Source of the DNA: Candidatus Omnitrophota bacterium
Lineage (GTDB): Bacteria > Omnitrophota > Gorgyraeia > B26-G9 > JBDRCZ01
Reading direction: 5' to 3'
Assembly (NCBI GenBank): GCA_043821285.1
Contig: JBDRCZ010000017.1
Coordinates: 15,947 to 79,946, forward strand
DNA length: 64,000 nucleotides
Under the pieces are notes generated by a model. The model saw only the letters and a list, made by a program, of their open reading frames with translations. It did no database searches and had not been told where the DNA came from. The translations under genes were made by a program, and so were the position numbers. This document shows positions 1 to 64,000 of the stretch, piece after piece (within the stretch, counting starts at the first letter, position 1; every line of letters starts with the position of its first letter).

Positions 1-982
1 GGATACCCTGAGGATACTTTCAAAAATACTTGCTCATTCACCCGTTCCCGTTGGAACCGTACCGATATACCAGTCCGCGGTAGCGATGAAACAAAAGAAA
101 AAAAAGATTATCGATATGACGGCAGAGGATATGATCGCAGCGGTAGAAACCCATGCCAAAATGGGTGTGGATTTTATGACCATTCATTGCGGTGTCATTC
201 AGGAAACAGTAGCGCGGCTTAAGGCGGAAGGCCGGATTTTAGATATTGTTAGCCGCGGCGGGTCATTTCTCCTGGAATGGATGGTCCATAACAAAAAGGA
301 AAATCCTTTCTACCGGTATTTTGATAAAATATTGCAGATTGCCAGCAGATATGACATGGTTTTAAGCTTAGGTGATGGATTAAGACCAGGGGCAATTATT
401 GATTCTACGGATCGGGCACAAATCCAGGAATTAATCATCTTGGGAGAACAGGCAAAAAAGGCGCAGGAACGCGGAATACAGGTAATTATTGAAGGTCCCG
501 GACACCTCCCGCTTTCTGATATTGAAGCGAACGTTTTGTTGGCAAAAAAGATTTGCCATGATGCACCTTTTTATGTTTTAGGACCGTTGGTTACGGATGT
601 TGCTTTAGGATACGATCATATCTGCGGAGCAATTGGGGGAGCAATTGCCGCAATGCACGGGGCAGATTTTTTATGTTACGTAACCCCATCCGAACACCTG
701 CATTTGCCAGATGCCGATGATGTAAAAGAGGGGGTAATTGCTTCACGGATTGCGGCGCATGCAGCAGATATTGCCAAGAATGTCCCTGGCGCCAAAGACT
801 GGGATTTAAAAATATCTTTAGCCCGCAGAAAGCGGGACTGGAAAACGCAGATAAAACTATCCCTTGACAAACAACGTGCAAAGAAATACCATAATAAGTC
901 TTCAGCCAGCCATACGGATGTATGTACGATGTGCGGGGAATATTGTTCGATAAAAATAGCCGAAAAGAATTTGCGGGGATAA
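1..982 (+). CDS. thiC: Phosphomethylpyrimidine synthase ThiC, C-terminal part (5' end lies outside the window)
   Basis: Track ORF 86..982 is only the distal part. Translating upstream in the same frame from position 2 gives ...VPVGTVPIYQSAVAM..., containing the GTVPIYQ motif conserved in ThiC. C-terminal CTMCGEYCS tail is typical of ThiC. Stop TAA at 980-982. Confidence 0.8.
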   Translation, partial: DTLRILSKILAHSPVPVGTVPIYQSAVAMKQKKKKIIDMTAEDMIAAVETHAKMGVDFMTIHCGVIQETVARLKAEGRILDIVSRGGSFLLEWMVHNKKENPFYRYFDKILQIASRYDMVLSLGDGLRPGAIIDSTDRAQIQELIILGEQAKKAQERGIQVIIEGPGHLPLSDIEANVLLAKKICHDAPFYVLGPLVTDVALGYDHICGAIGGAIAAMHGADFLCYVTPSEHLHLPDADDVKEGVIASRIAAHAADIAKNVPGAKDWDLKISLARRKRDWKTQIKLSLDKQRAKKYHNKSSASHTDVCTMCGEYCSIKIAEKNLRG

Positions 983-1047
983 TTCAGGGGCAGAATGCAA
1001 GCTTCCCAAGCTTGACGTCGCGGGTTCGAATCCCGTTCCCCGCTCCA
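973..1047 (+). tRNA. tRNA-Gly (anticodon CCC), CCA encoded
   Basis: Hand-folded cloverleaf: acceptor GCGGGGA/TCCCCGC, D-stem ATTC/GAAT, anticodon stem CAAGC/GCTTG with loop TTCCCAA (anticodon CCC), T-arm GCGGG-TTCGAAT-CCCGT, discriminator T, CCA. Overlaps the last 10 nt of thiC. Confidence 0.75.
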
Positions 1048-1121
1048 GTAAAGATAGTGTACAATGAACTATTTATAGTTTACAGCAGGAGAACCAGAAA
1101 AAATGGTTTTTAGGGAAAAAG

Positions 1122-1343
1122 ATGCCAATATATGAATTTGAATGTTTTAACTGTCATAAAGAATTTGAGCAGTTTTTTCATTCGGCAAATCAAGAGTTGA
1201 GCATACAGTGTTCTCATTGTAATTCAAGAAAAATTAAACGAATTTTTTCAATTTTTGGATTTAAATCAAAAGATAAAAGCTCTGGTAGTAATAGTTCAGG
1301 ATGCACGTCATGTACCACTGGTAATTGTAGTAGCTGTCAATAA
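1122..1343 (+). CDS. FmdB-family zinc-ribbon protein
   Basis: N-terminal MPIYEFECxxCxxxFE followed by a second CxxC pair (CSHCNS), then a Ser/Cys-rich tail; classic FmdB zinc-ribbon pattern. Confidence 0.6.
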   Translation: MPIYEFECFNCHKEFEQFFHSANQELSIQCSHCNSRKIKRIFSIFGFKSKDKSSGSNSSGCTSCTTGNCSSCQ

Positions 1344-1593
1344 ATTATTGCCTTCAGCACTAATTTATTGACTACCTTTTCTTTTTCAAAGAAAAGAAAA
1401 AATAAAGTAACGGATTAACACTGATTAAACACAGACCTCGCCTATGCAGAGCTTCGGCGGGTATTTTGGGTAGTATTACTGTTAAGCAGGGGTCCATTAA
1501 AAATCCGTGCAACATCTGTGGCTAAAAAATATATGAAATTCACGCATTATTCAGAATAATCTCCTATAAAATTGTGGAAATCTGTGTATAAAT

Positions 1594-3228
1594 ATGTTTA
1601 GCGAGCCAGTTATAAAAGAAAAATTTTTCGGGCGCAAGCTGCTTCTGGACTTATTGAAAAAACGAATTGAGGCTTTTAAAAATGACTATCGCCAGAATGT
1701 TGCGCTGCTTGGACCGGAATTAATTGGTAAAACTTCCCTGGTATTAGAATTACTTAATCAACATAACGACAAGACGATTATTCCGGTTTATGTAGAGGTT
1801 AAATCAGAACCCCTGCAGTTTTTTGTGCAAAAATTCATTGGTGTCTTTTTAAACCGCTTTATCACCACGGTTGAACATCAATCTCCCGAAGATCTAAATT
1901 TGCTGATTAAAAAATGCCGCCAGCATGCCAGCAAAACTTATCTTGGAATTAAAGATGTTTTTTCCCATTTAGAAAATAATAATAATAATGAAGCCTTTGT
2001 TCGGTTACTGCAATTGCCGGTAATATTTTATGCCGAGACAAATAAACGCTGCCTGATTGCAATAGATGAGTTTCAGAATTTGGAAACTTTAAAAATCAAT
2101 AATCCATTTAAGGTCTTAAGTAATGCAATTATGATGCAAAAGACAACGATGTATATCATTACCAGCTCCTGGGAGGCAAAGGCCAGGCAAATATTGTCCG
2201 AAAAGCTTAGTCTGTTATTTGGAAATTTTGAAACCCTGCATATCACTTCATTTGATATGCCGACCAGTAAGTTTTTTTTGGATAAAAAACTTATGGATAT
2301 CGAAATGCAGGACCTGTGCAAGAAATTTTTATATAATTTAACCATGGGGAAACCATTTTATTTAGATTTGATTGTCGAACGTTTAAAACGCCTTTTTGCC
2401 GCAGATAAAACAAAAAAAATGACCAGAGAATTAATTATCGATGCATTAAATGATCTCTTGTTTGACCCGCGTGGCATATTACATCAGTACTTTGAACATC
2501 ATATCGGAACGTTTTTACAGAATCGTACGTACTGCACATTTTCTTTAATTTTAAATGCGCTTGCCGATGGACAAAAAAGGACAGCCGGTATTTCAAAATA
2601 TACCAATCGGCCGGTAAAAGACATCACACAACATCTCTCGCAATTGATCAATATGGAAATTGTTCAACGTAGCGGAAGCTTTAACCGCTTGCATGATCCG
2701 ATGTTGAAATTATGGCTGAAATATGTATATAAAACACGGCAACAGAATTATTCGACTAATCCACAGATGCTTTCTACCGCATTCAATATGGCGATTGATG
2801 ATAATTTTACCGCTTTTTGTGATACGGACCGTAAAAATTTAGGGGAAATTCTCTTGACACTTTTTGAATCTTTTGGCAATGAAATTGTAGAAATTGGCAA
2901 AAAAAGATTCAAATTGTCAAAATTTAAAAAAGTTGAATTAAAAAATCAATCGGGGTTCTGCTATATTATTGCTACTCCAGCCTCATCACAAAAACAATGG
3001 ATCTGCCTCTTGGAAAATAAACTGATTACGGAACAGGATATTATCGATTTTAGTCAATATCTGCGTAATGCTAAACTGCGCCCAATACGCAAGATTATTG
3101 TTACAATTCGCACGTTGGATGTTAATGCAAAACTGAAAGCATTAGAAGATAAGTTTATAATCTGGGAAATTGAAACTTTGAATTCGCTTTTGGATTTATA
3201 CAGCCGATGCGGCGTTGTTAGGTGGTAA
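1594..3228 (+). CDS. ATPase (archaeal-type AAA ATPase with a DUF234-like C-terminal region)
   Basis: Walker A-like LGPELIGKTSL near the N-terminus and a DExx-like IAIDEFQN motif; 544 aa. Confidence 0.55.
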   Translation: MFSEPVIKEKFFGRKLLLDLLKKRIEAFKNDYRQNVALLGPELIGKTSLVLELLNQHNDKTIIPVYVEVKSEPLQFFVQKFIGVFLNRFITTVEHQSPEDLNLLIKKCRQHASKTYLGIKDVFSHLENNNNNEAFVRLLQLPVIFYAETNKRCLIAIDEFQNLETLKINNPFKVLSNAIMMQKTTMYIITSSWEAKARQILSEKLSLLFGNFETLHITSFDMPTSKFFLDKKLMDIEMQDLCKKFLYNLTMGKPFYLDLIVERLKRLFAADKTKKMTRELIIDALNDLLFDPRGILHQYFEHHIGTFLQNRTYCTFSLILNALADGQKRTAGISKYTNRPVKDITQHLSQLINMEIVQRSGSFNRLHDPMLKLWLKYVYKTRQQNYSTNPQMLSTAFNMAIDDNFTAFCDTDRKNLGEILLTLFESFGNEIVEIGKKRFKLSKFKKVELKNQSGFCYIIATPASSQKQWICLLENKLITEQDIIDFSQYLRNAKLRPIRKIIVTIRTLDVNAKLKALEDKFIIWEIETLNSLLDLYSRCGVVRW

Positions 3229-3718
3229 AATGAAAATTGGTATTTTATCGGATACACACATACATCTGCCAAAAGATAAAATCCCGGCAGCTTTAATTGA
3301 TGGACTAAAAAACGTTGATTTAATTTTGCATGCGGGTGATATATTGGATTTGGCGGTGATTAGAAAATTAGAAAAAATTGCCCAGGTTAAAGCAGTACAG
3401 GGAAATATGGATACCCCAGTGCTTAAAGAGATATTGCCGGAGAGAGAATTAATACGCGCGGAACAGATTAAAATCGGGTTAATCCACGGCTGGGGGCCGC
3501 CGGTCGGCCTATTAGATCGGGTAAAAGAGCTGTTTTATACAATGAAGGTGGATGTAGTTATATTTGGACATTCACATACCCCGATGATAAAAAAAATAGA
3601 TGGAGTTTTGTTTATAAACCCGGGCAGCCCGACAGATAAAATTTTTGCCCCTTACAATTCATATGTTGTTTTAGAGGTCAAAGGGAATAAAGCAGAAGCG
3701 CAGATTGTTAAGATATAA
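3215..3718 (+). CDS. Metallophosphoesterase, YfcE/MJ0936 family
   Basis: Motifs GILSDTH, HAGD, GNMD, FGHSH(TP) in the correct order for calcineurin-like phosphoesterases. The true start is probably the ATG at about 3230 (MKIGIL...), overlapping the upstream gene by a few nt. Confidence 0.8.
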   Translation: MLGGKMKIGILSDTHIHLPKDKIPAALIDGLKNVDLILHAGDILDLAVIRKLEKIAQVKAVQGNMDTPVLKEILPERELIRAEQIKIGLIHGWGPPVGLLDRVKELFYTMKVDVVIFGHSHTPMIKKIDGVLFINPGSPTDKIFAPYNSYVVLEVKGNKAEAQIVKI

Positions 3719-3827
3719 CAACAATTAACAGTTTACGGTTTACAGTGAGATCGTGATGCGTAACTGTTGGCCAGGCAGAAATAAGTTATAACTTATAGGT
3801 AGTGTCAAAAATAAAATGAAAAACCGG

Positions 3828-4201
3828 AAAGCAACCACAGATTACGCAGATAGTTATAAAGATTTTAAGAGGGGAGAAAATCTGTGGTGAATGGATCAGT
3901 GGTGAAAGAAAGAGAAAAAGATTTTCCATATTCAAGGAGATAATATACAAGATAATTGGTGCGGCAATGGAAGTCCACAAGTAGTTAGGATGTGGAATTC
4001 TTGAAGCAGTAGATGAAGAAGGAGTAAGTAGAGAATTTAGAAGAAAATGATTATTATTTAACATAGGTAGAGTTTCTTTAGAATATAAGAGAGTAATAAG
4101 GTAGAAAATACACTTATAACCACAGATTAAATCACCACAGATTTATACAAATAATTTAAAAGAATAAAATCATTTTAATCTGTGAAATCTGTGGTTGCTT
4201 T
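3828..4201. repeat. MITE-like element bounded by 16-bp inverted repeats (AAAGCAACCACAGATT ... AATCTGTGGTTGCTTT), internally rich in CCACAGATT/AATCTGTGG 9-mers
   Basis: Perfect terminal inverted repeats at 3828-3843 and 4186-4201. At least 6 copies of the 9-mer in both orientations inside. No ORF of convincing coding character. It fills the whole intergenic gap before the thyA-like gene. Confidence 0.4.
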
Positions 4202-4221
4202 AAAAGATATACGAAAGATTT

Positions 4222-5079
4222 TTGACAGAACCAACTTATAAACAAGGGGTAGTCGTAATGAATATAAATGGTAACATCCCGGTATTTTTGGTTCAGGGTG
4301 AGACTCTCCCTGAAGTTTGGGAGCGCGCGGTTATTAAAATCTGGGAAAATGGGGTTGATATTAAAACAGAATATGATAAAAAAGACGATCCGCCAAGTAA
4401 AGATGCAACAATGACAATGGTTGTCAATCAACCTTTTTCCGAGCCAAGAATTCACCGTGCGTTTCCCGCAGGGCTGGAGGACCTTGAAATTTACAAGCAA
4501 GAGGTCGTCTATGGCGTTCATGACCATTGGATAAATCCAGAAGAAGGTAAATGGACATATACCTACCATAAACGTTTATTTGAATATGAAATCGAGCAGG
4601 AAATAATCAGACAAATAGATTATATTATTAAAAAATTATCACAAAACGGCTATTCCCGCCGTGCACAAGCAATAACATGGAATCCAAAACTTGACCCGCA
4701 GACTGATGATCCTCCGTGTCTGCAGAGAATTTGGTGCCGGCTTATGACCAATAGCGATGGAAAAAAGGTATTGAACATGAACACCCATTGGCGAAGCCGA
4801 GATGCGTATAAAGCAGCATTTATGAATATTTTTGCCTTGACGGAACTGCAGAAGCTGATTGCCGATAGAATATCCGAAATATTAAAATTCGAAGTTATTG
4901 TTGGCCGCTATGTAGATATAAGCGATAGTTTTCATATCTATGGTTCTTATTATCAGGAATTTCAGAAATTTTTAAATCTTGTTAAAAACCGAACATTTGC
5001 CGAGCGCACCTGGACGACGGAATTTGCCCAGAGTTTTTTTGACGAAGCTGACAAAAAACTACATGATCGTGCGGTGTAG
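4222..5079 (+). CDS. Thymidylate synthase (ThyA) family protein, divergent
   Basis: RRAQAITWNPKLDP...DDPPCLQRIW matches the ThyA signature R-x(6)-WNP-x-D ... PPC (catalytic Cys) but deviates after the Cys (canonical PPCHxxxQF). The real start is probably the ATG at 4258 (MNINGN...), which is preceded by GGGG. Confidence 0.55.
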   Translation: MTEPTYKQGVVVMNINGNIPVFLVQGETLPEVWERAVIKIWENGVDIKTEYDKKDDPPSKDATMTMVVNQPFSEPRIHRAFPAGLEDLEIYKQEVVYGVHDHWINPEEGKWTYTYHKRLFEYEIEQEIIRQIDYIIKKLSQNGYSRRAQAITWNPKLDPQTDDPPCLQRIWCRLMTNSDGKKVLNMNTHWRSRDAYKAAFMNIFALTELQKLIADRISEILKFEVIVGRYVDISDSFHIYGSYYQEFQKFLNLVKNRTFAERTWTTEFAQSFFDEADKKLHDRAV

Positions 5080-5112
5080 AACATCAAAAATAATAAAAAA
5101 GAAAAAGATAAT

Positions 5113-5201
5113 GCCACAGATTTTCACTGATTGAACACGGATAAAAAACAAAAGACAAATATTAAATAAAAATCCGTGTTTCATTCGTGTGAATCCGTGG
5201 C
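5113..5201. repeat. Small inverted-repeat element (GCCACAGATT ... AATCCGTGGC), same family as 3828-4201, 16432-16506 and about 1398-1587
   Basis: Imperfect 10-bp terminal inverted repeats. Shares the internal string CACTGATTGAACACGGATAAAAAA with the copy at 16432 and ATC(T/C)GTGGCTAAAAAA with the copy near 1515. Confidence 0.35.
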
Positions 5202-5289
5202 TAAAAAAATAGTTAAACTACGCGTAACACAAATTAACACGAACAGCAAAGGCTTTATTCTTAAAAGGGTAGGTAATTTTTGACAGAAC

Positions 5290-5796
5290 TTGCTGTCACA
5301 GCGGAGAAGATACGTGGATAGGCTTTGGGCACCATGGCGGATAGCTTATGTTAACAAAAGGGTAAAGAGAAAATGCATATTTTGTATAGAAGCTAAAAAG
5401 ATAAATCTTAGAAAAAACTATATTGTTGAAACAGGCAGGTACAGTTTTGTGATTTTGAATATTTTTCCCTATAACAATGGACATTTGATGATTGTACCAT
5501 ACCGGCACTTGCCTGACGTCTCTATACTGAGAACTGAAGAGTGGAATGAAATGTTAAAATTTATTAAAATATATAAATCTTATCTCTCAAAAATACTTAA
5601 TCCCGACGGCTATAATCTGGGTATAAACATTGGACGCGCGGCTGGGGCCGGTTTTGCCAACCATGTGCATTTACATATTGTTCCGCGCTGGATCGGGGAT
5701 AGTAATTTTATGCCCGCGATAACAAAGACTAAGATAATCTCTCAGTCACTCGATGAATTGTATAAGCAGTTAAAAAAATGGCAGAAAAAGAAGTAA
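5290..5796 (+). CDS. HIT-family hydrolase / Ap4A phosphorylase-like protein
   Basis: HIT motif HVHLHIVPR, upstream CIFC motif, and an N-terminal LWAPWRxxY motif characteristic of the GalT-like/Ap4A phosphorylase branch. Overlaps guaA by 19 nt. Confidence 0.7.
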
Positions 5797-7322
5797 TATT
5801 AATTCTTGATTTTGGCTCTCAATATACCCAGTTAATTGCCAGACGCGTGCGGGAACTGGATGTTTATTCAGAGGTCTTACCGGCAAATGCCGCATTTAAT
5901 CTTATAAAAAAACATAATCCTTGCGGGATAATCCTCTCTGGCGGACCGGCTAGTGTTTATAAAGATTGTGCGCCAGAGTGCCATAAGGAGATCCTGCACT
6001 TAGGAATTCCGATTTTAGGCATCTGTTATGGCATGCAGTTAATCGTAAAATTTTTTGGCGGGCAAGTAATATCAGGACATAAACGGGAATATGGGCCAGC
6101 CAAACTCAAAATTATAGATAAAACGGATTTGTTTTATAAAATTGATACAACAATAAGCTGCTGGATGAGTCATGGTGACCGGGTCAATACTTTACCGGAT
6201 GATTTTAAGGCGCTTGCTTACACGGATAATTCTCGATATGCAGCAATTGCTAATAAAAGGCTTAATATTTACGGCGTACAGTTTCATCCGGAGGTTGTCC
6301 ATACCCCCTGTGGAAAAAAAATTATTCATAATTTTTTATATAAAATCTGCAGCTGTCAAGGTGCATGGTCAGTAACATCTTTTATTAAGGAAAAAATAAA
6401 AGAAATTAAATCAACCGTAAAAAACTCAAAAGTTATCCTGGGATTAAGCGGCGGAGTCGATTCCGCGGTTGCGGCAGTATTAATCCATCAGGCGATTGGC
6501 CGACAGTTAACCTGCATCTTTGTCGATAATGGACTGTTAAGACTTGGCGAGCTGAAAAAGGTTAAGGAAACATTTACCAGAAATTTTAATATAAATTTGC
6601 ATTGTCTGGATGCCCGCAGGCAGTTTTTGAAGAAACTTGCCGGGATTACTGATCCGGAACAAAAACGGAAAATAATTGGTAAGCTGTTTATCCGCGTATT
6701 TGAACAGGAAGCAAGAAAAACCGGCAACATCGAATACCTTGCCCAGGGCACGTTATATCCGGATGTCATCGAGAGCCGTTCCGTGTTTGGCGGACCGACC
6801 GCTAAAATAAAATCCCATCATAATGTCGGCGGGCTTCCGGAAAAGATGCATTTAAAATTGCTGGAACCGTTTAAATTTTTGTTTAAAGACGAAGTACGGC
6901 AAGTCGGTAAAAAAATGGGACTGGCTGCGGAAATTATCTCCCGTCAGCCGTTCCCCGGTCCGGGGCTAGCCGTTAGAATTATTGGTGCGGTAACTGAAAA
7001 TAGACTCGATATTTTGCGAAAGGCAGACCGGTGTGTGCTCGAAGAGATAAAAGCCAGTGGCCTTTATCAGCAGATATGGCAGGCATTTGCCGTGCTCTTA
7101 CCAATAAAAACAGTCGGGGTAATGGGCGATGAACGTACATATGAGAATGTTATTGCATTAAGGGCCGTTACCAGTTTAGATGGGATGACCGCAGACTGGG
7201 CAAGATTACCGTATAATGTCCTGGAAAAGATTTCCAATCGTATTATCAATGAAGTTAAAGGTGTTAACCGGGTAGTATACGACATTAGCACAAAACCACC
7301 GGCAACGATTGAGTGGGAATAA
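5778..7322 (+). CDS. guaA: GMP synthase (glutamine-hydrolysing)
   Basis: N-terminal class I glutamine amidotransferase ([27 protein letters not shown]), central ATP-pyrophosphatase P-loop [13 protein letters not shown]-terminal dimerisation region ending ...TIEWE; 514 aa. Confidence 0.95.
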
Positions 7323-7329
7323 GTAATAA

Positions 7330-7525
7330 AAAGTATTGCGTATCGAGCATTGCGTATTGCGTTTCTTTAAGATAAGAATTTTAATTTTTTTGCTTTTACT
7401 GTTAGCTGCTTGCCCCCAGGATAGGGGTAAACTGAACAGCATGCTCTGTACCCTTTGCTTTATGCTTTGCGTTTTATTCGCAATACTCAATACTCAATAC
7501 TCAATACTTAATACGCGATACGAAA
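7330..7525. repeat. Heptamer-repeat element: inverted arms of GTATTGCG/CGCAATAC-type units with 4-5 tandem ACTCAAT heptamers (7478-7521)
   Basis: Left arm GTATTGCGTATCGAGCATTGCGTATTGCG. Right arm CGCAATACTCAATACTCAATACTCAATACTTAATACGCGATACG, directly read. The same CAATAC units recur in the giant-gene leaders. Confidence 0.45.
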
Positions 7526-7528
7526 AAA

Positions 7529-10500
7529 ATGAAGCATTCCGATTTTGTGCACTTACATGTGCATACACAATATAGTCTTTTAGATGGGGCCTGTATGATC
7601 GATAATTTGGTCGATCAGGCTTATCAGCTGAAAATGCCGGCCTTAGCCATGACCGACCATGGTAACATGTTTGGCACAATTGAGTTCTATCAAGCCGCAA
7701 TGAATAAAGGGGTAAAACCAATAATTGGATGTGAGGTATATATTGCACCGGAAAGCCGTTTAAAAAAAACATCCAAGGCCGGGCGGGATACCGCATATCA
7801 TTTATTACTCTTAGCTAAAGATGAACAGGGATACAAGAATTTAATGAAGCTTGTATCAATTGGTTATCTTGAAGGATTTTATTATAAACCGAGAATAGAT
7901 AAAGAAATCCTGGGAAAATATGCCAAAGGTTTGATTGGTCTGAGCAGCTGCCTTAAAGGAGAAATTCCGGTGTTGATTGCCTCCGGATTAATTGAACAGG
8001 CAAAAAAAACAACCGCAGAATTTATTGATATTTTTGGTAAAGACGATTTTTATTTAGAGCTGCAGGATTCCGGCATCACTCAGCAAAGAACGGTTAACCG
8101 GCACTTACTCGAATTTGCCAGACAATTTGAAATTTTACCCGTTGCTACAAACGATGTGCATTATTTACTTAAAGAGCATGCGCAGGCACATGAAATATTG
8201 TTATGTATCCAGACACAAACAACATTAGCTGATCCCGGTCATATGCGTTTTCAAACCGAAGAGTTTTATCTTAAAAATCCTCAAGAAATGCATAGTTTAT
8301 TTTCGGATGTCCCGCAAGCGCTGAGAAATACCTTGGCGATAACAGAAAAATGCAATTTAGAACTGGATTTTAGCAAAGTTTATTTGCCGAAATATAAGGT
8401 TCCCGACGGAAAAAAACCAGAGATTTATTTATCGGAGTTATGCCACCACAATTTAAAAACACGCTATCCGGAGCCTACGGAGATTATCTGTAACCGCCTA
8501 ATGCATGAATTAAAAGTAATCAAAGATTTAGGTTATGCCAGCTATTTTCTTATTGTTTGGGATTTTATAAATTTTGCAAAACAAAAATCTATCCCTGTCG
8601 GGCCGGGCCGGGGGTCGGCCGCCGGAAGTATCGTTAGCTATCTCTTAGGGATCACGGATATTGATCCTTTAAAATATGACCTATTATTTGAGAGATTTTT
8701 AAATCCCGAAAGAATCAGTTTACCAGATATTGATATTGATTTTTGTTACGAAAGACGGGAAGAGGTTATTAAATACGTTACCGAGGTGTATGGAAAGGAA
8801 AATGTTGCGCAGATAATTACTTTTGGCACGATGGCCGCTAAAGGGGTAATCCGTGATGTTGCCCGGGTTATGGGACTACCCTACGTAGATGCCGACCGTA
8901 TTGCTAAACTTGTTCCTTATGATATCAATATTACCTTGCAGGATGCAATTAATAATGTTTCTGAACTAACAAATTTATATAAAACAGACCCAACCATAAG
9001 ACAACTTTTGGATACATCTTTATCACTTGAAGGGCTTACGCGTCATGCCTCAACGCATGCGGCGGGGGTGGTGATTAGCAGTGATCGTTTGACCGAGCAC
9101 GTGCCATTGTTTAAGCCTAATGACGCGGGCCAAATTTCCACAGGATATCCCATGGGGGCACTTGAAAAAATAGGCCTTTTAAAAATGGATTTTTTGGGGC
9201 TTAAAACTTTAACCGTTATTGATCAAACACTCAAAATTTTAAAACGTACCGGTAATCTTGAGTTAATAATAGAACATATCCCCCCGGATGATAAAAAGAC
9301 ATATCAGATGCTCTCTGAGGGGAATTCCACCGGAGTATTTCAGCTTGAGAGTTCCGGGATGAGGGAAATATTACGGAAGTTAAGGCCAGAAATGTTTGAG
9401 GATTTAATTGCCATATTAGCGTTATATCGGCCGGGACCTTTAGGCAGCGGAATGGTTGATGATTTTATAAAACGTAAACATAATAAGACAAAAATAAAAT
9501 ATGATCACAAACTGCTGGAACCTATTTTAAAAGATACATATGGGATTATTATTTATCAGGAACAGGTGATGCGGATCGTAAATATTTTAGCCGGGTTTAC
9601 CCTCTCGCAGGCAGATACCATCCGCCGGGCAATGAGCAAGAAAATACCGGAGGTTATCGATCAGCTTCGTAATTCTTTTATCGAGGGTGCAGTAAAAAGA
9701 AATATTAATAAACGGATTGCAGAAAAGATATTTAATTTGATTGAATATTTTGCCGGTTATGGTTTTAATAAAAGTCATTCTGCCGCTTATGCGCAAATAT
9801 CATATTATACGGCCTATTTAAAGGCAAATTACCCGGTTGAATTTATGGCCGCATTGCTGACCAGTGAAAAAGATAATACCGATAAGATTGCTTTGTATAT
9901 TGATGAATTGAAAAGAATGAATATAAAAATCTTGCCGCCTGATATAAACGAAAGTTTTGGTAAATTTACCGTAGTTGGCGGCGCAATAAGATTTGGACTT
10001 TCCGCGGTAAAAAATGTTGGCATCGTTGCGGTCGATGCAATCGTGCGTTCGCGTATTGAGAAAGGTGCGTTTACATCACTTTATGATTTTTCTGAGCGAG
10101 TTGATTTGAGAACGGTTAACCGAAAAGTTATTGAGAGTCTGATAAAATGCGGCGCTTTTGATAGCTTTAAAAAATCAAGGGCATGTCTAATAACATCTAT
10201 CGATAATGCACTGGAAGTGGCGACTTCCATGCAGAAAGATAAACAAAATGGACAATTGACCTTTATCGATAACTTCGGGTATAGTTTATTTAATAAAAAA
10301 GAGAATGACAATATCGAGGTTAAGGAATGGCCGCAAGGTCAGCTGCTTTCGTTCGAAAAGGAGATGCTCGGATTATATATCACCGGACATCCCTTAGCAC
10401 AATATGCCAAGATCTTAAGCAAATTTAATCATTGTTCTTTAAAAAATATTGCCGAATTCAATAATAATGACGTTATGCTTGGCGGTTTAATTGTAAAAGT

Positions 10501-10969
10501 TAAGTTTACGGTGACAAAAAGAAAACAGGAAAAAATGGCAGTAATTAAACTGGAAAATCTTGACGGAGCTATCGAAGTAGTGATTTTTCCGGAAACGTTT
10601 AAAAAGGTACAAAATAATGTTCGTGCAGACGCAATAGTATTTGTTAAAGGTAACGTAAACGTTCAGGAGGGATTACGTCCGAAAATCATTGCCCGTGATT
10701 TAATTCCGCTGGAAGATGTATCTTCTTCTCTTACTCAGTCAATAAGTTTACAGGTCGACCGGATAAACCATGAGGAATGTTTAATAAAAATAAAAAACAT
10801 TGTTAGAAATCATCCGGGAAAAGTACCCCTTTATTTAAATTTCAACAGTAGTGTACGCACCCCAACACAAATACTTACGGGAATGAAAGTTAAACCGACG
10901 GAAAAGCTGCTCAATGAGTTAGAAGACCTCATCGGAGCAGATAATATAAAATTCGAGCTCTCTCAATAA
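7529..10969 (+). CDS. dnaE: DNA polymerase III alpha subunit
   Basis: PHP domain start HLHVHTQYSLLDGA, polymerase core motifs (GPGRGSAAGS, NPERISLPDIDIDF), OB-fold region near the C-terminus; 1146 aa. Confidence 0.95.
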   Translation: MKHSDFVHLHVHTQYSLLDGACMIDNLVDQAYQLKMPALAMTDHGNMFGTIEFYQAAMNKGVKPIIGCEVYIAPESRLKKTSKAGRDTAYHLLLLAKDEQGYKNLMKLVSIGYLEGFYYKPRIDKEILGKYAKGLIGLSSCLKGEIPVLIASGLIEQAKKTTAEFIDIFGKDDFYLELQDSGITQQRTVNRHLLEFARQFEILPVATNDVHYLLKEHAQAHEILLCIQTQTTLADPGHMRFQTEEFYLKNPQEMHSLFSDVPQALRNTLAITEKCNLELDFSKVYLPKYKVPDGKKPEIYLSELCHHNLKTRYPEPTEIICNRLMHELKVIKDLGYASYFLIVWDFINFAKQKSIPVGPGRGSAAGSIVSYLLGITDIDPLKYDLLFERFLNPERISLPDIDIDFCYERREEVIKYVTEVYGKENVAQIITFGTMAAKGVIRDVARVMGLPYVDADRIAKLVPYDINITLQDAINNVSELTNLYKTDPTIRQLLDTSLSLEGLTRHASTHAAGVVISSDRLTEHVPLFKPNDAGQISTGYPMGALEKIGLLKMDFLGLKTLTVIDQTLKILKRTGNLELIIEHIPPDDKKTYQMLSEGNSTGVFQLESSGMREILRKLRPEMFEDLIAILALYRPGPLGSGMVDDFIKRKHNKTKIKYDHKLLEPILKDTYGIIIYQEQVMRIVNILAGFTLSQADTIRRAMSKKIPEVIDQLRNSFIEGAVKRNINKRIAEKIFNLIEYFAGYGFNKSHSAAYAQISYYTAYLKANYPVEFMAALLTSEKDNTDKIALYIDELKRMNIKILPPDINESFGKFTVVGGAIRFGLSAVKNVGIVAVDAIVRSRIEKGAFTSLYDFSERVDLRTVNRKVIESLIKCGAFDSFKKSRACLITSIDNALEVATSMQKDKQNGQLTFIDNFGYSLFNKKENDNIEVKEWPQGQLLSFEKEMLGLYITGHPLAQYAKILSKFNHCSLKNIAEFNNNDVMLGGLIVKVKFTVTKRKQEKMAVIKLENLDGAIEVVIFPETFKKVQNNVRADAIVFVKGNVNVQEGLRPKIIARDLIPLEDVSSSLTQSISLQVDRINHEECLIKIKNIVRNHPGKVPLYLNFNSSVRTPTQILTGMKVKPTEKLLNELEDLIGADNIKFELSQ

Positions 10970-10970
10970 A

Positions 10971-10996
10971 AAATTTCTTTTACGAGAAATTTTTTA
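10971..10996 (+). terminator. Rho-independent terminator of dnaE
   Basis: AAATTTCT-TTTACG-AGAAATTT hairpin followed by TTTTTAT immediately after the TAA. Confidence 0.6.
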
Positions 10997-11320
10997 TGTA
11001 TTTTTTACTAAAACCTGTGTTCAAAAGGGCTTGACCAAGTTAGTAAAATCTGCGATCATCCTGTGTTATTGTGTTATTTAGTTTGACAAATTAACAGTAA
11101 TAACTTATTATAGTTATTGCTGAAAAACCCCAGCAATGACTTGATTACAGTGATATTCGTCCTTTACCTTTGCTGAAAGGTCATTGCTTGAACTAATGCC
11201 AAGTTACATCAAGGGAAAAAGCTGCAGCACTTAGAGAAAGCTTGAAAACCGTAGGTTCTAATATCACAAGCTGGACGAGTCAAAAGCAAGCATGATAAAG
11301 AATAATTTGACTCGTCCAGT

Positions 11321-12718
11321 TTGAAAAAAACTACGATTATGAGAATTGAAAGTAGAAAATCTACGCGGCTCCGTACGCGCTTACGAATTAAATATCAGAT
11401 TGTTGCCAGTGACGACAGTTTATCAGGTCCAGTATATACAACTAACCGTGATATAAGCGCAAGCGGGATGCTGTTTGAAAGCCCGCGATTAATACCAATT
11501 GATACAGAACTTTACATAACTTTTAATATCCCGGGAATTGATCATCCCTCCCATGTTAAAGGAAGAGTTATCCGCATTGAAGAAAAAGAATTGGGTAAAT
11601 GGTTTTTAATTGGGGTAATTTTTACGGAAATAACGGATGATAATAAAAATGAGATAATCCGCCGCATCGAATTAATGGATATAATGCGGTTATTGCAGGT
11701 TACACATCAACGGCATGCCTCAGATTTACATTTAACTTATAATCGGCCGCCAATCTTGAGAATACATGGAAATTTAAAATTACTGGAGATGGAACCATTA
11801 GATTGTGATGATTTAAAAAACATGATCTATAGTATAATGACAGATGATCATATAGACAGATTTGAAAAACTTAAAGAATTAGATTTTGCATTTTCCCCTA
11901 ATCCGGAACTGCGTTTTCGCGTTAATGTACATCAGCAGCGCGGTAATATTGAAGCAGCTTTTAGAGCGATTATGCCAGAAATACGCTCGATCAGAGAATT
12001 AGGACTGCCATCGGTAGTTGAAAATTTAGCCAGAAAAAAGAAGGGAATTATTGTAATTGCCGGAGCAACCGGAACGGGAAAAACAACAACCTTAGCATCA
12101 ATGGTTGACTTAATTAACAAAGAAAGAGAAACAGTAATAATTTGCCTGGAAGACCCGATTGAATATGTGCATACTAATATTAATAGCATTGTTAAGCAAA
12201 GAGAAATCGGAACCGATACCCTGTCTTTTGCCGGCGCCCTAAAACAAGCGCTACGGCAGGACCCTGATGTGATTATGATTGGAGAGATGTTAGATGCCTC
12301 AACGGTTCGTACCGCAATAACCGCCGCAGAAACCGGGCATTTGGTAATTACTTCTTTGCATGCACCGGATACGGTACAGGCAATTGATCGATTAATTAAT
12401 ATCTTTCCGCCGCAGCAGAAACATCAATTCAGTTTTCAACTCTCTAATTGCCTCGAAGGAATTATTACCCAACTTTTACTCCCGCGTCGGGACAGGGAAG
12501 GCCGGGTGGTAGCAACCGAGGTTATGACGATTACAGATGCTGTGCGCAATCTAATCCGCGATTGTAATACCGTACAAATTCCTTCTGTTATCCAAACCGG
12601 GGCAAAATATATGATGCATACAATGGCCGAATCCATAAAAAGATTGTATGAAAATGGGTTGATTACCAAACGTGTGGCAATTGACCATTGTCCTGAACTT
12701 GAAGAAATTTTATCTTGA
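11321..12718 (+). CDS. PilZ-domain / PilT-family type IV pilus retraction (twitching motility) ATPase fusion
   Basis: N-terminal PilZ-like RxxxR...DISASGMLFES region fused to PilT ATPase core (Walker A GATGTGKTTT, ITSLHAPDT). Track start is TTG at 11321; the ATG at 11339 (MRIESRK...) is more likely. A 14-bp inverted repeat CTGGACGAGTCAAA/TTTGACTCGTCCAG sits immediately upstream (11272-11319). Confidence 0.75.
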   Translation: MKKTTIMRIESRKSTRLRTRLRIKYQIVASDDSLSGPVYTTNRDISASGMLFESPRLIPIDTELYITFNIPGIDHPSHVKGRVIRIEEKELGKWFLIGVIFTEITDDNKNEIIRRIELMDIMRLLQVTHQRHASDLHLTYNRPPILRIHGNLKLLEMEPLDCDDLKNMIYSIMTDDHIDRFEKLKELDFAFSPNPELRFRVNVHQQRGNIEAAFRAIMPEIRSIRELGLPSVVENLARKKKGIIVIAGATGTGKTTTLASMVDLINKERETVIICLEDPIEYVHTNINSIVKQREIGTDTLSFAGALKQALRQDPDVIMIGEMLDASTVRTAITAAETGHLVITSLHAPDTVQAIDRLINIFPPQQKHQFSFQLSNCLEGIITQLLLPRRDREGRVVATEVMTITDAVRNLIRDCNTVQIPSVIQTGAKYMMHTMAESIKRLYENGLITKRVAIDHCPELEEILS

Positions 12719-12773
12719 CATATATAATTTTATTATGATATATTAATATAACAACTAATAAAATCAAAAGTTT

Positions 12774-13262
12774 ATGATAAGTAAAGCGCTAGAAAATAAA
12801 ATCCAGGCAGTAGAAGAATATTTGGAATTGTGGCTGCGTTTTCACGACTTGTATAAAGAAGTTACACAAACGCAGGTAGTTAACCCCACTAAAGAAAAAG
12901 AATTTATGGATTTAAAAAGCTTGCTAACCCGTAAATATCAGGGACTGTTGGATACTTTAAATATACAATTAACTACGGAAGACCGCACTTTTGATGTTGT
13001 ATCACAACTCCTTTCTTTAAAAGATGTTATAAATATTTCCGAACTGCAAATGCAGAAAATTGAAACAGAATGGCATAATTCATATATTTCCTTAAATAAG
13101 ATGCTCGGGTCATTAGAAAATAGAAAAACAGAACTTGCCAATATAAGCCATGTAAAAGTAATTATTAACAAAATATTTTCTGGCCCATTGGTTTCGTTAT
13201 TATCGGTAATTATTGCCATTATTATCTTTTACTTGATTTATACAAAATTTTTTAATTACTAA
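12774..13262 (+). CDS. Hypothetical protein with C-terminal transmembrane anchor
   Basis: Helical, coiled-coil-like body and hydrophobic C-terminus LVSLLSVIIAIIIFYLIY. No recognisable family. Confidence 0.35.
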   Translation: MISKALENKIQAVEEYLELWLRFHDLYKEVTQTQVVNPTKEKEFMDLKSLLTRKYQGLLDTLNIQLTTEDRTFDVVSQLLSLKDVINISELQMQKIETEWHNSYISLNKMLGSLENRKTELANISHVKVIINKIFSGPLVSLLSVIIAIIIFYLIYTKFFNY

Positions 13263-13382
13263 TGGAGAACCACGAGTATAACCCGTGATTTATCCATATT
13301 CAAAAAATGTTTCGCATTTTTGGGTTAGCTTAACCAATAATTATACAGTAGCAAAAAATACAAGAAAGGAGGCGGGTAATCT

Positions 13383-13655
13383 ATGACAAAAAAAGATATT
13401 GTGATAAAAATCTCGAATGAAACAAAAATAAAACAGCTGGAAGTAAAAAGGGTTGTGCAGAAAATACTTGATGTGATTATTGAAAGTTTAGTAAACGGGC
13501 AAACAGTTGAACTGCGAAATTTTGGCGTTTTTAAGGTAAAGTCCCGCAGAGGACGCACGGGCAGAAATCCGCGTACTGGTGAAGTAGTACCGGTTCCGCC
13601 AAAAAAGATTGCGGTGTTCAAACCCGGGCTGGAAATGAAAAAACAGGTAAAATAA
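13383..13655 (+). CDS. hup: HU-family nucleoid-associated DNA-binding protein
   Basis: 90 aa. GVFKVKSRRGRTGRNPRTGEVVPVP arm motif typical of HU/IHF. RBS AAGGAGG upstream. Confidence 0.9.
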   Translation: MTKKDIVIKISNETKIKQLEVKRVVQKILDVIIESLVNGQTVELRNFGVFKVKSRRGRTGRNPRTGEVVPVPPKKIAVFKPGLEMKKQVK

Positions 13656-13724
13656 ATACGCGATATCGAATTACTATTTATTTATCAATAGGTTAAGATA
13701 AAAGATATTCGTAAAATATAAGAA

Positions 13725-13765
13725 CCCCAATGCATTAATTGGTATGGCAATGGGGTATTTTTCTA
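13725..13765 (+). terminator. Rho-independent terminator after hup
   Basis: CCCCAATGC ... GCAATGGGG stem (one mismatch) followed by TATTTTTCT. Confidence 0.5.
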
Positions 13766-13770
13766 ATTAA

Positions 13771-15063
13771 ATGAAGGAAATTAAGCGGTTAAAAGGTATC
13801 AATGATATATTGCCAGGGGAGGCCGTTGCCTGGCAGTTTATAGAAGATAATGCCCGTACTATTTTTGAGCATTATGGATATGAACAAATCCGCCTGCCGC
13901 TCATTGAATATTTGGATTTATTTACCCGCAGTATTGGCGAAACTGCAGATATTGTCCAGAAGGAAATGTATCGCTTTACAGATCGTGCCGGTAGAGTTAT
14001 TGCCCTGCGGCCGGAAGCAACTGCGGGTGTAGTCCGGGCATATATAGAAAATGATCTAAAACGGGAAGGATTAAAAAAATTATACTATAGCGGAGCAATG
14101 TTTCGCGGAGAAAATCCTCAAGCCGGCAGATATCGTCAGTTTCATCAAATCGGGGTAGAGGCAATTGGGTCATCTAGTCCATATCTTGACTGTGAAATTA
14201 TTGTCATGCTGGATAACTTTTTGCAAAAAAATACCCTGACAAATTATGAAATCATTTTGAATAATGTTGGCTGTTTACAAGATCGAGAGAAATTTTCAAA
14301 GCATTTAAAACAGATTCTTAATCCACAAATTGATCTTCTTTGCATAGATTGTAGAGTCCGTCTTACAAAAAATCCCTTGCGAATTTTCGATTGTAAAAAT
14401 GCGCCGTGCAAAAAATTGCTGCAAAACCTGCCGAAAATTTCTGAAAATATCTGCCCTGACTGTGCCGCACATTTTACAACTGTTACAAAACTTTTGACAG
14501 ATTTAAATATTCGATATATTATTGACCATAATCTTGTAAGAGGATTAGATTATTATACAAAAACCGTGTTTGAAATTACCCATAAAGAATTAAGCGCACA
14601 AAATGCAATATGTGCCGGAGGACGTTACGATAATCTCATCGCAGAACTTGGCGGGACAGCAACTGGCGCATGCGGCTTTGCCCTTGGGGTTGAAAGATTG
14701 ATTATCGCACTTAAAAATACCGGTTTTGGTAAGTTAACGTACAATTATCCCAAAGTATATATTGCCACCTTAGGTGATCAGACAGTAAATGAAGGATTTA
14801 ATATCTGGCATGCCTTACATCAGGAAACTATTTCTACGACAATAAATTATGAAGGAAAATCATTAAAAGCTAAATTACGGCTGGCAAATAAACAAAATGC
14901 ATTATTGGTAATTATTCTTGGGGAAAATGAAATGTCCGCGGGAACCGTCATGGTAAAAGATATGCATACTAAATCACAAGATGTTGTTGCACGGGAAAAT
15001 CTTGTTTCTTATATAAAGGATCGTCTGAATATCCCCCCAATTTGCCGCAGTACTGGTGGATAA
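13771..15063 (+). CDS. hisS: Histidine--tRNA ligase
   Basis: Class II aaRS motifs (RPEATAGVVRAY, GGRYDNLI), Cys-rich insertion, anticodon-binding C-terminal domain; 430 aa. Confidence 0.9.
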   Translation: MKEIKRLKGINDILPGEAVAWQFIEDNARTIFEHYGYEQIRLPLIEYLDLFTRSIGETADIVQKEMYRFTDRAGRVIALRPEATAGVVRAYIENDLKREGLKKLYYSGAMFRGENPQAGRYRQFHQIGVEAIGSSSPYLDCEIIVMLDNFLQKNTLTNYEIILNNVGCLQDREKFSKHLKQILNPQIDLLCIDCRVRLTKNPLRIFDCKNAPCKKLLQNLPKISENICPDCAAHFTTVTKLLTDLNIRYIIDHNLVRGLDYYTKTVFEITHKELSAQNAICAGGRYDNLIAELGGTATGACGFALGVERLIIALKNTGFGKLTYNYPKVYIATLGDQTVNEGFNIWHALHQETISTTINYEGKSLKAKLRLANKQNALLVIILGENEMSAGTVMVKDMHTKSQDVVARENLVSYIKDRLNIPPICRSTGG

Positions 15064-15111
15064 GACCGGGGATAAATTCTCTTCGCCAAAAAGCATAGCC
15101 GGTTATTAAAA

Positions 15112-16263
15112 ATGTTAAGTATCGATAAAATTTATAATATAGAAGAGTTGACGTTAGCGCCCTATGCGATGAAATCGAAAGACAGTCGCGGCCGGGGACA
15201 TAAGGAAAAAGAGCATGCCTACCGGAGTATTTATCAACGGGACCGAGACAGAATTGTCTATTCTACGGCATTTCGACGTTTACAGTATAAAACCCAGGTT
15301 TTTGTTAATTATGAAGGGGATCATTACCGTACACGCTTAACCCATACATTGGAAGTTGCTCAAATTGCAAGATCAATTGCCCGGGCACTACAATTAAACC
15401 AGGATTTAACCGAGGCGATTGCCATGGCACACGATATCGGGCACACGCCGTTTGGTCATGCTGGTGAAGCAGAGCTTCACGAATTAATGAAAGATCATCG
15501 CGGGTTTGAACACAACCGGCAAGGATTAAGAATCGTCGATCTGCTGGAAAAAAAATATCCAAACTTTACGGGACTAAACCTTACATGGGAAGTGCGTGAG
15601 GGGATAATAAAACACCAGACATTATATGACCGGCCGGAAGCAAAAGAATTTGAACCAAACAAGTTTCCTACACTCGAAACGCAAGTGGTCAATTGTGCAG
15701 ACGAAATTGCATATGACAATCATGATTTGGATGATGGGCTGCGCAGTGGTTTGATTTCGATTGCGGAGCTTAAAGATATCAGTCTCTATAAAGACATGTC
15801 AATGCAAATGAAGAATAACGATTTTGATGGTTCTTCGGATATATACCGGCATCAATTGGTACGTAATTTAATAGATTTTCAAATAAATAATCTCCTAATT
15901 TATTCTGAAAAAATATTAAAAGAACTAAAAATAAAATCTGTTTTAGATGTACGAAATGCAAAAAAAACATTAATTACTTTTACTCCGAATATGCTAAGTA
16001 AAAGAAAATATTTACAATCTTTTCTCATGGAAAAACTTTATAAAAATTATAAAGTAATGCGCATGTCTGATAAAGCGCGGCGTTTTATAAATCAGTTGTT
16101 TAAGGTGTATCTTGCAAAACCAAAACAACTCCCGCCAACTGTTCAGCAATGGATTAAGGCAGAATCAAAATACAGAGCAATATGTGACTATATTGCCGGA
16201 ATGACTGACCGTTATGCCCTTGATGAATACAAAAAGCTTTTTACCCCTTACGAGCGTGTCTGA
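15112..16263 (+). CDS. dgt: dGTP triphosphohydrolase-like HD-domain protein
   Basis: RTRLTHTLEVAQIARSIA ... AHDIGHTPFGHAGE (HD motif) and C-terminal GMTDRYALDEY. Confidence 0.85.
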   Translation: MLSIDKIYNIEELTLAPYAMKSKDSRGRGHKEKEHAYRSIYQRDRDRIVYSTAFRRLQYKTQVFVNYEGDHYRTRLTHTLEVAQIARSIARALQLNQDLTEAIAMAHDIGHTPFGHAGEAELHELMKDHRGFEHNRQGLRIVDLLEKKYPNFTGLNLTWEVREGIIKHQTLYDRPEAKEFEPNKFPTLETQVVNCADEIAYDNHDLDDGLRSGLISIAELKDISLYKDMSMQMKNNDFDGSSDIYRHQLVRNLIDFQINNLLIYSEKILKELKIKSVLDVRNAKKTLITFTPNMLSKRKYLQSFLMEKLYKNYKVMRMSDKARRFINQLFKVYLAKPKQLPPTVQQWIKAESKYRAICDYIAGMTDRYALDEYKKLFTPYERV

Positions 16264-16431
16264 TACACAGATGATCAGGAATAATGCGTGAAAACACTAT
16301 TTTTAATAGCCTTTTCAGACGACAACTGTGTAAAAGTTTTTAGCAAAAGTGTAGAATTTATCGAAACTTGATTTTTTGCATGCTCTTAAATGCAAAGGCT
16401 GATGAAACAGGGAAAGATAAAGCCACGGATT

Positions 16432-16506
16432 AACACTGATTGCACTCGGATAAAAAAAGACGAGGCCTAAATATTAAATTCACGTATTATTCAGGATAAT
16501 CTGTGT
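16432..16506. repeat. Small inverted-repeat element of the GCCACGGATT family
   Basis: Begins GCCACGGATTAACACTGATTGCACTCGGATAAAAAAA, ends ...TTCACGTATTATTCAGGATAATCTGTG. Near-duplicate strings at 1405-1420 and 1540-1562 and 5113-5150. Confidence 0.35.
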
Positions 16507-16525
16507 TTTAAGTGGTTTAAAGGGC

Positions 16526-16554
16526 TTGACAAAATATATTGCAAGTGTTAATAT
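16526..16554 (+). promoter_or_regulatory. Sigma70-type promoter for the PilZ / GAF-HD-GYP operon
   Basis: TTGACA-N17-TAATAT read directly. Predicts a leader of about 180 nt before the ATG at 16739. Confidence 0.5.
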
Positions 16555-16639
16555 TAAAATATGAAGTATAAGTTGTAATTAAAGATTTAAAAAGTGTGTT
16601 GTATTCAAAAAAGGGGGATAAATTTCCCGTAAAAGGAAC

Positions 16640-16723
16640 AGGGCGGATCATCAAAGAAGTGCGCGTGATATCCGCCTAACAAACTGGCGGATTAAATTCC
16701 CCGCCAAAAGACATGGCGGGTCA
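16640..16723 (+). promoter_or_regulatory. Structured 5' leader with five alternating complementary segments (GGCGGAT / ATCCGCC / GGCGGAT / CCCCGCC / GGCGGG)
   Basis: Segments at 16642-16648, 16670-16676, 16687-16693, 16699-16705, 16715-16720 can pair 1:2 + 3:4 or 2:3 + 4:5, which are mutually exclusive hairpins. Followed by the RBS AAGGAGGGGG. Confidence 0.4.
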
Positions 16724-16738
16724 TTTAAAGGAGGGGGA

Positions 16739-17125
16739 ATGAAAAAGGGAGGACCAATTGCAGAAAAACGGAAGTTTAACCGTATTATCACCGCGGATGT
16801 TGCTGTAAGCTATAAGCTGTATAATACACAAACACTTCCCATGTATCAAGAAATGATCGAAGAAGATGCAAGAAATATAAGTTTAGGTGGTATTGCATTT
16901 AAAACCCATGCGTTACTGCCTGTTGATACACCAATTGGTTTAACTATTCGTTTTGGAAAAACAGCTCCAATAAAAACTTTTGGCCGTGTTGCATGGATAA
17001 GTCAATCAGAAGGATTATCTCAATATAATGTGGGAATTCGTTTTTCCTGGTGGGTGTCAAATGAAGATCGGAAAATCCTGAACAACTATATTGACAAACA
17101 ATTGCCACCAGGAAGTTCAAACTAA
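16739..17125 (+). CDS. PilZ-domain protein (c-di-GMP receptor-like)
   Basis: EKRKFNRI...DISLGGIAFKT pattern of PilZ (RxxxR ... DxSxxG). 128 aa. Stop overlaps the start of the next gene (ATGA). Confidence 0.6.
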   Translation: MKKGGPIAEKRKFNRIITADVAVSYKLYNTQTLPMYQEMIEEDARNISLGGIAFKTHALLPVDTPIGLTIRFGKTAPIKTFGRVAWISQSEGLSQYNVGIRFSWWVSNEDRKILNNYIDKQLPPGSSN

Positions 17126-18621
17126 TGAGAAATAAATATCAGGAAGAATTATTTAATAAAATCTTTGAATTAAGTGAATGGAAAAAGACACAGCAGCTTA
17201 TTACAACCTATCTTGGTAAAGAAGGAAGATGGTGGTTCATTCCCAAGATTAGCAGAAAAACCCTATATTTGCTTAAAAATACGGTCTGTGTTCGCCAGCG
17301 GATTGCGAGTTGTATCACCAGATGGCTGCGATACCTGCAAACTGCAAAACGTAAACATACCCCGGTAATATTCACTTGTAACAATAGATATGTTTACTGT
17401 TTCCCCTTATGCCGCGGAGATAAATTATATGGCTACGTGGGCACTTGTAATGTCCGAGCAAAGATTTCAGACAATCTTCTCGAGTTTTTTGATCTACTTA
17501 TAAAAACAATCATTGAAAATGCACAAAAAGAGTTGGAACTTTCAAAGTTGTACGAAACAATTCGTCCGCGGGCAATTGCCCTTTCAACGATACATACGGT
17601 AAATCGTATTATCAGCGCAAATCTTGACCTGGATAATTTATTACCGCGTATTGCTAGATTAACTCTGCAGGTTATTAAGGCACAACGTTGTTCGATAATG
17701 TTACTGGATTCAGATAAAGATCAATTACGTCCGATGGCCGTTATTGATCTAAAACAAAAAATAGTAGATCTAAACAAAAAAGTTTTTTTAAAGAAGGGAT
17801 TGCCGGCAAAGGTTGTTCGAACGGGTAGGGCGATATTTAAAAATCAATATATATCAATTCCCATGGTCAGTGACGAAAAAATCATTGGGGTGATAACTGT
17901 TTCTAACAACATTAATAAAAAATCATTTAATTTGTTTGACTTTGAAATACTTTCAACCCTCACCGAACAAGCAGTTATTGCGATAAAAAATGCCAAACTT
18001 CATACGAAACAAAAAGAGATAACCTATGGCAGTATTAAAGCGCTGGCATCAGTTTTAGATATTGGCATGAATGATCGTTCAACTTCACCCGCGATTTTTA
18101 TAAATGTTACTATAGCAATCGCCCGGGAGCTAAGAATGCCAGAATCGGAAATGAAAATTTTGTATTTTGCATCTATGCTGCATCATGCCGGAAAAACAAG
18201 TATCCCGGAAAAAATAATCAAAAAAAGATCGCCGCTTACGGGGAAGGAACTGAACATTATAAAAAAACATCCTATTGTTGGCGCACAGATTATCCAGCCG
18301 TTAGACGACTTAGAGCCAGTGATCCCGATTATTTTACACCACCATGAACGCTATGACGGTACCGGATACCCGCAGGGATTAAAACAGAATGAAATCCCAT
18401 TTGGTGCAAGAATAATGTCGATTGCAGATTCTTTTGAAGCAATGATTTCAAAACGTCCATATCGTAAACCCATGACGGTTAAGCAGGCAATGTTGGAAAT
18501 CACCAGACATAGCGGAACACAGTTTGATCCGCAAGTGGTCGATGCATTTTGCCATGTTATTAAAAGAACCAATTACAAAAAAATATTATACAACGAGAAG
18601 TATTTTCAGAATTTTCTATAA
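17125..18621 (+). CDS. GAF-domain / HD-GYP phosphodiesterase
   Basis: HD-GYP signature HHERYDGTGYPQGL plus upstream HHAG..; central GAF-like region. 498 aa. Confidence 0.8.
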   Translation: MRNKYQEELFNKIFELSEWKKTQQLITTYLGKEGRWWFIPKISRKTLYLLKNTVCVRQRIASCITRWLRYLQTAKRKHTPVIFTCNNRYVYCFPLCRGDKLYGYVGTCNVRAKISDNLLEFFDLLIKTIIENAQKELELSKLYETIRPRAIALSTIHTVNRIISANLDLDNLLPRIARLTLQVIKAQRCSIMLLDSDKDQLRPMAVIDLKQKIVDLNKKVFLKKGLPAKVVRTGRAIFKNQYISIPMVSDEKIIGVITVSNNINKKSFNLFDFEILSTLTEQAVIAIKNAKLHTKQKEITYGSIKALASVLDIGMNDRSTSPAIFINVTIAIARELRMPESEMKILYFASMLHHAGKTSIPEKIIKKRSPLTGKELNIIKKHPIVGAQIIQPLDDLEPVIPIILHHHERYDGTGYPQGLKQNEIPFGARIMSIADSFEAMISKRPYRKPMTVKQAMLEITRHSGTQFDPQVVDAFCHVIKRTNYKKILYNEKYFQNFL

Positions 18622-18910
18622 GGACTTGTACGCCAATTATATCAATCGGCAAAAAAAATTTTTGGTGCTACCAGCTTGACATAATACCCTGCAGTTTTGC
18701 TGAGTGATAGTTAAGCTGAAGGAAATTTTTTATATCTATTTTAATGTTTTATTAAAAGCCTTATTATGATATACTAATAATCCGGGCATAAAAAGGGTAA
18801 TTAAATTGAGTGAGAATTAGAAAAACTTATTCCCAGATGCTTTCTAATGAAAGCAAAACCGTGGAACAAAATTCCCGCGAAAAGGCATTGTGGGAATTTA
18901 GGAGATTAAG

Positions 18911-19534
18911 ATGCATTTTTGGAAAAATGAAATCCAGCCTGATTTGTTTAAAAATGTAGATTCCTCAAAAAAACAGGGACTACGTAATTTTATTTTTAGC
19001 AAAAAAATGGAGTTGACAATACAATATGATTCTATTGTTGTTTTAGTTATCAGTTTTTTAATGATTAATATTGTTGTATATACGTTAGGCGTAGAACGCG
19101 GCAAGAGAATGTCAGGTATTCCTGATTACATTGCTGATTTAAAACATATTGTAGAAAATAAAAAAGATAAAAAAAATATTAATTGCAATCCAACAACGGA
19201 GCAAAAGGAAGATGCTATAAATATAAAAACAACACAACCAGTAGAAAAGAAGAAAATAAAAACAATGCCGGCTGATTCGATTACGGTTAAACAATCCGAT
19301 ACCTGCTACTCAATACAGGTTGCAACATATTTGTCGGATAACTATGCGCGGACAGAAGAATTAAATTGGCGGAAAAACGGGCATAAAACGTTTATTATTA
19401 AAAAGGGGAAATATTACGTGCTTTGTATTGGTGATTTTATAAGTAAAAATGTTGCATCGAACGAGCTTAAAAATTTTAAAAAACGCTTCAAAGATTGTTT
19501 TATCAGAACGATAGCAAAAGAAGATGAAGTTTGA
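18911..19534 (+). CDS. Membrane-anchored SPOR-domain-like protein
   Basis: One N-proximal TM helix (IVVLVISFLMINIVVYTL) and a C-terminal region YSIQVATYLS...YYVLCIGDF resembling SPOR peptidoglycan-binding domains. Confidence 0.4.
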   Translation: MHFWKNEIQPDLFKNVDSSKKQGLRNFIFSKKMELTIQYDSIVVLVISFLMINIVVYTLGVERGKRMSGIPDYIADLKHIVENKKDKKNINCNPTTEQKEDAINIKTTQPVEKKKIKTMPADSITVKQSDTCYSIQVATYLSDNYARTEELNWRKNGHKTFIIKKGKYYVLCIGDFISKNVASNELKNFKKRFKDCFIRTIAKEDEV

Positions 19535-19778
19535 TTAAAAGCATGCAGCATTGACCCTGCCGAGAGTATGGAAGGCGTATCCTTTTAAGTACAGTTGTGT
19601 CGCAAATAACAGTCTGGAAAATACATTGCATATTATGTGTTTAGCCGTGTTAGGAATTATTTTCATAGGTAATACTAATTAGGGTCTGATCGATAAAATT
19701 TATGTTTGTTGTAAAAGTTTCTGTATGCTCCGTTATTTTTTGGTTTTAGCACGTCTATGTTAGGAGGTGTAAACAGTT

Positions 19779-20033
19779 ATGTCTATTCATACGAGTTTAT
19801 CGGCAAAAAAAGGCAGTAAGCACCGTAGTGTGCTGAAAAGATATGAGCGGATTCAATGTTTAAAAAAGAAAGAAAAATGGACAGAAGAAACTTCGGCATA
19901 TAATCTGCCAAAGATTAAAAATATTAAGGTAAAGATAAAGAAGACAAAGACCGCGGCAGCAAAAACAGAAACACCGGCAGCTACTGCCTCTACGAAAGAA
20001 GGCAGCGGGGCAAAAGCAGCAGGCAAAAAATAG
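19779..20033 (+). CDS. Small lysine-rich basic protein, function unknown
   Basis: 84 aa, roughly 25 percent K/R, Ala/Thr-rich tail. RBS AGGAGGTG 8 nt upstream. Confidence 0.35.
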   Translation: MSIHTSLSAKKGSKHRSVLKRYERIQCLKKKEKWTEETSAYNLPKIKNIKVKIKKTKTAAAKTETPAATASTKEGSGAKAAGKK

Positions 20034-20041
20034 CGGTTAAA

Positions 20042-20992
20042 ATGAAAAACAGTAAATCTTTAATTTTGGCATTAATATTTATTTTTCTTGATCCGGCGCA
20101 CCTGGTTGCCGCATCGGATAAATTTGCCGGTATGGTTTGTGCTGACCGGGTTAATGTCCGTGCCGGGCCAAGTACTAATTTTGAGCCGCTGTTTCAATTA
20201 GAGAAATCAGCAATTGTTAAGGTGCTGGGAGAAAATTCCGATTGGTACCGGATTGTCCTTCCAGAAGAGGCATCATGTTTTATTAGCGCTAAATATTTGG
20301 AAAAAATAGATAATAATTATTTTAGAATTACCGGTAAAAATGTGAATGTCCGAGGTGGCCCGAGCACAAACTATAATGTTCTTTGTCAGGTAAATACCGG
20401 TGATACAATTTTTGTTAGAGAAATTAAAGACGATTGGGCAAAAATTTATCCGCCGCAGGACTCAGCGGGATGGATACATAAAGACTATGTAAAGTATTAT
20501 ACTACGCTTGCCAGATATGCAATCGAAGAGCAGAAAGAGCAGGAAACTGTTCAACTGTTTGCTGCCGCTGAAGAAGAATATTGCAAAATGCAGAAAAAGA
20601 CAATGCTTGATGCAGATTTTTCCAGTCTGCTTATCAAATACAAACAGATTTTAGATAAATATAACCCTACGGCAGAACAATCAAGGCTTATCCAACAGAG
20701 AATAGACGAGCTTTGTAATAAAGCAAAAGAGATTGCCTTGCTTAAAAATGATTTATATACCCGTCATACGCCATTGGCGGTCGGGAAAATACAGGATTTA
20801 GGGTGGTATATTAAACGGCCAGGAACGCATAAATTAATTGATCATAATAAAAATACATTATATTATTTAAAAGGCGACCGGAAACTTTTAAATCAATATG
20901 CCAATGAATATGTAAAAATATGGGGCACATTAGAACAAGAAAGACGTTATAAACATTCAATAATTATTGTTGAAAAGATCGAACCAATGTAG
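20042..20992 (+). CDS. Secreted protein with two bacterial SH3 (SH3b) domains
   Basis: Signal peptide (LILALIFIFLDPAHLVAA). Two repeats of the pattern VNVRxGPSTN(F/Y)..L.Q......V......DW..I. Confidence 0.55.
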   Translation: MKNSKSLILALIFIFLDPAHLVAASDKFAGMVCADRVNVRAGPSTNFEPLFQLEKSAIVKVLGENSDWYRIVLPEEASCFISAKYLEKIDNNYFRITGKNVNVRGGPSTNYNVLCQVNTGDTIFVREIKDDWAKIYPPQDSAGWIHKDYVKYYTTLARYAIEEQKEQETVQLFAAAEEEYCKMQKKTMLDADFSSLLIKYKQILDKYNPTAEQSRLIQQRIDELCNKAKEIALLKNDLYTRHTPLAVGKIQDLGWYIKRPGTHKLIDHNKNTLYYLKGDRKLLNQYANEYVKIWGTLEQERRYKHSIIIVEKIEPM

Positions 20993-21569
20993 CAAAATGA
21001 ATAGTATTGCCAGATATATTACCACATTACCGGCCTTTTTAACCGCGGTTGTAATACACGAATATGCCCATGGCTGGATTGCTTATAAATTAGGCGATAA
21101 TACGGCAAAAGACAGCGGAAGACTGACCTTAAATCCACTAAGCCATATTGATCCGATCGGGACAGTAGTATTACCACTATTTTTAATACTAACACGTTCA
21201 CCGATTGTGTTTGGCTGGGCAAAACCTGTCCCAGTTAATATTTATAATTTAAGAAACCCAAAACGTGACATGATTTGGGTGGGATTAGCTGGACCGCTGG
21301 CTAATTTTTTAGGCGTATTTATTTTTTACAACTTTTTCCGCTTACAGATATTTCCTGAATTTAGTGCTGCGGCATATTTTTTAGAGACAGCTGTAGTGAT
21401 TAATTTAATTTTGGGGATTTTCAATCTTATCCCTATGCCTCCTTTGGATGGTTCAAAAATAGTAATTGGACTGTTGCCAAGGAGACTGGCTTATAATTAT
21501 AGCCGTATCGAACCATATGGAGTTGTTATCTTAATCCTGCTTTTGTTATTATTACAATCAATATTTTAG
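20967..21569 (+). CDS. Site-2-protease-family (M50-like) membrane zinc metalloprotease
   Basis: HEYAHG (HExxH) in the first TM helix, followed by multiple TM segments; 200 aa. Confidence 0.6.
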   Translation: MLKRSNQCSKMNSIARYITTLPAFLTAVVIHEYAHGWIAYKLGDNTAKDSGRLTLNPLSHIDPIGTVVLPLFLILTRSPIVFGWAKPVPVNIYNLRNPKRDMIWVGLAGPLANFLGVFIFYNFFRLQIFPEFSAAAYFLETAVVINLILGIFNLIPMPPLDGSKIVIGLLPRRLAYNYSRIEPYGVVILILLLLLLQSIF

Positions 21570-21672
21570 CTTGTGGAAACGAAATAGCATTTGACATTTT
21601 CGTGCTTTAAAAACCGCGTGAACATACCTTGTTATTTTTGATTATAATCTGTCCAAACATGGAGAGATAGCC

Positions 21673-22758
21673 GTGATTAGGGTTAAATTAAATAGCCGTA
21701 GTTATAATATTGTTGTTGAATCGGATAATTTAAAAAAATTTGCAAAAATTGCAAAAAGATTAAGCCTGGGACCGGATGCAGTCATTATAACTAATAATCA
21801 GATAAGACAGTATTATGGACAAAGACTTACAAAAGTATTAATGTTAGAAAAATTTAATACATTTTTTATAACAGTTTTGGATTCGGAAAAAAGTAAATCT
21901 TTGGACATATACAAAAGTGTTATTTCAAAAATTACCCGTTTAGATAAAAAACGAAAACTTTTTCTTATCGCATTTGGCGGAGGGGTAATTGGGGATCTTA
22001 CCGGGTTCATTGCCGCAACGTATAAACGTGGTATTCCATATTTACAACTTCCGTCAACCTTACTTGCCCAGGTTGACTCGGCAATTGGCGGTAAAACGGG
22101 CATTGATTTACCTGCAGGTAAAAATTTAGTCGGGGCAATTTACCAGCCACGCGTGGTATTTTCTGATATTTCACTGCTTAAGACCCTGCCACGAAGACAA
22201 ATTATCAGCGGGATGGCCGAGGTTATCAAATACGCAGTTATTTTTGACCGGAATTTATTTATTTTTTTGGATAAGAACGCAAAGGAAATCCTGAACCTTA
22301 AGCCAGATAAAATCTTATATATAGTTAAAAGATGCAGCCAGCTAAAGGCAGAAGTTGTATCGAGAGATGAATTTGAGAAAAAGGGCTATCGTACTCTGCT
22401 CAATCTGGGACACACCATCGGCCATGCAATTGAGGCGGCAGGTAGTTATTCCTCATCTTACAGCCATGGTGAGGCAATTGCGGTGGGTCTAATCTGCGCC
22501 GCAGAAATTTCACACGCATTGGGAATTATGGAAAAGGGAGAGCTTAACCGTATTGAGGAGTTAATCTTAAAATATAATCTACCAAATAAAATTAAACATT
22601 GTAGCATAAAAGCAATTATGCGTGCGCAGATGCATGATAAGAAATACATACACCGGAAAAACAGATTAGTACTACCGGCTAAAATCGGCCATACCATCGT
22701 CGTAGAAGACATTTCCGAGAAGCTGATTAAGAAAATTATTCAGCAACACAGAGTTTAA
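21673..22758 (+). CDS. aroB: 3-dehydroquinate synthase
   Basis: GGGVIGDLTGFIAATYKRGIPYLQLPSTLLAQVDSAIGGKTGID NAD/metal-binding core; 361 aa. Confidence 0.9.
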   Translation: MIRVKLNSRSYNIVVESDNLKKFAKIAKRLSLGPDAVIITNNQIRQYYGQRLTKVLMLEKFNTFFITVLDSEKSKSLDIYKSVISKITRLDKKRKLFLIAFGGGVIGDLTGFIAATYKRGIPYLQLPSTLLAQVDSAIGGKTGIDLPAGKNLVGAIYQPRVVFSDISLLKTLPRRQIISGMAEVIKYAVIFDRNLFIFLDKNAKEILNLKPDKILYIVKRCSQLKAEVVSRDEFEKKGYRTLLNLGHTIGHAIEAAGSYSSSYSHGEAIAVGLICAAEISHALGIMEKGELNRIEELILKYNLPNKIKHCSIKAIMRAQMHDKKYIHRKNRLVLPAKIGHTIVVEDISEKLIKKIIQQHRV

Positions 22759-22759
22759 G

Positions 22760-23155
22760 ATGATTAGTTTTGAAGTTTCAACTCGATCACGTATAGAATT
22801 TATAGATATCACTGCAAAGATCAATCAAATTATCCAAAAAAATAGCATCAGTGAAGGGATATGTGTGATATTTGTACCACATACAACCGCCGCAATAACA
22901 ATTAATGAAAAAGCCGACCCGGCGGTAGTAAAAGATATAATCAAATATTTAAATAAAACCATTCCTAAAGATGGCGATTATCGTCACATAGAGAGCAACT
23001 CTGACGCACATATAAAATCAACACTTATCGGCAACAGTCAATCCATCGCTATTCATAATTCAAATCTCGCCTTAGGTACCTGGCAGGGGATATATTTTTG
23101 CGAATTTGATGGGCCACGTCGAAGAAAGGTTTGGGTCGAGACTGTTTCTGTTTAA
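22760..23155 (+). CDS. yjbQ: YjbQ/UPF0047 family protein (secondary thiamine-phosphate synthase-like)
   Basis: VPHTTAAITINE ... HIKSTLIGNSQSI motifs characteristic of the YjbQ family; 131 aa. Confidence 0.8.
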   Translation: MISFEVSTRSRIEFIDITAKINQIIQKNSISEGICVIFVPHTTAAITINEKADPAVVKDIIKYLNKTIPKDGDYRHIESNSDAHIKSTLIGNSQSIAIHNSNLALGTWQGIYFCEFDGPRRRKVWVETVSV

Positions 23156-23496
23156 AAAATTGTACCATAATTTCCTGAGGTAATTGATCAGTATTGTAAT
23201 GTGGCAATTAAAGACGGAGCATAGATATCCACCACTAAGATTGACGAATTAAATTCGTATAAATAATTTACGCCGCTTTTTACTCCGTAAATTATACACT
23301 CAATGAAGCTACCCTGCAGCAAGAGACGTGGTATCTTCATACACGGAAAATGCAAGCATTTTTCGGTCATCCGGCCTAGAGGCGATGCAAGCGAAATTGT
23401 CTTCGCCCCGCCACGGCGGCGGATCTTCGACAATTTCGCAAAAAACAAAAACCTTTTACCCTGTACAAGCTACAGGTAATACTCAAGTTTAAGGAG

Positions 23497-23976
23497 GTGA
23501 AAAAGATGTCGCTTGCAATTAAGGAATTTGAATCATGTTATGGATTGGCGGTGAGAAAATTAATCCTGAAAATTTTATTATCGGAATTTCCAGAAACAAT
23601 GGTAGCCTATCCAAGTACAGATCTGGAAGATATTACTGGTAATTATGGCGGCAAACGGGAAAGATTTTTTATTGCATTAGATGAGGAAAAAGTAGTCGGA
23701 ACAATTGCCGTCAAAGAAGATGATAAAAAAAATGCACTACTCCGGCGTATTTATGTACATCCTAATTATCGGAACAAAGGCTACGGCAAAATGCTGCTTA
23801 AGACCGCCATAGATTTTGCTAAAAGCCAAGGTTATCGCCGAATCGTTTTTCGTTCCACAGATAAAATGTCACTTGCTAATTTACTTTGTAAAAAAAACGG
23901 TTTTAATGAAGTATCTCAGGTAGGTTTTGGGGGAATAAAAATCGTGGAATTTGCCCATATTTTTAAGAACAAATAA
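23497..23976 (+). CDS. GNAT-family N-acetyltransferase
   Basis: RRIYVHPNYRNKGYGKMLL acetyl-CoA-binding motif (Q/RxxGxG/A). Track start is GTG at 23497; the ATG at 23506, preceded by AAGGAGG, is more likely. Leader contains the hairpin CCCTGTACAAGCTACAGG just before the RBS. Confidence 0.8.
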   Translation: MKKMSLAIKEFESCYGLAVRKLILKILLSEFPETMVAYPSTDLEDITGNYGGKRERFFIALDEEKVVGTIAVKEDDKKNALLRRIYVHPNYRNKGYGKMLLKTAIDFAKSQGYRRIVFRSTDKMSLANLLCKKNGFNEVSQVGFGGIKIVEFAHIFKNK

Positions 23977-24064
23977 TTACGATATAACTGGCCTGACCAA
24001 AAATCCCCAGTTTTCCCGTACAAACCAACGTAATCAAATTAACAGGTTATGCACAGGAGATATA

Positions 24065-24112
24065 TAACTGCTATAACTTATTTAAAATAAACAAGTTATA
24101 GCAGTTAATCGC
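24065..24112. promoter_or_regulatory. Perfect 15-bp palindrome TAACTGCTATAACTT-N13-AAGTTATAGCAGTTA between the GNAT gene and the membrane glycosyltransferase-like gene
   Basis: Read directly. It could be a terminator of the GNAT gene or an operator. It is not followed by a T-run. Confidence 0.3.
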
Positions 24113-24200
24113 TAATATTGTAGTTAACATAAGATACATTATAGGAAGTTAAGGATGGGCCAAGCAAGGCTGGGTTTGCTTGGGTATTTCGGAGTTTTGA

Positions 24201-25373
24201 ATGAAAAAATATTTAAAAACCTGGTCAAAATCACTGCCAGAACTCCTATTTTCCATAATATTCTTGGCCGGCATCATATTTCGGCTCTTAATGCTGCTAA
24301 AGTATAAAAATGTCCCACTGACATTTGATGCTAAAGGATATTATGACATGGCAGTTAACATGACCAATTTCTATGCAGCAAGCTTTCGGGAGCCTTTTTA
24401 CATTTTAATTGTTAAAATGTTTGTTAAGTTAACCGGATTAGGTGAGTTTGCTGTGCGCATTCAATCTTTTACCTTTTCTGTTTTTAGTATACTAATATTG
24501 TATTTATTAGGGCTAAGATTATTTAACCGTTTTGTCGGTATATGTTCTGCTGTATTCCTGTCCTTAAACCCCTTTTTAATTTACAATTGTACCCGCGGCC
24601 TGCGTACAGAAATTACAATTTTTCTATTACTTATTTTTACCTTTATTGCATTTCCCCTGAACTTTTTGTGCAATAACGCAAAATTAATAATTCTGACATT
24701 TATTGCGGCCGCCTTATCCCTTATAAAAATTTATTATTTACCAATTATGATTTTGCTTATATTTTATATATTTTTTAAAGAAAAATGTCCCGCTTGGTTT
24801 TTAAAAACAATGATTGCATTTATTGTCGTAATTTTATTAGTTATGCCGTTTCTTATCAGCAATAAAAATACATATAATGACATGTTCTGCATTTCTAATA
24901 TGAATGCTGTTTTTTGGCGTAATCAGGAATTTGCTGGTAAACCCGGGTTCCCCACTATTGCAGAAGTCAAAAAAAATCCTTACATTGGGCCAAAAATAAC
25001 TACATTTGATTATTTATTTAAACTGCACAGCATTAGGGAAGTTATTATGCGGTTTATACAAGGGTATTATTTTTGCATCTTTAAATATATTTATCAAACA
25101 ATGTGGATTTTTAGCCCGCTGGTTTATTTTGGTATGATCGGCATAATTGCTATGCTTTTTACCGACAAAAGATTATTTGTTTTATTAATGCTCATTGTAA
25201 TTTTGCCGAATGTATTTATATTACCAATCAATACGATTGGATATATCAGAGTCGACCGTCGTTTTGCAATGGTCATGTACCCATTTTTTTCCATATGTAT
25301 CAGCTATGGGATTTATTTTGTGTTTACAAAAATAAAGAATTTTAGGGATAGCAATGCTAAATTAAAAGCCTAA
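24201..25373 (+). CDS. Polytopic membrane protein, ArnT/PMT-like glycosyltransferase fold suspected
   Basis: About 10 predicted TM helices. The N-terminal arrangement resembles GT-C glycosyltransferases. No catalytic motif securely identified. Confidence 0.4.
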   Translation: MKKYLKTWSKSLPELLFSIIFLAGIIFRLLMLLKYKNVPLTFDAKGYYDMAVNMTNFYAASFREPFYILIVKMFVKLTGLGEFAVRIQSFTFSVFSILILYLLGLRLFNRFVGICSAVFLSLNPFLIYNCTRGLRTEITIFLLLIFTFIAFPLNFLCNNAKLIILTFIAAALSLIKIYYLPIMILLIFYIFFKEKCPAWFLKTMIAFIVVILLVMPFLISNKNTYNDMFCISNMNAVFWRNQEFAGKPGFPTIAEVKKNPYIGPKITTFDYLFKLHSIREVIMRFIQGYYFCIFKYIYQTMWIFSPLVYFGMIGIIAMLFTDKRLFVLLMLIVILPNVFILPINTIGYIRVDRRFAMVMYPFFSICISYGIYFVFTKIKNFRDSNAKLKA

Positions 25374-25505
25374 ATTTTCATCGCTTTGAGGATTAAACTT
25401 GATTATTCCCTGTAGTTTGGCTATATGGTGATCTATTGGATGGAAAGTTTGAAAACCGTAGGTTTTCAAATGGATAAAAAATTTCCGTTGCTGCATTGCC
25501 TCATC

Positions 25506-25568
25506 AGCTTGGCAAAAGACCCTGTAATCTTGCTACAGGGATGGTCAAGCTAATGGAAATTTTTTATT
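25506..25568 (+). terminator. Rho-independent terminator between convergent genes
   Basis: Nested hairpin AGCTTGGC ... CCCTGTA-ATCTTGC-TACAGGG ... GTCAAGCT followed by AATTTTTTATT. Confidence 0.5.
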
Positions 25569-25575
25569 AACCGAT

Positions 25576-26667
25576 TTATTTAGATTTTGTCATTTGGATT
25601 TTGGAATTAGTTTGTGGATTTTCCTGCGTTTCATTAATTGCCCTTATTGGATATGGTATAATTATGCCTTCTTTGGCATAGCGCGCGTGCAGCGCCTTGA
25701 TAAATTCATGTTTTATCAGGTAATTATCGACAAATTCCTTTGCCCGCAGGATGACGGTAAAATCAATACTATAGGCATTAAACGTGTGATAGCGGATAAA
25801 CGGCTTAAAATCAGCAACTCCGCCGGTAACCGTTTTCATAATTTTCTCCCCGACTTCAATCGTAACCCGCTCCACCTGTGTTAGGTCGGAGTCATAATGC
25901 ACGCCTACCTGTACAAGCACCGCCAAGTCAGTTGACGGATAATAATAATTGAGCACTTTGGAGTTGACCAAGACCTTATTCGGGATAACCACAATATTAT
26001 TTGGCAGCATTTTCACCCAGGTAGACCTCCACCCGATCTTTTCAACATACCCCTCTTCCCCTGAGTCAAGCTTAATAAACTGCCCTTTTTGTATTGGCTT
26101 ATCAATAACAATTTGTACCCCCGAGAAAAAATTTTCCAGTGTTGGCTGAAGCGCCAATGCCACGGCTAAAGAACCAATACCTAAAGAAGCAATCAGCGGT
26201 GTAATCGATATACCAAAACTATCCATTAATATAAGAATACCAATAACAATGACAATTGCGCGGACAACTCCCTGGGTAATACTCCCGGAGGTTTTTAATA
26301 TTTCTACTTTTTCAGAATATAGCTGAATTAAGTTTTTAAGTAATTTATCTAAAAAAATAATTACCGCGACAATGGTTGTTGCCTTAAACGCAACAAAGAT
26401 ATATTTTGTAAGTTCGGCGTCTTTTGCCAGTGGGGAGAACTGTTGCAACACCAGTCCCCCGCTAACATAGATAAATAGTGTCAAGGGAAATTGTAATGCG
26501 GCAATAAAGATATCATCAAGCTGGGTATGCGTTCGTTGGGCAAAGCGTTGAATACGGTTGAATACAATCCGGCGGACAATAAAAAGTCCACTTACCCAGA
26601 CAAAATAGATTACTGGTGCATATATCCATGCCGGCACGGAAATTCCAAATAATACTAAGTTTTTCAT
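25576..26667 (-). CDS. mscS: Small-conductance mechanosensitive channel (MscS family)
   Basis: Three N-terminal TM helices followed by the conserved MscS beta-domain region (ILMDSFGISITPLIASLGIGSLAVALALQ ... VIDKPIQKGQFI); 363 aa. Confidence 0.85.
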   Translation of the reverse strand: MKNLVLFGISVPAWIYAPVIYFVWVSGLFIVRRIVFNRIQRFAQRTHTQLDDIFIAALQFPLTLFIYVSGGLVLQQFSPLAKDAELTKYIFVAFKATTIVAVIIFLDKLLKNLIQLYSEKVEILKTSGSITQGVVRAIVIVIGILILMDSFGISITPLIASLGIGSLAVALALQPTLENFFSGVQIVIDKPIQKGQFIKLDSGEEGYVEKIGWRSTWVKMLPNNIVVIPNKVLVNSKVLNYYYPSTDLAVLVQVGVHYDSDLTQVERVTIEVGEKIMKTVTGGVADFKPFIRYHTFNAYSIDFTVILRAKEFVDNYLIKHEFIKALHARYAKEGIIIPYPIRAINETQENPQTNSKIQMTKSK

Positions 26668-26700
26668 TTTTTTAGAATAATATATTTGCTGACGCGGTTT

Positions 26701-26970
26701 TCATGGACAATGGGTCAGGTCGGGTTCTAGTTTTAACGCTAATTCCTCGATCTTAGGAAGAATTGCATTCAAATATCCTGCTATTTCTGAGTGTTCAGCC
26801 CGGGTTATCATGATCAAGAGATTTTCCCGTGGGATAGGATTAATATTTTTAGTGTCATACGGGGGGATCAGCGGCTGAACATGGTCTATACTAAAAAAAA
26901 CACCCTGCGCCTGGGCTACCAGAGGTATAAAAACAAATACAAACAGTAATACAAGGGATATCTTTTTCAT
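26701..26970 (-). CDS. Small secreted protein, unknown function
   Basis: Signal peptide MKKISLVLLFVFVFIPLVAQA. 89 aa. Immediately upstream of and co-oriented with mscS. Confidence 0.35.
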   Translation of the reverse strand: MKKISLVLLFVFVFIPLVAQAQGVFFSIDHVQPLIPPYDTKNINPIPRENLLIMITRAEHSEIAGYLNAILPKIEELALKLEPDLTHCP

Positions 26971-27147
26971 TTTCCCCTCCTATTATTTTTTGGGGTTCTG
27001 TCAAAACTTACCTAAACTTTTAATAAGCAATGCAGATTACAAACGACTAATTATATTATATACTTATTTTCAATGGAAAGTCAAGAAAATAATGCCCTAC
27101 GTGACTTAGGAATATCAAATGTTTAATGACAAATCTCAAATGAATTT

Positions 27148-27954
27148 TTAAATAACTTCAAAGCTAAGCCCCCAGCATAGCTGGGGGCTTAGCTTTGAAG
27201 TTATTTTTTTCTTTTCCTTATCAGATATGCTATTTTCTTCAGTTATAAGTTTCAAAATTAACTGAGAGGGCTTAACGGATTGTTTTAATTTTCTTAGATC
27301 CGGCAAGTCACGTACCTTTTTATTTGTATCTACATATTTATTTTTTATTTTCATGGCAAACGCTTCATCTCCCAGAATACAGCCTTTTAACGTCAGTTTT
27401 TGCAAAGGGAATTTTTCTTTTAACATTCCTGCTGCAACAAACTGCCGATATGATTTTTTGCTCTCAAAAGAAGCCATTATGGTTTTTGTTTCCATGTAGT
27501 TAGGCAATATTTTTGAACCAACATAGTAATGATAACTGCACCAGGGATATTCATAAGGTGTATTAGATAATCCGGCAGCGACGGCGTTAAGATGTATGTA
27601 GCGTGACAGTTCATTAAGGTATGCATCTTTATCAACAACAATTGCTTTATATCTGCCTTGAAAGAGGTGTCCTACCCTCTTTTGTGCTTTATTATAATAT
27701 GTGGTGTAGCTTGAATTTATATACTGCATGCACCGGCTTAAATTAGCATATGGAGTTTCCATAAGCAAGTGATAATGATTAGGCATTAAACAATAGGCAT
27801 GAATTATAAAGCTAAAACGCAGGTATGCATTTTTAATATAAAATAAAAACTTATCTTTATCATAATCAGTAGTAAATATTTCATTTTTATCATTTCCTCT
27901 GGCACTGATATGATAAAAGGCTCCTGGATATTCAATTCTTAATGGTCTAGCCAT
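27148..27954 (-). CDS. IS200/IS605-like HUH tyrosine (Y1) transposase, long form with C-terminal extension
   Basis: N-terminus MARPLRIEYPGAFYHISARGN, HUH motif HYHLL, catalytic Tyr region GHLFQGRYKA; 268 aa. No TnpB partner present. Confidence 0.75.
   Translation of the reverse strand: MARPLRIEYPGAFYHISARGNDKNEIFTTDYDKDKFLFYIKNAYLRFSFIIHAYCLMPNHYHLLMETPYANLSRCMQYINSSYTTYYNKAQKRVGHLFQGRYKAIVVDKDAYLNELSRYIHLNAVAAGLSNTPYEYPWCSYHYYVGSKILPNYMETKTIMASFESKKSYRQFVAAGMLKEKFPLQKLTLKGCILGDEAFAMKIKNKYVDTNKKVRDLPDLRKLKQSVKPSQLILKLITEENSISDKEKKKITSKLSPQLCWGLSFEVI
27154..27202. repeat. Perfect 23-bp-stem hairpin (AACTTCAAAGCTAAGCCCCCAGC-ATA-GCTGGGGGCTTAGCTTTGAAGTT) at the 3' end of the HUH transposase gene
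   Basis: Read directly; overlaps the last ~18 codons of the transposase ORF. Followed on the + strand by ATTTTTTTCTTTT. Candidate IS200-type subterminal hairpin and/or bidirectional terminator. Confidence 0.55.
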
Positions 27955-28035
27955 AACCTCTCTTTCTGATGATAATAACCTTCGTATATATTATAGGCGT
28001 TATAGTCAATTTTGGCAAATGGCGAGGTCTGACCC

Positions 28036-28449
28036 CTACTTATTTTTATTTACTACTGATACCAGCTTTTTATTATCATGGGAGTCAATAATTATCATAC
28101 AGGTGTTAGAGTTTGTACATTTACAGGTTGTACCGTATATGTAATTAATATTAATTCCCGCGGCCTTTATTTTTCCGGCCATTTGTGCGGCTTGTCCGGG
28201 TTTATCTTCCAACTGTATTAAGACTACCTCCTGTTCGCTGATCGCATAATCTTTGGCTTTTAATGCGGACGCTGCTTTTCTGTTATCAGAAGTAATTAAG
28301 TAAAAATGTGCTTTATCTTGCATTGCGTAGGCACAGATTGCGGATATATTTGCACCAGCTGCGGATATTGCCAGACTTACCTCTTGCAGTATGCCAACCT
28401 TATTTTCCGTAATTACCGTTAGTTGTTTTATAATTTCTGCCTTAGCCAT
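28036..28449 (-). CDS. ACT-domain protein (two ACT-like halves)
   Basis: LTVITENKVGILQEVSLAISAAGANI and VLIQLEDKPGQAAQMAGKIKAAGINI resemble ACT regulatory domains; 137 aa. Confidence 0.55.
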   Translation of the reverse strand: MAKAEIIKQLTVITENKVGILQEVSLAISAAGANISAICAYAMQDKAHFYLITSDNRKAASALKAKDYAISEQEVVLIQLEDKPGQAAQMAGKIKAAGININYIYGTTCKCTNSNTCMIIIDSHDNKKLVSVVNKNK

Positions 28450-28633
28450 ATCTCTCCCCCCTTATTTTTTGCTCCGCAAAAAATAGAGCAATTGAAAATA
28501 GATAATGGAACATAGAGAAATTTTCTATTGTGGTCTATTGTTCAATTTTCTATTTTCAAAACCCTTTTCATGACCTGCCACAATATTATCAGATCTTCGA
28601 CTTGTTAATCAGAAAATGCAACGCATTTTCTAT

Positions 28634-28930
28634 CTATTGTTTAGTACTACTATATAAGTCATCATACCTAAGCTTAAAATCCGCGTTAAGATTTCTAAAT
28701 TCTAAGATAATTGCTCTTAGAGGAATTCTTGCTAAATTACTATACGCAGAGAAGCTATCGGATAATTTTCTCAGTATGGTCCGTTCATCGCCTTTATAGC
28801 TAAGCACGTTACCTTGCTCATTCACTTGAAGCCCCTGAATTTTTAAAACAGCATTGAACGTTTTTTCTTCTCCCAGTAAACGCAGTTCTCTTTGTATCAC
28901 CGCCGTAAAAAATGCCTTATAGTCAGTCAT
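28634..28930 (-). CDS. Hypothetical protein
   Basis: 98 aa, no recognisable motif. Co-oriented with and 38 nt downstream of the H-NOX/V4R-like gene. Confidence 0.3.
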   Translation of the reverse strand: MTDYKAFFTAVIQRELRLLGEEKTFNAVLKIQGLQVNEQGNVLSYKGDERTILRKLSDSFSAYSNLARIPLRAIILEFRNLNADFKLRYDDLYSSTKQ

Positions 28931-28968
28931 TATCCTAACCCTTTTTTTATTTTTCCGGTACTAAATAA

Positions 28969-29508
28969 TTATTTATTAAACTTGATTATGACCTTACAAT
29001 AATCGTCGCCTTTTTTTATACATAAAGGTTCTTCAATCGTTCCTTCTTCCTGATAAGCGTCAAGGGTGAACTGGACAAGGGATTTTAAAAAAACACAAAG
29101 TTTATTTGGCGAGTTATACATATAGGTTAGCTCATTCTCTGTTTCTTTTAAAATTGTAAGTTTTGCGGTTGGTGTGCCGGCTAACGTTGGCAGTTCAATA
29201 TGATGCCCGGGAACACGGCGCAGCGCCTCTTTAGCACTCCCGGCATCTTCAAAATATCCGGGAAAAGTATTGCTGATCACTTGTCCGGCAAATTTGCCAA
29301 ATTTATCTTCAACTACTTCCGGTGCTTCGCTAAAACATGCCGCGGCTTCTCGATAAAGTTTTTGAAACTCTACTTCCGGATATATTCTTTCATCCTGATA
29401 TTTATCAGTTATCCCTATTTTTTTCATCAGGTCGTTTTTTTTATCCGGTCCCTTTTCTTTTTCCACAAAGGCAAGCAATATATTATTGACTATTCCCATC
29501 ATCAGCAA
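28969..29508 (-). CDS. Hypothetical ligand-binding protein, H-NOX-like N-terminus with V4R-like C-terminal DDYCKVIIKF
   Basis: MMGIVNNILLAFVEKEKG resembles the start of H-NOX/HNOB domains. Assignment is weak. Strong RBS AGGGGGG and an upstream consensus promoter support expression. Confidence 0.3.
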   Translation of the reverse strand: MLMMGIVNNILLAFVEKEKGPDKKNDLMKKIGITDKYQDERIYPEVEFQKLYREAAACFSEAPEVVEDKFGKFAGQVISNTFPGYFEDAGSAKEALRRVPGHHIELPTLAGTPTAKLTILKETENELTYMYNSPNKLCVFLKSLVQFTLDAYQEEGTIEEPLCIKKGDDYCKVIIKFNK

Positions 29509-29534
29509 TCCCCCCTTTGTACATGGTTTATTAG

Positions 29535-29563
29535 ATTTTAACAGGATTAGAGGTGATTGTCAA
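29535..29563 (-). promoter_or_regulatory. Consensus sigma70 promoter for the 28969..29508 operon
   Basis: Minus-strand sense reads TTGACA-N17-TAAAAT (the -35 is perfect). A short leader follows, with the SD AGGGGGG. Confidence 0.55.
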
Positions 29564-29620
29564 GGATATATCGTGAAAAAGTAAGAAAAATCGTATTGTG
29601 TATTGAGTATTGTGGTTAAG

Positions 29621-29806
29621 AAATCTATCCACGAATGGTACAAAAAGCAGCGTTAATGACGAATGACGAAATCAGAACATTAAAATAAAAAACTCAAAAA
29701 AAGAAAATTAAATTTTAGCCACGAAATACACGAATCGCACGAAAAAAGAAAAGAGAATAAAAAGAAAAATATTTAACCACGAAGATCACGAAGTTTTTTT
29801 GTGAGA
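29621..29806 (-). repeat. Array of about 9 direct TTCGTG/TTCGTC hexamer repeats, including three at 9-bp spacing
   Basis: On the minus strand: CGTGATCTTCGTGG; TTCGTGCGATTCGTGTATTTCGTGGC; TTCGTCATTCGTCATT; CCATTCGTGG. They lie 60-250 bp upstream of the 29535-29563 promoter, between it and the terminator of giant gene A. Confidence 0.45.
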
Positions 29807-29808
29807 AT

Positions 29809-29834
29809 AATTTTTTGTCATAAGACAAAAAATT
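29809..29834 (-). terminator. Terminator of giant gene A
   Basis: TTTTTTGTC-ATAA-GACAAAAAA hairpin immediately after the stop (minus sense ...GCAATATAA TTTTTTGTCTTATGACAAAAAAT). Confidence 0.55.
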
Positions 29835-32820
29835 ATATTGCTTGCTCTATAAATGTCAGGTTTTGGAATTGCGGTTTTGGAATTGCTGTTGTACTAGGGG
29901 GAAAATTAGGAAGTGGTGGATATCCAAAAAATTCTCTGGCAGTTGGATTTTGAATAGATTCAAAAGTAATCATACTTGGTGTCCCTCTATAAGTAGCTAT
30001 TTCTCCATTTAATTTTATTGTATTTTCATTATAATCATATGTAACAATTACCTGCAGTCTCTTACCTCTCTCTCCGCTTCTTGTGAGAACTAAGACGACA
30101 TTTAGTTCTGTAATTCTGCTTTGCATGGTATAAACTTGTATGCTTCCAATACTTTCAGGTATTTTAAGCTCTTTACTCCCAATTTTTTTACTCTCACTTA
30201 TAACTTCTTCTTCAATAATCTCTAAGCCTTCTGGCGCGTGAATTTCTCGTATCGCTTTCATCACTTCTTGCTTTAAATCTGGTGACAAATTTTGTACTAC
30301 TTCACTATTTTCTATAAATCTTATTTCCCTTGGATCAGTCCTCCGGCGTTCTTTGCCTTTTTTATCATCAAGTTCAAGAAATAGATATCCCCCGGTCGCG
30401 GAATTCCACGAAATCCTTGTTTGACCTTTATCATTGGCAGAAAAATTAATAGTAACATAGTTATTCGGACTGATTGTTAATATTGTTCCTTCACCAAATG
30501 ACGCGTGTTTCACCGTATCCCCTGCCCGCAATAGTGTTCCGTCAGGCAAAATAAGAGTAGGTCGAGCTAAGTTATTAATTACACTTCGTAACGCTATTTG
30601 TAGGTTTCCCTGGGAATTATTTTCAATATCAGGATAATTTTCAAAAAAGTCGTTTTGTGCCTTTTGTATTGCATTATAATGGCCTAATACTGAACAAATA
30701 GCTCCGTGATAGATGTATTCCTGGCGAATTAATGGATTATCCTGTTCACAAATTTGCCTTGATAACACTAAAGCCGGTTCAGGAAATAATTCGTTAAATT
30801 TCGCCTCACCTAAAATATTAATAATCTCTTGTTTTGTTTCTTCTGCATGTGAATAGAATTCAAGCACATAATCATCTTCTTGATTAAACACAACAGCATC
30901 AGTTACAATAATGCGTAATGGTATCTCACTTCCTGCAGTAGTATGCAAATACTTCCTTATTCTTTGTTCTATTTGTTCTATATCTTGCTTAAGATCATCA
31001 GTTTCATCGCGATACTGCCTATGGGAAAGATTATAGAGCATTTGTTTAAACGCACGGTCACCTTTGCGGATAAAGCCGCCTTCATTGTCTGTCGGATTAT
31101 TTTCTTTTGATCCTTCTCCTAATTCAGGAAGAAGGTGATATTGTTCAATTATTGCGGCTATTTCTTCAGGGTCATTTAGATTTCTGTTCCTAATTTTTTC
31201 ATAAACATCCGAATGCCAATTATCAATAGCATCACCTATAGCCTCATTTGACAACTCGCTACCTTGCGTTCGGGTAACTAAAAACATATACGATAATAAT
31301 GATAGTTTCATAGAATTTGGCAGAGTAGGTTCTTTGAGCATTTCTAATGGGGGTAACATACGGTTTTCTAAAACAGTTTTTACTTGTTCTGGAAAATCCT
31401 TCATAATAATAGGCCACAGCTTTAAAAAATTAACCAATGCTTCTTGATTTATTCTTTCAGGTGGAAACGCCTGGGAGTTTTTTTCAACTATTCTTTCTAT
31501 AAAATACAAAACTGCTCTGAGAGAGAAAATTTCTATGTTTGCATTTTGCGGAATTTCAACAGAAGAATTAACCCGTTCTCCATTAACAAGAATTATTGAT
31601 TTTTCAAAAGATAAGTCGTTTGCCTGGTATGTGGCTGAAATATAAGTAAGTAGTTCTGCTACAGTACTGCCTTTAGCAGGAATTCTAATTAATTCGTCAT
31701 TCCTACTGCCAATAAGTGAAGCAGAGATTCCTATTGTGTAAGGTAAAAGACAAACACTTATCCTTTCTTGATAAATTTGGCGTGTCTGTTTAGTTATAAT
31801 TATAGGTTTGCCAGCATTATCCCTTACTTCTACCCTACCCTCGTGTACGGCATGAAGAAGATTAAGAAAATCATCTGTGCTTTTAATTAAATTTTTATCT
31901 TTAGAAGCTAAATCATTCATAAGGCTAAGGGCATTAAGAAGATTTGCCCTATCATAAAGAGGAATCAAGCCTTCATTAATGCAGCGCTCGAGGTCTTCTG
32001 GTGTTTGAATAAATCTTGTATTAACATGAATCTCAAGTATCTTTTTAAGCGGGGCCCCGAGCGGTTCGTATTTACCAAAGATAAAGTTAAGCCCGCTTAT
32101 ATTATACATAGGAATATTCTTTGATATTCTAACTAAAGCATTACCGTATCCAATAAGACAGATTTTGGTCTCTTCAAAATCTTCTCTAGCGATTAAATCC
32201 TGAACCTGTATTAACCCCCTAAGCACCGCCTCTCTCCGAATATCTTGAATGTGTACTATTTCCTCGCGGATTTGCCGCATCGATCCTATCTTGCGCAAAA
32301 TTTGAGTTAATATTTTGGTATAAATTATAAAATGTAATAATTGGTCATCAGCTTCAACAATACCTTGTTTTTCCATTAAATACTGGATTAAAAATGCCCC
32401 ATGTTCAAACACATACTTGTCTTCATCAGAAACGCTATAAAATCTAACCAACCATTTATTAAGCGAACGCTTAAAAGACGATAAGGTATCAAAGCGTTGT
32501 ATAACATTTTTTGTTGCTAACAGGGCACTAAAGATAAGATTATGGATAATGTGACTAATGCCAGTTCTCTTGTTTTCTTGTAAAAGTTTATCAGCATCGA
32601 CTATTATTTTAGCTTCAGCAGATTCTTTTGCTAAAGTATCCGTTGCTTCGCCAGGATCACTAATATCTTTTGCAAAAATATCGCTATTTATGCTTAAGGG
32701 AGGGGCAAGATGGGTGTGTAGGCCTTTTAAATTGTTGCCGGCGGCCCAGGAGAGGTCGAGGCAGAAAAAAGCGTTAATTAGCATAATAACTGTTAGTTTA
32801 AACCAAATACTGCGTTTCAT
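29833..32820 (-). CDS. Giant-family protein A (995 aa): shared signal peptide, ThiS/MoaD-like beta-grasp segment, small UvrD-C-like beta motif, C-terminal FIEQAI
   Basis: N-terminus MKRSIWFKLTVIMLINAFFCLDLSWAAGNNLKGLHTHLAPPL (family motif). VAELLTYI...SIILVNGERVNSSVEIPQNANIEIF resembles ThiS/MoaD. GDTVKHASFGEGTILTISPNNYVTINF resembles the GxxVxHxxFGxG tail of UvrD-like helicases. Confidence 0.7.
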   Translation of the reverse strand: MKRSIWFKLTVIMLINAFFCLDLSWAAGNNLKGLHTHLAPPLSINSDIFAKDISDPGEATDTLAKESAEAKIIVDADKLLQENKRTGISHIIHNLIFSALLATKNVIQRFDTLSSFKRSLNKWLVRFYSVSDEDKYVFEHGAFLIQYLMEKQGIVEADDQLLHFIIYTKILTQILRKIGSMRQIREEIVHIQDIRREAVLRGLIQVQDLIAREDFEETKICLIGYGNALVRISKNIPMYNISGLNFIFGKYEPLGAPLKKILEIHVNTRFIQTPEDLERCINEGLIPLYDRANLLNALSLMNDLASKDKNLIKSTDDFLNLLHAVHEGRVEVRDNAGKPIIITKQTRQIYQERISVCLLPYTIGISASLIGSRNDELIRIPAKGSTVAELLTYISATYQANDLSFEKSIILVNGERVNSSVEIPQNANIEIFSLRAVLYFIERIVEKNSQAFPPERINQEALVNFLKLWPIIMKDFPEQVKTVLENRMLPPLEMLKEPTLPNSMKLSLLSYMFLVTRTQGSELSNEAIGDAIDNWHSDVYEKIRNRNLNDPEEIAAIIEQYHLLPELGEGSKENNPTDNEGGFIRKGDRAFKQMLYNLSHRQYRDETDDLKQDIEQIEQRIRKYLHTTAGSEIPLRIIVTDAVVFNQEDDYVLEFYSHAEETKQEIINILGEAKFNELFPEPALVLSRQICEQDNPLIRQEYIYHGAICSVLGHYNAIQKAQNDFFENYPDIENNSQGNLQIALRSVINNLARPTLILPDGTLLRAGDTVKHASFGEGTILTISPNNYVTINFSANDKGQTRISWNSATGGYLFLELDDKKGKERRRTDPREIRFIENSEVVQNLSPDLKQEVMKAIREIHAPEGLEIIEEEVISESKKIGSKELKIPESIGSIQVYTMQSRITELNVVLVLTRSGERGKRLQVIVTYDYNENTIKLNGEIATYRGTPSMITFESIQNPTAREFFGYPPLPNFPPSTTAIPKPQFQNLTFIEQAI

Positions 32821-32930
32821 ATTACATATATGCTTTCATTCTCGTATTGAGTATCGCGTATTAATGTTTTAAATTCGAAATCCGAATATCTAAATGTTTA
32901 GAATTTGCCATTCGTCATTATAAGTGTTTT

Positions 32931-32958
32931 ATTTTATCTATCTAGTTGATCCTGTCTA
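32931..32958 (-). promoter_or_regulatory. Candidate sigma70 promoter for giant gene A
   Basis: Minus sense TAGACA-N16-TAAAAT. The -35 lies inside the conserved motif GATCCTGTCTA. About 100-nt leader. Confidence 0.35.
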
Positions 32959-33140
32959 ATTCGTTCTCGTATTGCGTTTTTTTATTGTCGTCTACTTGTT
33001 TTTATACTCAATACTCGATACACAATACACAATGCGTTGTTTAATCATTTCTCTCCGTGTTCTCTGCGGCTCTGTGTGATAAATTTTAGCTTTTATTTTC
33101 TGTCTTCTGAATTCTGATTTCTGTTTTCTGCTGTTAACTG

Positions 33141-36100
33141 TTAGATTGCTTGCTCTGCTATAAATATATTAGGTACTGTTATTTCTCCGGCACTTGGTAT
33201 ATCTTCAAGTAATGTGTCCGGTGCAAATACATTTTCATTAGCAGGATTGGCTCTTGTGGCTATATCTTTAGCGTTTATAACACGTTGTGAGCGTCTGTCC
33301 TTATGAGCACTAGTGTCATTCGTTTCCTTTTGTAATTTTGCAAGAAGAACCGGATTATCTTTTATTTCACGGTGATTTTTGACGTTGGGAAAAAAACCTG
33401 TTGTCAGTTTTCTTGCGGCGGTTAAATCATCAACAGTTTGAATAATCATTCCTAATTCACCATTTAAATCTTCGCTATGAACAACACCAGCTTCTAATCT
33501 TACCTGCATGCCTAATTCTGAAATCACTTCATTAACTTTGATTTCGATCGCTTTCAAAGTAGCGGCAATTTTTTCCGAAGTAATTATCCCATCATCTTCT
33601 CTATAAGCTCCTGCAAATTGATTATAAACATTGTTATTAATTGATAGAATTACATCATTTCCAACATTGTGGCCAAATACATCATTAATAACCTTAAATC
33701 CAAAATGCAATTGTGCAAATTGTGCATCTCCATTTAAGTCTGTTTCTCTGTAAAACTCTCTGTTGCCGCTTGCTCTTATGAAATCATTTATATTTATGGA
33801 TGTAGAACTAACTATATAATGTGCTGATAGTTTTATCAGTTGTACACGGTTATTTTCTCTTTTTATAACGAGGTAGAACTTATCAGGCCGTTCATGTACA
33901 ATACTGATTGAAACAGCAGATTTGCCGTCTAAAATGTTTTGAATGGTTTTGCCCAACTTATCTCTTTCTATTACCGGGTAAAACTTGTCTAAATCTTCTT
34001 TCGAAATACCCGCATCTATCATTTCCTGACGTATTCTTTCTCCTTCAACTCCTAATTGAAATTTTTTATCGTCAGCTATTTTAATCGGTGATTTTCTCTC
34101 TTCGCGCTCAGGATCTGGGCGTTCGGATAATCCTATTCCTACTAACTTGTTGGCATATTTAGTCCTGCGCTGGGTGTATTCCGCCTCATCTCTAGCAATT
34201 CTTAGTTGTTCCAATAGACTCATTTGGGAAATATTAGGTATATCACTTATTTTTACTGCTCCTACCGGGGCAAAGGGAACATAAACAGGAAAATAAATCT
34301 TACCATTAATATCAATGTCAAGACATTTAAGATTAGCGAGTATCTCGGATAGAACAGTGTTTTCATCCTCTTCTACATCTTTAGTGAACAGTATAAATGT
34401 TTCCTTAGAAGCCTTTTCTTCTTCTGGCGTTAAAAATACTGATTTTGTGACCGTAGTAATGTTTCTTTTTTTATTTTCTCTTAATTTTTCTATCAACGCA
34501 TCTCTGTTACTATCATTTATATTTTTTAGGATTGCAAAAACGTATTTTCCTTCAATCCGTTCTATGACCTTGCGTTGAATTTGTACGAGAAAGTGCTCAA
34601 TAACTTCTTTTGGCAACATAGGTGGTAACAAACCAACAACCTCATCACCACTAACATGATAAACTGTTCTACCTCTTTCTTCAATTTCTTTACGAGCTGC
34701 CTCAATTAATGTGTTAATTGCAAGTATATTCACATTTTCCCAGCCATATACATCATTTCTACCCCTTAGTTCGCTGATGTCAAAGAATATCACCCAAGCA
34801 TTGTCGTCGTGTCTACCTAAAAATACCACTGCTTCTTTTTCCCATTTTTGTGCATTTTCTGGATAGGCTTCATTAAGAAAGTTTCTTACGCGTGTTGTAT
34901 TATCAAATAAAGTGGTTAAATACATTATAAACTCTTGCAGTTCGTTATAGGGTTCGTCAGTATCTTTTCTACTTAAAAGAACATCTATCACCTTAGTAGC
35001 CGCGTCCCTAAATTGCTGATCATTAATATTTTGGTTAATAATTTTTCTCCACTTCTCACCTAAACGCTTTATTTCAGCCTTCAGAAACATTTCTATTGCT
35101 TCCTCATCTTCGCCTTGTTCTTTACACCTATCTACTTCTAATATTACTTTTTCTACATCTGCGCCCAACTCAAAAGCAAAAAATTCCCCATCTCGTTCCT
35201 GACTGGAATTTTCTCTTGGCAAAATGCTTGCCATACCTAAGCTAAATGCTGCGATTAAACCTGCGGTTCCTCCTCCCATCCCTGATTGAAGCATTGATGC
35301 TGCGGAAAATTCTGGTTGAGATGGGAAATAACCAAGTGCTCGCATTAATGTTCCAATAGATGCTGCTAAAAGCACGATGGATATTTTAGGTTTATTTCCA
35401 AACCATGCAACTAACCTCCTAATTAGCGTACCTAACCTGTTCTCATGGGAAGGACTTTTGTTTAATGCCCTCCAACCAGTTGGATGCATAAATGCTACAT
35501 TAGTTGCTTTGCGTCTACGATGAAGAAGTCCGCTTATATTTGCAGGAAATATTATTTTTCTGCTTATCCACTTTTTTACCTCATAAGCAATATATATTAA
35601 TGTTAAAATTATGCCCAAACCAGGTATTACCATACAATCGCTAATAAAATTATTCCACTGTTTAACACGAGCATAACCTTCTCTTACAGTAAAACTATCA
35701 ATAAAAAACTCTTCTCCCATCGGTGGCATGATACCAAACTTAGCAATAAAATCTGCCTGGTTTTTAAATGCTTCTGTTGTTTCTGGATTGATATCAAAAA
35801 AAGGAATAACTAATCGAGCAATGTTAAAAATCAACGTTACTGGGTTATGTTTTATAAGAAATTCCATTGGGTTTTTAGGCAAATTATCGACATGATGACT
35901 TAAACGCACTAATGTAACAGCGTATTCAAAAATTCCTCGCTTAGTAAAGAAATTTAATCCAATATTAGGATTACCCCATGTTCCATTCCATCTTGAACCA
36001 TAGACAATATCAAAATTGCTTTCACGGATAGGTGGATTATTTGTCATAAGAATTTGGTAAGTTTCGGGAGAAACTAATTTTATCAAAAATAGCGCTGGTC

Positions 36101-39100
36101 CAATATGTTCTGCTCCTTCAGTTCCATCTCTTCGCTCAATAAAATCGTCCAACATGCCCGCAGCTTTATATTCATTGTAAAGTTTAATTACGGCTGTATC
36201 GATTTCCTGAGCTCTTTTTCGTGCTGTTGATTCTATAAATGATCCCGTGTTTTCATCAATTTTTGATGCAAGTGGAGAGTTTTGAAATGTTTCAATTAGA
36301 TTATGGAATTCATTTAAAGCTATTTGTAATTCTCCATTATTTTCTTGTAATGATACAGGTTGTGGTAATTCATTAAGTTTTAAACTGTCAGCTGGTGTTG
36401 GCTGTACTAATCCACTTTTTCCAACTGGTTCTAAAGATACAATGTTTAATGGTGCAGCAATTCCGATTGGTGCTAATATGGTCTGTGATCCGATAGCGAG
36501 GATAGTGAGTAAAGGCAATACTACCTTACGTGCAAAAGAGAAGTTAACACTGTGTTTAAAACCCCAGCCAAAAATAGCTAATCCTATCAGTCCTATTGCC
36601 GCAATTACAGCACCTGGCAAACCAAAAAATAACCCTGCAAACCCAATTGCCATAATTAACCCATCGATTGAAAGTGCTGTGGTTCCATTAGGTAACCTAC
36701 GGCTGGAATTATTATCCGGCGCAGTAATCTCTACATTATCTCCATGATTAAACGTCTGTTCTAAGTCTTCTACGCTTCTGGGCAAGCCGTTAACTTTTAA
36801 CACCAACTCCCCAGACTGGAGCATTTTTTGTGTGGTTAGGATGGCTTTGCGATTACGATCATTATAATAAGAAATCTGTGAAGTAATAGTCTTAATAAAT
36901 AAATATGCCAGCAGATCATAGATATTTGTTGCGGGAATCTGTTCTGCTGATATCAGTTCTCTAATACCATCTTGTTGACTATTACTGGCTTCTTTAGTTA
37001 TTGTTAATTGGATTAATGCTTTTTGTTCTTCTTCTTGCAATTTTTGAGTTTGCTGAGTTATTTCATCCTCTAAAAGAGCTAATCCAGCCCTATGCTGCTC
37101 TAAGATATCTTTTTCAGGATCAAATTCCCCTTCAGCACAAATTATTAACCCATTTGGCATAATATAGTAGACTATATTGAGATAGCCATGTGTGCTTTTG
37201 CCGATCATCAGTGAGTTTTTATTATTTAGCCAACCTTCGTACCTTTCCTTATGAAGCATAATTTGTTGGCTATGTGTATAATATCTTAACGTTGCATTAA
37301 TAAAACCTTGCGCATCGGCTTCCTCTTCTTTACGATAAGTAAGTGTTGTTCCATGCCCAATGAAACCATTTTTATAATGTTCAGGTAAGTTCTTCCATTC
37401 TTTGTTCAAACCACTTTCAATCCTTTGATGCAGTGATTTGTTTCCAGGAGCCGGTATGACACGTTCTGGCTCTGATGCTAATATCTCAAAGCTCGTGAAG
37501 GCATAAAAAATATTTTCTCTATCTGTCGCAATACCCATGCGTGTTTGACCCAAATTATCAGTTACTACCTGCCAGGTTGTTAATCCTATTTCTCGAGTAT
37601 ATGCAATTAGCGCCAGTTCGTATATTTCTTCTGTTAATAGTCCATCATTTACCATCCGCACAAAAAGCTTAAGAAATTCGTTGCTGTGATATATAAACCC
37701 GACCAATATTACTAAAGAAATTTTTCTTAATCTTTCTGTTGCGTTCTCTTCCTTTTTGAGTTTACAATAGATTGCTTCTATTGCAGTAACACAATCACTT
37801 TTGTATTCTGAGCCTATTGGATCGTCTTCTAACAAGATATTCCCTAATATCTGAACCGCGTATTCTGTTCCAATATCACCTAAAAGGTTTTTAACAGCCC
37901 TTAGGCGTAAGTAAAGCGGGTTAGTTTTATCATTCAACGCATTTGTCACAAGTTTTTCTGCAGGTTCACCAATTCCTCTTATAATCTCCTCACCAAGCAA
38001 AAGTAAGTTGGTTAAGTTCATATTAATTATATATCTATTTGGTTGTTGAATTAATGTTCTCATTCGCTTAATACAAGATTCAATCACATGTGCTCCCAAT
38101 ATCTCTTTCCTGCCAATTTCAACTAAATAGTCCTTTAAAAGTTCTTTTCTTATGTTAGCAAGCTCATAAGCTGAATGAAAAAATAAAATTATTAAACTAT
38201 CAGTTATTTTATCAACCATTTGTTTAATAATATTGTTTTGGTTTTCTGCTCTGGGATTTATTTTTAATGCATTGGCAATTTCAGTTATAAACTGTCTATC
38301 TCTATCTGATAATTCATCCTGTTGAATTCTATTGTATAAGACGAATAAATATCTTATAAAATAATTGAGTACCTCAATAACAGTTCTAAGAAAATCTAGT
38401 TCAGTTTCGTTAAATACTTCTTTTTTTTCAAATTTTTCCTGTGTCATTTGCTCAAATATTTCTTTTATCAATATAACCACTCGTATTTCATTACGTTCTT
38501 TAAGTATGTTAATAAGTAAACGTCTTATCCTCAGGTCAGAAGATTGAAGCACGTATTCTCTTATGTGGGGAAATGCCCGCTCGACAATATTACCTAACAC
38601 CGAAGAGGCAATTGTAACACGTGTTCCGCGATATATTAATCCCTGTTCACTTAATTCTGTAACAGCAGATTGAAGATTATCTTCTGATTTTTTTGCAATC
38701 TCCGTCAAAATATCAATAATCACATCTTGTTTTTTTTCTCCATGATCAAGCAGGTGCCGGATAGCTTTTACGCCAAACCCTTTAACCAAAATATCTTTAA
38801 TATCAGATGTTATTTCACGATCTTCACTATGAGCTGATAAGGCATCTGTTAAAAGGTCCATTGCCGTTGCAATTGTATCTTCATCTCTATTAGCAAATTC
38901 ACCAAGTTCAGCCATATTATCAGTACGTGAAGCGCGATCTCTATACGTAGCTAACTTATTAATCACATCCTGTATGTAAGCTCTCGTTGTACTATTATAA
39001 CTATTTCTATTGCTAAAATGCTTTGTTGTATCTTCTCCCGGATTGCCCCAATCTTGTAAACTAGAAAAAGGTAACTTTAATCCACCTATTCCGGCAAATG

Positions 39101-39581
39101 TCAGTTTAGGGTTTATGCATTGCCAAAATAAATAAACTACCCCTGTTATCATTAACAATACATAAGGATTATTAAAATAACCATGAGGTATATTAGAAGA
39201 TAAGGAAATAATTATTTGCTTAAGTGGGTATAAGATTGTGCTTAGCGGTATTATATTGCTTATTACCAACACAGAAAATATTGCTAAAGCAGTTATACCG
39301 GCAATATAAGCTAATGTTCTGAATCTGTTTAAAAAGATTGGTGATTCTGTTGTAGGTTGTTTTGTTGTGATGGTAGCTGGGGCATGAGGTGTCATTTTTT
39401 CTCCTGAAATTATGAAAGCATGTTCCGTTACGGAATTAGCTATTTGCAATTCAGGGGCAAGGTGGGTGTGTAGACCTTTTAGATTGCCGCCGGCGGCCCA
39501 GGAAATGTCCAGGCATAAAAAGGCATTGATTAATATTATGGAAATTAGTCTAAAATAAATTTTACGTGTTAAATTATTCAT
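33141..39581 (-). CDS. Giant-family protein B (2146 aa): signal peptide, several TM clusters, HEAT/ARM-like repeats, two degenerate GGDEF-like nucleotide-cyclase palm domains, C-terminal IAEQAI
   Basis: N-terminus MNNLTRKIYFRLISIILINAFLCLDISWAAGGNLKGLHTHLAPEL. GGDEF-like 1: FFDISELRGRNDVYGWENVNILA...YHVSGDEVVGLLP. GGDEF-like 2: HFGFKVINDVFGHNVGNDVIL...AYREDDGIIT. TM clusters at about aa 85-165, 960-1010, 1290-1420. No terminator between B and A. Confidence 0.7.
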   Translation of the reverse strand: MNNLTRKIYFRLISIILINAFLCLDISWAAGGNLKGLHTHLAPELQIANSVTEHAFIISGEKMTPHAPATITTKQPTTESPIFLNRFRTLAYIAGITALAIFSVLVISNIIPLSTILYPLKQIIISLSSNIPHGYFNNPYVLLMITGVVYLFWQCINPKLTFAGIGGLKLPFSSLQDWGNPGEDTTKHFSNRNSYNSTTRAYIQDVINKLATYRDRASRTDNMAELGEFANRDEDTIATAMDLLTDALSAHSEDREITSDIKDILVKGFGVKAIRHLLDHGEKKQDVIIDILTEIAKKSEDNLQSAVTELSEQGLIYRGTRVTIASSVLGNIVERAFPHIREYVLQSSDLRIRRLLINILKERNEIRVVILIKEIFEQMTQEKFEKKEVFNETELDFLRTVIEVLNYFIRYLFVLYNRIQQDELSDRDRQFITEIANALKINPRAENQNNIIKQMVDKITDSLIILFFHSAYELANIRKELLKDYLVEIGRKEILGAHVIESCIKRMRTLIQQPNRYIINMNLTNLLLLGEEIIRGIGEPAEKLVTNALNDKTNPLYLRLRAVKNLLGDIGTEYAVQILGNILLEDDPIGSEYKSDCVTAIEAIYCKLKKEENATERLRKISLVILVGFIYHSNEFLKLFVRMVNDGLLTEEIYELALIAYTREIGLTTWQVVTDNLGQTRMGIATDRENIFYAFTSFEILASEPERVIPAPGNKSLHQRIESGLNKEWKNLPEHYKNGFIGHGTTLTYRKEEEADAQGFINATLRYYTHSQQIMLHKERYEGWLNNKNSLMIGKSTHGYLNIVYYIMPNGLIICAEGEFDPEKDILEQHRAGLALLEDEITQQTQKLQEEEQKALIQLTITKEASNSQQDGIRELISAEQIPATNIYDLLAYLFIKTITSQISYYNDRNRKAILTTQKMLQSGELVLKVNGLPRSVEDLEQTFNHGDNVEITAPDNNSSRRLPNGTTALSIDGLIMAIGFAGLFFGLPGAVIAAIGLIGLAIFGWGFKHSVNFSFARKVVLPLLTILAIGSQTILAPIGIAAPLNIVSLEPVGKSGLVQPTPADSLKLNELPQPVSLQENNGELQIALNEFHNLIETFQNSPLASKIDENTGSFIESTARKRAQEIDTAVIKLYNEYKAAGMLDDFIERRDGTEGAEHIGPALFLIKLVSPETYQILMTNNPPIRESNFDIVYGSRWNGTWGNPNIGLNFFTKRGIFEYAVTLVRLSHHVDNLPKNPMEFLIKHNPVTLIFNIARLVIPFFDINPETTEAFKNQADFIAKFGIMPPMGEEFFIDSFTVREGYARVKQWNNFISDCMVIPGLGIILTLIYIAYEVKKWISRKIIFPANISGLLHRRRKATNVAFMHPTGWRALNKSPSHENRLGTLIRRLVAWFGNKPKISIVLLAASIGTLMRALGYFPSQPEFSAASMLQSGMGGGTAGLIAAFSLGMASILPRENSSQERDGEFFAFELGADVEKVILEVDRCKEQGEDEEAIEMFLKAEIKRLGEKWRKIINQNINDQQFRDAATKVIDVLLSRKDTDEPYNELQEFIMYLTTLFDNTTRVRNFLNEAYPENAQKWEKEAVVFLGRHDDNAWVIFFDISELRGRNDVYGWENVNILAINTLIEAARKEIEERGRTVYHVSGDEVVGLLPPMLPKEVIEHFLVQIQRKVIERIEGKYVFAILKNINDSNRDALIEKLRENKKRNITTVTKSVFLTPEEEKASKETFILFTKDVEEDENTVLSEILANLKCLDIDINGKIYFPVYVPFAPVGAVKISDIPNISQMSLLEQLRIARDEAEYTQRRTKYANKLVGIGLSERPDPEREERKSPIKIADDKKFQLGVEGERIRQEMIDAGISKEDLDKFYPVIERDKLGKTIQNILDGKSAVSISIVHERPDKFYLVIKRENNRVQLIKLSAHYIVSSTSININDFIRASGNREFYRETDLNGDAQFAQLHFGFKVINDVFGHNVGNDVILSINNNVYNQFAGAYREDDGIITSEKIAATLKAIEIKVNEVISELGMQVRLEAGVVHSEDLNGELGMIIQTVDDLTAARKLTTGFFPNVKNHREIKDNPVLLAKLQKETNDTSAHKDRRSQRVINAKDIATRANPANENVFAPDTLLEDIPSAGEITVPNIFIAEQAI

Positions 39582-40047
39582 AAGTTAATAGCCTATCAGT
39601 TAATTCCAAATGTTCCGCCTATCAAACCGGCGGACAGGCAAATAATAAAATCCAAATGACAAATGAATCATTTAATATCTCAATCTAAAAATCAAAATGA
39701 TATATTAAAATTCAAATATTTTTCTCTTTGACAGGATTTACAGGATTAACATGATTTTTTATCCAGTTAATCCTGTCTATTTTCTTATTTTCTCTGTGAA
39801 CTTTGTGTTCTCTGTGGTTATAAATTTTTTTATTTTTTTTAATCGTAATACTCAATACATGCTACTCAATACGCATTACTTTTTATAGTGTGCTCTCTGT
39901 GGTTAAAATATTTTTTGTTTTTTTATCTACATAATCATCCGTATTCTACGCTCTCTTTTATATGCACTATTTTCATTACAATCATACATATTGTAACCGC
40001 TAATAATTACAATCTGTTAAATATATTTATAACAATTTTAATATATA
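39582..40047 (-). promoter_or_regulatory. Long conserved 5' leader of giant gene B (about 465 nt)
   Basis: Shares several blocks with the 59037-59553 leader of gene E: conserved stem-loop TCCGCC-GGTTTGATA-GGCGGA near the start codon, CTCTGTG(A/G)TGATAAATTTTT boxes (CACAGAG in RNA sense), ACTCAATAC heptamers, AATCCTGTCTAT box. Confidence 0.5.
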
Positions 40048-40054
40048 CAAGTAA

Positions 40055-40082
40055 AGTATACCATATTTTTCTGATTTTTCAA
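40055..40082 (-). promoter_or_regulatory. Near-consensus sigma70 promoter of giant gene B
   Basis: Minus sense TTGAAA-N16-TGgTATACT (extended -10). Same sequence context (GTATACCATAT...TTTCAAGG) as the gene E promoter. Confidence 0.5.
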
Positions 40083-40419
40083 GGATTTTGCTAAAAAAAT
40101 ATAGAAAATAACAGATTAAAAGATTCAGGTGATCACGGTTTTAAAACAGTATCAAGGCATTATTTATAACTTATTTATTTATAATATATTATAAAATAAT
40201 TATCGAATATGCCTACATGTTAATTATTCGTGAAATTCGTGTAATTTGTTGTTTAAAAATAAGCAGTTAAAGTTTTTCTTTGTGTGATAAATTTTATTTT
40301 TTACCGCAGAGAAAATCTAAAAGAAATCTCGTTCACAGATGTATGTAAGTTACATCCACTTTCTATTCTTAGTGCGTTACGTAAACGGTAAACTGCCTGC
40401 CTCCCGTTAGGGAGGTAAA

Positions 40420-40447
40420 CTAAAAAATTGCCATAGGCAATTTTTTA
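40420..40447 (-). terminator. Terminator of giant gene C overlapping its stop codon
   Basis: Minus sense GCAATTTAA-AAAATTGCC-TAT-GGCAATTTTTT: 10-bp A/T-flanked stem. The stop-codon region GGCAATTT can alternatively pair with AAATTGCC. Confidence 0.6.
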
Positions 40448-43400
40448 AATTGCCCGTTCAATTTCAAACAAATCTGCTATCTCTCTCTTCTCCAGTTTTG
40501 TATCTGATCCATTTATGCCTACCCTATAGCCAGTGTGTCTTTCTTGGGGAGCAACTATTAGAGAATAAAGAGCGTGTAGTAACAGCATATCAGAATCAGA
40601 AATATGAGGGTCTATATTTTTTGCTTCTAATATTGATTCATCATCGCTTATTATTTCTTGTATAATTGTTTTTACTATATCTCTATCTTCAGCTCTGCAT
40701 TTTTCATGAATTGCATTCAGACATTGTTCAAAAAATGGTCTGAGCATCATAAGCTGAACATTATCTTCTTGTGTATATGCATTGGCAACTGCTTTTGTAA
40801 CTGTTTCTAAAACAGTTTGCCGGTAATCTGGTCTTACCGTATAGATATTATCAAAAAAGATAAAAGTCCCGGCTGCGGCTTGTGGCATTATTGTCTTGTT
40901 TAGTATCTCATTAATAACATTTCGAGGAAAATATACTAAAATACTTAATAATTTATCTATTGTAGTATTACTTGGGGTTAAACCTTGCTGCTGGATCAAC
41001 TCTTGATATTTTCTTCCTATGATTCTATGCATAGATTCAAGACTTCTTCTATTTGCATTTATCATTAAATTATTTCCTTTAACTGCTGTAACTAAGTCCG
41101 TTAATTCGCTTCGTATCATTTCTCGTTCTTTCTCAAATACATCCGTATCTTCGTTCCTCTGAGATATAAATAACCCTAAAAATTCAAGTTCTAATGCTTT
41201 TTTAAAGGCATCTTCCGAAGTAAATGCGTTTAATCTAACAGTAATATTTTCTAACAACATTAGCTCAAAGCTGGTACCTTGACGAAAAATATGTTTTAGA
41301 AATTTTTCTGCATTAGTAAATTCGGGTGAAAAGATGATTTCTCCACTGACACCATCTACTGTTTTCTCCATCACTTCATTTATCAAATTACCTACTGAAT
41401 CTAAGTTGTGAAACTCGTTTAATCTATTTTCATCTTGTATAACAGCTCTTAAATAAACCTCCATTCTTAAAAGGTAATCAGCCAAAAAAACACCATCAAT
41501 TGCAAAACGTATATTTTCATTCGTATCTTGAGTTCTTGCAGTCAAGGCTTGATAAAGAAAATCATCTATATCGGTCAACATTCTATAAAAGATTTCCATT
41601 GCTGTTTCCTTATCCTGTTTTAGAGCAAGTTCGAGGACATTATTAACATTTGAAAAATCTCGTGAAATATACTCCTTAATTACATCACATAACGCATTGA
41701 ACAGTGGTTTTTTATCACGACGGTAAATAGCAAAACTTAGCCTAATAAATGCTGCTAATATCTCATGGGAATTAAATCCTGAATTTATTAAATAACTTTG
41801 CTCCTTTTCTATATAGATTGGTATAATTTTAGAAACGTCATATCCCGCAATAACTGTGTAAGCAACTGCAGCAAAAATAAGATTATGTGTTTCTGCATCA
41901 TGTTTAGGAATGTTTATTCGTTGTAAGATTTCTCCTAATACTTCTCCTGCCTCAGTAGTTCTCTCCTCTTTTCCTTCAATCTGCGCTTTTATTTTATTAG
42001 TAAAAAATTCAAAAACAAAATCAGGTTCTGCCTTAAGATACGCTTCTATTGTTTCCCAATCTGCTGCTAATAAATTACGCAGTTTTTGGATTTTATCTTG
42101 AACCACGATTAAGTTATTTCGTAGATTGCTTATTTTTTTCTGATTTTTTCTCGTTTGTTTTTGCTCTTTGTTTATGGTTTGCTGAATAGTTCTTTCATTG
42201 CTTTGGCGACGATTAAGTGCCTGCGTCCTTGTAATAACTCCTTCTAAGAGGATTGTTACTTCAGAGAGTTTTTCTCTACGCGCTTTTACTGCCGGGGGCA
42301 TATCTAAAAGTAGAGGTTCCCTTGTTGTCACTGGAGCCTGCCATGCTGGAAGTTCTTCAGATGCTACTTGCATAGCAGCAGCGCCTTGAAGGACCTGAGG
42401 ATATAATGAATGTTTTTGCATTGGGTCTTCAACTAACATAAGCTCACAACTTTGAGGCGGTTTGAGAGCATTAATTCTATTTTGGATAACTACTCCCAAT
42501 CCCCAAGCCCATTCTGCTTGACTTTTATATAAATCAACTAAGGCTTCAATATCCTCACTTTCGTTTATAATTGCGGTTATTCTCTCTACCAGAGGAGCCC
42601 GGCTGTTTCTGTTAGGATAGGTATTAAGCATTTGATATAATTCAGGTATATTACTTAAATCATTATAACCGAGTAATCTTTTTCTCAGTACCTCTGCTAT
42701 TACCCCCCTTATTTGCTTACATCCGTAGGTATATTTATTTATAGAATTATCTGTAAGTAAACGAAGCAGGTTTTCGATATCTAAGGAAAACACTTGCCTG
42801 ATAATACCGAAAATAATATATATTTCTACTTCAGAGTGAATTTTTTTACTAAGTAAATTAGCTAATGCAGCAAGTGCCTCGCCCCCCCATTTACTAACCA
42901 TCTCCTGAGCAATAGCTTGAGCTTGTGTTTTGTCATTATTTTCTGCTTGCTGACGTTTAAATCTATCGGAAATTGCGGTTAATCGTTCAATGCCATCTTC
43001 AATCGAAGAAACAGTTAGGTGTATTTCTGATATTTTTCCTTGAGAAGCAATACTATTACTTAATTGTGCGGCTGCTGCTTGCTTTGTTTTCTGGGGTAAC
43101 CTTGGATTTCGTGACCACTCTGAAAGCAAGCGATCATTTACTTCTGCTAATCTTTTTGCAGTGCTTAACGCCTTAATTCTATACCAAAGATAATTATTCC
43201 AGTATTCATCGTCCCATTCTTGGCTTAGATACACATCAACTAAGGCAACAATATCTTGATTATTTTTTATTATATGTTTCATCCTTCTTCTTGCCAGATC
43301 TTTAATGTCTTCGTTCGGACATAATGTTTCATTATTAATAACATAATATAATGCAGAAATACTTGTTACGTTTCGAGGAATGCTAACAGTTTTTATGATA

Positions 43401-46400
43401 ATTATGCTTTTAATCATACCTCTGGTAACTTCAGCTCCTTTAGTTTCTTGCTGATTCATCGCAGTATATAAATAAAATATTTCTGTAACAGACATTGAGT
43501 TAAGACAATTACCAAGTGCCGACATAGTTATTTCTATTGCTTCTTCATTAAGAAGATTCGTATCAATTTGCTCAGCAAATTGTTTAATAATTTCTAAAAA
43601 CTCATCTTTATCCTTTGTGTTATACATTTCTGTTATAATATTTTTAACTTCTTGAGGAGCGGATGCAATAAAGGCTTGTATTTCTTCGGGTGTCTGATAA
43701 TAATCAGCCAACTCTTTCTCCAGCTTTTCTATTTGTGACGCAATTGTCGTATCTAGTTCTGGTTTATTAATTCGCAGCCACTCTATTATTCTTTTTCTTA
43801 CTGTCCGATCTTGGATGCCAATCAATAATCCTAGTACATGCACTACCTCGTTTTCTAAACACATGTATTGTGACAAGATGTCGTTAAGTTCCGTATTCGC
43901 TGCATTGCTAAAGAATAGGTATATAGTACCAGCAATATGTTTTTGTATGCCCGTAAGTCTAAGGATTTTTTCACTCAAAATATTTCTTATGCTCGAACCC
44001 CAGCTTCTTTCTAAATATAATTCTACTGCTGTCTTTAAATTATCACATTCATTAACCAGTTCTCTTATTCTCATCCTTAGCAGTGCCCGGGTTCCTTCAT
44101 GGTACTCTCTATCATTGAGCAAATCTTGCAGTGGTTCGATACTAGCAATGCCTTGATATTCAGCAAGGCGCTGTTTGATCGCTTCTATTAATTGACTACT
44201 ATTGTCCCCATGATTTAACCTACGCAATAGTTCCTCTAAGGTGAGAGTTTTTATGGGGTCAAAATCTGCTAGTAGTTCTGCAAAAGTTACTTGATTATCA
44301 GAAGGCGCTGCAACTTCTCTTGTCGGGGGGGCATCCCTGTTGGTGTCGGCTCTTTGATTAGCGTTTCGCCATGCTGCTCTTAAGGCACGTGTATCTGACT
44401 GTGATGGTGGCTCTGGAAAATGTACCACCTGAGCTGCATTCGACGGAGCTGTTGTTCGTACAAACCTATCTGGAGGGGATAGTGATAGATCGAAAGCAGC
44501 TGCTAGTTTTTCTAATGAGTTTAGAGTCAAAGGGTTATTGTTTCCTGATGGAGGAACTGTATCTTTTGGTAAAGCAACTTCTGCTGTGTCAGTCCCTTCC
44601 TTTTCTGGTTGTCGCAAGTCACCTGATTGTAATGGTACGGTGTATGCTTGAGGGTTATTTTCTTTTTCCCTTTCCCTTTTCCTTTTCTTTCTTGCAATAG
44701 GAGGACTATCTGCTCTATATTGTTTACGTGCTTTCCTTTTCATTAATACAACTTTATCTTCTTCTTCATCATCATCATATTGGTCACTATCATCTATTGC
44801 ATTTATTAACTCCTCTATTATGAGCATTAAAGCAATCCGTATATTTTCTTCTGATAATTCACCCGAACCCTCTTGCATCAATTGCTCAATTTCTTCCTCT
44901 GACAAAGTTAAATCGTTTATAACACCAATGAGCTGTTCAATGATTTGACCATTCTCGTGTGCGCTTTCAATTATATTATCTATAGCATCTTTTAACGCTT
45001 CATGATATGTATCTTCATCAAGTAGTAAATAAGTTTTTACTAAAAAACTAAGATCTATTTCTAAAGCACTATTTCTCGTTGATCTTACGCCGGTACTACC
45101 AAGCAAGCATAGTAAACTAAATCCCCAAGCCAACCCCTTCCAAATAAAAAATGCCAGTGCATCTGGTCTTGCGGCAACAAAGTGTACTACTGGATATAAT
45201 AATCCTTCATGTCGTGCAAGAGAATTTATGATTGTAAATTCGATGTAGTCGATAATAATGAGCATAGCTGATTTAGCACCAGTAACCGCCTTTTTAACTA
45301 ATTCCCAAACATTTGGTATAAATTGTATCTGCGGTTGTATATATAAAGGAAAGGTCATTATTAAGGAAAGACCTAATATAGCGTGTATTGGTAAATGCCC
45401 TAAGTTTACACTAACCGGGATGCCCGTGATATTACTGATTACCTCTAATATAAAAGGTGCAATCAATAATAAAAAGAGGCCATTTATTAATGGATGGGAA
45501 TTCAGGGTAACACTCTTACCAGCATTACTTTCTTGATAAAATTCTCTTACCGCTCTATTTGTTTTTATTAAAGCACGTAAATCAATAATGATATTTCCAT
45601 TTCTATCTTTACGAAGGTCATGTTTATTTTCCTTGTCAGATAAAAATATCTTATCATCTTCTTTCACAATTTTATATTCCACGTTACCAATCCAAATAAT
45701 ATCATTTTCCCTGAAAGTTACTTCTTTCCTTAAAATATCAATGATTAATTCCTTGCTGTTTGCTTCGTTACGCAGAAGAATAGTATTACCAGCTATTGCA
45801 TATTTTGTATTATCTATCATTCTGTCTTGATGCCACCATGCTATTCTGAGTTTGTAACCATCACCCTTTCCCTCAGTTTTTATTTTTTTTAGACCATCTG
45901 TTGGGAAAAATTCTAACCGTTCTCGTAAACGCTGGATTTTAGTATTGTATTGTCTTATATCTAAAATTCGCTTGTTATGAATGTTCTGAATTACAGCTAA
46001 TAACTCGTTGTCCTTAATACTTGCTAATAATGCGCCATAAAAGGCCAGACCTAAGCTATCTACTCTTAAAACTATTCTTTCTATTTCTGTGTGTTTGTTT
46101 TTGTTAAATAGAGTTGTTAAATAATTAGCCAATATCAGTACAAATTCCCCGCCCCACCACTTTATAACCTCAACCAATTGACCAAGAGACTGCGGTGTAA
46201 TATTTTGATGTTCATTCAGGAGATTTTCAATAATTTGTAATACTGCAGAAACTGAATATACACCAAATTGTTCGGCCAAAGCTTTGATTATTGCCAATCT
46301 TTGCGTTTCATCAAAATTATTAAGATTAGCTTCTTTTTCTTTCATCATCTTAATATAATTTTCGGCTGAATCCCAATCTTGAGTAGACTTATTAGTATCC

Positions 46401-47536
46401 CAATACTGTACTGGTTTGCGATACACTGCTTTTGCTGCTACTAATATATTTTTTTCTTTCTCTGTAAGTGCGGTGTCATCATTTGTCCATATCCTAATCA
46501 TTCCGTGTCTTGGTGCTGTTATATAAAATGAAATTTTTGACGCAAGAAACTCTTCCCATTCTTCTGGAGAAGGCACAGTTGATAAATCAGCACGTAAACG
46601 TATAAAACGGTTATAGTTTTTATTTTCGTTATTAATTATGTCTGCCGGAAGCAGCCGCCGGCCAACATGAATTTCTATATTAGAGTTTTCTGGTATTGGT
46701 TGGGTATAACGGCTTCGATCAGGGGTTGAAACATTCCAGTAGTTTTGTGTTGATATACCAAATCTCAAAGATTCGTTATCTATTTTTATGCTCTCGGGAG
46801 CAAAAAACATCATCATAATTGCATGCGCAGGTAAACGTATTGCATCAATCCAGTAGTGAATTCCTTTACGATAACTATACTCAAGGATAATTTTAATACC
46901 ACGTTCAAACAGAACTTTTAATCCGGGTAAAAAGGCAATATTATTAAATACGCTGTTGGTATTTAATCTAAAGACTTCCATATCCCTGGGGACAGTAAGC
47001 ACTATTCGCGGAGACGCACCTTTAATATCTATTTTTCCATAAGTAGTAATTTCACTTTGCAAATCACGCGCCAACCCAAGCAAACTTAGAAAGTCAATTT
47101 CTTTTAGAACCGGGGGTATTCTTTCAACCGTCTCATCATCTGGACAAGGTATTTCTGGAATTTCCCTAATATTTAATTGATTGTTTTTTTTAGAAATTAC
47201 ATAAGAACGTTGTTTACCAGCTGCGCCTGTTGTTACAAACAATACTATCGAACCATCATTCGCAAATCTTTTCTCGCATGCATCAAACTCAAACTTATCT
47301 TTAATATAACTTACGCCAACATGTCCTTCTGCCCAAGTATATGCATCACTTATTTTTTTGTAAAGCATAATATTTTCTGCAAATAGAGGGTCATTTACTT
47401 CCAAAGGCGGGGCAAGATGGGTATGTAGACCTTTTAGATTGCCGCCGGCGGCCCATGAGATGTCTAAGCATAGAAAGGCATTGATTAATATTATGGAAAT
47501 TAGTCTAAAACAAATTGTACGTGTTAAATTATTCAT
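40445..47536 (-). CDS. Giant-family protein C (2363 aa): signal peptide, TM cluster, poly-acidic/poly-basic linker, helical-repeat C-terminal module paralogous to F, C-terminal FEIERAI
   Basis: N-terminus MNNLTRTICFRLISIILINAFLCLDISWAAGGNLKGLHTHLAPPL. DDSDQYDDDEEEDK ... RKKRKREREKE. C-terminal 700 aa align clearly with gene F, e.g. LIFAAVAYTVIAGYDVSKIIPIYIEKEQSYLIN versus LFAVIVYTFIAGGDVSKIILIYIEKEISYLIN. Confidence 0.7.
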   Translation of the reverse strand: MNNLTRTICFRLISIILINAFLCLDISWAAGGNLKGLHTHLAPPLEVNDPLFAENIMLYKKISDAYTWAEGHVGVSYIKDKFEFDACEKRFANDGSIVLFVTTGAAGKQRSYVISKKNNQLNIREIPEIPCPDDETVERIPPVLKEIDFLSLLGLARDLQSEITTYGKIDIKGASPRIVLTVPRDMEVFRLNTNSVFNNIAFLPGLKVLFERGIKIILEYSYRKGIHYWIDAIRLPAHAIMMMFFAPESIKIDNESLRFGISTQNYWNVSTPDRSRYTQPIPENSNIEIHVGRRLLPADIINNENKNYNRFIRLRADLSTVPSPEEWEEFLASKISFYITAPRHGMIRIWTNDDTALTEKEKNILVAAKAVYRKPVQYWDTNKSTQDWDSAENYIKMMKEKEANLNNFDETQRLAIIKALAEQFGVYSVSAVLQIIENLLNEHQNITPQSLGQLVEVIKWWGGEFVLILANYLTTLFNKNKHTEIERIVLRVDSLGLAFYGALLASIKDNELLAVIQNIHNKRILDIRQYNTKIQRLRERLEFFPTDGLKKIKTEGKGDGYKLRIAWWHQDRMIDNTKYAIAGNTILLRNEANSKELIIDILRKEVTFRENDIIWIGNVEYKIVKEDDKIFLSDKENKHDLRKDRNGNIIIDLRALIKTNRAVREFYQESNAGKSVTLNSHPLINGLFLLLIAPFILEVISNITGIPVSVNLGHLPIHAILGLSLIMTFPLYIQPQIQFIPNVWELVKKAVTGAKSAMLIIIDYIEFTIINSLARHEGLLYPVVHFVAARPDALAFFIWKGLAWGFSLLCLLGSTGVRSTRNSALEIDLSFLVKTYLLLDEDTYHEALKDAIDNIIESAHENGQIIEQLIGVINDLTLSEEEIEQLMQEGSGELSEENIRIALMLIIEELINAIDDSDQYDDDEEEDKVVLMKRKARKQYRADSPPIARKKRKREREKENNPQAYTVPLQSGDLRQPEKEGTDTAEVALPKDTVPPSGNNNPLTLNSLEKLAAAFDLSLSPPDRFVRTTAPSNAAQVVHFPEPPSQSDTRALRAAWRNANQRADTNRDAPPTREVAAPSDNQVTFAELLADFDPIKTLTLEELLRRLNHGDNSSQLIEAIKQRLAEYQGIASIEPLQDLLNDREYHEGTRALLRMRIRELVNECDNLKTAVELYLERSWGSSIRNILSEKILRLTGIQKHIAGTIYLFFSNAANTELNDILSQYMCLENEVVHVLGLLIGIQDRTVRKRIIEWLRINKPELDTTIASQIEKLEKELADYYQTPEEIQAFIASAPQEVKNIITEMYNTKDKDEFLEIIKQFAEQIDTNLLNEEAIEITMSALGNCLNSMSVTEIFYLYTAMNQQETKGAEVTRGMIKSIIIIKTVSIPRNVTSISALYYVINNETLCPNEDIKDLARRRMKHIIKNNQDIVALVDVYLSQEWDDEYWNNYLWYRIKALSTAKRLAEVNDRLLSEWSRNPRLPQKTKQAAAAQLSNSIASQGKISEIHLTVSSIEDGIERLTAISDRFKRQQAENNDKTQAQAIAQEMVSKWGGEALAALANLLSKKIHSEVEIYIIFGIIRQVFSLDIENLLRLLTDNSINKYTYGCKQIRGVIAEVLRKRLLGYNDLSNIPELYQMLNTYPNRNSRAPLVERITAIINESEDIEALVDLYKSQAEWAWGLGVVIQNRINALKPPQSCELMLVEDPMQKHSLYPQVLQGAAAMQVASEELPAWQAPVTTREPLLLDMPPAVKARREKLSEVTILLEGVITRTQALNRRQSNERTIQQTINKEQKQTRKNQKKISNLRNNLIVVQDKIQKLRNLLAADWETIEAYLKAEPDFVFEFFTNKIKAQIEGKEERTTEAGEVLGEILQRINIPKHDAETHNLIFAAVAYTVIAGYDVSKIIPIYIEKEQSYLINSGFNSHEILAAFIRLSFAIYRRDKKPLFNALCDVIKEYISRDFSNVNNVLELALKQDKETAMEIFYRMLTDIDDFLYQALTARTQDTNENIRFAIDGVFLADYLLRMEVYLRAVIQDENRLNEFHNLDSVGNLINEVMEKTVDGVSGEIIFSPEFTNAEKFLKHIFRQGTSFELMLLENITVRLNAFTSEDAFKKALELEFLGLFISQRNEDTDVFEKEREMIRSELTDLVTAVKGNNLMINANRRSLESMHRIIGRKYQELIQQQGLTPSNTTIDKLLSILVYFPRNVINEILNKTIMPQAAAGTFIFFDNIYTVRPDYRQTVLETVTKAVANAYTQEDNVQLMMLRPFFEQCLNAIHEKCRAEDRDIVKTIIQEIISDDESILEAKNIDPHISDSDMLLLHALYSLIVAPQERHTGYRVGINGSDTKLEKREIADLFEIERAI

Positions 47537-47853
47537 ATGTTAATACCCTGTTAGTTAATTCCAAATGTTCTAATTCAAGATTTAAAAATTCCAAGATTCC
47601 AGATTCTAAAATTATAAAATTCCCCGCTACAAGGTCGAAGATCCGCCATCGTATTAGTGAAGAACGCTGGCGAACAGGCAAATTCTCTAACCTTCGGCAA
47701 GTAAAACGTTTTGAATCGTTAAATCTTAAAATATTCAAATTTTGGAATTGTTTGTTTTATTCTTCTGTCTTCTATTCTCTACCTTCTGTTTTCTGCTTTC
47801 AATCAGCTGTATCAGTAAACGGTAAACTGCCTGCCTTCCATTAGGGAGGTAAA

Positions 47854-47881
47854 CTAAAAAATTGCCGCAGCAATTTTTTAG
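47854..47881 (-). terminator. Terminator of giant gene D overlapping its stop codon
   Basis: AAAAAATTGC-CGCA-GCAATTTTTT hairpin; minus sense ...GCAATCTAA AAAATTGCTGCGGCAATTTTTTAG. Confidence 0.6.
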
Positions 47882-50800
47882 ATTGCTTGTTCTACTGCCA
47901 ACATTTCATTCCACTCTAACTCTGTAAGTGCAGGGGGTTGTTTAGGCATTGTTGTCAATTGTCCTGGGTTATTATCATGAGGATCCAGTCTTTGCTGCTC
48001 TACAATCTTTATTGCTGCTTCAATAATCGCTGCAGTGTCCATCTTATGTGCACGGTATAATATCTCGTGACTTCTTGCGGATTGTCCCCAACCTTGGATT
48101 CCTAACGAAGTTACAGTTGAACCAGTTGTAAGCAGAGATGAAGTTACTACCTTACTTACTGCTCCGCTTAATATTTTTGGAGAAGCGTCTTGAACAGTAA
48201 TTATTGGCACTCCCCGTTCAAGAAGAGGTGGTAAAGCTTCATCGATTAAATCCAATCTGGTCAAATTTATTACTTTTGCGGTAATATCTTGACTTTCCAA
48301 TTGTTCGCTCGCGGCAATTGCAAATTCCACCATTGCTCCGGCAGCAATAATAATAATATCGCTATTTTGTCCGTTTTCTCTTGGATCTTTAATTACATAA
48401 GCACCTTGTTCTGGACTGGGATTTTCTCCTCTATTTAAAACTGGAACATTTTGACGGGTAAGCTGAAGATAAGAAGGTCCTTTACCATCTAATGCCCTGT
48501 GCATAGCAAAATCTACTGCTTCTTCAGCCTCACGGGCATCTGCAGGTATAAAACCAGTCATTTTTTGCAAAAAAGAAATATAGCGAATAACGCCAGCAAC
48601 GATTACTGACTGATGAGTAGAACCGTCTGGCCCAACGCCTAAGCCGGCATGACTTAACGCAACAATTACCGGTAGTTTTGCCCGGGCAATCACAATTATT
48701 TGACTAATCATTCGGTTAGCAAAACAATCAAAGGTTGCGATAACTGGTATCTTACCATATAATGCTAATCCAGCAGCAATTCCTGCCATTGCTTGTTCTC
48801 TTACTCCGGATGGAACGTATCTTCCATTGGTGTTATGACGAGAAAAAATGCCAAAGTCCCTAGCAAACCAATTCAGTCTTGTAGAACTGGCAATGTCCGC
48901 GCAGAAAGCAATAATCTTTTCGACGCGTTTTCCCCAGTCAAGCATCCTGTTACCAAAACCATCACGTGTAGCAAAATTCCTATTTGCTTGGTATCTAATT
49001 TCTGCCGGTGTTTGTAGCATTGTCATTTGAACCGGCTCTGGCTCTTGTGTTTGTTTAATGTTGCTATAAATAAGCAGATTGAATTCCCCAATCTTATAAG
49101 GAACCATTCCATTCAATGCTTCCATAATTGTTGTGGCCATGATGTGTTCATCAAAACCCCGGGTAATAATTAAAACAGGTTTTCCTGTATTATCCTTGTT
49201 TAGCTGTTCAAAGGTTTGACCTAAGATTTCAGCCTGTTCTTGATTATTATTAGCATTGAGCTCAATCACTCTCCAACCATAAGCTTGCCAAATATTAACT
49301 AATTCCGTGTTTGTCTCTGAAGCTTGAAGGACTAAGCAGAGATTATCTATGCCATTGTGTGCGGCGAATCTAGCTGTTTCTGCAAACTGACCTTCTCTTT
49401 CTTCTTTTTCCGTGGCTAAAGCAATAACTCTGCCAGATGCTGTATCCATTTTAGCTCCAAAAGCTATACCTGCGGCCAGAGAAAGACGCATACCCGCAGG
49501 GAATATTTCTTGAGGACTAAAATCTATTTTCATAAGCCCGTCCGTGGGTTTTTCTTTTCCATCAACTAATTCTTTTGCTACTTCTATTATATTTTCAATA
49601 TCCTTGTCACTCATGGACCAAACAACGGAACCTGCGGTTTTAGAAGATGAAGTTACAGTCCTGCTTACCGCATCACCTAAACATACTGGCAATCCATCAT
49701 AAATTGTAAGAATACGGCTTCCTGGCTCAATATACTCTAAGAGCTCACTTCCTGCACCTAATGAGTCTAATTGCGTAACATTTATGATCTTAGTCATCGT
49801 ACCTTGTGATTCTAACTCATTACTGACTTTTATGGTTTGATGAAGACTTTTACCTGAAGAAATAAGAATAACCCTCTTTTTTGCCGTGTCCCACCCTTCA
49901 GATTGACTTATAACATAGGCACCTTGCTCTGGCTGGGGATTTTCTCCTCTATCTATAACCGGAAGATCTGCAGAACTTAAACGAATATAAGAAGCAGTGT
50001 ACTCATCTGGGATATTAAGTGATGTAGGGGCTTTATTTGTTATTTTAGCCAATAATAATGCATTTTTTATTGCCATATCAGTCAACTCATTAGTTTCATT
50101 AGGATCCCCTGGTTCTAACGCAATTACATTATGCATCAGGTCCATAACTCCTGGGGTAAAACTTAACTCTTCAGATTCAGCCGCTAAAATAAACGGTACC
50201 CTTGCCTGAGCATTTATCCTTAATTGGTCTAACATTTTCATCGCATCATTTTCCGGCAGAAAGACAATCGGCAGCATACCCGAATAACCAAACCCAGCAG
50301 CAAAACTGGCTAAGTGCTGTTCTCTATCCTCAACTAAGAAACATCGCTCGATGAGTTTATTTCTTATATCTTCATCAGTAATCTGTGCAATAAATTCATC
50401 AATAAATCTTTGTTTAGAATCGGAATTATTAAAAATAAATACTATCCGTTCATCTTTTTCTGCCCACTGGAGTAGTCTATTTTTAAATGCAACAGATGGA
50501 GAGACTTCCTCATCCTGTGCATAGTTGGTTCTATCTGGTATTGTTGTCGTGTCTGTTTTTTGTAGAGTACTCTCTTTTGATAAATTGTTTTCTTCTTGTT
50601 CTGTCATTTGGTTATCTGAAATAAATCTATCTACATCTGTTGAAAATCCATAAAAATTCATTTGTTGACTAATATTTTCAATTGTGTTTTCTATTTGGGG
50701 GATAGCTTCAGATAGTTCTTTATCATTTAATGCTCTACCGTGAAACGCGGTTGGATCATCTTCCATAAAATCTACGCCTTTACCTTTTTTTGTCTTGGCA

Positions 50801-53553
50801 ATAATTGCTGTTGGCTTGTTTTTAATGTTTCTTGCTTCTTCACAAGCCGCGATAATTTCTAATGGTTCATGGCCATTAATTTCAATAACATGCCAGCCAC
50901 AACCTCTCCACGAACCTGCGACATCCGCACTATCTACTTCTTTAGTCAAGCTATCAATTTGTGCGCCATTAGCATTTACAAATAAGGTAAGATTATCTAA
51001 CCCTAATTCCGCAATATGCCTGGCAGCCTCTGCATATTGTCCTTCCTGTTCTTCCCCATCACCGGCAATAGCAAAGACGTTGGAGTCACGTCCATGCATT
51101 TTAGCTAGAAGCGCCATACCCGCGGCATTGGAGAGTCCCATACCTAAGGAACCGGTCAAGGCTTCTATACCACGAGTACAAATCCAGTCAGTATGTCCAG
51201 GAAGTCCACTGTTTAACTCTCTTAAATGGGATAATTGCTCTTTTGAAATATAGCCAAGTTTAGCTAAAATAGAATAAACTGCTGGCGCTATATGCCCTTC
51301 AGAAATAACTAACCGGTCACGGTCTGGCCAGCGCGGGTCATTTGGTGTATGATTCATAATCCGCGTTCCATCGGAATATCGTCCAAGATATAAAGTGACC
51401 AGTATCTCAGCCGCAGAGAGCGAACCTCCTGGATGTCCTGAACCAGCTATATTAATCATCTCCAGAATATCATTACGGCACATTTCTGCGATTTTCTTTA
51501 ACATCAAGCTTTGGCGCTGCTGTTCTATATAGTCTTTTCGCCAAAAAGCACCAATTATCAAAACACCAACAAGAAATATAGTATATGCGATCAATAAATG
51601 TATTGGAGATTGAAACAGTGTCATTATTGGTATTGAAATGGTTTCAAAACGATGGCTAAATGTTTTTAGTAGTTCGACAAAAGCTAATAAAATCGCACCA
51701 ATTGTGCCCAATAAGGCATAGGGGTTGAATTGTCGAAGGGTTAAATCTTGAGGAAATATATCTGAATTGTGGGGTGAAACATTAGAATCATCCCCTTTCC
51801 TTTTTAAATATTCTATTGCTCCATTAACCACCAAAAGAGCCCTAAAATATGCCTCTAAATAATCTTCTGCTGTTGTAAGAATAATTTTTTGATCATCTAA
51901 TCCAGAACGTGCTATCGGGTGACCTAAAATGTTTTCGTTTTCAGCCATTCTTTGTGAAGCAATCTTCCGCATATGTGTCCAGTTATGAAGTTGATTTACG
52001 CCTTTCAGCGGTAATAAGAGAGGGTTTCTTATACCCTGTGAGGTATAAAATTTTTCAACATCCTCGTCTTTGAGACCTGTCTGCTCTGGCACAAAATGAG
52101 GAGTATCACTAGGATATGCAGCCTCTGCCAAAAAAACATTTGCTGTTATTCTCCCCGAAGAATAATGTTCTGTTACACATTTTAGGTAAAAAACCAATGT
52201 TCCATTTAAAGCAGAGTCAATAAAGCATACTTGCGATGTATTATTATCAATAATTCCTTCATCAATTAACTGCTCATAAGTTTGTTTTGCTTGTTCAGCA
52301 AAAACCGTGTTTGTTTTTAATGTTTCTTCAAAGGATTGTCTTAATTGTGGATAGAAATTTTCCGGATCTCCTTGTTCTGTAGTATTGCGGCGAACTTTTC
52401 GCAATGTGTCTTCAATAATCTTAAAATTGTCGCGTTTTCTTTTTTCCGGAGTAGGATGATCATCTCCTATATAACCTAACATTTTTCGATCAAGATAAAA
52501 TACAAAAGAATTATCAGGGGGAGCCCCTTTTGTCAAAAGACTCAAATAATACTCGGACTCATAGTAAATTGCTCCATCACGTGCTAAATAAACTCTTCGT
52601 CCTTCAGCAGGTAATTGTTCTAATAAATAAGGGATGATTTTAGCTGTGCCTATTAACCACATAAAAGAATCTTTTTTTTGTCTTGAAGTCAAAAAATGGC
52701 AAAGGCTTCTTAGCTTTATATTCAAACTTCCAGTAAATAAGCCTTGATTTCTTACACCTTGTTCTGTCATTACCAATAACTCTTGCTCTCTTCTTCGTAA
52801 TTCTTCTGCTATTTCTACGTTACTTCTCCATCTCAATTGGTCTGGTTTAAGAACTTGATAATGCGTGCGTACCTCATGCCCTTCGATCGGGCTTAAAAAA
52901 TGTATCGGAAATGTTGGACTTATTTCTGGTACATTAATAGAGGTTAACATCATTTCTAAATCCATGGCTATACCTTCTTCGCCGAGTGGATGTCTTAATA
53001 CTGATAATGCGCGCTCTTTAACTTTATCATTGGGGTCTTCCAATATTATTTTTTTCAAAAATTCAACAACCTTTGTTTTAGCTGTCTCACTTTTGTTCCC
53101 AACAATTCCCAAGAGCCGTATTAAATTACTGCGTGGATTGTCTAACACAACACCACCACGATAAAGAAGATCATCAGGGTCAATAATGGTTGGATCATCC
53201 CAAGCAGCGATTAAGGCATTTATCAGTATAATAGCATCGAGACTTAATAATTTTGGAGCTTCATTTCGTCTCCAAATATTAAACTGCGAAAAAGTTAATC
53301 TTAAAACTTGCGTTAGTTCTTCCCTTTTTATCTCTATAGGGTACTTATTTACTGATTGTGTAGATATACCAAGTGTATTTTGTTCAAAAGGCTCTGTAAG
53401 TGAAGACTTACTTATCTCTAAAGGAGGCGAGAGGTGGGTGGACAAATTTTTCAAATTACTATTTGCCGCCCATGAAATGTCAAGACATAAAAAAGAGTTG
53501 ATTAATATAAAGGCTGTTAGTTTGAATAAAATGTCCCGTTTTATTTTTTTCAT
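47878..53553 (-). CDS. Giant-family protein D (1891 aa): signal peptide, HEAT-like N-region, TM cluster, two tandem transketolase-like modules, C-terminal AVEQAI
   Basis: Module 1: SGHPGGSLSAAEILVTLYLGRY ... IAGDGEEQEGQYAEAARHIAELGLDNLTLFVNANGAQIDS (TPP/PP domain) plus a Tkt-C-like segment RGENPQPEQGAYVISQSEG. Module 2: degenerate PP domain (ATEKEEREGQFAE...), then a Transket_pyr-like FATRDGFGNRML...GVREQAMAGIAAGLALYGKIPVIATFDCFANRMISQIIV...GPDGSTHQSV and a Tkt-C-like RGENPSPEQGAYVIKD. Confidence 0.75.
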   Translation of the reverse strand: MKKIKRDILFKLTAFILINSFLCLDISWAANSNLKNLSTHLSPPLEISKSSLTEPFEQNTLGISTQSVNKYPIEIKREELTQVLRLTFSQFNIWRRNEAPKLLSLDAIILINALIAAWDDPTIIDPDDLLYRGGVVLDNPRSNLIRLLGIVGNKSETAKTKVVEFLKKIILEDPNDKVKERALSVLRHPLGEEGIAMDLEMMLTSINVPEISPTFPIHFLSPIEGHEVRTHYQVLKPDQLRWRSNVEIAEELRRREQELLVMTEQGVRNQGLFTGSLNIKLRSLCHFLTSRQKKDSFMWLIGTAKIIPYLLEQLPAEGRRVYLARDGAIYYESEYYLSLLTKGAPPDNSFVFYLDRKMLGYIGDDHPTPEKRKRDNFKIIEDTLRKVRRNTTEQGDPENFYPQLRQSFEETLKTNTVFAEQAKQTYEQLIDEGIIDNNTSQVCFIDSALNGTLVFYLKCVTEHYSSGRITANVFLAEAAYPSDTPHFVPEQTGLKDEDVEKFYTSQGIRNPLLLPLKGVNQLHNWTHMRKIASQRMAENENILGHPIARSGLDDQKIILTTAEDYLEAYFRALLVVNGAIEYLKRKGDDSNVSPHNSDIFPQDLTLRQFNPYALLGTIGAILLAFVELLKTFSHRFETISIPIMTLFQSPIHLLIAYTIFLVGVLIIGAFWRKDYIEQQRQSLMLKKIAEMCRNDILEMINIAGSGHPGGSLSAAEILVTLYLGRYSDGTRIMNHTPNDPRWPDRDRLVISEGHIAPAVYSILAKLGYISKEQLSHLRELNSGLPGHTDWICTRGIEALTGSLGMGLSNAAGMALLAKMHGRDSNVFAIAGDGEEQEGQYAEAARHIAELGLDNLTLFVNANGAQIDSLTKEVDSADVAGSWRGCGWHVIEINGHEPLEIIAACEEARNIKNKPTAIIAKTKKGKGVDFMEDDPTAFHGRALNDKELSEAIPQIENTIENISQQMNFYGFSTDVDRFISDNQMTEQEENNLSKESTLQKTDTTTIPDRTNYAQDEEVSPSVAFKNRLLQWAEKDERIVFIFNNSDSKQRFIDEFIAQITDEDIRNKLIERCFLVEDREQHLASFAAGFGYSGMLPIVFLPENDAMKMLDQLRINAQARVPFILAAESEELSFTPGVMDLMHNVIALEPGDPNETNELTDMAIKNALLLAKITNKAPTSLNIPDEYTASYIRLSSADLPVIDRGENPQPEQGAYVISQSEGWDTAKKRVILISSGKSLHQTIKVSNELESQGTMTKIINVTQLDSLGAGSELLEYIEPGSRILTIYDGLPVCLGDAVSRTVTSSSKTAGSVVWSMSDKDIENIIEVAKELVDGKEKPTDGLMKIDFSPQEIFPAGMRLSLAAGIAFGAKMDTASGRVIALATEKEEREGQFAETARFAAHNGIDNLCLVLQASETNTELVNIWQAYGWRVIELNANNNQEQAEILGQTFEQLNKDNTGKPVLIITRGFDEHIMATTIMEALNGMVPYKIGEFNLLIYSNIKQTQEPEPVQMTMLQTPAEIRYQANRNFATRDGFGNRMLDWGKRVEKIIAFCADIASSTRLNWFARDFGIFSRHNTNGRYVPSGVREQAMAGIAAGLALYGKIPVIATFDCFANRMISQIIVIARAKLPVIVALSHAGLGVGPDGSTHQSVIVAGVIRYISFLQKMTGFIPADAREAEEAVDFAMHRALDGKGPSYLQLTRQNVPVLNRGENPSPEQGAYVIKDPRENGQNSDIIIIAAGAMVEFAIAASEQLESQDITAKVINLTRLDLIDEALPPLLERGVPIITVQDASPKILSGAVSKVVTSSLLTTGSTVTSLGIQGWGQSARSHEILYRAHKMDTAAIIEAAIKIVEQQRLDPHDNNPGQLTTMPKQPPALTELEWNEMLAVEQAI

Positions 53554-53756
53554 GATTTGTAGATATGTTTATCCATTCCAGATTTTAAAATTCCCCGCCA
53601 TAATGCGTTGACAGGCAGATTCAAAATTTAAATATTTTCTTTGAAACAAGTGTCACATGATTAATCTGATTTTTTATCCTTCTTTATCCTATTAATCCTG
53701 TCTATTTTTTCTGCTTTTTTGTCTTCCAAATTCTGACTTCTGTTTTCTATCACAGT

Positions 53757-55227
53757 ACTTTGTTAAAAATCAGGTCTTTTCAAAAAAATCATTTACGTAA
53801 GTCGTGAAAACTCATAACTTATGTAATTTCAATACTTTACGTTAATTTTTTCCTTGACAATATCCACAACTCCTGCTATGGTATATAGTTGTAATCAAAC
53901 CACCGTAACACACAACAGGAGGTGGATATGGGTATTTTTAATCTCACTATTTCGGTAATCAATAATTTCTTATTTCGTTTTAAACCTGCCTTCTCAAAAA
54001 AACAATTTATCGTTTTCTCCTTCCTGATCTATGCTTTGTTTAAAGACTACAAGAGAAATTCCCTTTATGCCCTCGCCTCTAAAACTCCAATCAACTATCA
54101 GGCTTGTCAGTACTTCTTATCTGAAGGAAAATGGAGTATCGATGATCTTAATAATATAAGGTTAAAAATTATTGAACATCAAAGAACTACTTCTGCTACT
54201 TCCTCCGGCGTCTTAGTTATTGATGATACTTCTCCTAAGCCTTTTGCTAAAGCTACCGCCGGTGCTAAACGTCAACACTGTGGTGTCTTAAATCGTGAAG
54301 AAATCTGTAATGTTGCTGTATTCTCTGCCTTCGCCTCCAAAACTAAACGCTTCCCGATAAACCTTAAATCTTATCTCCCCGCTGAAAAATTCTTATTTGG
54401 CAAAGAGGATGTAGATTTTAAAAGTAAGCTCGATCTTGCCCAAATATTAGTCGATGATGCCTTAGAAAGAAAAATTAAATTCTCTTCCCTCGTCATAGAT
54501 GCATGGTATGCTCAGTCTTCACAATTCCTTGAGTTTGTTCACTGCCAGAGAAAACTGCCCTTCATTGGTGAATTAAAGTCCAATCGTAACATCTTCTTTT
54601 ACCATCCGCTAAAGCGGAAACACTGCTGGATCCAGCAGGATGAGCTGGTGAAACTCATCAAAAAACATTATCCGCATAAGTGTAGGTTTTTTACCTCCAC
54701 GAGCAAAGATGGTAAGAAGAAGTCTTGGGTCTTCTACACCTTCAAGGGACTGCTGAAAGATTGTTCTGTTCCCTTAAGCATAGTGGTGATCTTTGGTAAG
54801 TGGGATAATCAGGATGATAAGAATGTTCATATCCTTATCTCCAATCAGACCCGCCTGGCTACTAAGACCATCATTTCCACCTACCTGCTTCGTTGGGGAA
54901 TAGAGCTTATCTTCAGGGAGCTCAAGGATGTCTTCTCCTTTGACCAATACCAGGTTAGACATACCAAACAGATCGAACGTTACTAGACACTATGCCTTAT
55001 TGCATGGAGCCTGTTATATTGGGTCAAACAAAATGCCTATCTTACCAAAATCCTTGAGCATAAACCTGCTACCTTCTATGACTACAAACAGGCCATTGAC
55101 TCCTTACTCCTTTATGATGCTCATCAGTCTCTTTCAAAGAACAGTCATCTTGCTCAGAAATATTTTAAAATTAAATCGGATAATTTTAAACAGCAAATCG
55201 CTCGCGTTGCCTGATTTTTAACAAAGT
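53757..55227 (+). mobile_element. IS element (IS4/IS701-like DDE family), 1471 bp, perfect 18-bp terminal inverted repeats ACTTTGTTAAAAATCAGG
   Basis: Left repeat at 53757-53774 and its exact reverse complement at 55210-55227 (extendable to about 24-29 bp with 2 mismatches). Single transposase ORF inside. Inserted within the leader of giant gene D, between D and the terminator of E. Target-site duplication not clearly resolvable (CTAT/TAT). Confidence 0.7.
53922..55212 (+). pseudogene. DDE transposase of the IS, interrupted by an in-frame TAG at 54984-54986
   Basis: Track ORF 53922..54986 ends ...YQVRHTKQIERY*. The same frame continues TLCLIAWSLLYWVKQN...QQIARVA to a TGA inside the right terminal repeat (about 55212). 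The Y-x2-R-x3-E ... K tail typical of IS4-type transposases straddles the TAG. TAG is a genuine stop elsewhere in this window. Confidence 0.5.
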
Positions 55228-55285
55228 CCTGTTCTATCATTTAAAACATATAGTAGACAGCAAACTGTACACTGTAAACGGTAAA

Positions 55286-55313
55286 CTAAAAATTGCCGAT
55301 GGCAATTTTTTTA
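55286..55313 (-). terminator. Terminator of giant gene E overlapping its stop codon
   Basis: AAAAATTGCC-GAT-GGCAATTTTTTT; minus sense ...GCAATCTAA AAAAATTGCCATCGGCAATTTTTAG. Confidence 0.6.
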
Positions 55314-58300
55314 GATTGCCTGTTCCACGGCCAAAACCGTATTCAATCCTACTCCTTCAAGTAGCGGAAGTAAAGACATCAATTTCTGCATAGGCTTTTC
55401 ACCCTGCTGTCTGCAACCATCTGGAGTGTCTTTTCTTTCTCCATCTTCCATGAAACTCTGAGAAGCTAAATATCTCATTAGTTCTCCTGTTTGATTAGGA
55501 TTGGTTACTCTTACTATCGTAATATTTTCAACTTTAAGAACTAATCGATCATTACCTCCACTCCAAAATTCATCACCAATATATATGTCAGCTGCTGCAT
55601 CTATTACAGCCGCGGCTTTATCTTCTAAGTTTTCAGTATGTTCTTCTACAAAATCTCCCATTTTTTCATCATAGATGAATTTATGATACCCCGGTTCAGA
55701 GGATATGGTATAAAGAACAAGATTTTTTAATAAACCCTGCTTATCTTTCGGGATAGCAAATAATACCTGGCCTTTTACATTAAATATGTTTCCGCCAGTA
55801 ATTATTCTTAGCTTATATCCAACCTCAAGTAAGTTAAGGAATGCATCCAGATTATCTTCTCCGATTATTCCCCAGTAAGGAACAAGTGTGCCATCCATAT
55901 CTATTCCTATAACCTGAATTTCTTCTAACGGTACATGGCCATTTATAATATCATGGACATTTAATGGAGTATTTTGGGTTGTATCTACTGGGGATAGCGT
56001 GCCAAGTGTTTGTTTTGGGACAAAACTGTTTTCTTGCTCACGCTTTGCTATAAATTTACGGTGTGCAAGGACAATAAAGGTAGAAAGTGCAAGACCTTTA
56101 CCCTGCAATTCTTCTACTGTTTCACGGTTATCTTTAAGCTGCGGATCTAAATATGCCGCCAATAATTGCATAAGCAAAGGTTCATTAAGTAATAAATCTA
56201 CTCCCACGTTAACTTCTTGATAAAGTTTTTTTGCCTTTACATAGTCTGAAAAAAGTTCTCCTAATAACGAGGATTCATTGGTTAATTCCGCATACAAATT
56301 ATCGAATATTTCTTCTACAGATATTAATATATCATTGTACATTTCATCAGAAAGATGGCTTCTTAAAAATTCTTCTTGTTCTTGTACTTTCCACGGAGGT
56401 AGATATTTACTTCTCAAACCGTATTGATTTAAACATTGCTCTAACTTATAAAAGATTATTTGTTCAAGAACACTCTCATTATCAACTTTACTGATCAAAT
56501 TTTCTGGCAAGCGGTTTTTAATAAGATTTTTAAGCAGTGTACCAGTCGCCGATGTACTCAATCCGGTTCCATCAGCAAGTGAGTTTGGTGTCCATTCAAA
56601 AGGCAGCCATTCTGACACAACTATTCCGTGAAGATACTCTCTTCCAAAAGATATTCTTCCTCTTGTTCCTAAACCAAAAGTGTGAAGTTGAATGCCAAAT
56701 TGTTCGTTAAGCTTAGCATTTGTAACAGTGGAAGAGTCAGAATTTTTAAGAAGAGCAGCGAAATGTGCTTCAACCTCTGCTAATGAATCAAGCAAACACC
56801 TTGCTTTATGAAGAGTTACACCAGTTTCAACAATATCATCAATTATAAGAACGTTGCGGTGTTCTCTGAGATACTCGACGACCTTTGTATCATTTAGAAA
56901 TAACCGCAGGTCTTCAGGAGAATCTAAAGAGTATACATCTCTTTCAAAACCCAAACGCACCCTTTCAGCTTCTGTCAATAATGACCAAATTATTGTTGTT
57001 AAATTTAACTTTTGAGTAATAATCCAACTTTGGAATTCAGGTATTTCCTTATTAAATAAGTTATTCGCTTTTAACTGAGTAAGCAAAATTTCCAATGCTT
57101 TGGCAATTGGATCAGCTCCTTTTGAGGGAAAGATAACTAAATTTATATCGTGTTGGATTAAATATTTAACAATAGGAAGAAGTATAGGAGCAAATTGCAA
57201 AACTTGTATGTCTGTTCCTAAAGAATCTATGTCTCCAATTTCTTCACCTAATGCAGCTTCGACCGCCTGCCGAAGCTTTCCAGTATATCTGGAGCGATAA
57301 GGACTACGCAGATATCCTTCAATCGTTGGCAAGTTTTTTGCGATCTCCTTTTCAAGCTCTTCTTCAGCCCTCAAAAACATCTGATGCCCTGTTTCTGTCC
57401 TGAATAAAGTTTCACCCAGAAAATTGCCGTCATCTTTGCCTGATTTTTCATAAAGTCTATACTCTTCTTCAAGGCGCTCTTTATTAGTTTTAAATCTGGC
57501 TCGGATCTGTTCAGGTGTTATTTCTATTCCCGCAGCTTCTAAATCAGCAATAATCCCTTGATAAGTACACATAAATAATCTGTCTGCCTCACGCCATACT
57601 GTTATTAATCTATAAAAAGAAGAAGCATTAGCAAAAGGCCCTTCAAAATTAAACAAAAACTGTCCTTTTTCATATAAAGAAGTATCAACACCCATATTTC
57701 TAAGCTCTACTAAGGCCTGTTCAATAGAAGGATTATCATGAGCTTTTACCACACCACAGATTAAATTTACATTTACATCAGTTGCACTTAAAATACCGGT
57801 TGAAATTAATTGTTGGATTAATTCCCTAATCATTTCGGGGGCTTTTTTCATATGCGCAAGCCTAAACGCGATTGTGTTCTGCGCTAATTCTTTTGCCTTT
57901 AACGAATTTCTCTGTTCAATTTTCTTGCGTATTTGAATAATTCTTGCCCGTGAGCCTTCTAACTTGGCGTACCCAATATCATGTAATAAGGCTAATATTG
58001 CTGCGTTTTTAAATTCTTCATAGGTAAAATCTTCTCCTAATCCAATCTGCACCGCGTTCTCTAAGACTTGAGTATGATGATTTACAGGGTTGCCATTTGC
58101 TCCAGCTTTAAAATGAGGTAAGGCGCTCCAAAAAAGTGTGAAGAGAATATTTTGAATTTCTTGTTTTTGCTGGTCTGTAAATGTGCGGTCTTTTTCAATG
58201 CGGCTTAGTGCATTTTCCAAATTCTGAACTGCTAAACTTTTCTTACACTGAACAAGATAGTAGCCATTCTTTTCTTCAATTACTGCTTCTAATCCATTGT

Positions 58301-59036
58301 CTGTAAGAAATTGTTCAAATTCTGCTTTATTAGAAAAACTAAATCGACCACGTCCAGCGTTTATTGGTTCGGCAATCAATATTTCACCTTCTGAACTAAC
58401 TGCCCGAATATACTCCTTTAATAACTGATCACGTTCTTCACGATTACTAAACATGGTAAAGAACCGAATGCTGACCACTTTAGAAAAACTTCCGTCTTTA
58501 AACCGCATGTCCAAGGCACTGGCTTTTACCAAATCAACATTTTTGCTATCTTGCTTTCTATTTTGAGCAATGTTAAGTAAAATTTCATTGGTATCTAACC
58601 CTGTTATATGTTTGCAAAATTGAGAAATATAAAAAGTGAAATGTCCGGAACCACAACCTATTTCTAAAACTTCATCATCATTATCAATATTAGCTTCAAG
58701 CCAGTCTTTAGGGAAGTCTACAAGATAAGATGCAAGCGTACGATCATAAAAATAGGAAAAATATATCTTTTTGAGCCAATCAACGAGTCTTTCAGTCCAA
58801 GACCTGTGAGGAGAAATATCTCGTGTATCGTTAGGCAGCTTTAGCTGAGTTATATTTATTGTTTCTGCAACGTGTTCTTTAAGAATAGAATTATTTATTT
58901 GCAAAGGCGGAGCAAGGTGGGTGGACAAATTTTTTAAATTACCATTAGCAGCCCAGGAAATATCTAAGCATAAAAAGGCGTTAATTAATATAATCGCTGT
59001 TAGTTTGAATAATATATTTTTTTTAATGTTCAACAT
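55311..59036 (-). CDS. Giant-family protein E (1241 aa): signal peptide, class I SAM methyltransferase, HD domain, type I phosphoribosyltransferase-like and HAD-like phosphatase domains, C-terminal AVEQAI
   Basis: MTase motif I VLEIGCGSGHFT; HD: H..H ... LLHDIGYAK; PRTase: VLIIDDIVETGVTLHKA; HAD motif I VIGIDMDGTLVPYWG. N-terminus MLNIKKNILFKLTAIILINAFLCLDISWAANGNLKNLSTHLAPPL. SD GGAGA 8 nt upstream. Confidence 0.75.
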   Translation of the reverse strand: MLNIKKNILFKLTAIILINAFLCLDISWAANGNLKNLSTHLAPPLQINNSILKEHVAETINITQLKLPNDTRDISPHRSWTERLVDWLKKIYFSYFYDRTLASYLVDFPKDWLEANIDNDDEVLEIGCGSGHFTFYISQFCKHITGLDTNEILLNIAQNRKQDSKNVDLVKASALDMRFKDGSFSKVVSIRFFTMFSNREERDQLLKEYIRAVSSEGEILIAEPINAGRGRFSFSNKAEFEQFLTDNGLEAVIEEKNGYYLVQCKKSLAVQNLENALSRIEKDRTFTDQQKQEIQNILFTLFWSALPHFKAGANGNPVNHHTQVLENAVQIGLGEDFTYEEFKNAAILALLHDIGYAKLEGSRARIIQIRKKIEQRNSLKAKELAQNTIAFRLAHMKKAPEMIRELIQQLISTGILSATDVNVNLICGVVKAHDNPSIEQALVELRNMGVDTSLYEKGQFLFNFEGPFANASSFYRLITVWREADRLFMCTYQGIIADLEAAGIEITPEQIRARFKTNKERLEEEYRLYEKSGKDDGNFLGETLFRTETGHQMFLRAEEELEKEIAKNLPTIEGYLRSPYRSRYTGKLRQAVEAALGEEIGDIDSLGTDIQVLQFAPILLPIVKYLIQHDINLVIFPSKGADPIAKALEILLTQLKANNLFNKEIPEFQSWIITQKLNLTTIIWSLLTEAERVRLGFERDVYSLDSPEDLRLFLNDTKVVEYLREHRNVLIIDDIVETGVTLHKARCLLDSLAEVEAHFAALLKNSDSSTVTNAKLNEQFGIQLHTFGLGTRGRISFGREYLHGIVVSEWLPFEWTPNSLADGTGLSTSATGTLLKNLIKNRLPENLISKVDNESVLEQIIFYKLEQCLNQYGLRSKYLPPWKVQEQEEFLRSHLSDEMYNDILISVEEIFDNLYAELTNESSLLGELFSDYVKAKKLYQEVNVGVDLLLNEPLLMQLLAAYLDPQLKDNRETVEELQGKGLALSTFIVLAHRKFIAKREQENSFVPKQTLGTLSPVDTTQNTPLNVHDIINGHVPLEEIQVIGIDMDGTLVPYWGIIGEDNLDAFLNLLEVGYKLRIITGGNIFNVKGQVLFAIPKDKQGLLKNLVLYTISSEPGYHKFIYDEKMGDFVEEHTENLEDKAAAVIDAAADIYIGDEFWSGGNDRLVLKVENITIVRVTNPNQTGELMRYLASQSFMEDGERKDTPDGCRQQGEKPMQKLMSLLPLLEGVGLNTVLAVEQAI

Positions 59037-59553
59037 AATAAATATCTCCAGTTATTTAATTTTAAATGTCCCGCCTATCAAACCGGCGACAGGCAAATGA
59101 ATCATTAAATAATTCAATCTTTAAAATTTATTTATGTAATTTGTGTGATTTGTTGTTAATAAAATAAGTACTTGAAATCTTTCTTTGTGTGCTCCGTGTC
59201 TCTGTGTGACAAATCTAATATTTTTGTTTCGCTTGTCCGCCGTGCTCTGTTTGGCGGGTCATTCTGGTTTCGTTATTCGTTATTAAATTATCCTGTCTAT
59301 CATCCACAATGATTGGCGGATCTTCAATTTTTTATATTTTCTCTGTGAACTTTGCGAGCTCTGTGGTGATAAATTTTTTATTTTTTTTTACCGCGATACT
59401 CAATACTCATTGCTTTTTATAGTGTGCGCTCTGTGATGATAATTTTTGTTTTGTTTTTTTAGCCACAATGCTCAATACACAATACCCGATACTTAATCAT
59501 ATTACTTTTCATAATGCCTTGTTATAAATAAATTTATAACATCTTTTAAATAG
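59037..59553 (-). promoter_or_regulatory. Long conserved 5' leader of giant gene E (about 515 nt)
   Basis: RNA sense contains at least 6 CACAGAG motifs, TATTGAG/TATTGTG heptamers, an AATCCTGTCTAT box, and the stem-loop GTCGCC-GGTTTGATA-GGCGGGAC 50 nt before the ATG. Collinear blocks shared with the gene B leader. Confidence 0.5.
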
Positions 59554-59560
59554 TTTTATA

Positions 59561-59589
59561 AGTATACCATATAATTACGCAATTTTCAA
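59561..59589 (-). promoter_or_regulatory. Near-consensus sigma70 promoter of giant gene E
   Basis: Minus sense TTGAAA-N17-TGgTATACT, read from + strand AGTATACCATATAATTACGCAATTTTCAA. Confidence 0.55.
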
Positions 59590-59933
59590 GGGTTTGGGGA
59601 AATTTTTTTTGATTTTGTGATTTCTATGCTTATTGTTTTAACTATTTGGTATTAAAAAAGATATGGCATAGAAAATTAACAACAGCATTATTTAGGCAAG
59701 AATTGATTATATTTTTATTAAAGAAATAAATTGTAAGAGAAAATAATTATTACGATTAGATTTTATTGATTCTAAAATTTTAAATAAATTTTAACTTTAT
59801 TTTTCACCACAGAAAACACTGAGCCCACAAAGAAAAACTTGATACAAATCATACAAATATTTACATGCATAGCCTTCTTCCGTATAATCTGATTCTGCCT
59901 GCCTCCGGTAGGACGGTAAACAGTAAACGGTTA

Positions 59934-59961
59934 ACAAAAAGTTGCCATAGGCAACTTTTTA
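59934..59961 (-). terminator. Terminator of giant gene F overlapping its stop codon (covarying stem)
   Basis: AAAAAGTTGCC-ATAG-GCAACTTTTT. Relative to the C, D and E terminators, the A:T pair is replaced by G:C on both arms, a compensatory change. Confidence 0.6.
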
Positions 59962-62900
59962 AATTGCCTGTTCTATAGCATACACCATATCTAATTCAAA
60001 CAAGTTAATCTCTGGCGCATCATCCGGTTGAGATACAATCATTAGAGCAGTGCTTGGTTTTATAGGAGGATTATTTTGATCTAACTCATCTGGGTCATTG
60101 CGGAAAGACCCATATTCATCTTCGCTCCAGGGATAACAATATATTGAAGTTCCCCCATCCTTTTTTTTCTCAAGAAGACCGTATTCTGATAATCGATTAA
60201 GAACTGTCCTTACCCTGTCTGTGCCCATATATCTATAATTGCGGAATTCATCTCTCAATACCTCAGCAACCTCTGATGCTTTAAACTCCCTACCGTTAGC
60301 AAAATTCGCCCAGACTGTACGAAGTATAACTTTTTCATTACCGGGCTGATTGTTCTCCTGTAGTGTAATATTGTCCCAGTAAGATAAATATGATTGGTCA
60401 AATTCCTCTTTTGACAAATCCCGCAATTCCCGTTTATGTTCTTGGTCAATTGCTGCCATCTCACGATATACAATGCATTTGTTTAAGTGTGCGAGTGACA
60501 GCAATAACGGCACATTTTTTATCTGCCCCTTGTTTATTCTTTGCGTTTCTGATATTCTTAAAATCTGTTTATAATATTCTATTGTTTTGTCATAACACGA
60601 TAGTGCTTTTATATATTCTTCTTTATCATTTTGCTCAAAACCATTTTCCGCATATTCAGCGCCTTCTTCAGCATACCATGCAGCTGCTTCTGTAAAAATA
60701 TCTACTGCACCAGCAAAATATTTTTCCTTAATATATTTACTAGCTAACGCTTTATAAACATTAGCGGACATTGGCATACTGCTATCTGGATAAAATTGTT
60801 TTCCTGTTGACTGGTTACTAGTTCTCGTGTGTGATGGTATTATCATTCTTGCAGGTGTGCTACTTTGGGGAGAAACTCCATTATATGTTGTATCAAAACC
60901 CCTAGTATATGCGAATTGCCATTTTTGTGGTATGATATTTCGTAATACCTCCGCGATAAAGGCAGGTGGGGTTAAAATCCAATTTGCTACCTTGATTAAG
61001 GCTTCAGAATATCTTTTACCTTCTAATTTATCCTCCATCCATTTTAGTACTGTAGCGCGCTGCCAGAAGCCAAGATATTCTCCAAAGAAATAGAAAAATA
61101 CTACTGCTGCCCATCCTCCCACACCCGCCAGGTCAAAAGGTATAATTAAACGGCCCGCACCTCTATTTCTGAGTCTATCTTGTATAACAAAATGCGGCAG
61201 TGGGACATTAAACCTTAATATCTGCCTTTCTCTACTTAATATTAAATCAGCATTGCCTAAATTTGCTTTACCGATAACTTCATCTATAATACTCCTCACA
61301 ATCACTTTTTCTCGATTATTACACCCGCGGTAAATCGCTCTAAAATATTCTCTTAGTAGAGAACGGATCATTATAAGCTGAACATTGTCTTGTCTTATGT
61401 ATACTTCAGCAGCTGAACGTACTGCTATTTCAAGTGCTTCTTGTTTGTGCGCTGGCAATATTCTGTATGTCTGATTAGCCACTGTGCCCCTATCTTGTGT
61501 GACATAAGGGGCTATCACTTTAAAAAGTACATGCCGTGCATCTGCTTGAGAAAGATATACTAATCCTTTTAATGTGTCATCCATGACCGCTTTAGTTAAC
61601 GGGTGTTGTCCTGGATTTTGAATAGAACTGTAAATTCTAGCGATAATTTCTATATTAATTCTCTCTATAGGTGTAGAATCTATTTTAAATTCATAGCTTC
61701 CTACATCGTCTTTTCTAACGGTCTGCACAATTTCATTTACTTTTTGAATAATCTCTTGTCTTTCATCTTTTAAAAGGCCTATATCTTCTCTTGATAAAAA
61801 GCTTGCTAAAAACTCCAGTTCTAATGCTTGCTGAAGAGCATTTTCTGGAGAAAAATTATTAATCCCTTGTTTAAGAGCATCCATCATGGAAACTTCTAAG
61901 TTTATACCAGGGCGATAAGTGTGTAAAAAAAACCTTTTGATATTGATAAATTCTGGCAAAAGAATAACCTCTTTAGTGTCTAAATTTATAGTCTCATTTA
62001 TAGTTTCTTCTAATATAGAGCTAAACGGGCGAAGAAGTACTAATCTTTCATAAAGAGTCTCATCTGAATGAAAAAATGTTAAATAGATCACAAGTCTTAA
62101 ATAATAATCCGCCAGAAAAACACCATCTACAGTAAACTCTATGTTACCATCTTTATCTCTACGGCTTACAGTTAAACATTTGTACAAAAAATTATCTATC
62201 TCTGTAAGCATCCGATATAAGATTTCCATCGCGGTTTCTGTATTCTGTTCTAAGGCAAGCTCAAGAACATTAGTGACATTTGAGAAATCTTGCAAAACAA
62301 CATATTCTTTAAGAACACCCCATAGACTATCAAACAACTCATGGTCTTCACGATGATAAGCAAATGCAGCCAGGCCAACAAATGACGCTAAGTTTGCTTT
62401 TAAATTTAAACCGGTATTTATCAAATAGCTTATTTCCTTTTCTATATAAATGAGTATAATTTTAGAAACATCACCTCCGGCAATAAAGGTATAAACAATC
62501 ACTGCAAAAAGGGCGTCGTGTAATTCCTCATCTTCCGGAGATATATTTAATCGTTGAAGTATTTCAGCCAACACTGCTATTACCATATCAATTTCTTCGA
62601 TATTATCTTGTATATGCACGCGCATTTTATTAATAAAAAATACCAAAACATGGCGAAGTTCATTTTTTAGATGACTGTCCAATTTTTCCCAGTCTCCTTC
62701 TTCCGTTTCTGTTAAACTTTGTATTTCAGCTTGGACACGGTCTAATTCTTCATTCAACGAGTTTATTCTTTCTGTATTTGAAGGGGCCGGACTTCTCTGT
62801 CTCTGTCTTTGTCTCTGCCGCCTTGAGCTTCTTGGTTCTGACCTACGCTGTAAGTTTTGTATTTCCCGGGTAATCTCTTGCTCTCGCCCTTTCAGCGCCG

Positions 62901-64000
62901 TTAGTTCTTTTCTGCTGGCAATAATATGCTCTAATAAATTGCTTATATCTGTTTGTAATCGGTCATCTGCTGGTCTAACGACCGATGGTTGCTTATCTTC
63001 AGCAGTTGGTTGTTCTGTAGGAATTAATGCTATTGATACTTTTATCGGGTCATCAAACGGCCAATCAATACTTTGGCTTAGCATTCTCTGAAACTCCACA
63101 AATAATTCTTTACTGTTTTTTTGCCCATTAACCTGCTCTGCAAAAATTTCAAACATATCTTCTCTGGTAAGACTACCTTCAATTAACGGTCTAATATCGG
63201 CTGTAGATTCTACAAGAATCATACTAACCGAGCGCAGTGAATTTTCGATTGTATCAGCCTTAATAACCCTATCTTCTTTATCTTGCAAATATTCTCTGAT
63301 TAAATATTGCAGTGCTTCTCGGTTAACACTAAGGGTTGAGCTGGCAAAATACATTACTATCTCTAAATAGTACATCCGCATCTCTTGCTTTCTTGCCCCG
63401 GCAATTTTTTTGATAATTTCTTCAAAATAATCTTTATCCTCCTCAAGTTTATCTTGCCAGAGATTTGCTAACTGGTAAAGAGCCGTCCTTCTTGTATTTT
63501 CATCTCTACTTTCTCTTAGTTTTCTGATAAGCTGTGCTTCGCGCTGTGTAGCAAGATTTTGATAGATTTCATCTATTTCAAACAATATCTCCAATTTTTC
63601 TCTTAATTTTATTCTTTCATTACCCAAACGGCCATCATCCGTGCCTTGGAGAACTAAATTCCCTAATATCTCAATGGCACATCTCTTGCGCATCTTATTA
63701 AGCGGTGTGAAGTTATTAAAGGATGCTTCTATTAATACTAAACCCATTCTTTCTAAAGAAGCGCCTTGAGCAAAAAGGGTTCTAAAATATAGACCGATAT
63801 TATAGTGGTCCGGCGGCAGTTCTGTAAACATCTCTATTTCAGAACGGTCAACAATCTCTTGAAACAATATTTCGATTAAGATAGTTAGCAATCTGTAACG
63901 TCTATTTTCAACCCCAGTAAGATAGAGTACTAAACTATTAGTAAACTCCGCTAGACCAATTATTACTTCTTCTGGTAATTCGGCTGTTTTCAGTTCGGGT
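59959..64000 (-). CDS. Giant-family protein F, C-terminal 1347+ aa (N-terminus beyond window edge): helical-repeat module paralogous to C, TM pair, TPR-like and winged-helix-like C-terminal region, C-terminal AIEQAI
   Basis: Track start 63891 is a TTG artefact. The frame stays open to position 64000 (...PELKTAELPEEVIIGLAEF...). Contains a coiled-coil SR/QR-rich stretch (RRQRQRQRQRSP). FKASEVAEVLRDEFRNYRYMGTDRVRTVLNRLSEYGLLEKK resembles a winged helix. Confidence 0.7.
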   Translation of the reverse strand, partial: PELKTAELPEEVIIGLAEFTNSLVLYLTGVENRRYRLLTILIEILFQEIVDRSEIEMFTELPPDHYNIGLYFRTLFAQGASLERMGLVLIEASFNNFTPLNKMRKRCAIEILGNLVLQGTDDGRLGNERIKLREKLEILFEIDEIYQNLATQREAQLIRKLRESRDENTRRTALYQLANLWQDKLEEDKDYFEEIIKKIAGARKQEMRMYYLEIVMYFASSTLSVNREALQYLIREYLQDKEDRVIKADTIENSLRSVSMILVESTADIRPLIEGSLTREDMFEIFAEQVNGQKNSKELFVEFQRMLSQSIDWPFDDPIKVSIALIPTEQPTAEDKQPSVVRPADDRLQTDISNLLEHIIASRKELTALKGREQEITREIQNLQRRSEPRSSRRQRQRQRQRSPAPSNTERINSLNEELDRVQAEIQSLTETEEGDWEKLDSHLKNELRHVLVFFINKMRVHIQDNIEEIDMVIAVLAEILQRLNISPEDEELHDALFAVIVYTFIAGGDVSKIILIYIEKEISYLINTGLNLKANLASFVGLAAFAYHREDHELFDSLWGVLKEYVVLQDFSNVTNVLELALEQNTETAMEILYRMLTEIDNFLYKCLTVSRRDKDGNIEFTVDGVFLADYYLRLVIYLTFFHSDETLYERLVLLRPFSSILEETINETINLDTKEVILLPEFINIKRFFLHTYRPGINLEVSMMDALKQGINNFSPENALQQALELEFLASFLSREDIGLLKDERQEIIQKVNEIVQTVRKDDVGSYEFKIDSTPIERINIEIIARIYSSIQNPGQHPLTKAVMDDTLKGLVYLSQADARHVLFKVIAPYVTQDRGTVANQTYRILPAHKQEALEIAVRSAAEVYIRQDNVQLIMIRSLLREYFRAIYRGCNNREKVIVRSIIDEVIGKANLGNADLILSRERQILRFNVPLPHFVIQDRLRNRGAGRLIIPFDLAGVGGWAAVVFFYFFGEYLGFWQRATVLKWMEDKLEGKRYSEALIKVANWILTPPAFIAEVLRNIIPQKWQFAYTRGFDTTYNGVSPQSSTPARMIIPSHTRTSNQSTGKQFYPDSSMPMSANVYKALASKYIKEKYFAGAVDIFTEAAAWYAEEGAEYAENGFEQNDKEEYIKALSCYDKTIEYYKQILRISETQRINKGQIKNVPLLLSLAHLNKCIVYREMAAIDQEHKRELRDLSKEEFDQSYLSYWDNITLQENNQPGNEKVILRTVWANFANGREFKASEVAEVLRDEFRNYRYMGTDRVRTVLNRLSEYGLLEKKKDGGTSIYCYPWSEDEYGSFRNDPDELDQNNPPIKPSTALMIVSQPDDAPEINLFELDMVYAIEQAI

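Follow-up and report, generated by a model that had tools for sequence, protein, structure and literature searches.

The YSIRK-G/S signals, the autotransporter ESPR, and the 5′ signals of the Mycoplasma Vlp proteins have n/h/c anatomy with an AxA-type cleavage site, and across paralogues they are conserved much better than the mature protein that follows. The family described here resembles them in both respects. However, it differs in its consensus LIQAFLxLDIAWA↓GG, in an obligatory C-terminal tail, and in carrying giant cytoplasm-type enzymes rather than adhesins or lipoproteins. A second parallel is provided by the accessory Sec (SecA2/SecY2) substrates of Gram-positive bacteria, which are likewise very large and whose special signal peptide and first mature residues are required for export. 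The counterpart in the present family is a conserved L[AS]PxΦxΦ motif and helix that follow the signal in the mature protein. This analogy is functional only, as KxYKxGKxW, serine-rich repeats, and linked secA2/secY2 genes were not seen and the phylum is diderm.

Systems in which a signal peptide is combined with a family-wide tag on unrelated proteins, in many copies per genome, include LPXTG/sortase, PEP-CTERM/exosortase, GlyGly-CTERM/rhombosortase, and the T9SS CTD. Their tags consist of a motif, a TM helix, and a basic tail, or of a domain of 80-100 amino acids, whereas the tag described here comprises the last 6-8 residues with their free carboxylate and includes neither a TM helix nor a domain. 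Should this tail prove to be a sorting tag, few known tags would be shorter. Signals read at a free C terminus include PDZ ligands (Tsp/Prc, DegS, RseP), ClpX C-motifs (ssrA-LAA and MuA-RRKKAI), the KDEL-type tails of Sec-exported AB toxins, and the D-x-x-x hydrophobic tail of T1SS metalloproteases. As in these cases, the family motif is very short, lies at the extreme C terminus, and ends in a hydrophobic residue, and AB toxins also join a Sec signal, an enzyme with a cytoplasmic cofactor, and a C-terminal tetrapeptide. To our knowledge, the family tail ΦΦ[EG][QRS][AS]I matches none of these signals.

The family occurs in Omnitrophota, which are ultra-small, uncultured, and probably predatory or episymbiotic bacteria whose giant proteins mix signal or TM segments with enzymes belonging in the cytoplasm. 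Earlier accounts of these large proteins (West-Roberts et al. 2023, preprint; Seymour et al. 2023; 2026 complete-genome preprint) describe mixtures of SP/TM segments with HEAT, PPDK_N, NUDIX, HAD, GGDEF, and methyltransferase domains. Small PilZ neighbours have been reported for giant genes (bioRxiv 10.1101/2023.11.21.568195), and SP and/or TM segments for 94% of the phylum's long proteins (10.64898/2026.06.07.730766). The present family shares the phylum and overlaps in domain repertoire and PilZ neighbours. However, its members lie in arrays and span 0.15-6.3 kaa rather than more than 10 kaa, and neither the largest seen (6278 aa) nor those of the six-gene array described below (995-3205 aa) reach the ORF size of above ~20-30 kb that marks the giant-gene class. 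Neither a conserved N-terminal sequence nor an [AS]I tail is mentioned in the searched passages of those three accounts, and a literature search found no published description of either end. From sequence analysis, we hold with roughly even confidence that the pairing of start and tail on unrelated, enzyme-carrying Omnitrophota proteins represents an undescribed two-signal export/sorting signature.

A tandem array of six genes with common ends

The window (the whole stretch of 64,000 nucleotides that was analysed) contains six neighbouring minus-strand ORFs that form one tandem array at 29833-64000 (genes A-F, Table 1), as the initial annotation had described. It had also stated that all six proteins begin with one motif and end in hydrophobic-x-E-Q/R-A-I. 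The second statement was borne out at every gene end, where the tail reads hydrophobic-[IV]-E-[QR]-A-I-stop. The first holds within the window for A-E; the start of F lies outside it and was recovered from the full-length database copy of this protein (P0003, 3205 aa, same contig), which begins MNNLTRTIWFRLIAIILVNAFFCMDISWAAGGNLKGLTTHLAPP. A six-frame scan of the window confined the start and tail motifs to these gene ends, apart from one unrelated internal THLSP in F. The part common to A-E is restricted to the first ~50 aa, with 55-89% identity (blastp and alignment).

Table 1. Features of the array. Positions are those of the window; residue numbers refer to the proteins.
Feature	Coordinates	Strand	Description
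Member A	29833..32820	-	995 aa; predicted signal peptide and ORFan body; tail ...TFIEQAI
Member B	33141..39581	-	2146 aa; predicted signal peptide; tail ...IFIAEQAI
Member C	40445..47536	-	2363 aa; predicted signal peptide; TM cluster 683-812; tail ...LFEIERAI
Member D	47878..53553	-	1891 aa; predicted signal peptide; TM segments 611-671; tail ...MLAVEQAI
Member E	55311..59036	-	1241 aa; predicted signal peptide; tail ...VLAVEQAI
Member F	59959..64000	-	C-terminal 1346 aa of a 3205-aa protein; start beyond the window; tail ...VYAIEQAI
A signal-peptide codons	32743..32820	-	26 aa; predicted SPase-I site DLSWA↓AGNN; HLAPPLSI at 32689-32712
B signal-peptide codons	39495..39581	-	29 aa; predicted site DISWA↓AGGN; HLAPELQI at 39441-39464
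C signal-peptide codons	47450..47536	-	29 aa; predicted site DISWA↓AGGN; HLAPPLEV at 47396-47419
D signal-peptide codons	53467..53553	-	29 aa; predicted site DISWA↓ANSN; HLSPPLEI at 53413-53436
E signal-peptide codons	58950..59036	-	29 aa; predicted site DISWA↓ANGN; HLAPPLQI at 58896-58919
A C-terminal octapeptide codons	29836..29859	-	
B C-terminal octapeptide codons	33144-33167	-	
C C-terminal octapeptide codons	40448-40471	-	
D C-terminal octapeptide codons	47881-47904	-	
E C-terminal octapeptide codons	55314-55337	-	
F C-terminal octapeptide codons	59962-59985	-	
D hairpin	47854..47881	.	12-bp perfect palindrome; overlaps D stop codon
A equivalent hairpin	29807-29836		
C equivalent hairpin	40421-40447		
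E equivalent hairpin	55287-55311		
F equivalent hairpin	59935-59961		
Non-coding region upstream of B	39600..39935	-	Several blocks shared with 59056-59470, upstream of E (79-91% identity)

Between their ends, the proteins had been described as unrelated except for a C-terminal module in C and F. This module was recovered (590 aa, 36% identity by blastp, residues 1734-2297 of C), and a second module common to the two proteins, which contains TM segments (residues 715-970 of C), had been missed. The part of F within the window also includes a SNAP/TPR-like region and a winged-helix (Penicillinase_R-like) domain. In D, the TM segments are followed by a transketolase N domain (677-956) and then by two Pyr+C copies (~1022-1315 and ~1532-1818). 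A SAM methyltransferase (118-236) lies directly after the signal peptide of E, with weak matches to PRTase-like (725-767) and HAD-like (1038-1107) domains further downstream. Sequence searches found no PDB relatives for A, B, or C. The body of A lacks internal TM-like segments by Kyte-Doolittle analysis and has no Pfam match, and A itself is its sole homologue among 5.8e9 proteins. B carries TM clusters at residues 93-111, 970-1045, ~1313, and ~1400, and a family-typical segment (module X), which contains HExxH in relatives, is present in degenerate form at its residues ~1040-1320. An AF2 model of module X (pLDDT 70.6) yielded no significant Foldseek match in the PDB.

Anatomy and conservation of the N-terminal signal

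Signal anatomy was scored on 107 non-redundant N-termini of the family. The n-region is basic and ~10 aa long, with a mean net charge of ~+4 compared to -0.35 for the downstream flank, and the N flank is the more positive of the two in 106 sequences. In 98 of the 107, the h-region has exactly 13 residues, with the consensus hydrophobic-I-A-hydrophobic-hydrophobic-L-I-[QN]-A-F-L-x-L. The c-region reads D-hydrophobic-[AS]-W-A, most commonly as DIAWA or DISWA, and is followed by [AG]-G-G. All sequences have a small residue (A/S/V/C/T) at position -3 and A/S/G/C at position -1. The motif L-[AS]-P-x-hydrophobic-x-hydrophobic and a short helix are located ~10-15 residues past the predicted cleavage site. 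Judged by this anatomy, the family N-terminus is a textbook SPase-I-type Sec signal, for which cleavage and translocation are predicted.

The contention that the two ends fit no known sorting system, among them lipobox, LPXTG, T9SS, T1SS, and PEP-CTERM signals, withstood comparison, and neither terminus is matched by Pfam or NCBIfam models. A lipobox ([LVI][ASTVI][GAS]C) is not formed, because the Cys of AFLCLD comes after L/F, and most other lineages have L/V/I in its place. There is no RR of the Tat motif (S/T-R-R-x-F-L-K) in any aligned N-terminus, nor does the alignment contain the type IV pilin/class III motif (G↓F/M-T-L-x-E).

Giant unfolded proteins are among the substrates of T1SS, which relies on C-terminal signals, and this counts in favour of a route whereby the N-terminus would be a double-glycine leader cut by a C39-peptidase ABC exporter (T1SS/PCAT-like) and the tail an amphipathic helix serving as a T1SS-like signal. 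GG or xG does follow the AWA site in most members, and C39 domains have been reported in Omnitrophota giant proteins. However, the leader has a hydrophobic core and a basic n-region, unlike amphipathic double-glycine leaders, and the glycines are neither invariant nor fixed in register (AGG, GGT, ANG, AVG). Moreover, a signal peptide is present, RTX repeats were not found, and there are no C39/ABC genes in the window or among recurrent neighbours. We judge this route to be improbable.

Conservation of the signal is unusually high, and in the h- and c-regions it is far above what Sec requires. One explanation is that the conserved part acts after cleavage, with the released fragments (...LIQAFLxLDIAWA) having a signalling role or acting on membranes. 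A precedent is found in enterococci, where an M50 protease releases pheromones from the signal peptides of lipoproteins. Such a function would be consistent with the M50 domain found in one family member (P0006) and with motifs in a neighbouring protein (protein Y, see below) that may recall the TraB/PrgY superfamily. This explanation leaves the coupled C-terminal tail and the mature L[AS]P motif unaccounted for, and we give it very little weight.

The DNA-level conservation noted in the initial annotation is real and extends over the 5′ ~175 nt of five copies at 63-89% identity. In the codons of the N-terminus common to A-E, pS is 0.30-0.84 compared to a pN of 0.04-0.21, and for this reason the similarity of the 5′ DNA merely follows from the conservation of the amino acids. 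With dN/dS at 0.05-0.2 and saturation of synonymous sites in most pairs, the N-terminal conservation is the result of purifying selection acting on the peptide. As to the expression and sorting cassette that had been suggested for the array, some non-coding blocks upstream and downstream are common to members and lend partial support to a shared expression context, but the 5′ DNA similarity is not a recombination cassette, given the saturation of synonymous sites.

The same data bear on whether the common ends could be functionless products of assembly collapse, recent duplication, or 5′/3′ cassette gene conversion. DNA repeats can be recognised both in the first ~175 nt of the genes and in the hairpin region at the stop codon, and B and C are 89% identical at the 5′ end, with a pS of only 0.30. 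However, amino acids are kept in most pairs despite synonymous saturation, and the signature recurs with intact long ORFs in independent assemblies of many genomes. A functionless origin thus deserves next to no credence, and assembly or gene-conversion artefacts, including the collapsed repeat that had been raised as a concern, were rejected on the basis of dN/dS and of this recurrence.

The C-terminal tail and its coupling to the start

The octapeptide consensus is hydrophobic-x-hydrophobic-[IV]-[EG]-[QRS]-[AS]-I-COOH. In a logo built from 94 proteins, position -5 is I/V in 87%, -4 is E/G, -3 is Q in 59%, -2 is A/S, and -1 is I, and conservation ends at about -8. The preceding sequence is hydrophilic and disordered, with no terminal TM helix. 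For a minimal member of 152 aa, AF2 predicts a helix in the signal and a second, short one, then a disordered stretch of ~80 residues, and finally a helix at the C terminus. This model is not compact (pTM 0.30) and offers no support for pairing of the N- and C-terminal motifs within one molecule; on modelling grounds, the two ends appear to behave as linear motifs that are independent of the cargo.

The tail lacks the TM helix and basic tail that accompany the motif in LPXTG, PEP-CTERM, and GlyGly-CTERM proteins, and no NCBIfam match was found. Likewise, its short reach and the absence of Pfam or NCBIfam matches at the C-termini differ from a T9SS CTD of ~80-100 aa. The beta-signal of OM beta-barrels, with alternating hydrophobic residues and an aromatic end (usually Phe), differs as well, since the family tail ends in Ile, has the pattern Φ-x-Φ-Φ-x-x-a-Φ, and is predicted to be helical. 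For comparison with a tmRNA tag, no tmRNA was found in the window or in loci L001-L019. The hairpin at the stop codon of D is probably a bidirectional terminator, and equivalents exist in A, C, E, and F. Retention of the Ala-Ile codons for pairing in a terminator stem was considered and rejected, since EQAI is kept both in A, whose stem differs, and in B, which lacks a stop-codon hairpin. Synonymous variation of the E, Q, and I codons also contradicts this idea.

A search with an N-terminal HMM, as had been proposed initially, established that the family extends beyond this array. Exhaustive HMMER analysis of 1.84e9 representative proteins returned 84 proteins with the N-terminal signature (E<=1e-3), with matches almost all at residues 1-50 and almost always starting at residue 1. 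At least 29 are encoded in this same MAG, on many contigs and with ~110 kb of coding sequence. All other matches whose source was checked are from Omnitrophota or the PVC group, and the family is known so far from Omnitrophota (PVC group) only. An impression that the signature is nearly unique, gained from a word-indexed search with a five-sequence profile (one match) and from narrow contig patterns (none), was overturned by HMMER and by broader patterns. Members in 34 loci typically stand in tandem, as 2-6 genes of one orientation.

Coupling of the two ends was counted over complete genes in 34 loci from other genomes and in the window. An [AS]I end is present in 31 of the 33 N-terminal-positive genes, compared to 7 of 100 other genes (Fisher p = 3e-21), and this coupling is not a product of chance. 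Six of the seven tail-only exceptions have a hydrophobic, signal-like N-terminal stretch that was missed by the HMM (most clearly ..CFA↓QSS.. and ..VFA↓LNN..), while in the seventh case a frameshift has split a member and the gene counted is its downstream half. The tail is therefore associated with signal-bearing proteins in general. The two-ended signature marks dozens of proteins per genome of the kind that mixes signal or TM segments with cytoplasm-type enzymes, and the substrate set can be defined by sequence. The signature also permits phylogenetic profiling for matching machinery across the hundreds of available Omnitrophota genomes, predicts a cleavage site that proteomics can check, and supplies two short peptides for binding and localisation work.

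Cargo, membrane topology, and gene neighbourhood

The bodies between the two ends are hypervariable, with 108 of them falling into 60 BLAST clusters. Domain matches confirm that they carry cytoplasmic-type enzyme domains, including transketolase, PGK-like, guanylate kinase, NDK, PGI, PPDK_N with a PEP-utilizers domain, SAM methyltransferases, NUDIX, helicase AAA, and winged-helix domains. All recognised cargo is of cytoplasm type and needs ATP, SAM, PRPP, or thiamine diphosphate, and domain searches of member bodies found no typical extracellular domain. The M50 domain of P0006 is of the site-2 protease type. The best-defined body is that of D, which by sequence has the N, Pyr, and C domains of a transketolase. 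It matches Pfam with E = 5e-51, scores 478.8 bits against NF004559 (cutoff 488), is ~50% identical to the split transketolase 6yak, and has an intact thiamine-diphosphate motif (GDGEEQEG...N at residue 831).

TM segments were called with a Kyte-Doolittle heuristic (KD>=1.9). Internal TM clusters are present in B, C, D, and F and in ~2/3 of all members, and these four proteins are probably polytopic membrane proteins. The earlier view of a surface or secreted family is borne out as to the two conserved ends and the signal-peptide anatomy, but the members are not simply surface or secreted proteins. E has no internal TM segment at this threshold, and in E, P0049, and P0019, which all lack such segments, cytoplasm-type domains lie directly after the signal. 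Secretion conflicts with the ATP- and SAM-dependent domains of such members, because a plain Sec reading would put each domain where its cofactors are not expected.

Alternatively, the members could be membrane-tethered cytoplasmic enzymes, which we consider unlikely, though worth serious attention. The N-terminus would then be an uncleaved anchor or assembly helix whose conserved Q/N, F, D, and W residues bind a common membrane partner, the bodies would reside on the cytoplasmic face, and the C-terminal helix would serve there for docking or, like the C-motifs recognised by ClpX, as a degron. The exclusively cytoplasm-type domains and the intact catalytic motifs of the transketolase are consistent with this arrangement, and the tail ends in AI, as does the MuA signal for ClpX. 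In addition, more of the long Omnitrophota proteins belong to the TM-only, cytoplasm-facing class than to any other (10.64898/2026.06.07.730766). By the positive-inside rule the signals in D conflict, with five K/R in the 19 residues after its last TM segment favouring a cytoplasmic transketolase. However, the charge difference between n-region (+4) and downstream flank (~0) in 106 of 107 N-termini predicts an N-in/C-out orientation, the -3/-1 SPase motif is perfect, and an h-region of 13 residues is too short for a stable anchor. Furthermore, divergent members combine ordinary cleavable-looking signal peptides with the same tail.

In the two-signal model that we prefer, the six genes are one array of a large family defined by its two ends rather than by its body. 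The Sec-type, SPase-I-type signal would take the polypeptide to, through, or into the cytoplasmic membrane, and its sequence-specific conservation might mean that a dedicated factor recognises it, for example a special peptidase, a chaperone, or a partner of the translocon. After a disordered linker, the free, amphipathic C-terminal octapeptide ([IV]-x-x-[AS]-I-COOH) would provide a second short linear signal for sorting or docking, read by a partner that recognises the carboxylate. Between these signals, evolution may have inserted nearly any cargo, from housekeeping enzymes that were captured to regulators, TM modules, and ORFan sequence. The outcome would be an arsenal of large and hypervariable proteins that are exported or inserted into the envelope. 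Given the predatory or episymbiotic habit of the phylum, its plausible sites of action are the cell surface and the host cell. A more specific and only tentative proposal is that start and tail form the substrate signal of an undescribed Omnitrophota secretion or delivery route that moves large cytoplasm-type enzymes (transketolase, dikinases, kinases, methyltransferases) out of the cell and into prey or host, or into an energised extracytoplasmic compartment, with the arrays as fast-evolving effectors and protein Y as part of the machinery.

No candidate receptor was found within the window. Protein Y is a conserved, signal-bearing protein of 560 aa that is encoded directly upstream of arrays in eight loci and for which Pfam, NCBIfam, and PDB searches gave no match. 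Genes for small PilZ proteins recur in the neighbourhood of family loci. Known RNA elements were not found in the intergenic regions of the array. The blocks common to the regions upstream of B and E belong to repeat families D4, D7, D14, D17, and D18 and include a CGCCGG..GGCGG hairpin ~50 nt before the ATG; they may constitute a regulatory region or an intergenic repeat.

The six-gene array and its wider family

The plus-strand half of the window carries housekeeping genes (ThiC, GuaA, DnaE, HisRS, AroB), and from 29.8 kb on the minus strand holds six large ORFs, A through F, of 995, 2146, 2363, 1891, 1241, and >1346 amino acids, on an 85,997-bp contig of an NCBI MAG labelled 'Candidatus Omnitrophota bacterium' (locus tags ABH952_015xx). 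The initial annotation described them as an array of genes with a common N-terminus and an EQAI-type C-terminus around unrelated bodies, and this description holds. Genes A through E align over their first ~50 residues only (55-89% identity; blastp and alignment), and the last four residues of every one of the six are E-[QR]-A-I. The start of F lies beyond the window, and its full-length database copy (P0003, 3205 amino acids) has the same N-terminus. When the window was scanned end to end in all six frames, both terminal motifs proved confined to the gene ends of A through F, apart from one unrelated THLSP internal to F. The C-terminal module already noted as common to C and F is borne out by blastp; the two proteins have in common a 590-amino-acid module with 36% identity and a second, TM-containing module. 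Relatives of the IS200-like transposase found downstream of the array also adjoin family members in two other loci (L001 and L004).

Word-indexed searches and narrow peptide patterns gave almost no matches, a scarcity due to low sensitivity rather than to real rarity. An exhaustive HMMER search for further members, using a nine-sequence N-terminal profile against 1.84e9 representative proteins (E<=1e-3), yielded 84 proteins of 67 to 6278 amino acids, nearly all matching at residues 1-50. Exact look-ups placed at least 29 of these in the same MAG, spread over >10 contigs. The named others among those looked up are Omnitrophota/Omnitrophica or 'PVC group', and the rest are metagenome sequences. 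Broader patterns led to 19 loci from ~10 Omnitrophota MAGs and 15 metagenome loci, where members form co-oriented tandem arrays of 2-6 genes (six in succession in L028), with a median spacing of ~100 nt and some overlaps. In locus L013 one member is apparently split by a frameshift into an N-terminal part with the signal (3633-4265, 210 amino acids) and a downstream ORF (4252-6882, 876 amino acids) bearing a ...FINQAI tail, a split that would stem from an error in sequencing or from pseudogenization.

The two termini as candidate targeting signals

The best-supported reading, to which we give even chances, takes both ends for targeting signals. On this view, the Sec signal at the N-terminus is of a dedicated kind, whose sequence-specific conservation would imply a specific reader, and the tail might serve as a free-C-terminus tag, a second sorting or docking signal, so that the two ends frame interchangeable cargo. 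The same logic operates in known 'signal peptide plus C-terminal tag' sorting systems, to which we propose this signature as an addition.

Judged by classical rules, the N-terminus is probably a cleavable Sec/signal peptidase I signal. Among 107 non-redundant N-termini, the n-region averages 10 residues with a net charge of +4, the h-region has 13 residues in 98, and the c-region reads D-hydrophobic-[AS]-W-A. Positions -3 and -1 hold a small residue in every case, and AGG or GG usually comes next. In all but one (106), the N flank carries more positive charge than the C flank. A further L-[AS]-P-x-hydrophobic-x-hydrophobic motif lies 10-15 residues into the predicted mature part. Unusually for such a signal, Q/N, F, D, and W are near-invariant within it; a signal peptide that acts after its cleavage is a less likely explanation. 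The failure of the initial annotation to match the signature to any known sorting system is upheld: neither end is hit by any model in Pfam-A or NCBIfam, and lipobox, Tat, pilin, double-glycine, LPXTG/PEP-CTERM, T9SS-CTD, RTX, and OMP beta-signal features are all lacking. A double-glycine/T1SS-like export route is likewise less likely.

The 5' ~175 nt of the genes constitute a DNA repeat with 63-89% identity. Over the 38 shared N-terminal codons, pS is 0.5-0.84 (0.30 for B/C) and pN is 0.04-0.21, giving a dN/dS of ~0.05-0.2 where computable. Because synonymous differences are near saturation and non-synonymous ones are few, the N-terminal peptide itself is under purifying selection. This pattern rules out a recombination cassette or an artefact as the source of the 5' similarity, and an artefact is also a less likely account of the signature as a whole. 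The DNA-level conservation reported previously is real but due to selection on the peptide, and the earlier interpretation of the array is supported in part.

Considering only complete genes of the fetched loci and the window, [AS]-I closes 31 of the 33 that bear the N-terminal signature, versus 7 of 100 others (Fisher p = 3e-21). Six of these seven exceptions have a hydrophobic, signal-like N-terminal stretch missed by the HMM (most clearly ..CFA|QSS...TLSPHI.. and ..VFA|LNN..), and the remaining one is the downstream part of a member with a frameshift. The tail thus accompanies signal-bearing proteins generally. Its logo, from 94 non-redundant proteins, reads L/V/I at position -8, L/F/A/I at -6, I/V (87%) at -5, E (47%) or G (20%) at -4, Q (59%), R, or S at -3, A (70%) or S (30%) at -2, and I at -1, a spacing consistent with a two-turn amphipathic helix. 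For P0025, a natural minimal member of 152 amino acids, AlphaFold2 with the family alignment predicts a signal helix (3-29, high pLDDT), coil spanning the L-S-P segment, a helix (51-65), ~80 disordered residues, and a C-terminal helix (144-151), with a pTM of 0.30. In such a model both ends would behave as cargo-independent short linear motifs.

Synonymous variation extends to the tail codons (GAG/GAA, CAA/CAG, ATA/ATC/ATT). A palindromic hairpin overlaps the stop codon in every gene of the array except B, and the stem differs in sequence in A. Since A and B nevertheless keep EQAI, we reject the tail as a terminator by-product. Behind the C and D palindromes lies a conserved GTTTACC-repeat/CCTCCC..GGGAGGCAGGCAG element (89% identical over 65 nt). 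The upstream non-coding regions of B (39600-39935) and E (59056-59470) have several blocks in common at 79-91% identity, more alike than the B/E signal-peptide codons (63%), and contain a CGCCGG...GGCGG hairpin ~50 nt 5' of the ATG. These blocks belong either to a regulatory region common to both genes or to an intergenic repeat of the dispersed type. Many window intergenic regions consist of short tandem heptamers (CAATACT, GTATTGT, ATACACA, TTTCTGA, AAACTGT) reminiscent of cyanobacterial heptanucleotide STRR repeats.

Cytoplasm-type cargo behind an export-type signal

BLAST sorts the 108 end-stripped bodies into 60 clusters, an extreme diversity. No homologue was found for A. Protein D contains a split-type transketolase (best PDB match, a split-chain transketolase) whose GDG...N motif is intact and whose Pyr/C half occurs twice, the duplication persisting as a DNA repeat (48392-48449 versus 49910-49967, 83%). 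E carries a SAM methyltransferase domain with weak PRTase and HAD matches, and in F a winged-helix domain occurs along with TPR/SNAP-like repeats. Other members have PGK-like, guanylate kinase, NDK, PGI, PPDK_N with PEP-utilizers, NUDIX, HD_4, ACT, SF1-helicase AAA, HEAT, DUF218, GDPD, and site-2 protease domains. All recognizable body domains are cytoplasm-type, and none is of the Ig/FN3/CBM extracellular type.

A Kyte-Doolittle heuristic assigns internal TM-like segments (one to >6) to 50 of the 76 complete members and none to the other 26. Several TM-free members, including E, P0049 (PPDK_N at 120-447), and P0019, place an ATP- or SAM-dependent domain directly after the signal. An export-type signal directly before such cytoplasm-type domains is the central paradox, one also noted for long Omnitrophota proteins in a 2026 preprint (10.64898/2026.06.07.730766). 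The main rival to targeting, in which the N-terminal helix tethers or assembles cytoplasmic enzymes at the membrane and the tail serves for docking or as a degron, accounts for this cargo; it is contradicted by the way charge is distributed and by the AxA site, and we consider it improbable, at roughly half the likelihood of targeting signals. The portions of the Omnitrophota giant- and long-protein papers covered by a limited full-text search describe no conserved N-terminal sequence or C-terminal [AS]I tail, and the signature bears directly on what these proteins do.

A ~270-amino-acid, TM-flanked domain with HExxH (module X) recurs in P0068, P0072, P0075, P0076, P0086, L011 9977-18913, and B. 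The B copy (residues ~1040-1320; gene 33141-39581) has RLSHH in place of the lost HExxH. A search of the PDB with the AF2 model of module X (pLDDT 70.6) gave no significant match in fold.

Array neighbours and a candidate partner

Protein Y, a protein of 550-567 amino acids with an ordinary signal peptide and 65-85% identity between genomes, is encoded immediately upstream of arrays, and in the same orientation, in eight loci. It is the leading candidate for a partner of the family. It is absent from the window and has no match in Pfam, NCBIfam, or PDB. Its motifs (IQDLHCNY, SVEGGSG, ITGGFHT(D/E)G) presumably recall the TraB/TIKI-type superfamily.

Coordinates of features in the window and in fetched loci (L0xx); stop-codon palindromes are perfect or near-perfect, 10-12 bp
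Feature	Location	Strand	Remark
PilZ domain fused to T2SS/T4P-type ATPase	11321-12718	+	
Small PilZ protein	16739-17125	+	overlaps start of GAF-HD-GYP gene
GAF-HD-GYP protein	17125-18621	+	
IS200-like Y1 transposase	27148-27954	-	downstream of array
ACT-domain protein			next after H-NOX protein, downstream of A
H-NOX (haem NO-binding) domain protein	28969-29508	-	directly downstream of A, same strand
Stop-codon palindrome, A	29807-29836		
Stop-codon palindrome, C	40421-40447		
Stop-codon palindrome, D	47854-47881		
Stop-codon palindrome, E	55287-55311		
Stop-codon palindrome, F	59935-59961		
D Pyr+C copies	residues 1022-1315 and 1532-1818		gene 47878-53553; 31% mutual identity
DDE-type transposase gene	53922-54986	+	between D and E, opposite strand to both
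Heptamer-repeat intergenic sites	7481-7521, 29593-29614, 33004-33033, 33097-33130, 55262-55287, 59464-59492		and others
Protein Y copies	L011 4649-6343; L018 8105-9808; L030 7962-9614; L012 1-1503		
Protein Y gene tails	L019, L027, L028, L034		

In other genomes, small PilZ proteins are the commonest neighbour genes of the arrays, and an MFS_2/GH2 block is another recurrent one. Small PilZ proteins have also been reported beside Omnitrophota giant genes in a preprint (bioRxiv 10.1101/2023.11.21.568195). Three c-di-GMP-related genes lie upstream in the window, on the plus strand.

What the first reader, a model, noticed from the sequence alone, without database searches (positions are those of the whole stretch)
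33141..39581. Giant protein B: membrane-embedded protein with two degenerate GGDEF-like palm domains
Two segments in the C-terminal third match the GGDEF/nucleotidyl-cyclase palm pattern D-x-[LF]-[KR]-x-[IV]-N-D-x-[YF]-G-[HW]-x-x-G-[ND]-x-[VI]-[IL]. The signature position reads SGDEV in copy 1 and REDDG in copy 2 instead of GG(D/E)EF. Degenerate GGDEF domains commonly act as c-di-GMP or nucleotide sensors. The rest of the protein is HEAT/ARM-like repeats interrupted by three TM clusters. A c-di-GMP module (PilZ, PilZ-PilT, GAF-HD-GYP) lies elsewhere in the window, so second-messenger control of this family is conceivable.
Basis: partly seen in the sequence, partly recalled or inferred. Interest (0 to 1): 0.6.

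Follow-up and report, generated by a model that had tools for sequence, protein, structure and literature searches.

The report
Tandem GGDEF-type module, second domain rearranged
The tail of this 2146-residue Omnitrophota membrane protein holds two fused GGDEF-type (diguanylate-cyclase-like) domains, one keeping its catalytic residues and one rearranged and degenerate; this is an undescribed variant of a well-known signalling enzyme, not a new kind of system.

Summary
The ORF is real: minus strand, 33141-39581, 2146 aa, from a Candidatus Omnitrophota MAG. Both motif segments are real and are homologous to GGDEF domains, although the full-length protein misses Pfam's threshold.

They are not two independent degenerate domains. 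Together they form one conserved module of about 490 aa (aa ~1574-2062). An exhaustive search found 43 cluster representatives at E<=1e-3, including B itself. The hosts are large or giant proteins; all named loci but one are labelled Omnitrophota.

- **Palm 1 (aa 1574-1817)** keeps the GGDEF metal ligands: the beta1 Asp (D1601) in 34/34 members and the signature D-E (SGDEV) in 31/34. Its model matches solved diguanylate cyclases. It looks catalytic, not degenerate.
- **Palm 2 (aa 1889-2062)** keeps the FK-x-IND-xx-GH-xx-G[ND] helix pair but has no acidic pair. REDDG is not its signature. The true counterpart is a conserved R-G-P-P-D-x-F-Y hairpin (HERPDKFY, aa 1896-1903). That hairpin sits upstream of the FK motif in B and most relatives, but in the canonical position in seven relatives.

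GGDEF domains in Omnitrophota giants, and nearby pilZ genes, are already published. The activity, the product and the side of the membrane are all untested.

The parts
33141..39581 (-). Gene B, 2146 aa, intact ORF; NCBI MAG Candidatus Omnitrophota, locus tag ABH952_01580, annotated hypothetical protein
39417..39581 (-). N-terminal leader, aa 1-55. It resembles a signal peptide (K/R n-region, hydrophobic core, SWA|A) followed by a conserved THLAPPL-type motif. Four neighbouring giants share it at 42-89% identity.
39114..39305 (-). Hydrophobic cluster 1, aa 93-156 (segments 93-111 and 138-156)
36687..39104 (-). aa 160-965, orphan region with no profile, PDB or internal-repeat signal; the HEAT/ARM claim is unverified
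36465..36680 (-). Hydrophobic cluster 2, aa 968-1039 (two or three transmembrane segments)
35646..36464 (-). aa 1040-1312, loop between transmembrane segments; inferred extracytoplasmic by the positive-inside rule
   Evidence: inference
35220..35645 (-). Hydrophobic cluster 3, aa 1313-1454: segments 1313-1331, 1400-1418 and a weaker 1436-1454, with a very basic loop at 1335-1400 (22% K+R)
34863..35219 (-). aa 1455-1573, linker before the module, with only a sub-threshold VMAP-M1 hit; its first helix is predicted in the module model
34131..34862 (-). Palm 1, aa 1574-1817: GGDEF-type domain with its catalytic residues retained
34779..34781 (-). D1601, the beta1 metal-binding Asp (counterpart of PleD D327 and YfiN D287); present in 34/34 family members
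34638..34652 (-). SGDEV, aa 1644-1648, the signature hairpin of palm 1. D1646 is invariant and E1647 is present in 31/34. It aligns to GGDEF in solved cyclases.
34287..34544 (-). Alpha/beta insertion of about 85 aa in palm 1, aa 1680-1765. It is variable or absent in relatives. Weak resemblance to ferredoxin or ACT-like folds.
33918..34130 (-). Inter-palm linker, aa 1818-1888, with the conserved YP-xxx-R-xx-L helix
33396..33917 (-). Palm 2, aa 1889-2062: rearranged, catalytically degenerate GGDEF-type domain
33858..33917 (-). Relocated signature hairpin of palm 2, aa 1889-1908 (AVSISIVHERPDKFYLVIKR; family consensus RGPPDxFY). D1900 is the only conserved acid.
33657..33704 (-). FGFKVINDVFGHNVGN, aa 1960-1975, the alpha1-alpha2 substrate-binding motif of palm 2. 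F1962 and K1963 are invariant; H1971 and G1974 are nearly so.
33588..33602 (-). REDDG, aa 1994-1998: a non-conserved loop between alpha2 and alpha3 of palm 2, not a signature
33144..33395 (-). C-terminal tail, aa 2063-2146, not conserved in relatives

Best explanation
Protein B is a polytopic membrane protein of an Omnitrophota bacterium. Its C-terminal third carries one conserved module of about 490 aa made of two fused GGDEF-type palm domains.

- **Palm 1** is a divergent but catalytically equipped diguanylate-cyclase-type domain. It has the beta1 Asp, the Asp-Glu of the signature hairpin, the N-x8-[D/N] base-contacting pair and the C-terminal A-K-xx-G helix.
- **Palm 2** derives from a GGDEF domain. 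Its signature hairpin now reads GPPDxF (RPDKF in B). In B's lineage that hairpin has moved from between alpha2 and alpha3 to in front of beta1. Palm 2 keeps the FK...GH..G[ND] nucleotide-binding helices but has lost the metal-binding pair.

My reading is that the two palms work as an obligate intramolecular pair. Palm 1 performs nucleotidyl transfer from GTP or a related NTP. Palm 2 supplies the second, non-catalytic nucleotide site or an allosteric GTP site, replacing the homodimer partner that ordinary GGDEF cyclases need. The product would be c-di-GMP or a related, possibly linear, dinucleotide.

Shown here: homology, the domain limits, the residue conservation, the hairpin relocation and the constant pairing of the two palms. 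Inferred: catalysis, the nature of the product, the pseudo-dimer geometry and a cytoplasmic location.
For: **A conserved family unit**
- An exhaustive phmmer search with aa 1441-2146 found 43 representatives at E<=1e-3 and 28 at E<=1e-10 (counts include B itself). The match always spans both palms, aa ~1575-2060.
- In every member long enough to tell, both palms occur together.

**Homology to GGDEF**
- The isolated module scores above Pfam's gathering threshold for GGDEF, and 18 of 22 members hit it.
- The palm 1 profile hits only GGDEF cyclases in the PDB, best E 5.4e-4. The alignment runs from beta1 through the signature, 'riggDEiamvLPg' against 'RlGGDEFgilL'.
- The palm 2 profile hits GGDEF cyclases in 38 of 40 matches, best E 3.5e-5.

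**Structure**
- The AF2 model of the module has pLDDT 81. Foldseek then returns GGDEF domains at probability 1.00, with target-normalised TM 0.57-0.66.

**Catalytic residues of palm 1**
- D1601 is present in 34/34 members, D1646 in 34/34 and E1647 in 31/34.
- These are the Mg ligands described for YfiN (D287, D330) in PMC7825114.

**Hairpin relocation in palm 2**
- RGPPDxFY lies 52-58 aa upstream of FGFK in about 30 members. In four members with both motifs scored it lies 42 aa downstream; three further members show the same downstream order.
- An HMM built from the canonical-order members matches B in the broken order [97-129][32-104][129-171].
- Moving the hairpin in silico raises the score of all 19 permuted sequences, by 26 bits on average. 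B rises from 74.3 to 109.3 bits, as one end-to-end match.
- The same move extends B's Pfam GGDEF match from profile positions 43-65 to 43-155.

**Location**
- The positive-inside pattern of the last three hydrophobic segments places aa 1455-2146 in the cytoplasm.

**Signalling context**
- PilZ receptors and an HD-GYP phosphodiesterase in the window show that the organism uses c-di-GMP.
Against: - There are no biochemical data.
- The full-length protein is below threshold for GGDEF: 13.8 bits in Pfam and 21.4 in TIGR00254.
- Palm 2 alone has no significant Foldseek match. The best GGDEF hit is 6ttr_A at E 0.45, TM 0.46-0.49. A hairpin relocation would explain this, but it is not proof.
- The two palms show no detectable similarity to each other.
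- I could not inspect the inter-domain geometry: pTM is only 0.63 and neither coordinates nor PAE were available.
- The palm 1 turn reads SG, or R-[AS] with a 3-residue insert in relatives, instead of GG. B has N1618 where most relatives and canonical cyclases have the guanine-binding Asp.
- Most homologues have a signal-peptide-like leader and no other hydrophobic segment. That predicts an exported module with no access to NTPs.
- B's own topology depends on a weak last transmembrane segment (KD 1.47).
- No partner gene is conserved next to homologues.
Confidence: 0.55

Rival explanations
1. Both palms are non-catalytic ligand sensors. The module binds GTP, c-di-GMP or another nucleotide and relays this to the rest of the giant protein, as degenerate GGDEF domains do in GGDEF-EAL proteins or in PelD and PopA.
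For: - Palm 2 has lost the metal-binding pair but keeps the nucleotide-binding helices.
- The palm 1 turn is not GG, and B has N1618 in place of Asp.
Against: - D1601 and the D-E pair are invariant or nearly so across 34 members that share only about 25% identity. This is the pattern expected of an active site.
- c-di-GMP receptors of the GGDEF type use an RxxD I-site. No such site lies upstream of either signature (read from the sequence).
- No output domain such as EAL or HD-GYP accompanies the module in relatives.
Confidence: 0.2
2. The module is exported. It acts outside the producer's cytoplasm, either as part of a secreted or surface-anchored giant protein or as an effector delivered to a host or prey cell, and not as an internal signalling enzyme.
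For: - At least 15 of 25 homologues with complete N-termini have a signal-peptide-like leader as their only hydrophobic segment.
- B and four neighbouring giants share a conserved leader.
- West-Roberts et al. 2023 report that most domains of Omnitrophota giants are predicted extracellular. They also consider some of these predictions unreliable.
Against: - B itself has strong internal transmembrane segments, and the positive-inside rule places its C-terminus in the cytoplasm.
- An NTP-using palm has no substrate outside a cell.
- No signal-peptide predictor or topology predictor was available; the hydropathy scans are crude.
Confidence: 0.17
3. The palms belong to another palm family (Cas10 or mCpol, class III cyclase, or the tandem-palm hydrolase GTP cyclohydrolase III) and carry out different chemistry.
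For: - Single-chain tandem palms are typical of Cas10, mammalian adenylyl cyclase and GTP cyclohydrolase III.
- Foldseek lists 2qv6 (GTP cyclohydrolase III) at E 2.7e-3 and class III cyclases at E about 0.03.
Against: - Those structural hits have TM of 0.33 or less.
- Every significant sequence-profile hit is GGDEF.
- No Cas10, mCpol or Guanylate_cyc family appeared for any of 22 members at E<=1, and PADLOC returned nothing.
Confidence: 0.04
4. The motif matches are chance and there is no real domain.
For: The full-length protein is below threshold in Pfam and NCBIfam.
Against: - No shuffle out of 2000 reached the score of copy 2.
- The family is conserved and the structure models are confident.
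- Profile hits are to GGDEF only.
Confidence: 0.01

Closest known systems
Canonical GGDEF diguanylate cyclases (Pfam PF00990; PleD, WspR, T. maritima 4urg, DosC 4zve, YfiN)
   Same: - Palm 1 shares the fold, the beta1 Asp, the [DE]E of the signature hairpin, the N...D base-contacting pair (N...N in B itself) and the C-terminal AK..G helix.
- Palm 2 shares the FK-x-IND-xx-GH-xx-G[DN] helix pair.
   Different: - Ordinary cyclases are single GGDEF domains that must homodimerise. Here two unlike palms are fused in one chain and always occur together.
- The GG turn is replaced by SG or R[AS].
- Palm 1 carries an insertion of about 85 aa.
- There is no RxxD I-site.
- Palm 2 lacks the acidic pair, and its hairpin is relocated.
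Degenerate GGDEF domains used as GTP or c-di-GMP sensors (RmcA and PdeA-type GGDEF-EAL proteins, PelD, PopA)
   Same: Palm 2 resembles them in keeping nucleotide-binding elements without a full catalytic set.
   Different: - The partner is another GGDEF-type palm, not an EAL domain.
- There is no I-site.
- The hairpin is relocated, which to my knowledge has not been described. A text search for 'GGDEF' with 'circularly permuted' found no natural case.
Single-chain pseudo-heterodimeric palm enzymes (mammalian adenylyl cyclase C1/C2, Cas10, GTP cyclohydrolase III MJ0145)
   Same: The architectural logic is the same: one catalytic and one degenerate palm fused in a single polypeptide.
   Different: The families differ. 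Sequence profiles match only GGDEF, and structural similarity to 2qv6 or class III cyclases is weak. That the palms face each other here is inferred, not shown.
GGDEF domains reported in Omnitrophota 'Archaeovorin' giant proteins (West-Roberts et al. 2023, bioRxiv 10.1101/2023.11.21.568195)
   Same: Same phylum and same kind of host protein. That paper already proposes a link between these GGDEF domains and nearby pilZ genes.
   Different: That paper lists Pfam-detectable GGDEF domains. This tandem module escapes the Pfam threshold in the full-length protein, and its architecture is not described there. B (2146 aa) is also far smaller than the proteins they call giant.

Membership tests
GGDEF domain (Pfam PF00990 / TIGR00254) | Profile match at or above the curated threshold | tested here: inconclusive
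   The full-length protein scores 13.8 bits (cut-off 23.8) and 21.4 bits (cut-off 37.4). The isolated module scores 25.7 bits, E 1.1e-5, just above Pfam's cut-off, and 18 of 22 relatives hit GGDEF with best E 1.4e-9.
GGDEF domain, palm 1 | The beta-alpha-alpha-beta-beta-alpha-beta palm fold of diguanylate cyclases | tested here: met
   For the AF2 module model (pLDDT 81), Foldseek gives 4urg_B, 3i5b, 4zve, 3hvw and 6ttr_B at probability 1.00 and target-normalised TM 0.57-0.66. I assign these hits to palm 1 by elimination, because palm 2 alone does not give them.
GGDEF domain, palm 1 | Metal-binding Asp in beta1 and the [DE]E of the GG[DE]EF hairpin | tested here: met
   D1601, D1646 and E1647 are present in 34/34, 34/34 and 31/34 family members. 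They align to GGDEF in PDB cyclases. The role of these residues is taken from PMC7825114.
GGDEF domain, palm 1 | Gly-Gly turn of the signature | tested here: not met
   B reads SG. Relatives read GG, SG, AG, TG, V-A, or R-[AS] with a 3-residue insert. From my own knowledge, SGDEF and AGDEF variants of known cyclases can be active.
GGDEF domain, palm 1 | Guanine-contacting Asn and Asp (PleD N335 and D344; numbering from my own knowledge) | tested here: inconclusive
   N1609 is present. The Asp position is N1618 in B but Asp in most relatives.
GGDEF domain, palm 2 | Palm fold in the canonical order | tested here: not met
   The order in B is hairpin, beta1, alpha1, alpha2, alpha3, beta4. Foldseek on the palm 2 model (pLDDT 87) finds nothing significant; the best GGDEF hit has TM 0.46-0.49 at E 0.45. 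Seven relatives have the canonical order.
GGDEF domain, palm 2 | Homology to GGDEF by sequence profile | tested here: met
   The palm 2 profile matches GGDEF proteins in 38 of 40 PDB hits, best E 3.5e-5. De-permutation extends B's Pfam match to profile positions 43-155 of 161.
GGDEF domain, palm 2 | Catalytic acidic residues | tested here: not met
   No beta1 Asp is conserved in the permuted lineage. The hairpin reads GPPDxF (RPDKF in B) with a single conserved Asp.
GGDEF domain (optional feature) | RxxD inhibitory I-site five residues upstream of the signature | tested here: not met
   Read directly from the sequence: EERGRTVYHVSGDEV for palm 1, and no RxxD before RPDKF. The palm 1 family consensus also lacks it.
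Diguanylate cyclase (enzyme) | Synthesis of c-di-GMP from two GTP | not testable with these tools
   This needs biochemistry.
Cas10 / mCpol / class III nucleotidyl cyclase palms | Profile match to those families | tested here: not met
   None was listed for B or for any of 22 relatives at E<=1. PADLOC returned nothing.
HEAT/ARM repeat protein (N-terminal 1440 aa) | Profile or repeat signal | tested here: not met
   There was no Pfam hit at E<=10, no PDB sequence hit and no internal repeat by self-BLAST. The fold itself was not tested.

The most novel reading that the evidence does not exclude
The module is a self-sufficient, asymmetric single-chain GGDEF pseudo-dimer. It makes a product other than c-di-GMP, for example a linear pppNpN or a mixed dinucleotide, because only one of its two sites is catalytic. 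In most family members it is exported behind a dedicated, conserved leader. It would then act in the periplasm, at the cell surface, or inside a host or prey cell as a nucleotide-cyclase effector of a host-dependent nanobacterium.
Probability: 0.12. Interest if true: 0.8.

Novelty: new variant of a known kind. Interest (0 to 1): 0.45.

Why it matters
**For the enzyme family.** GGDEF cyclases are thought to need homodimerisation, which is the main point at which they are regulated. A fused pair of one catalytic and one degenerate GGDEF-type palm would be a different solution, resembling the C1/C2 arrangement of mammalian adenylyl cyclase. It could also yield a different product.

**For annotation.** The relocated signature hairpin shows that the fold tolerates rewiring of its active-site hairpin. 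It also explains why standard profiles miss the domain. The family profile built here (alignments A1 to A4) can be used to annotate an otherwise dark stretch of about 500 aa in Omnitrophota large proteins.

**For Omnitrophota biology.** It adds a candidate source of second messenger to genomes that encode PilZ and HD-GYP proteins. It also sharpens the open question of which side of the membrane the enzyme-like domains of these giant proteins lie on.

Tried and rejected
- **Word-index homologue searches.** With full-length B, the search returned only B itself and leader-only matches. With the module alignment it returned two ordinary GGDEF proteins. Neither was useful for this family.
- **Direct comparison of the two palms.** BLASTP and hhalign found nothing significant. 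A recent internal duplication can therefore be neither shown nor excluded.
- **Related loci.** The search for related loci with the broad alignment failed for lack of a conserved stretch. A narrower subgroup alignment gave six loci.
- **Conserved neighbours.** Genes flanking homologues in L001 and L005 are unrelated housekeeping genes. There is no PilZ or H-NOX partner.
- **Defence systems.** PADLOC returned no hit.
- **Riboswitch control.** Rfam found only one tRNA in the window.
- **VMAP-M1 and MgtE_N hits.** These are sub-threshold and I treated them as noise.
- **N-terminal 1440 aa.** No PDB relative was found.
- **Cluster look-up of ten homologues.** It gave no names or taxonomy.

Full report
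**1. The observation**

The ORF exists as stated: minus strand, 33141-39581, ATG start, 2146 aa. An identical protein is deposited as a hypothetical protein of a Candidatus Omnitrophota MAG, locus tag ABH952_01580, on an 86-kb contig.

In 2000 shuffles of the protein no maximum reached 12, and 22 reached 8. The pattern as written matches neither copy exactly. SGDEV is at aa 1644 and REDDG at aa 1994.

Hydropathy shows three hydrophobic clusters, at aa 12-156, 968-1039 and 1313-1454. The HEAT/ARM claim got no support. There was no Pfam hit at E<=10, no PDB sequence relative for aa 1-1440, and no internal repeat by self-BLAST. It was not tested by structure. West-Roberts et al. do report HEAT repeats as the most common domain of Omnitrophota giants.

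**2. Are the segments GGDEF palms?**

On the full-length protein the evidence is sub-threshold. Pfam GGDEF gives 13.8 bits, E 0.052, and TIGR00254 gives 21.4 bits, E 1.6e-4. Both cover only aa 1962-1985.

An exhaustive phmmer search of 1.84 billion cluster representatives with aa 1441-2146 changed the picture. It found 43 proteins at E<=1e-3 and 28 at E<=1e-10, counting B itself. The matched stretch is always aa ~1575-2060, so both segments belong to one unit. The host proteins range from contig-truncated fragments to 7683 aa. Every member long enough to judge carries both halves.

- Scanned on its own, B's module scores 25.7 bits, E 1.1e-5, on Pfam GGDEF, just above the gathering score. GGDEF is hit by 18 of 22 aligned members, with best E 1.4e-9. 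No other family recurs; in particular there is no Cas10, mCpol or class III cyclase family.
- A profile of the module hits 43 PDB sequences, 41 of them GGDEF proteins, through both halves.
- The halves searched separately give the same answer: palm 1 has best E 5.4e-4 and palm 2 has best E 3.5e-5.

**3. Palm 1 (aa 1574-1817)**

The AF2 model of aa 1571-2075, built on a 22-sequence alignment, has mean pLDDT 81 and pTM 0.63. Foldseek against the PDB returns GGDEF domains at probability 1.00, with target-normalised TM 0.57-0.66 (4urg, 3i5b, 4zve, 3hvw, 6ttr). The alignments run to about 240 columns against targets of about 160 residues. This fits a GGDEF fold carrying the insertion of about 85 aa seen at aa 1680-1765. 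Palm 2 alone does not give these hits, so I assign them to palm 1.

The profile alignment to solved cyclases runs from beta1 through the signature, 'riggDEiamvLPg' against 'RlGGDEFgilL'. Across 34 members in which palm 1 could be extracted, sharing roughly 25% identity:

- the beta1 Asp (D1601) is present in 34/34;
- the first signature acid (D1646) is present in 34/34;
- the second signature acid (E1647) is present in 31/34;
- the following LP is nearly invariant.

In YfiN the catalytic Mg2+ is held by the beta1 Asp (D287), the next backbone carbonyl and the signature Asp (D330) (PMC7825114). Palm 1 is therefore not degenerate where it matters.

It does deviate in four ways. The turn reads SG rather than GG; relatives have GG, SG, AG, V-A, or R-[AS] with a 3-residue insert. 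B has N1618 where most relatives have the Asp that contacts guanine in canonical cyclases (residue role from my own knowledge). There is no RxxD I-site. The insertion is variable and is absent in some relatives.

**4. Palm 2 (aa 1889-2062) and the relocated hairpin**

Palm 2 keeps an almost textbook alpha1-alpha2 motif. F1962 and K1963 are invariant, and H1971 and G1974 are nearly so. REDDG, however, is not conserved. In the models it is a short loop between two helices, and no beta-hairpin follows alpha2.

The family instead has a nearly invariant R-G-P-P-D-x-F-Y hairpin (HERPDKFY, aa 1896-1903 in B). It lies 52-58 aa upstream of the FGFK motif in about 30 members. In P0013, P0016, P0022 and P0048 it lies 42 aa downstream, at the canonical distance. 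P0011, P0034 and P0041 also have it downstream. In those seven, 'RSPPDKFYLVFEG' occupies the place of 'RYGGDEFAVLLPD'.

Three computations support a relocation.

- An HMM of the canonical-order members matches B in the order [profile 97-129 at aa 1880-1912][32-104 at aa 1912-1992][129-171 at aa 1998-2040].
- Moving the hairpin in silico to between alpha2 and alpha3 raises the score of all 19 permuted sequences against that HMM, by 26 bits on average. B rises from 74.3 to 109.3 bits, and the match becomes a single end-to-end hit.
- The same move extends the Pfam GGDEF match of B from profile positions 43-65 to 43-155. It also improves two of four other members tested.

By topology the move is compatible with the fold. 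A hairpin placed before beta1 gives a beta2-beta3-beta1 meander with the same strand directions as the canonical sheet. This is my inference, because I could not inspect coordinates.

Foldseek on the palm 2 model (pLDDT 87, pTM 0.85) gives no significant hit. The only matches with TM above 0.35 are GGDEF domains (6ttr_A, TM 0.46-0.49, E 0.45; 6d9m). An aligner that depends on strand order would behave this way on a rearranged domain, but this is not proof.

Palm 2 has a single conserved acid, D1900. The permuted lineage has no conserved beta1 Asp, whereas four of five canonical-order members with the [KR]-x-D-[VI]-[GA]-Y strand keep one.

**5. Context**

*The gene cluster.* B is one of six consecutive minus-strand large genes. 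B, its downstream neighbour and three upstream neighbours share only a leader of about 50 aa, at 42-89% identity to B. None of the others carries the module. They hold other enzyme-like domains, including transketolase and a methyltransferase.

*c-di-GMP genes.* The PilZ, PilZ-PilT and GAF-HD-GYP genes are real. They lie 15-20 kb away on the other strand among housekeeping genes. No c-di-GMP riboswitch is present. An H-NOX-like gene lies downstream of the next giant. From my own knowledge, H-NOX proteins often partner with diguanylate cyclases, but nothing here shows a link.

*Relatives.* Six loci from a scan of species-representative genomes are labelled Omnitrophota in five cases, with one 'Planctomycetales' bin. 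Their neighbours are unrelated housekeeping genes.

*Literature.* West-Roberts et al. 2023 already report GGDEF domains in Omnitrophota giant proteins and suggest an interaction with pilZ genes found downstream. Text searches found no description of a fused GGDEF-GGDEF pair or of a naturally rearranged GGDEF domain.

**6. Topology, and an unresolved conflict**

In B the loop at aa 1335-1400 is 22% K+R. Two hydrophobic segments follow it, at 1400-1418 and a weaker one at 1436-1454, separated by an uncharged loop. The positive-inside rule therefore puts aa 1455-2146 in the cytoplasm (inference).

However, at least 15 of 25 homologues with complete N-termini have a signal-peptide-like leader as their only hydrophobic segment. 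That predicts an exported module, which is hard to reconcile with an NTP-using enzyme. The same puzzle is stated for Omnitrophota giants in general by West-Roberts et al., who doubt some of the predictions. I could run neither SignalP nor DeepTMHMM.

**7. Mechanism**

*Shown.* The module is a conserved, always-paired tandem of a catalytically equipped GGDEF-type palm and a rearranged, degenerate one.

*Inferred.* Ordinary GGDEF domains each bind one GTP and must dimerise to make c-di-GMP (PMC7825114). The fused palm 2 therefore most plausibly replaces the partner subunit. It would either hold the second nucleotide or act as an allosteric GTP site, as degenerate GGDEF domains do in GGDEF-EAL proteins.

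With only one full catalytic site, the product could be c-di-GMP if modules also pair between molecules. It could instead be a linear dinucleotide if the module acts alone. I put 0.55 on 'palm 1 catalytic, palm 2 a non-catalytic partner', about 0.2 on a purely sensory module and about 0.17 on an exported role.

**8. Verdict**

The finding is real and the homology call is right, but two details are wrong: copy 1 is not degenerate, and REDDG is not a signature. The HEAT/ARM claim remains unverified.

The thing itself is a new variant of a known kind. It is a lineage-specific fused GGDEF pair with a relocated signature hairpin, in a phylum where GGDEF domains on giant proteins are already reported. 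Interest is moderate (0.45). The architecture and the hairpin relocation would interest specialists in c-di-GMP enzymology and protein evolution. Function is untested, and the finding does not open a long-standing question by itself.

Noticed in passing
window 29833-59036 (-): N-termini of the ORFs at 29833-32820, 33141-39581, 40445-47536, 47878-53553 and 55311-59036: Five consecutive large proteins share a leader of about 50 aa, 'M..I.F+L..IILINAFLCLDISWAA.GNLK.L.THLAPPL', at 42-89% identity to B over the matched stretch, and nothing else. The same leader occurs on giants from two other Omnitrophota contigs. Relatives that carry the module have an analogous leader, 'MKRKFPK..FL.CFLLIFEQSGFAQ..LDISG...FRPLHLR'. 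It looks like a Sec signal peptide plus a conserved motif after the cleavage site, which may be a dedicated sorting signal.
   Followed up: partly
homologues P0010-P0044: Most module-bearing homologues have no hydrophobic segment other than the N-terminal leader. Their GGDEF-type module is therefore predicted to be exported. This is unexplained for an NTP-dependent fold.
   Followed up: partly
window 47878-53553 (-) and 55311-59036 (-): Neighbouring giants embed metabolic-enzyme domains. One is a transketolase whose N, pyrimidine-binding and C domains are split by about 580 aa of insert. The other has a class I methyltransferase plus weak PRTase-like and HAD-like segments.
   Followed up: no
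window 40445-47536 (-) aa 1734-2297 and 59959-63891 (-) aa 288-874: Two of the giants share a region of about 590 aa at 36% identity (E 4e-98) with no Pfam annotation. The ORF at 59959-63891 probably continues beyond the window end. It ends in a SNAP/TPR-like segment and a BlaI-type winged helix.
   Followed up: no
window 28969-29508 (-): A standalone H-NOX-like (haem-NO-binding) gene (Pfam HNOB, E 2.5e-14) lies just downstream of the 995-aa giant. The YxSxR haem-contact motif reads YNSPN. H-NOX proteins often partner with GGDEF enzymes, but no link to B is shown.
   Followed up: partly
window 53922-54986 (+) and 27148-27954 (-): A DDE transposase gene sits between two giants on the opposite strand. 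An IS200/Y1-type transposase-like gene lies downstream of the cluster.
   Followed up: no
window 39582-40444: An AT-rich intergenic gap of 863 bp separates B from the upstream giant. It has no credible ORF and no Rfam match.
   Followed up: partly
L001 (CAYRUB010000004.1) 6524-15439: The closest species-level relative of one subgroup (74% identity over the module, in a 2971-aa protein) sits in a bin labelled 'uncultured Planctomycetales'. All other named loci are Omnitrophota, so this may be a binning or taxonomy error, or a transfer within the PVC group.
   Followed up: no

What the first reader, a model, noticed from the sequence alone, without database searches (positions are those of the whole stretch)
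39455..39581. 5' coding ends of B and C are near-identical at the nucleotide level, with the pattern repeated for A, D and E
By eye roughly nine in ten positions are identical over about 135 nt between 39455-39590 (B) and 47400-47535 (C), including perfect 30-nt and 32-nt runs (TAGACCTTTTAGATTGCCGCCGGCGGCCCA and CATTGATTAATATTATGGAAATTAGTCTAAAA on the + strand). Identity stops abruptly after codon about 45. D and E form a second subtype (58905-59036 versus 53420-53553). Such sharply bounded DNA identity within otherwise unrelated genes implies ongoing gene conversion or recombination at the 5' ends, or a functional RNA element inside the coding start. Either would allow cassette swapping between giant genes.
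Basis: seen in the sequence. Interest (0 to 1): 0.75.

Follow-up and report, generated by a model that had tools for sequence, protein, structure and literature searches.

The report
Shared leader peptide on Omnitrophota proteins
The near-identical 5' gene ends encode a roughly 45-residue signal-peptide-like leader which, with a fixed C-terminal tail (...V-E-Q-A-I), tags at least 29 otherwise unrelated large enzyme-rich proteins in this Omnitrophota genome; this looks like an undescribed protein-sorting signature, and DNA-level copying explains only the closest pair.

Summary
B and C share 122/135 nt (90%) over codons 1-45, D and E 78%, and A 67-74% with the others. Identity falls to 31-40% immediately afterwards.

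The cause is mainly protein-level. dN/dS is 0.07-0.25, and synonymous sites are strongly diverged or saturated in 9 of 10 pairs. Only B-C keeps synonymous and 5'-UTR identity (dS 0.33; block 39455-39616).

The segment encodes a leader: a basic n-region, a 15-residue hydrophobic helix (F-K-x-I-[SA]-x-x-L-I-[NQ]-A-F-L-x-L-D-I-[AS]-W-A), small residues ([AG]-G-G), then L-[AS]-P-x-Φ-x-I.

All six giant genes also end in Φ-[VI]-E-[QR]-A-I-stop. A profile search finds 78 proteins, 77 with the leader at or near the N-terminus, and 48 of those 77 end in [AS]-I. At least 29 come from this same MAG. The rest trace to Omnitrophota or are unlabelled.

The bodies are unrelated and carry cytoplasm-type enzyme domains. 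No Pfam, NCBIfam or Rfam model matches, and the papers I checked do not describe it.

Junction blocks (tail, intergenic region, leader) have been copied between neighbouring genes here and in another genome. Recombination therefore shaped the arrays but is not the main cause of conservation.

The likely function, inferred only, is a dedicated export or sorting signal.

The parts
39447..39581 (-). Leader-coding segment of gene B (codons 1-45): MNNLTRKIYFRLISIILINAFLCLDISWAAGGNLKGLHTHLAPEL
47402..47536 (-). Leader-coding segment of gene C (codons 1-45), 90% nt identity to B
32695..32820 (-). Leader-coding segment of gene A (42 codons; three residues shorter at the N-terminus)
58902..59036 (-). 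Leader-coding segment of gene D (subtype AANGNLKNLSTHLAPPL)
53419..53553 (-). Leader-coding segment of gene E (subtype shared with D, 78% nt identity)
39582..39616 (-). 5' UTR part of the B-C shared block; counterpart upstream of C is 47537-47571
   Evidence: sliding identity; 162 nt at 92%
29833..29859 (-). C-terminal tail of A plus stop: LTFIEQAI*
33141..33167 (-). C-terminal tail of B plus stop: IFIAEQAI*
40445..40471 (-). C-terminal tail of C plus stop: LFEIERAI*
47878..47904 (-). C-terminal tail of E plus stop: MLAVEQAI*
55311..55337 (-). C-terminal tail of D plus stop: VLAVEQAI*
59959..59985 (-). C-terminal tail of F plus stop: VYAIEQAI* (F's N-terminus lies beyond the window end)
40381..40444 (-). 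Shared 3' flank after C's stop: terminator-like hairpin AAAATTGCCnnnGGCAATTTT plus GTTTACC...CAGGCAGTTTACCGTTTAC. It is 89-92% identical to 47815-47877 after E's stop. Similar hairpins lie at 55288-55310 and 59936-59958.
   Evidence: (families D3, D9)
39608..39642 (-). GC-rich hairpin TTTGCCTGTC..GATAGGCGG in B's upstream leader. Counterparts: D 59064-59097, C 47640-47682, E 53587-53619.

Best explanation
Shown. The shared 135 nt encode a conserved N-terminal leader peptide.
- It has a basic n-region with net charge +2 to +4.
- It has a 15-residue hydrophobic helix with near-invariant F, K/R, I, L-I, [NQ], A, F, L, L and D.
- It has an [AS]-W-A site followed by [AG]-G-G, which fits the signal-peptidase-I -3/-1 rule.
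- An L-[AS]-P-x-Φ-x-I motif follows 10-20 residues later.

The leader is one half of a two-ended signature. The other half is a C-terminal tail, Φ-x-[LF]-[VI]-E-[QR]-[AS]-I-COOH, preceded by a non-conserved stretch that is often rich in Pro, Ser and Thr.

The signature marks at least 29 otherwise unrelated proteins in this Candidatus Omnitrophota MAG. It marks similar sets, often in same-strand tandem arrays, in other Omnitrophota.

Most of the nucleotide identity is a by-product of purifying selection on the peptide. B-C are closer because a junction module was copied more recently between neighbouring genes. That module runs from the last codons of the upstream gene through the terminator, promoter and 5' UTR into the leader.

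Inferred. The leader takes these proteins into the Sec pathway with an N-in, C-out orientation. Its unusually invariant helix face is read by a lineage-specific partner. The tail is a second recognition element for sorting, docking or release. Together they would define a dedicated export or surface/host-delivery route for enzyme-rich modular proteins.
For: Protein-level conservation:
- dN/dS is 0.07-0.25 and dS is 0.86 to saturated in 9 of 10 pairs.
- Codon identity is near the codon-usage expectation except for B-C.

Leader anatomy, from 75 sequences:
- F 64/75, K/R 70/75, L 70, I 66, F 73, D 71, W 67, A 70.
- Position -3 is A or S in 62/75 and position -1 is A in 70/75.
- The n-region carries +2 to +4 in 70/75, and the 25 residues after the site average -0.6.
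- Conservation has alpha-helical periodicity, peaking at 90-100 degrees.

Family:
- A profile search of 1.84 billion representatives gives 78 hits.
- 77 have the leader at or near the N-terminus (start at residue 1-14 in 76, at residue 26 in P0055). The remaining hit, P0056, matches internally and was set aside.
- Lengths run from 65 to 6278 aa.
- 29 are from the window's own MAG, including E, which is placed there by being on the same window contig as A-D (locus tags ABH952_).

DNA-pattern scans:
- All 15 genome hits lie at ORF N-termini; 13 are labelled Omnitrophota.
- 9 of 12 metagenome stretches are true members.

Tail:
- 6/6 giant genes in the window carry it, against 0/24 other window ORFs.
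- 48/77 family members end in [AS]-I, and most of the others are short fragments.
- Genes lying upstream of leader genes in other loci also end in the tail, which indicates tandem arrays.

Bodies:
- There is no similarity between A-E beyond about residue 55.
- A and C have no detectable homologues elsewhere.
- Domains found are transketolase, SAM methyltransferases, PGK, NDK, guanylate kinase, PGI, PPDK, NUDIX, HD, HEAT and Fic.

Not generic:
- Ordinary signal peptides in the same window lack the motif.
- No Pfam or NCBIfam model matches the leader, even at E<=10.

Junction copying.
Against: - Cleavage, export and any partner protein are untested. No signal-peptide predictor was available.
- Many body domains need ATP or other cytoplasmic cofactors. 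That fits poorly with a periplasmic or extracellular location unless the proteins act inside another cell or are threaded back by later transmembrane segments.
- A test of K/R bias around the second hydrophobic segment was inconclusive.
- No dedicated transporter or protease gene recurs next to family genes in the 8-15 kb loci examined.
- Lineage-specific leader features are shared by all 29 paralogues of this MAG. They could reflect concerted evolution rather than selection alone.
Confidence: 0.62

Rival explanations
1. Ongoing gene conversion or concerted evolution at the DNA level is the main reason the 5' ends are alike. The peptide is conserved only because the DNA is continually homogenised, which lets gene bodies be swapped as cassettes.
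For: - B-C: dS 0.33, 33/40 identical codons against 16 expected, and identity continues 35 nt into the UTR.
- The C->B and E->C junctions share both ends at 92%.
- L008 and L011 in another genome share 232 nt at 97.8% across tail codons, intergenic region and leader.
- All 29 leaders from this MAG share lineage-specific residues (FLCLD, NLKxLxTHLAP) that are absent from other genomes.
Against: - dS is strongly diverged or saturated in 9 of 10 pairs in the window, although the peptide is 55-76% identical.
- The four tandem members in L018 show only motif-level similarity.
- The same leader architecture persists across distant genomes whose DNA is diverged.
- Even B-C differ at 13 of 135 positions, so any conversion there is not recent or continuous.
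Confidence: 0.15
2. The leader is an uncleaved membrane anchor or assembly helix. It tethers multi-enzyme proteins to the cell's own inner membrane, with the catalytic domains working in the cytoplasm. The C-terminal tail would then be a docking peptide or degron rather than a secretion signal.
For: - Body domains are typical cytoplasmic, ATP-dependent enzymes: PGK, NDK, guanylate kinase, PPDK, transketolase, helicase-type AAA and HTH.
- Most members have further hydrophobic segments 60-200 residues after the leader.
- Conservation lies on one helix face, as expected for helix-helix packing.
- A 2026 preprint reports that 46% of long Omnitrophota proteins are predicted to have transmembrane helices and no signal peptide, with their bulk on the cytoplasmic side.
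Against: - The charge distribution (+2 to +4 before the helix, about -0.6 after it) predicts N-in, C-out, which puts the body outside.
- An [AS]-W-A site followed by G-G is kept in both leader subtypes at a fixed register, as expected for a cleavage site.
- Several members (A and D among them) have no second hydrophobic segment within about 1,200 residues of the leader to bring the body back inside.
Confidence: 0.2
3. The conserved 5' segment is a recombination site of a phase- or antigenic-variation system of the Mycoplasma vsa/vsp/vpma type, or it is a structured RNA that regulates translation.
For: - It is a multigene family with conserved 5' ends and divergent bodies.
- Junctions share hairpins and 7-9 nt tandem repeats.
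- Transposase genes are nearby.
Against: - All genes lie on the same strand, and each has its own terminator-like hairpin and upstream motifs.
- No site-specific recombinase is present in the window; there is only an IS DDE transposase and an IS200-like gene.
- There is no lipobox.
- DNA identity is not general.
- There is no conserved RNA fold or covariation in the coding start and no Rfam hit.
- Four-fold degenerate sites vary freely between subtypes (alignment).
Confidence: 0.03

Closest known systems
YSIRK/GXXS signal peptides paired with C-terminal LPXTG sorting signals in Gram-positive surface proteins (e.g. PMC5962339, PMC7644249)
   Same: A signal peptide with residue-level conservation is shared by unrelated proteins and co-occurs with a C-terminal sorting motif. 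The motif directs a sub-route of Sec secretion rather than simply permitting export.
   Different: - There is no sequence similarity and no Pfam or NCBIfam hit.
- The conserved part here is the hydrophobic core and the cleavage region, not the n-region.
- The tail is a bare 6-8 residue C-terminus ending in Ile, without the LPXTG, transmembrane helix and basic tail arrangement.
- The cargo is enzyme-rich and reaches 6278 aa.
- The taxon is Omnitrophota.
Host-targeting leaders: Plasmodium PEXEL and oomycete RxLR (recalled from general knowledge; not tested here)
   Same: The layout matches: a signal peptide, then a short conserved linear motif 10-30 residues downstream, shared by a large and otherwise unrelated repertoire of proteins in a host-dependent organism.
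   Different: - Those are eukaryotic systems with different motifs.
- They have no C-terminal tail.
- Delivery of these Omnitrophota proteins into another cell is pure inference.
Mycoplasma variable surface lipoprotein families (vsp, vpma, vsa; e.g. PMC2268961)
   Same: These are tandem multigene families in which the 5' end, including the signal peptide, is conserved and the rest is divergent.
   Different: - In those families the 5' UTR and signal sequence are conserved at the DNA level, and the genes are switched by site-specific recombinases.
- Here synonymous sites are saturated for most pairs.
- There is no lipobox, no recombinase and no inverted arrangement.
[quoted passage not shown]
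   Same: [quoted passage not shown]
   Different: - In lpl the recombination site is a conserved central region, and the junction unit is the variable part.
- Here the junction (tail, intergenic region, leader) is the conserved or copied part, and the gene bodies are unrelated.
Long and giant Omnitrophota proteins (bioRxiv 10.1101/2023.11.21.568195; bioRxiv 10.64898/2026.06.07.730766)
   Same: - Same phylum.
- Same kind of domain content: HEAT, methyltransferase, PPDK_N, NUDIX, HAD and GGDEF-like.
- Frequent predicted signal peptides and transmembrane helices.
   Different: - In the passages I searched, those papers report signal peptides only as a topology class. They do not describe a conserved leader sequence or a C-terminal tail.
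- Family members here range from 152 to 6278 aa, not 30,000 aa or more.

Membership tests
Sec-type signal peptide cleaved by signal peptidase I | Positively charged n-region | tested here: met
   Net charge is +2 to +4 in 70 of 75 leaders.
Sec-type signal peptide cleaved by signal peptidase I | Hydrophobic h-region of about 7-15 residues near the N-terminus | tested here: met
   A 15-residue hydrophobic core. The Kyte-Doolittle 19-residue window is >=1.6 at residues 1-14 in nearly all members.
Sec-type signal peptide cleaved by signal peptidase I | Small residues at -3 and -1 of the c-region, and no Pro at +1 | tested here: met
   The site is [AS]-W-A followed by [AG]. Position -3 is A or S in 62/75, -1 is A in 70/75, and +1 is A or G in 66/75. 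The register is fixed in both subtypes.
Sec-type signal peptide cleaved by signal peptidase I | Actual translocation and cleavage | not testable with these tools
   No predictor or experimental data were available.
Lipoprotein (signal peptidase II) signal | Lipobox L-[AS]-[GA]-C with an invariant Cys at +1 | tested here: not met
   The only frequent Cys lies inside the h-region (26/75) and is replaced by L, M or V in other genomes. There is no Cys after W-A.
Tat signal or type IV prepilin signal | Twin-arginine S-R-R-x-F-L-K motif, or G-F-[TS]-L-x-E with Glu at +5 | tested here: not met
   Neither motif appears in any of the aligned leaders.
Double-glycine leader (C39 peptidase / PCAT substrates) | A G-G cleavage site with an acidic residue at -8 and hydrophobic residues at -4, -7, -12 and -15 (consensus recalled from general knowledge) | tested here: inconclusive
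   G-G is common. The register fits in the window's subtype (D at -8, I at -7, F at -12), but it shifts by one residue in the W-A-G-G-T subtype. The segment is also far more hydrophobic than known GG leaders.
Curated N-terminal signal domains (YSIRK, ESPR, KxYKxGKxW and others) | A match to the Pfam or NCBIfam model | tested here: not met
   No leader match at E<=10 in either library. The only Pfam hit is a spurious Mre11_2nd match at E=0.043. There are no N-terminal hits in the whole-protein scans either.
C-terminal sorting signals (LPXTG, PEP-CTERM, GlyGly-CTERM, T9SS CTD, OMP beta-signal) | A motif followed by a transmembrane helix and basic tail; or an 80-100 aa beta-sandwich CTD; or a terminal aromatic residue | tested here: not met
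   The proteins end at Ile directly after Φ-[VI]-E-[QR]-[AS], preceded by a non-conserved stretch that is often rich in Pro, Ser and Thr. No transmembrane helix is present there, no model matches, and the terminal residue is Ile in 48 of 49.
Mycoplasma-type phase-variable surface gene family | DNA-level conservation of the 5' UTR and signal sequence in all members, plus a site-specific recombinase or invertible arrangement | tested here: not met
   dS is strongly diverged or saturated in 9 of 10 pairs. All genes are co-oriented. Only IS transposases are nearby.
Omnitrophota long multi-enzyme membrane or secreted proteins (as catalogued in the 2023 and 2026 preprints) | Omnitrophota origin; long ORFs with HEAT, methyltransferase, PPDK, NUDIX or kinase domains; N-terminal signal peptide or transmembrane helices | tested here: met
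   Source names say Candidatus Omnitrophota. Domain content is and is comparable to the lists quoted. The hydrophobic N-terminus is shown.

The most novel reading that the evidence does not exclude
The leader (signal peptide plus the L-[AS]-P-x-Φ-x-I motif) and the ...V-E-Q-A-I-COOH tail together form the address label of a previously unrecognised, Omnitrophota-specific protein export or host-delivery pathway. Under this reading, roughly 30 proteins per genome are exported and act on or inside a host or prey cell. They include ATP-using metabolic and nucleotide enzymes, Fic domains, helicases and regulators. The conserved tail-intergenic-leader junctions would act as recombination handles that let new gene bodies be plugged into the arrays. 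The signature would then give a sequence-based way to list the effector repertoire of these uncultured, host-dependent nanobacteria.
Probability: 0.3. Interest if true: 0.85.

Novelty: new variant of a known kind. Interest (0 to 1): 0.62.

Why it matters
Omnitrophota are uncultured, mostly ultra-small bacteria suspected of host-dependent or predatory lifestyles. How their large, enzyme-packed proteins reach their site of action is unknown.

A two-ended sequence signature gives a concrete handle on that question.
- It is far better conserved than the proteins it sits on. Bodies A and C have no detectable homologues, while the leader is found in 78 representative clusters.
- It lets one enumerate a candidate sorted or secreted proteome in any Omnitrophota genome.
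- It allows a search for the co-evolving receptor or protease by phylogenetic profiling.
- Targeting can be tested with simple reporter fusions.

It also cautions genome annotators that transketolase, PGK or methyltransferase annotations in these genomes may refer to exported or membrane-tethered fusion proteins.

On the evolutionary side, the junction-centred copying is a clear example of unrelated gene bodies being framed by a portable tail-intergenic-leader module.

Tried and rejected
- Narrow searches: the search for related loci with the five window leaders found nothing in genome or metagenome collections because its patterns were too specific. A hand-made degenerate DNA pattern then worked.
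- The look-up of encoding contigs had no record for P0001 or P0007. The DNA of the MAG's other roughly 24 leader genes could therefore not be compared.
- Body homologue searches for A and C returned only themselves. Whether orthologous bodies elsewhere carry a leader could not be tested.
- RNA element: RNAalifold on the coding start showed no covariation. Rfam found only a tRNA elsewhere in the window. The upstream hairpins are not more stable than shuffles, except for E.
- Topology from K/R bias around the second hydrophobic segment was inconclusive.
- Covariation between the post-leader motif and the C-terminal tail, which would suggest the two ends pair, showed no pattern.
- Neighbour genes in related loci gave an MFS transporter, a GH2-like hydrolase, an AbiEii toxin and an ABC permease. 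No recurrent dedicated protease or transporter appeared.
- Antisense ORFs overlapping the leaders were judged to be by-products of the conserved sense sequence.
- Structure prediction was not run. The bodies lack alignments, and a helix prediction for the leader would add nothing to the hydrophobicity analysis.
Full report
**1. The observation**

The window is a 36% GC bacterial chromosome segment. Housekeeping genes (ThiC, GuaA, DnaE, HisS, AroB) occupy the first 25 kb. A run of large minus-strand genes follows:
- A: 29833-32820
- B: 33141-39581
- C: 40445-47536
- E: 47878-53553
- D: 55311-59036
- F: 59959 onwards, running off the window

The reported similarity is real.
- Over codons 1-45, B and C share 122/135 nt.
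- D and E share 105/135.
- A shares 74% with B and C.
- Other pairs share 65-68%.
- The next 135 nt are 31-40% identical.

The quoted exact runs are present, at 32 and 37 nt. The repeat finder returns the five copies as its largest family. A six-frame motif scan finds exactly five copies, all at gene starts.

**2. Protein level or DNA level**

BLASTP shows that A-E share only their first 45-56 residues. The one exception is a C/F similarity in their C-terminal parts.

Nei-Gojobori estimates for the 45 codons:
- dN/dS is 0.07-0.25 in every pair where it could be computed.
- dS is 0.33 for B-C, 0.86 and 1.21 for A-B and A-C, 1.65-2.34 for B-D, B-E and D-E, and not computable (saturated) for the other four pairs.

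At residues that are identical, codon identity is 33/40 for B-C, against 16 expected from body codon usage (p about 5e-8). It is 21/35 for D-E against 15 expected, and about 14/30 against 12 for most other pairs.

B-C is the exception. Its identity continues 35 nt upstream of the ATG, giving a block at 39455-39616.

RNAalifold finds no conserved structure in the coding start, with -6.4 kcal/mol and a covariation term of +0.12. Rfam has nothing there.

**3. What the segment encodes**

The consensus is M-x-x-L-T/K-R-x-I-x-F-K/R-L-I/T-[SA]-I-I-L-I-N-A-F-L-C-L-D-I-S-W-A-A-G-G-N-L-K-x-L-x-T-H-L-A-P-P-L-x-I.

Across 75 family members:
- The n-region carries +2 to +4.
- A 15-residue hydrophobic core has near-invariant F, K/R, I, L, I, [NQ], A, F, L, L and D.
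- An [AS]-W-A site is followed by [AG]-G-G. It satisfies the -3/-1 rule at a fixed register in both subtypes.
- The following 25 residues are slightly acidic.
- Conservation along the core has alpha-helical periodicity. The helix therefore has a variable stripe and a broad conserved face.
- An L-[AS]-P-x-Φ-x-I motif follows 10-20 residues later.

Ordinary signal peptides in the same window, on an SH3 protein and a small secreted protein, lack these residues. No Pfam or NCBIfam model matches the leader even at E<=10.

**4. The other end**

All six giant genes end in Φ-[VI]-E-[QR]-A-I-stop:
- A: FIEQAI
- B: IAEQAI
- C: EIERAI
- E and D: AVEQAI
- F: AIEQAI

In C, E, D and F a terminator-like hairpin follows. 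None of the 24 other window ORFs ends this way.

**5. The family**

A profile of the five leaders was run against 1.84 billion representative proteins.
- It finds 78 proteins of 65-6278 aa.
- 77 have the leader at or near the N-terminus.
- One, P0056, matches internally and was set aside.
- Of those 77, 48 end in [AS]-I. Most of the rest are short fragments.

The tail consensus is Φ-x-[LF]-[VI]-E-[QR]-[AS]-I. It is preceded by a non-conserved stretch that is often rich in Pro, Ser and Thr.

Source look-ups show that P0001-P0022, P0024-26, P0035, P0040 and P0063 come from one NCBI MAG labelled Candidatus Omnitrophota bacterium, with locus tags ABH952_. They sit on 16 contigs. With E, which lies on the same window contig, that is at least 29 leader-bearing proteins in this one genome. 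Several are adjacent to one another.

A degenerate DNA pattern for F-[LF]-x-L-D-x-[AS]-W-A-[AG]-G gave the following.
- It hit 15 places in species-representative genomes.
- All 15 are at ORF N-termini.
- 13 are in Omnitrophota MAGs and 2 are in MAGs labelled Planctomycetia.
- Several genomes have 2-3 hits.
- It also hit 12 metagenome stretches, of which 9 are true members.

L018 carries four consecutive members. In many loci, the gene upstream of a leader gene also ends in the tail.

The bodies are unrelated to one another.
- A and C have no detectable homologues elsewhere.
- Where domains are recognisable they are cytoplasm-type enzymes: transketolase (E), SAM methyltransferase (D), PGK, NDK, guanylate kinase, PGI, PPDK, NUDIX, HD, ACT, helicase-type AAA, HEAT, DUF218, M50 and Fic.

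This resembles the domain content reported for long Omnitrophota proteins. In the passages I searched, the two preprints mention signal peptides only as a topology class, not a conserved leader or tail. A further literature search found nothing on it.

**6. Recombination**

The junctions between genes are mosaics of shared blocks.
- The C->B and E->C junctions share 73 nt (92%) starting in the last codons and running through the terminator region.
- They also share 162 nt (92%) covering the 5' UTR and the leader.
- Their middles differ in length, 863 against 341 nt.

In another genome (JBDRPX010000027.1), two unrelated genes share 232 nt at 97.8% identity. The block begins at the upstream gene's Q-S-I-stop, covers the whole intergenic region, and ends at A-W-A-G-G.

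This shows that the tail-intergenic-leader junction is occasionally copied as a unit between unrelated bodies. [quoted passage not shown] There, however, the conserved and variable parts are the other way round.

The four tandem genes in L018 share only motifs, so copying is sporadic.

**7. Mechanism**

Shown:
- a conserved, N-terminal, signal-peptide-like leader under purifying selection;
- a co-occurring C-terminal tail;
- restriction to Omnitrophota, as far as the hits are labelled;
- tandem arrays;
- occasional junction copying.

Inferred:
- Sec entry with N-in, C-out orientation and probable cleavage after W-A;
- recognition of the invariant helix face and the LAP motif by a lineage-specific factor;
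- the tail acting as a second sorting or docking determinant.

The main rival for function is an uncleaved membrane tether for enzymes that work in the cell's own cytoplasm. The ATP-dependent domains and the later hydrophobic segments favour that reading. The charge bias and the conserved cleavage-type site argue against it. My topology test was inconclusive. No dedicated machinery gene was found nearby.

**8. Verdict**

The finding is genuine.

The 5' identity reflects an undescribed two-ended leader/tail signature on a large set of otherwise unrelated Omnitrophota proteins. Recombination at junction modules is a secondary process that has been real at least in the past.

I rate it a new variant of a known kind, namely specialised signal peptides paired with C-terminal sorting motifs. 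Interest is moderately high because it makes the sorting and possible secretion of these enigmatic proteins directly testable.

Noticed in passing
window 39608-39642, 59064-59097, 47640-47682, 53587-53619 (minus strand): A GC-rich hairpin (TTTGCCTGTC ... GATAGGCGG, with sequence-variable stems in C and E) sits 25-100 nt upstream of the ATG of B, D, C and E, but not A. Stability exceeds shuffled controls only for E. It could be a 5'-UTR element or a protein-binding site shared by the array.
   Followed up: partly
window 32949-32957, 39770-39778, 53695-53703, 59290-59298 (minus strand): The motif AGACAGGAT (often TAGACAGGATTAA) recurs 130-260 nt upstream of A, B, E and D. It is a possible shared -35-like or regulator site, which would suggest co-regulation of the array.
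   Followed up: no
window intergenic junctions, e.g. 33004-33033, 33097-33130, 39731-39757, 39790-39816, 47576-47606, 55262-55287, 59464-59485: The junctions are packed with short 7-9 nt tandem repeats (ATACACA, TTTCTGA, ACAGGATTT, TTCTCTGTG, CAAGATTC and others) and A/T homopolymer runs. Their significance is unknown.
   Followed up: no
window 53922-54986 (+) and 27148-27954 (-): A DDE-family IS transposase lies inside the D->E junction on the opposite strand. An IS200-like Y1 transposase lies just downstream of the array.
   Followed up: partly
window 47878-53553 (gene E); internal nt repeat 48392-48449 / 49910-49967: E consists of the leader, about 630 aa with no recognisable domain, a near-complete transketolase (residues 677-1307, 479 bits against NF004559), a second Pyr/C-terminal module (1527-1850) and the tail. 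The second module looks like an internal duplication.
   Followed up: partly
window 59959-64000 (gene F) versus 40445-47536 (gene C): About 590 residues near the C-terminal ends of C (residues 1734-2297) and F (324-910) are 36% identical. This is the only body-to-body homology in the array. F also has a weak Penicillinase_R (winged-helix) match near its C-terminus.
   Followed up: no
L021 (ORMF010354784.1) 4598-10339 and 168-4592: A metagenome contig carries the leader on a 1913-aa protein after an Arg- and Pro-rich N-terminal extension. This protein and its neighbour end in ...LAAGA and ...LAVGA instead of ...QAI, which may be a lineage-specific variant of the tail.
   Followed up: no
L013 2508-3536 (minus strand) and L008 2939-7825 (minus strand): A 342-aa Fic-domain protein and a 1628-aa protein have degenerate leaders. 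The LSPxΦxI motif is kept and the hydrophobic core is altered, yet both have perfect tails (FIDQAI, LVGQSI). The family is therefore wider than the strict leader pattern detects.
   Followed up: partly
window 11321-12718 (+): A PilZ-domain fused to a T2SS/T4P-type ATPase (T2SSE) lies about 17 kb from the array. The 2023 preprint notes pilZ and type II/IV secretion genes near giant Omnitrophota genes.
   Followed up: no
window 39485-39496 and 47440-47451: The A-A-G-G codons of B and C form a perfect 12-nt GC palindrome (GCCGCCGGCGGC) in an otherwise AT-rich region. D and E encode the equivalent residues with different, non-palindromic codons, so it is probably incidental.
   Followed up: partly
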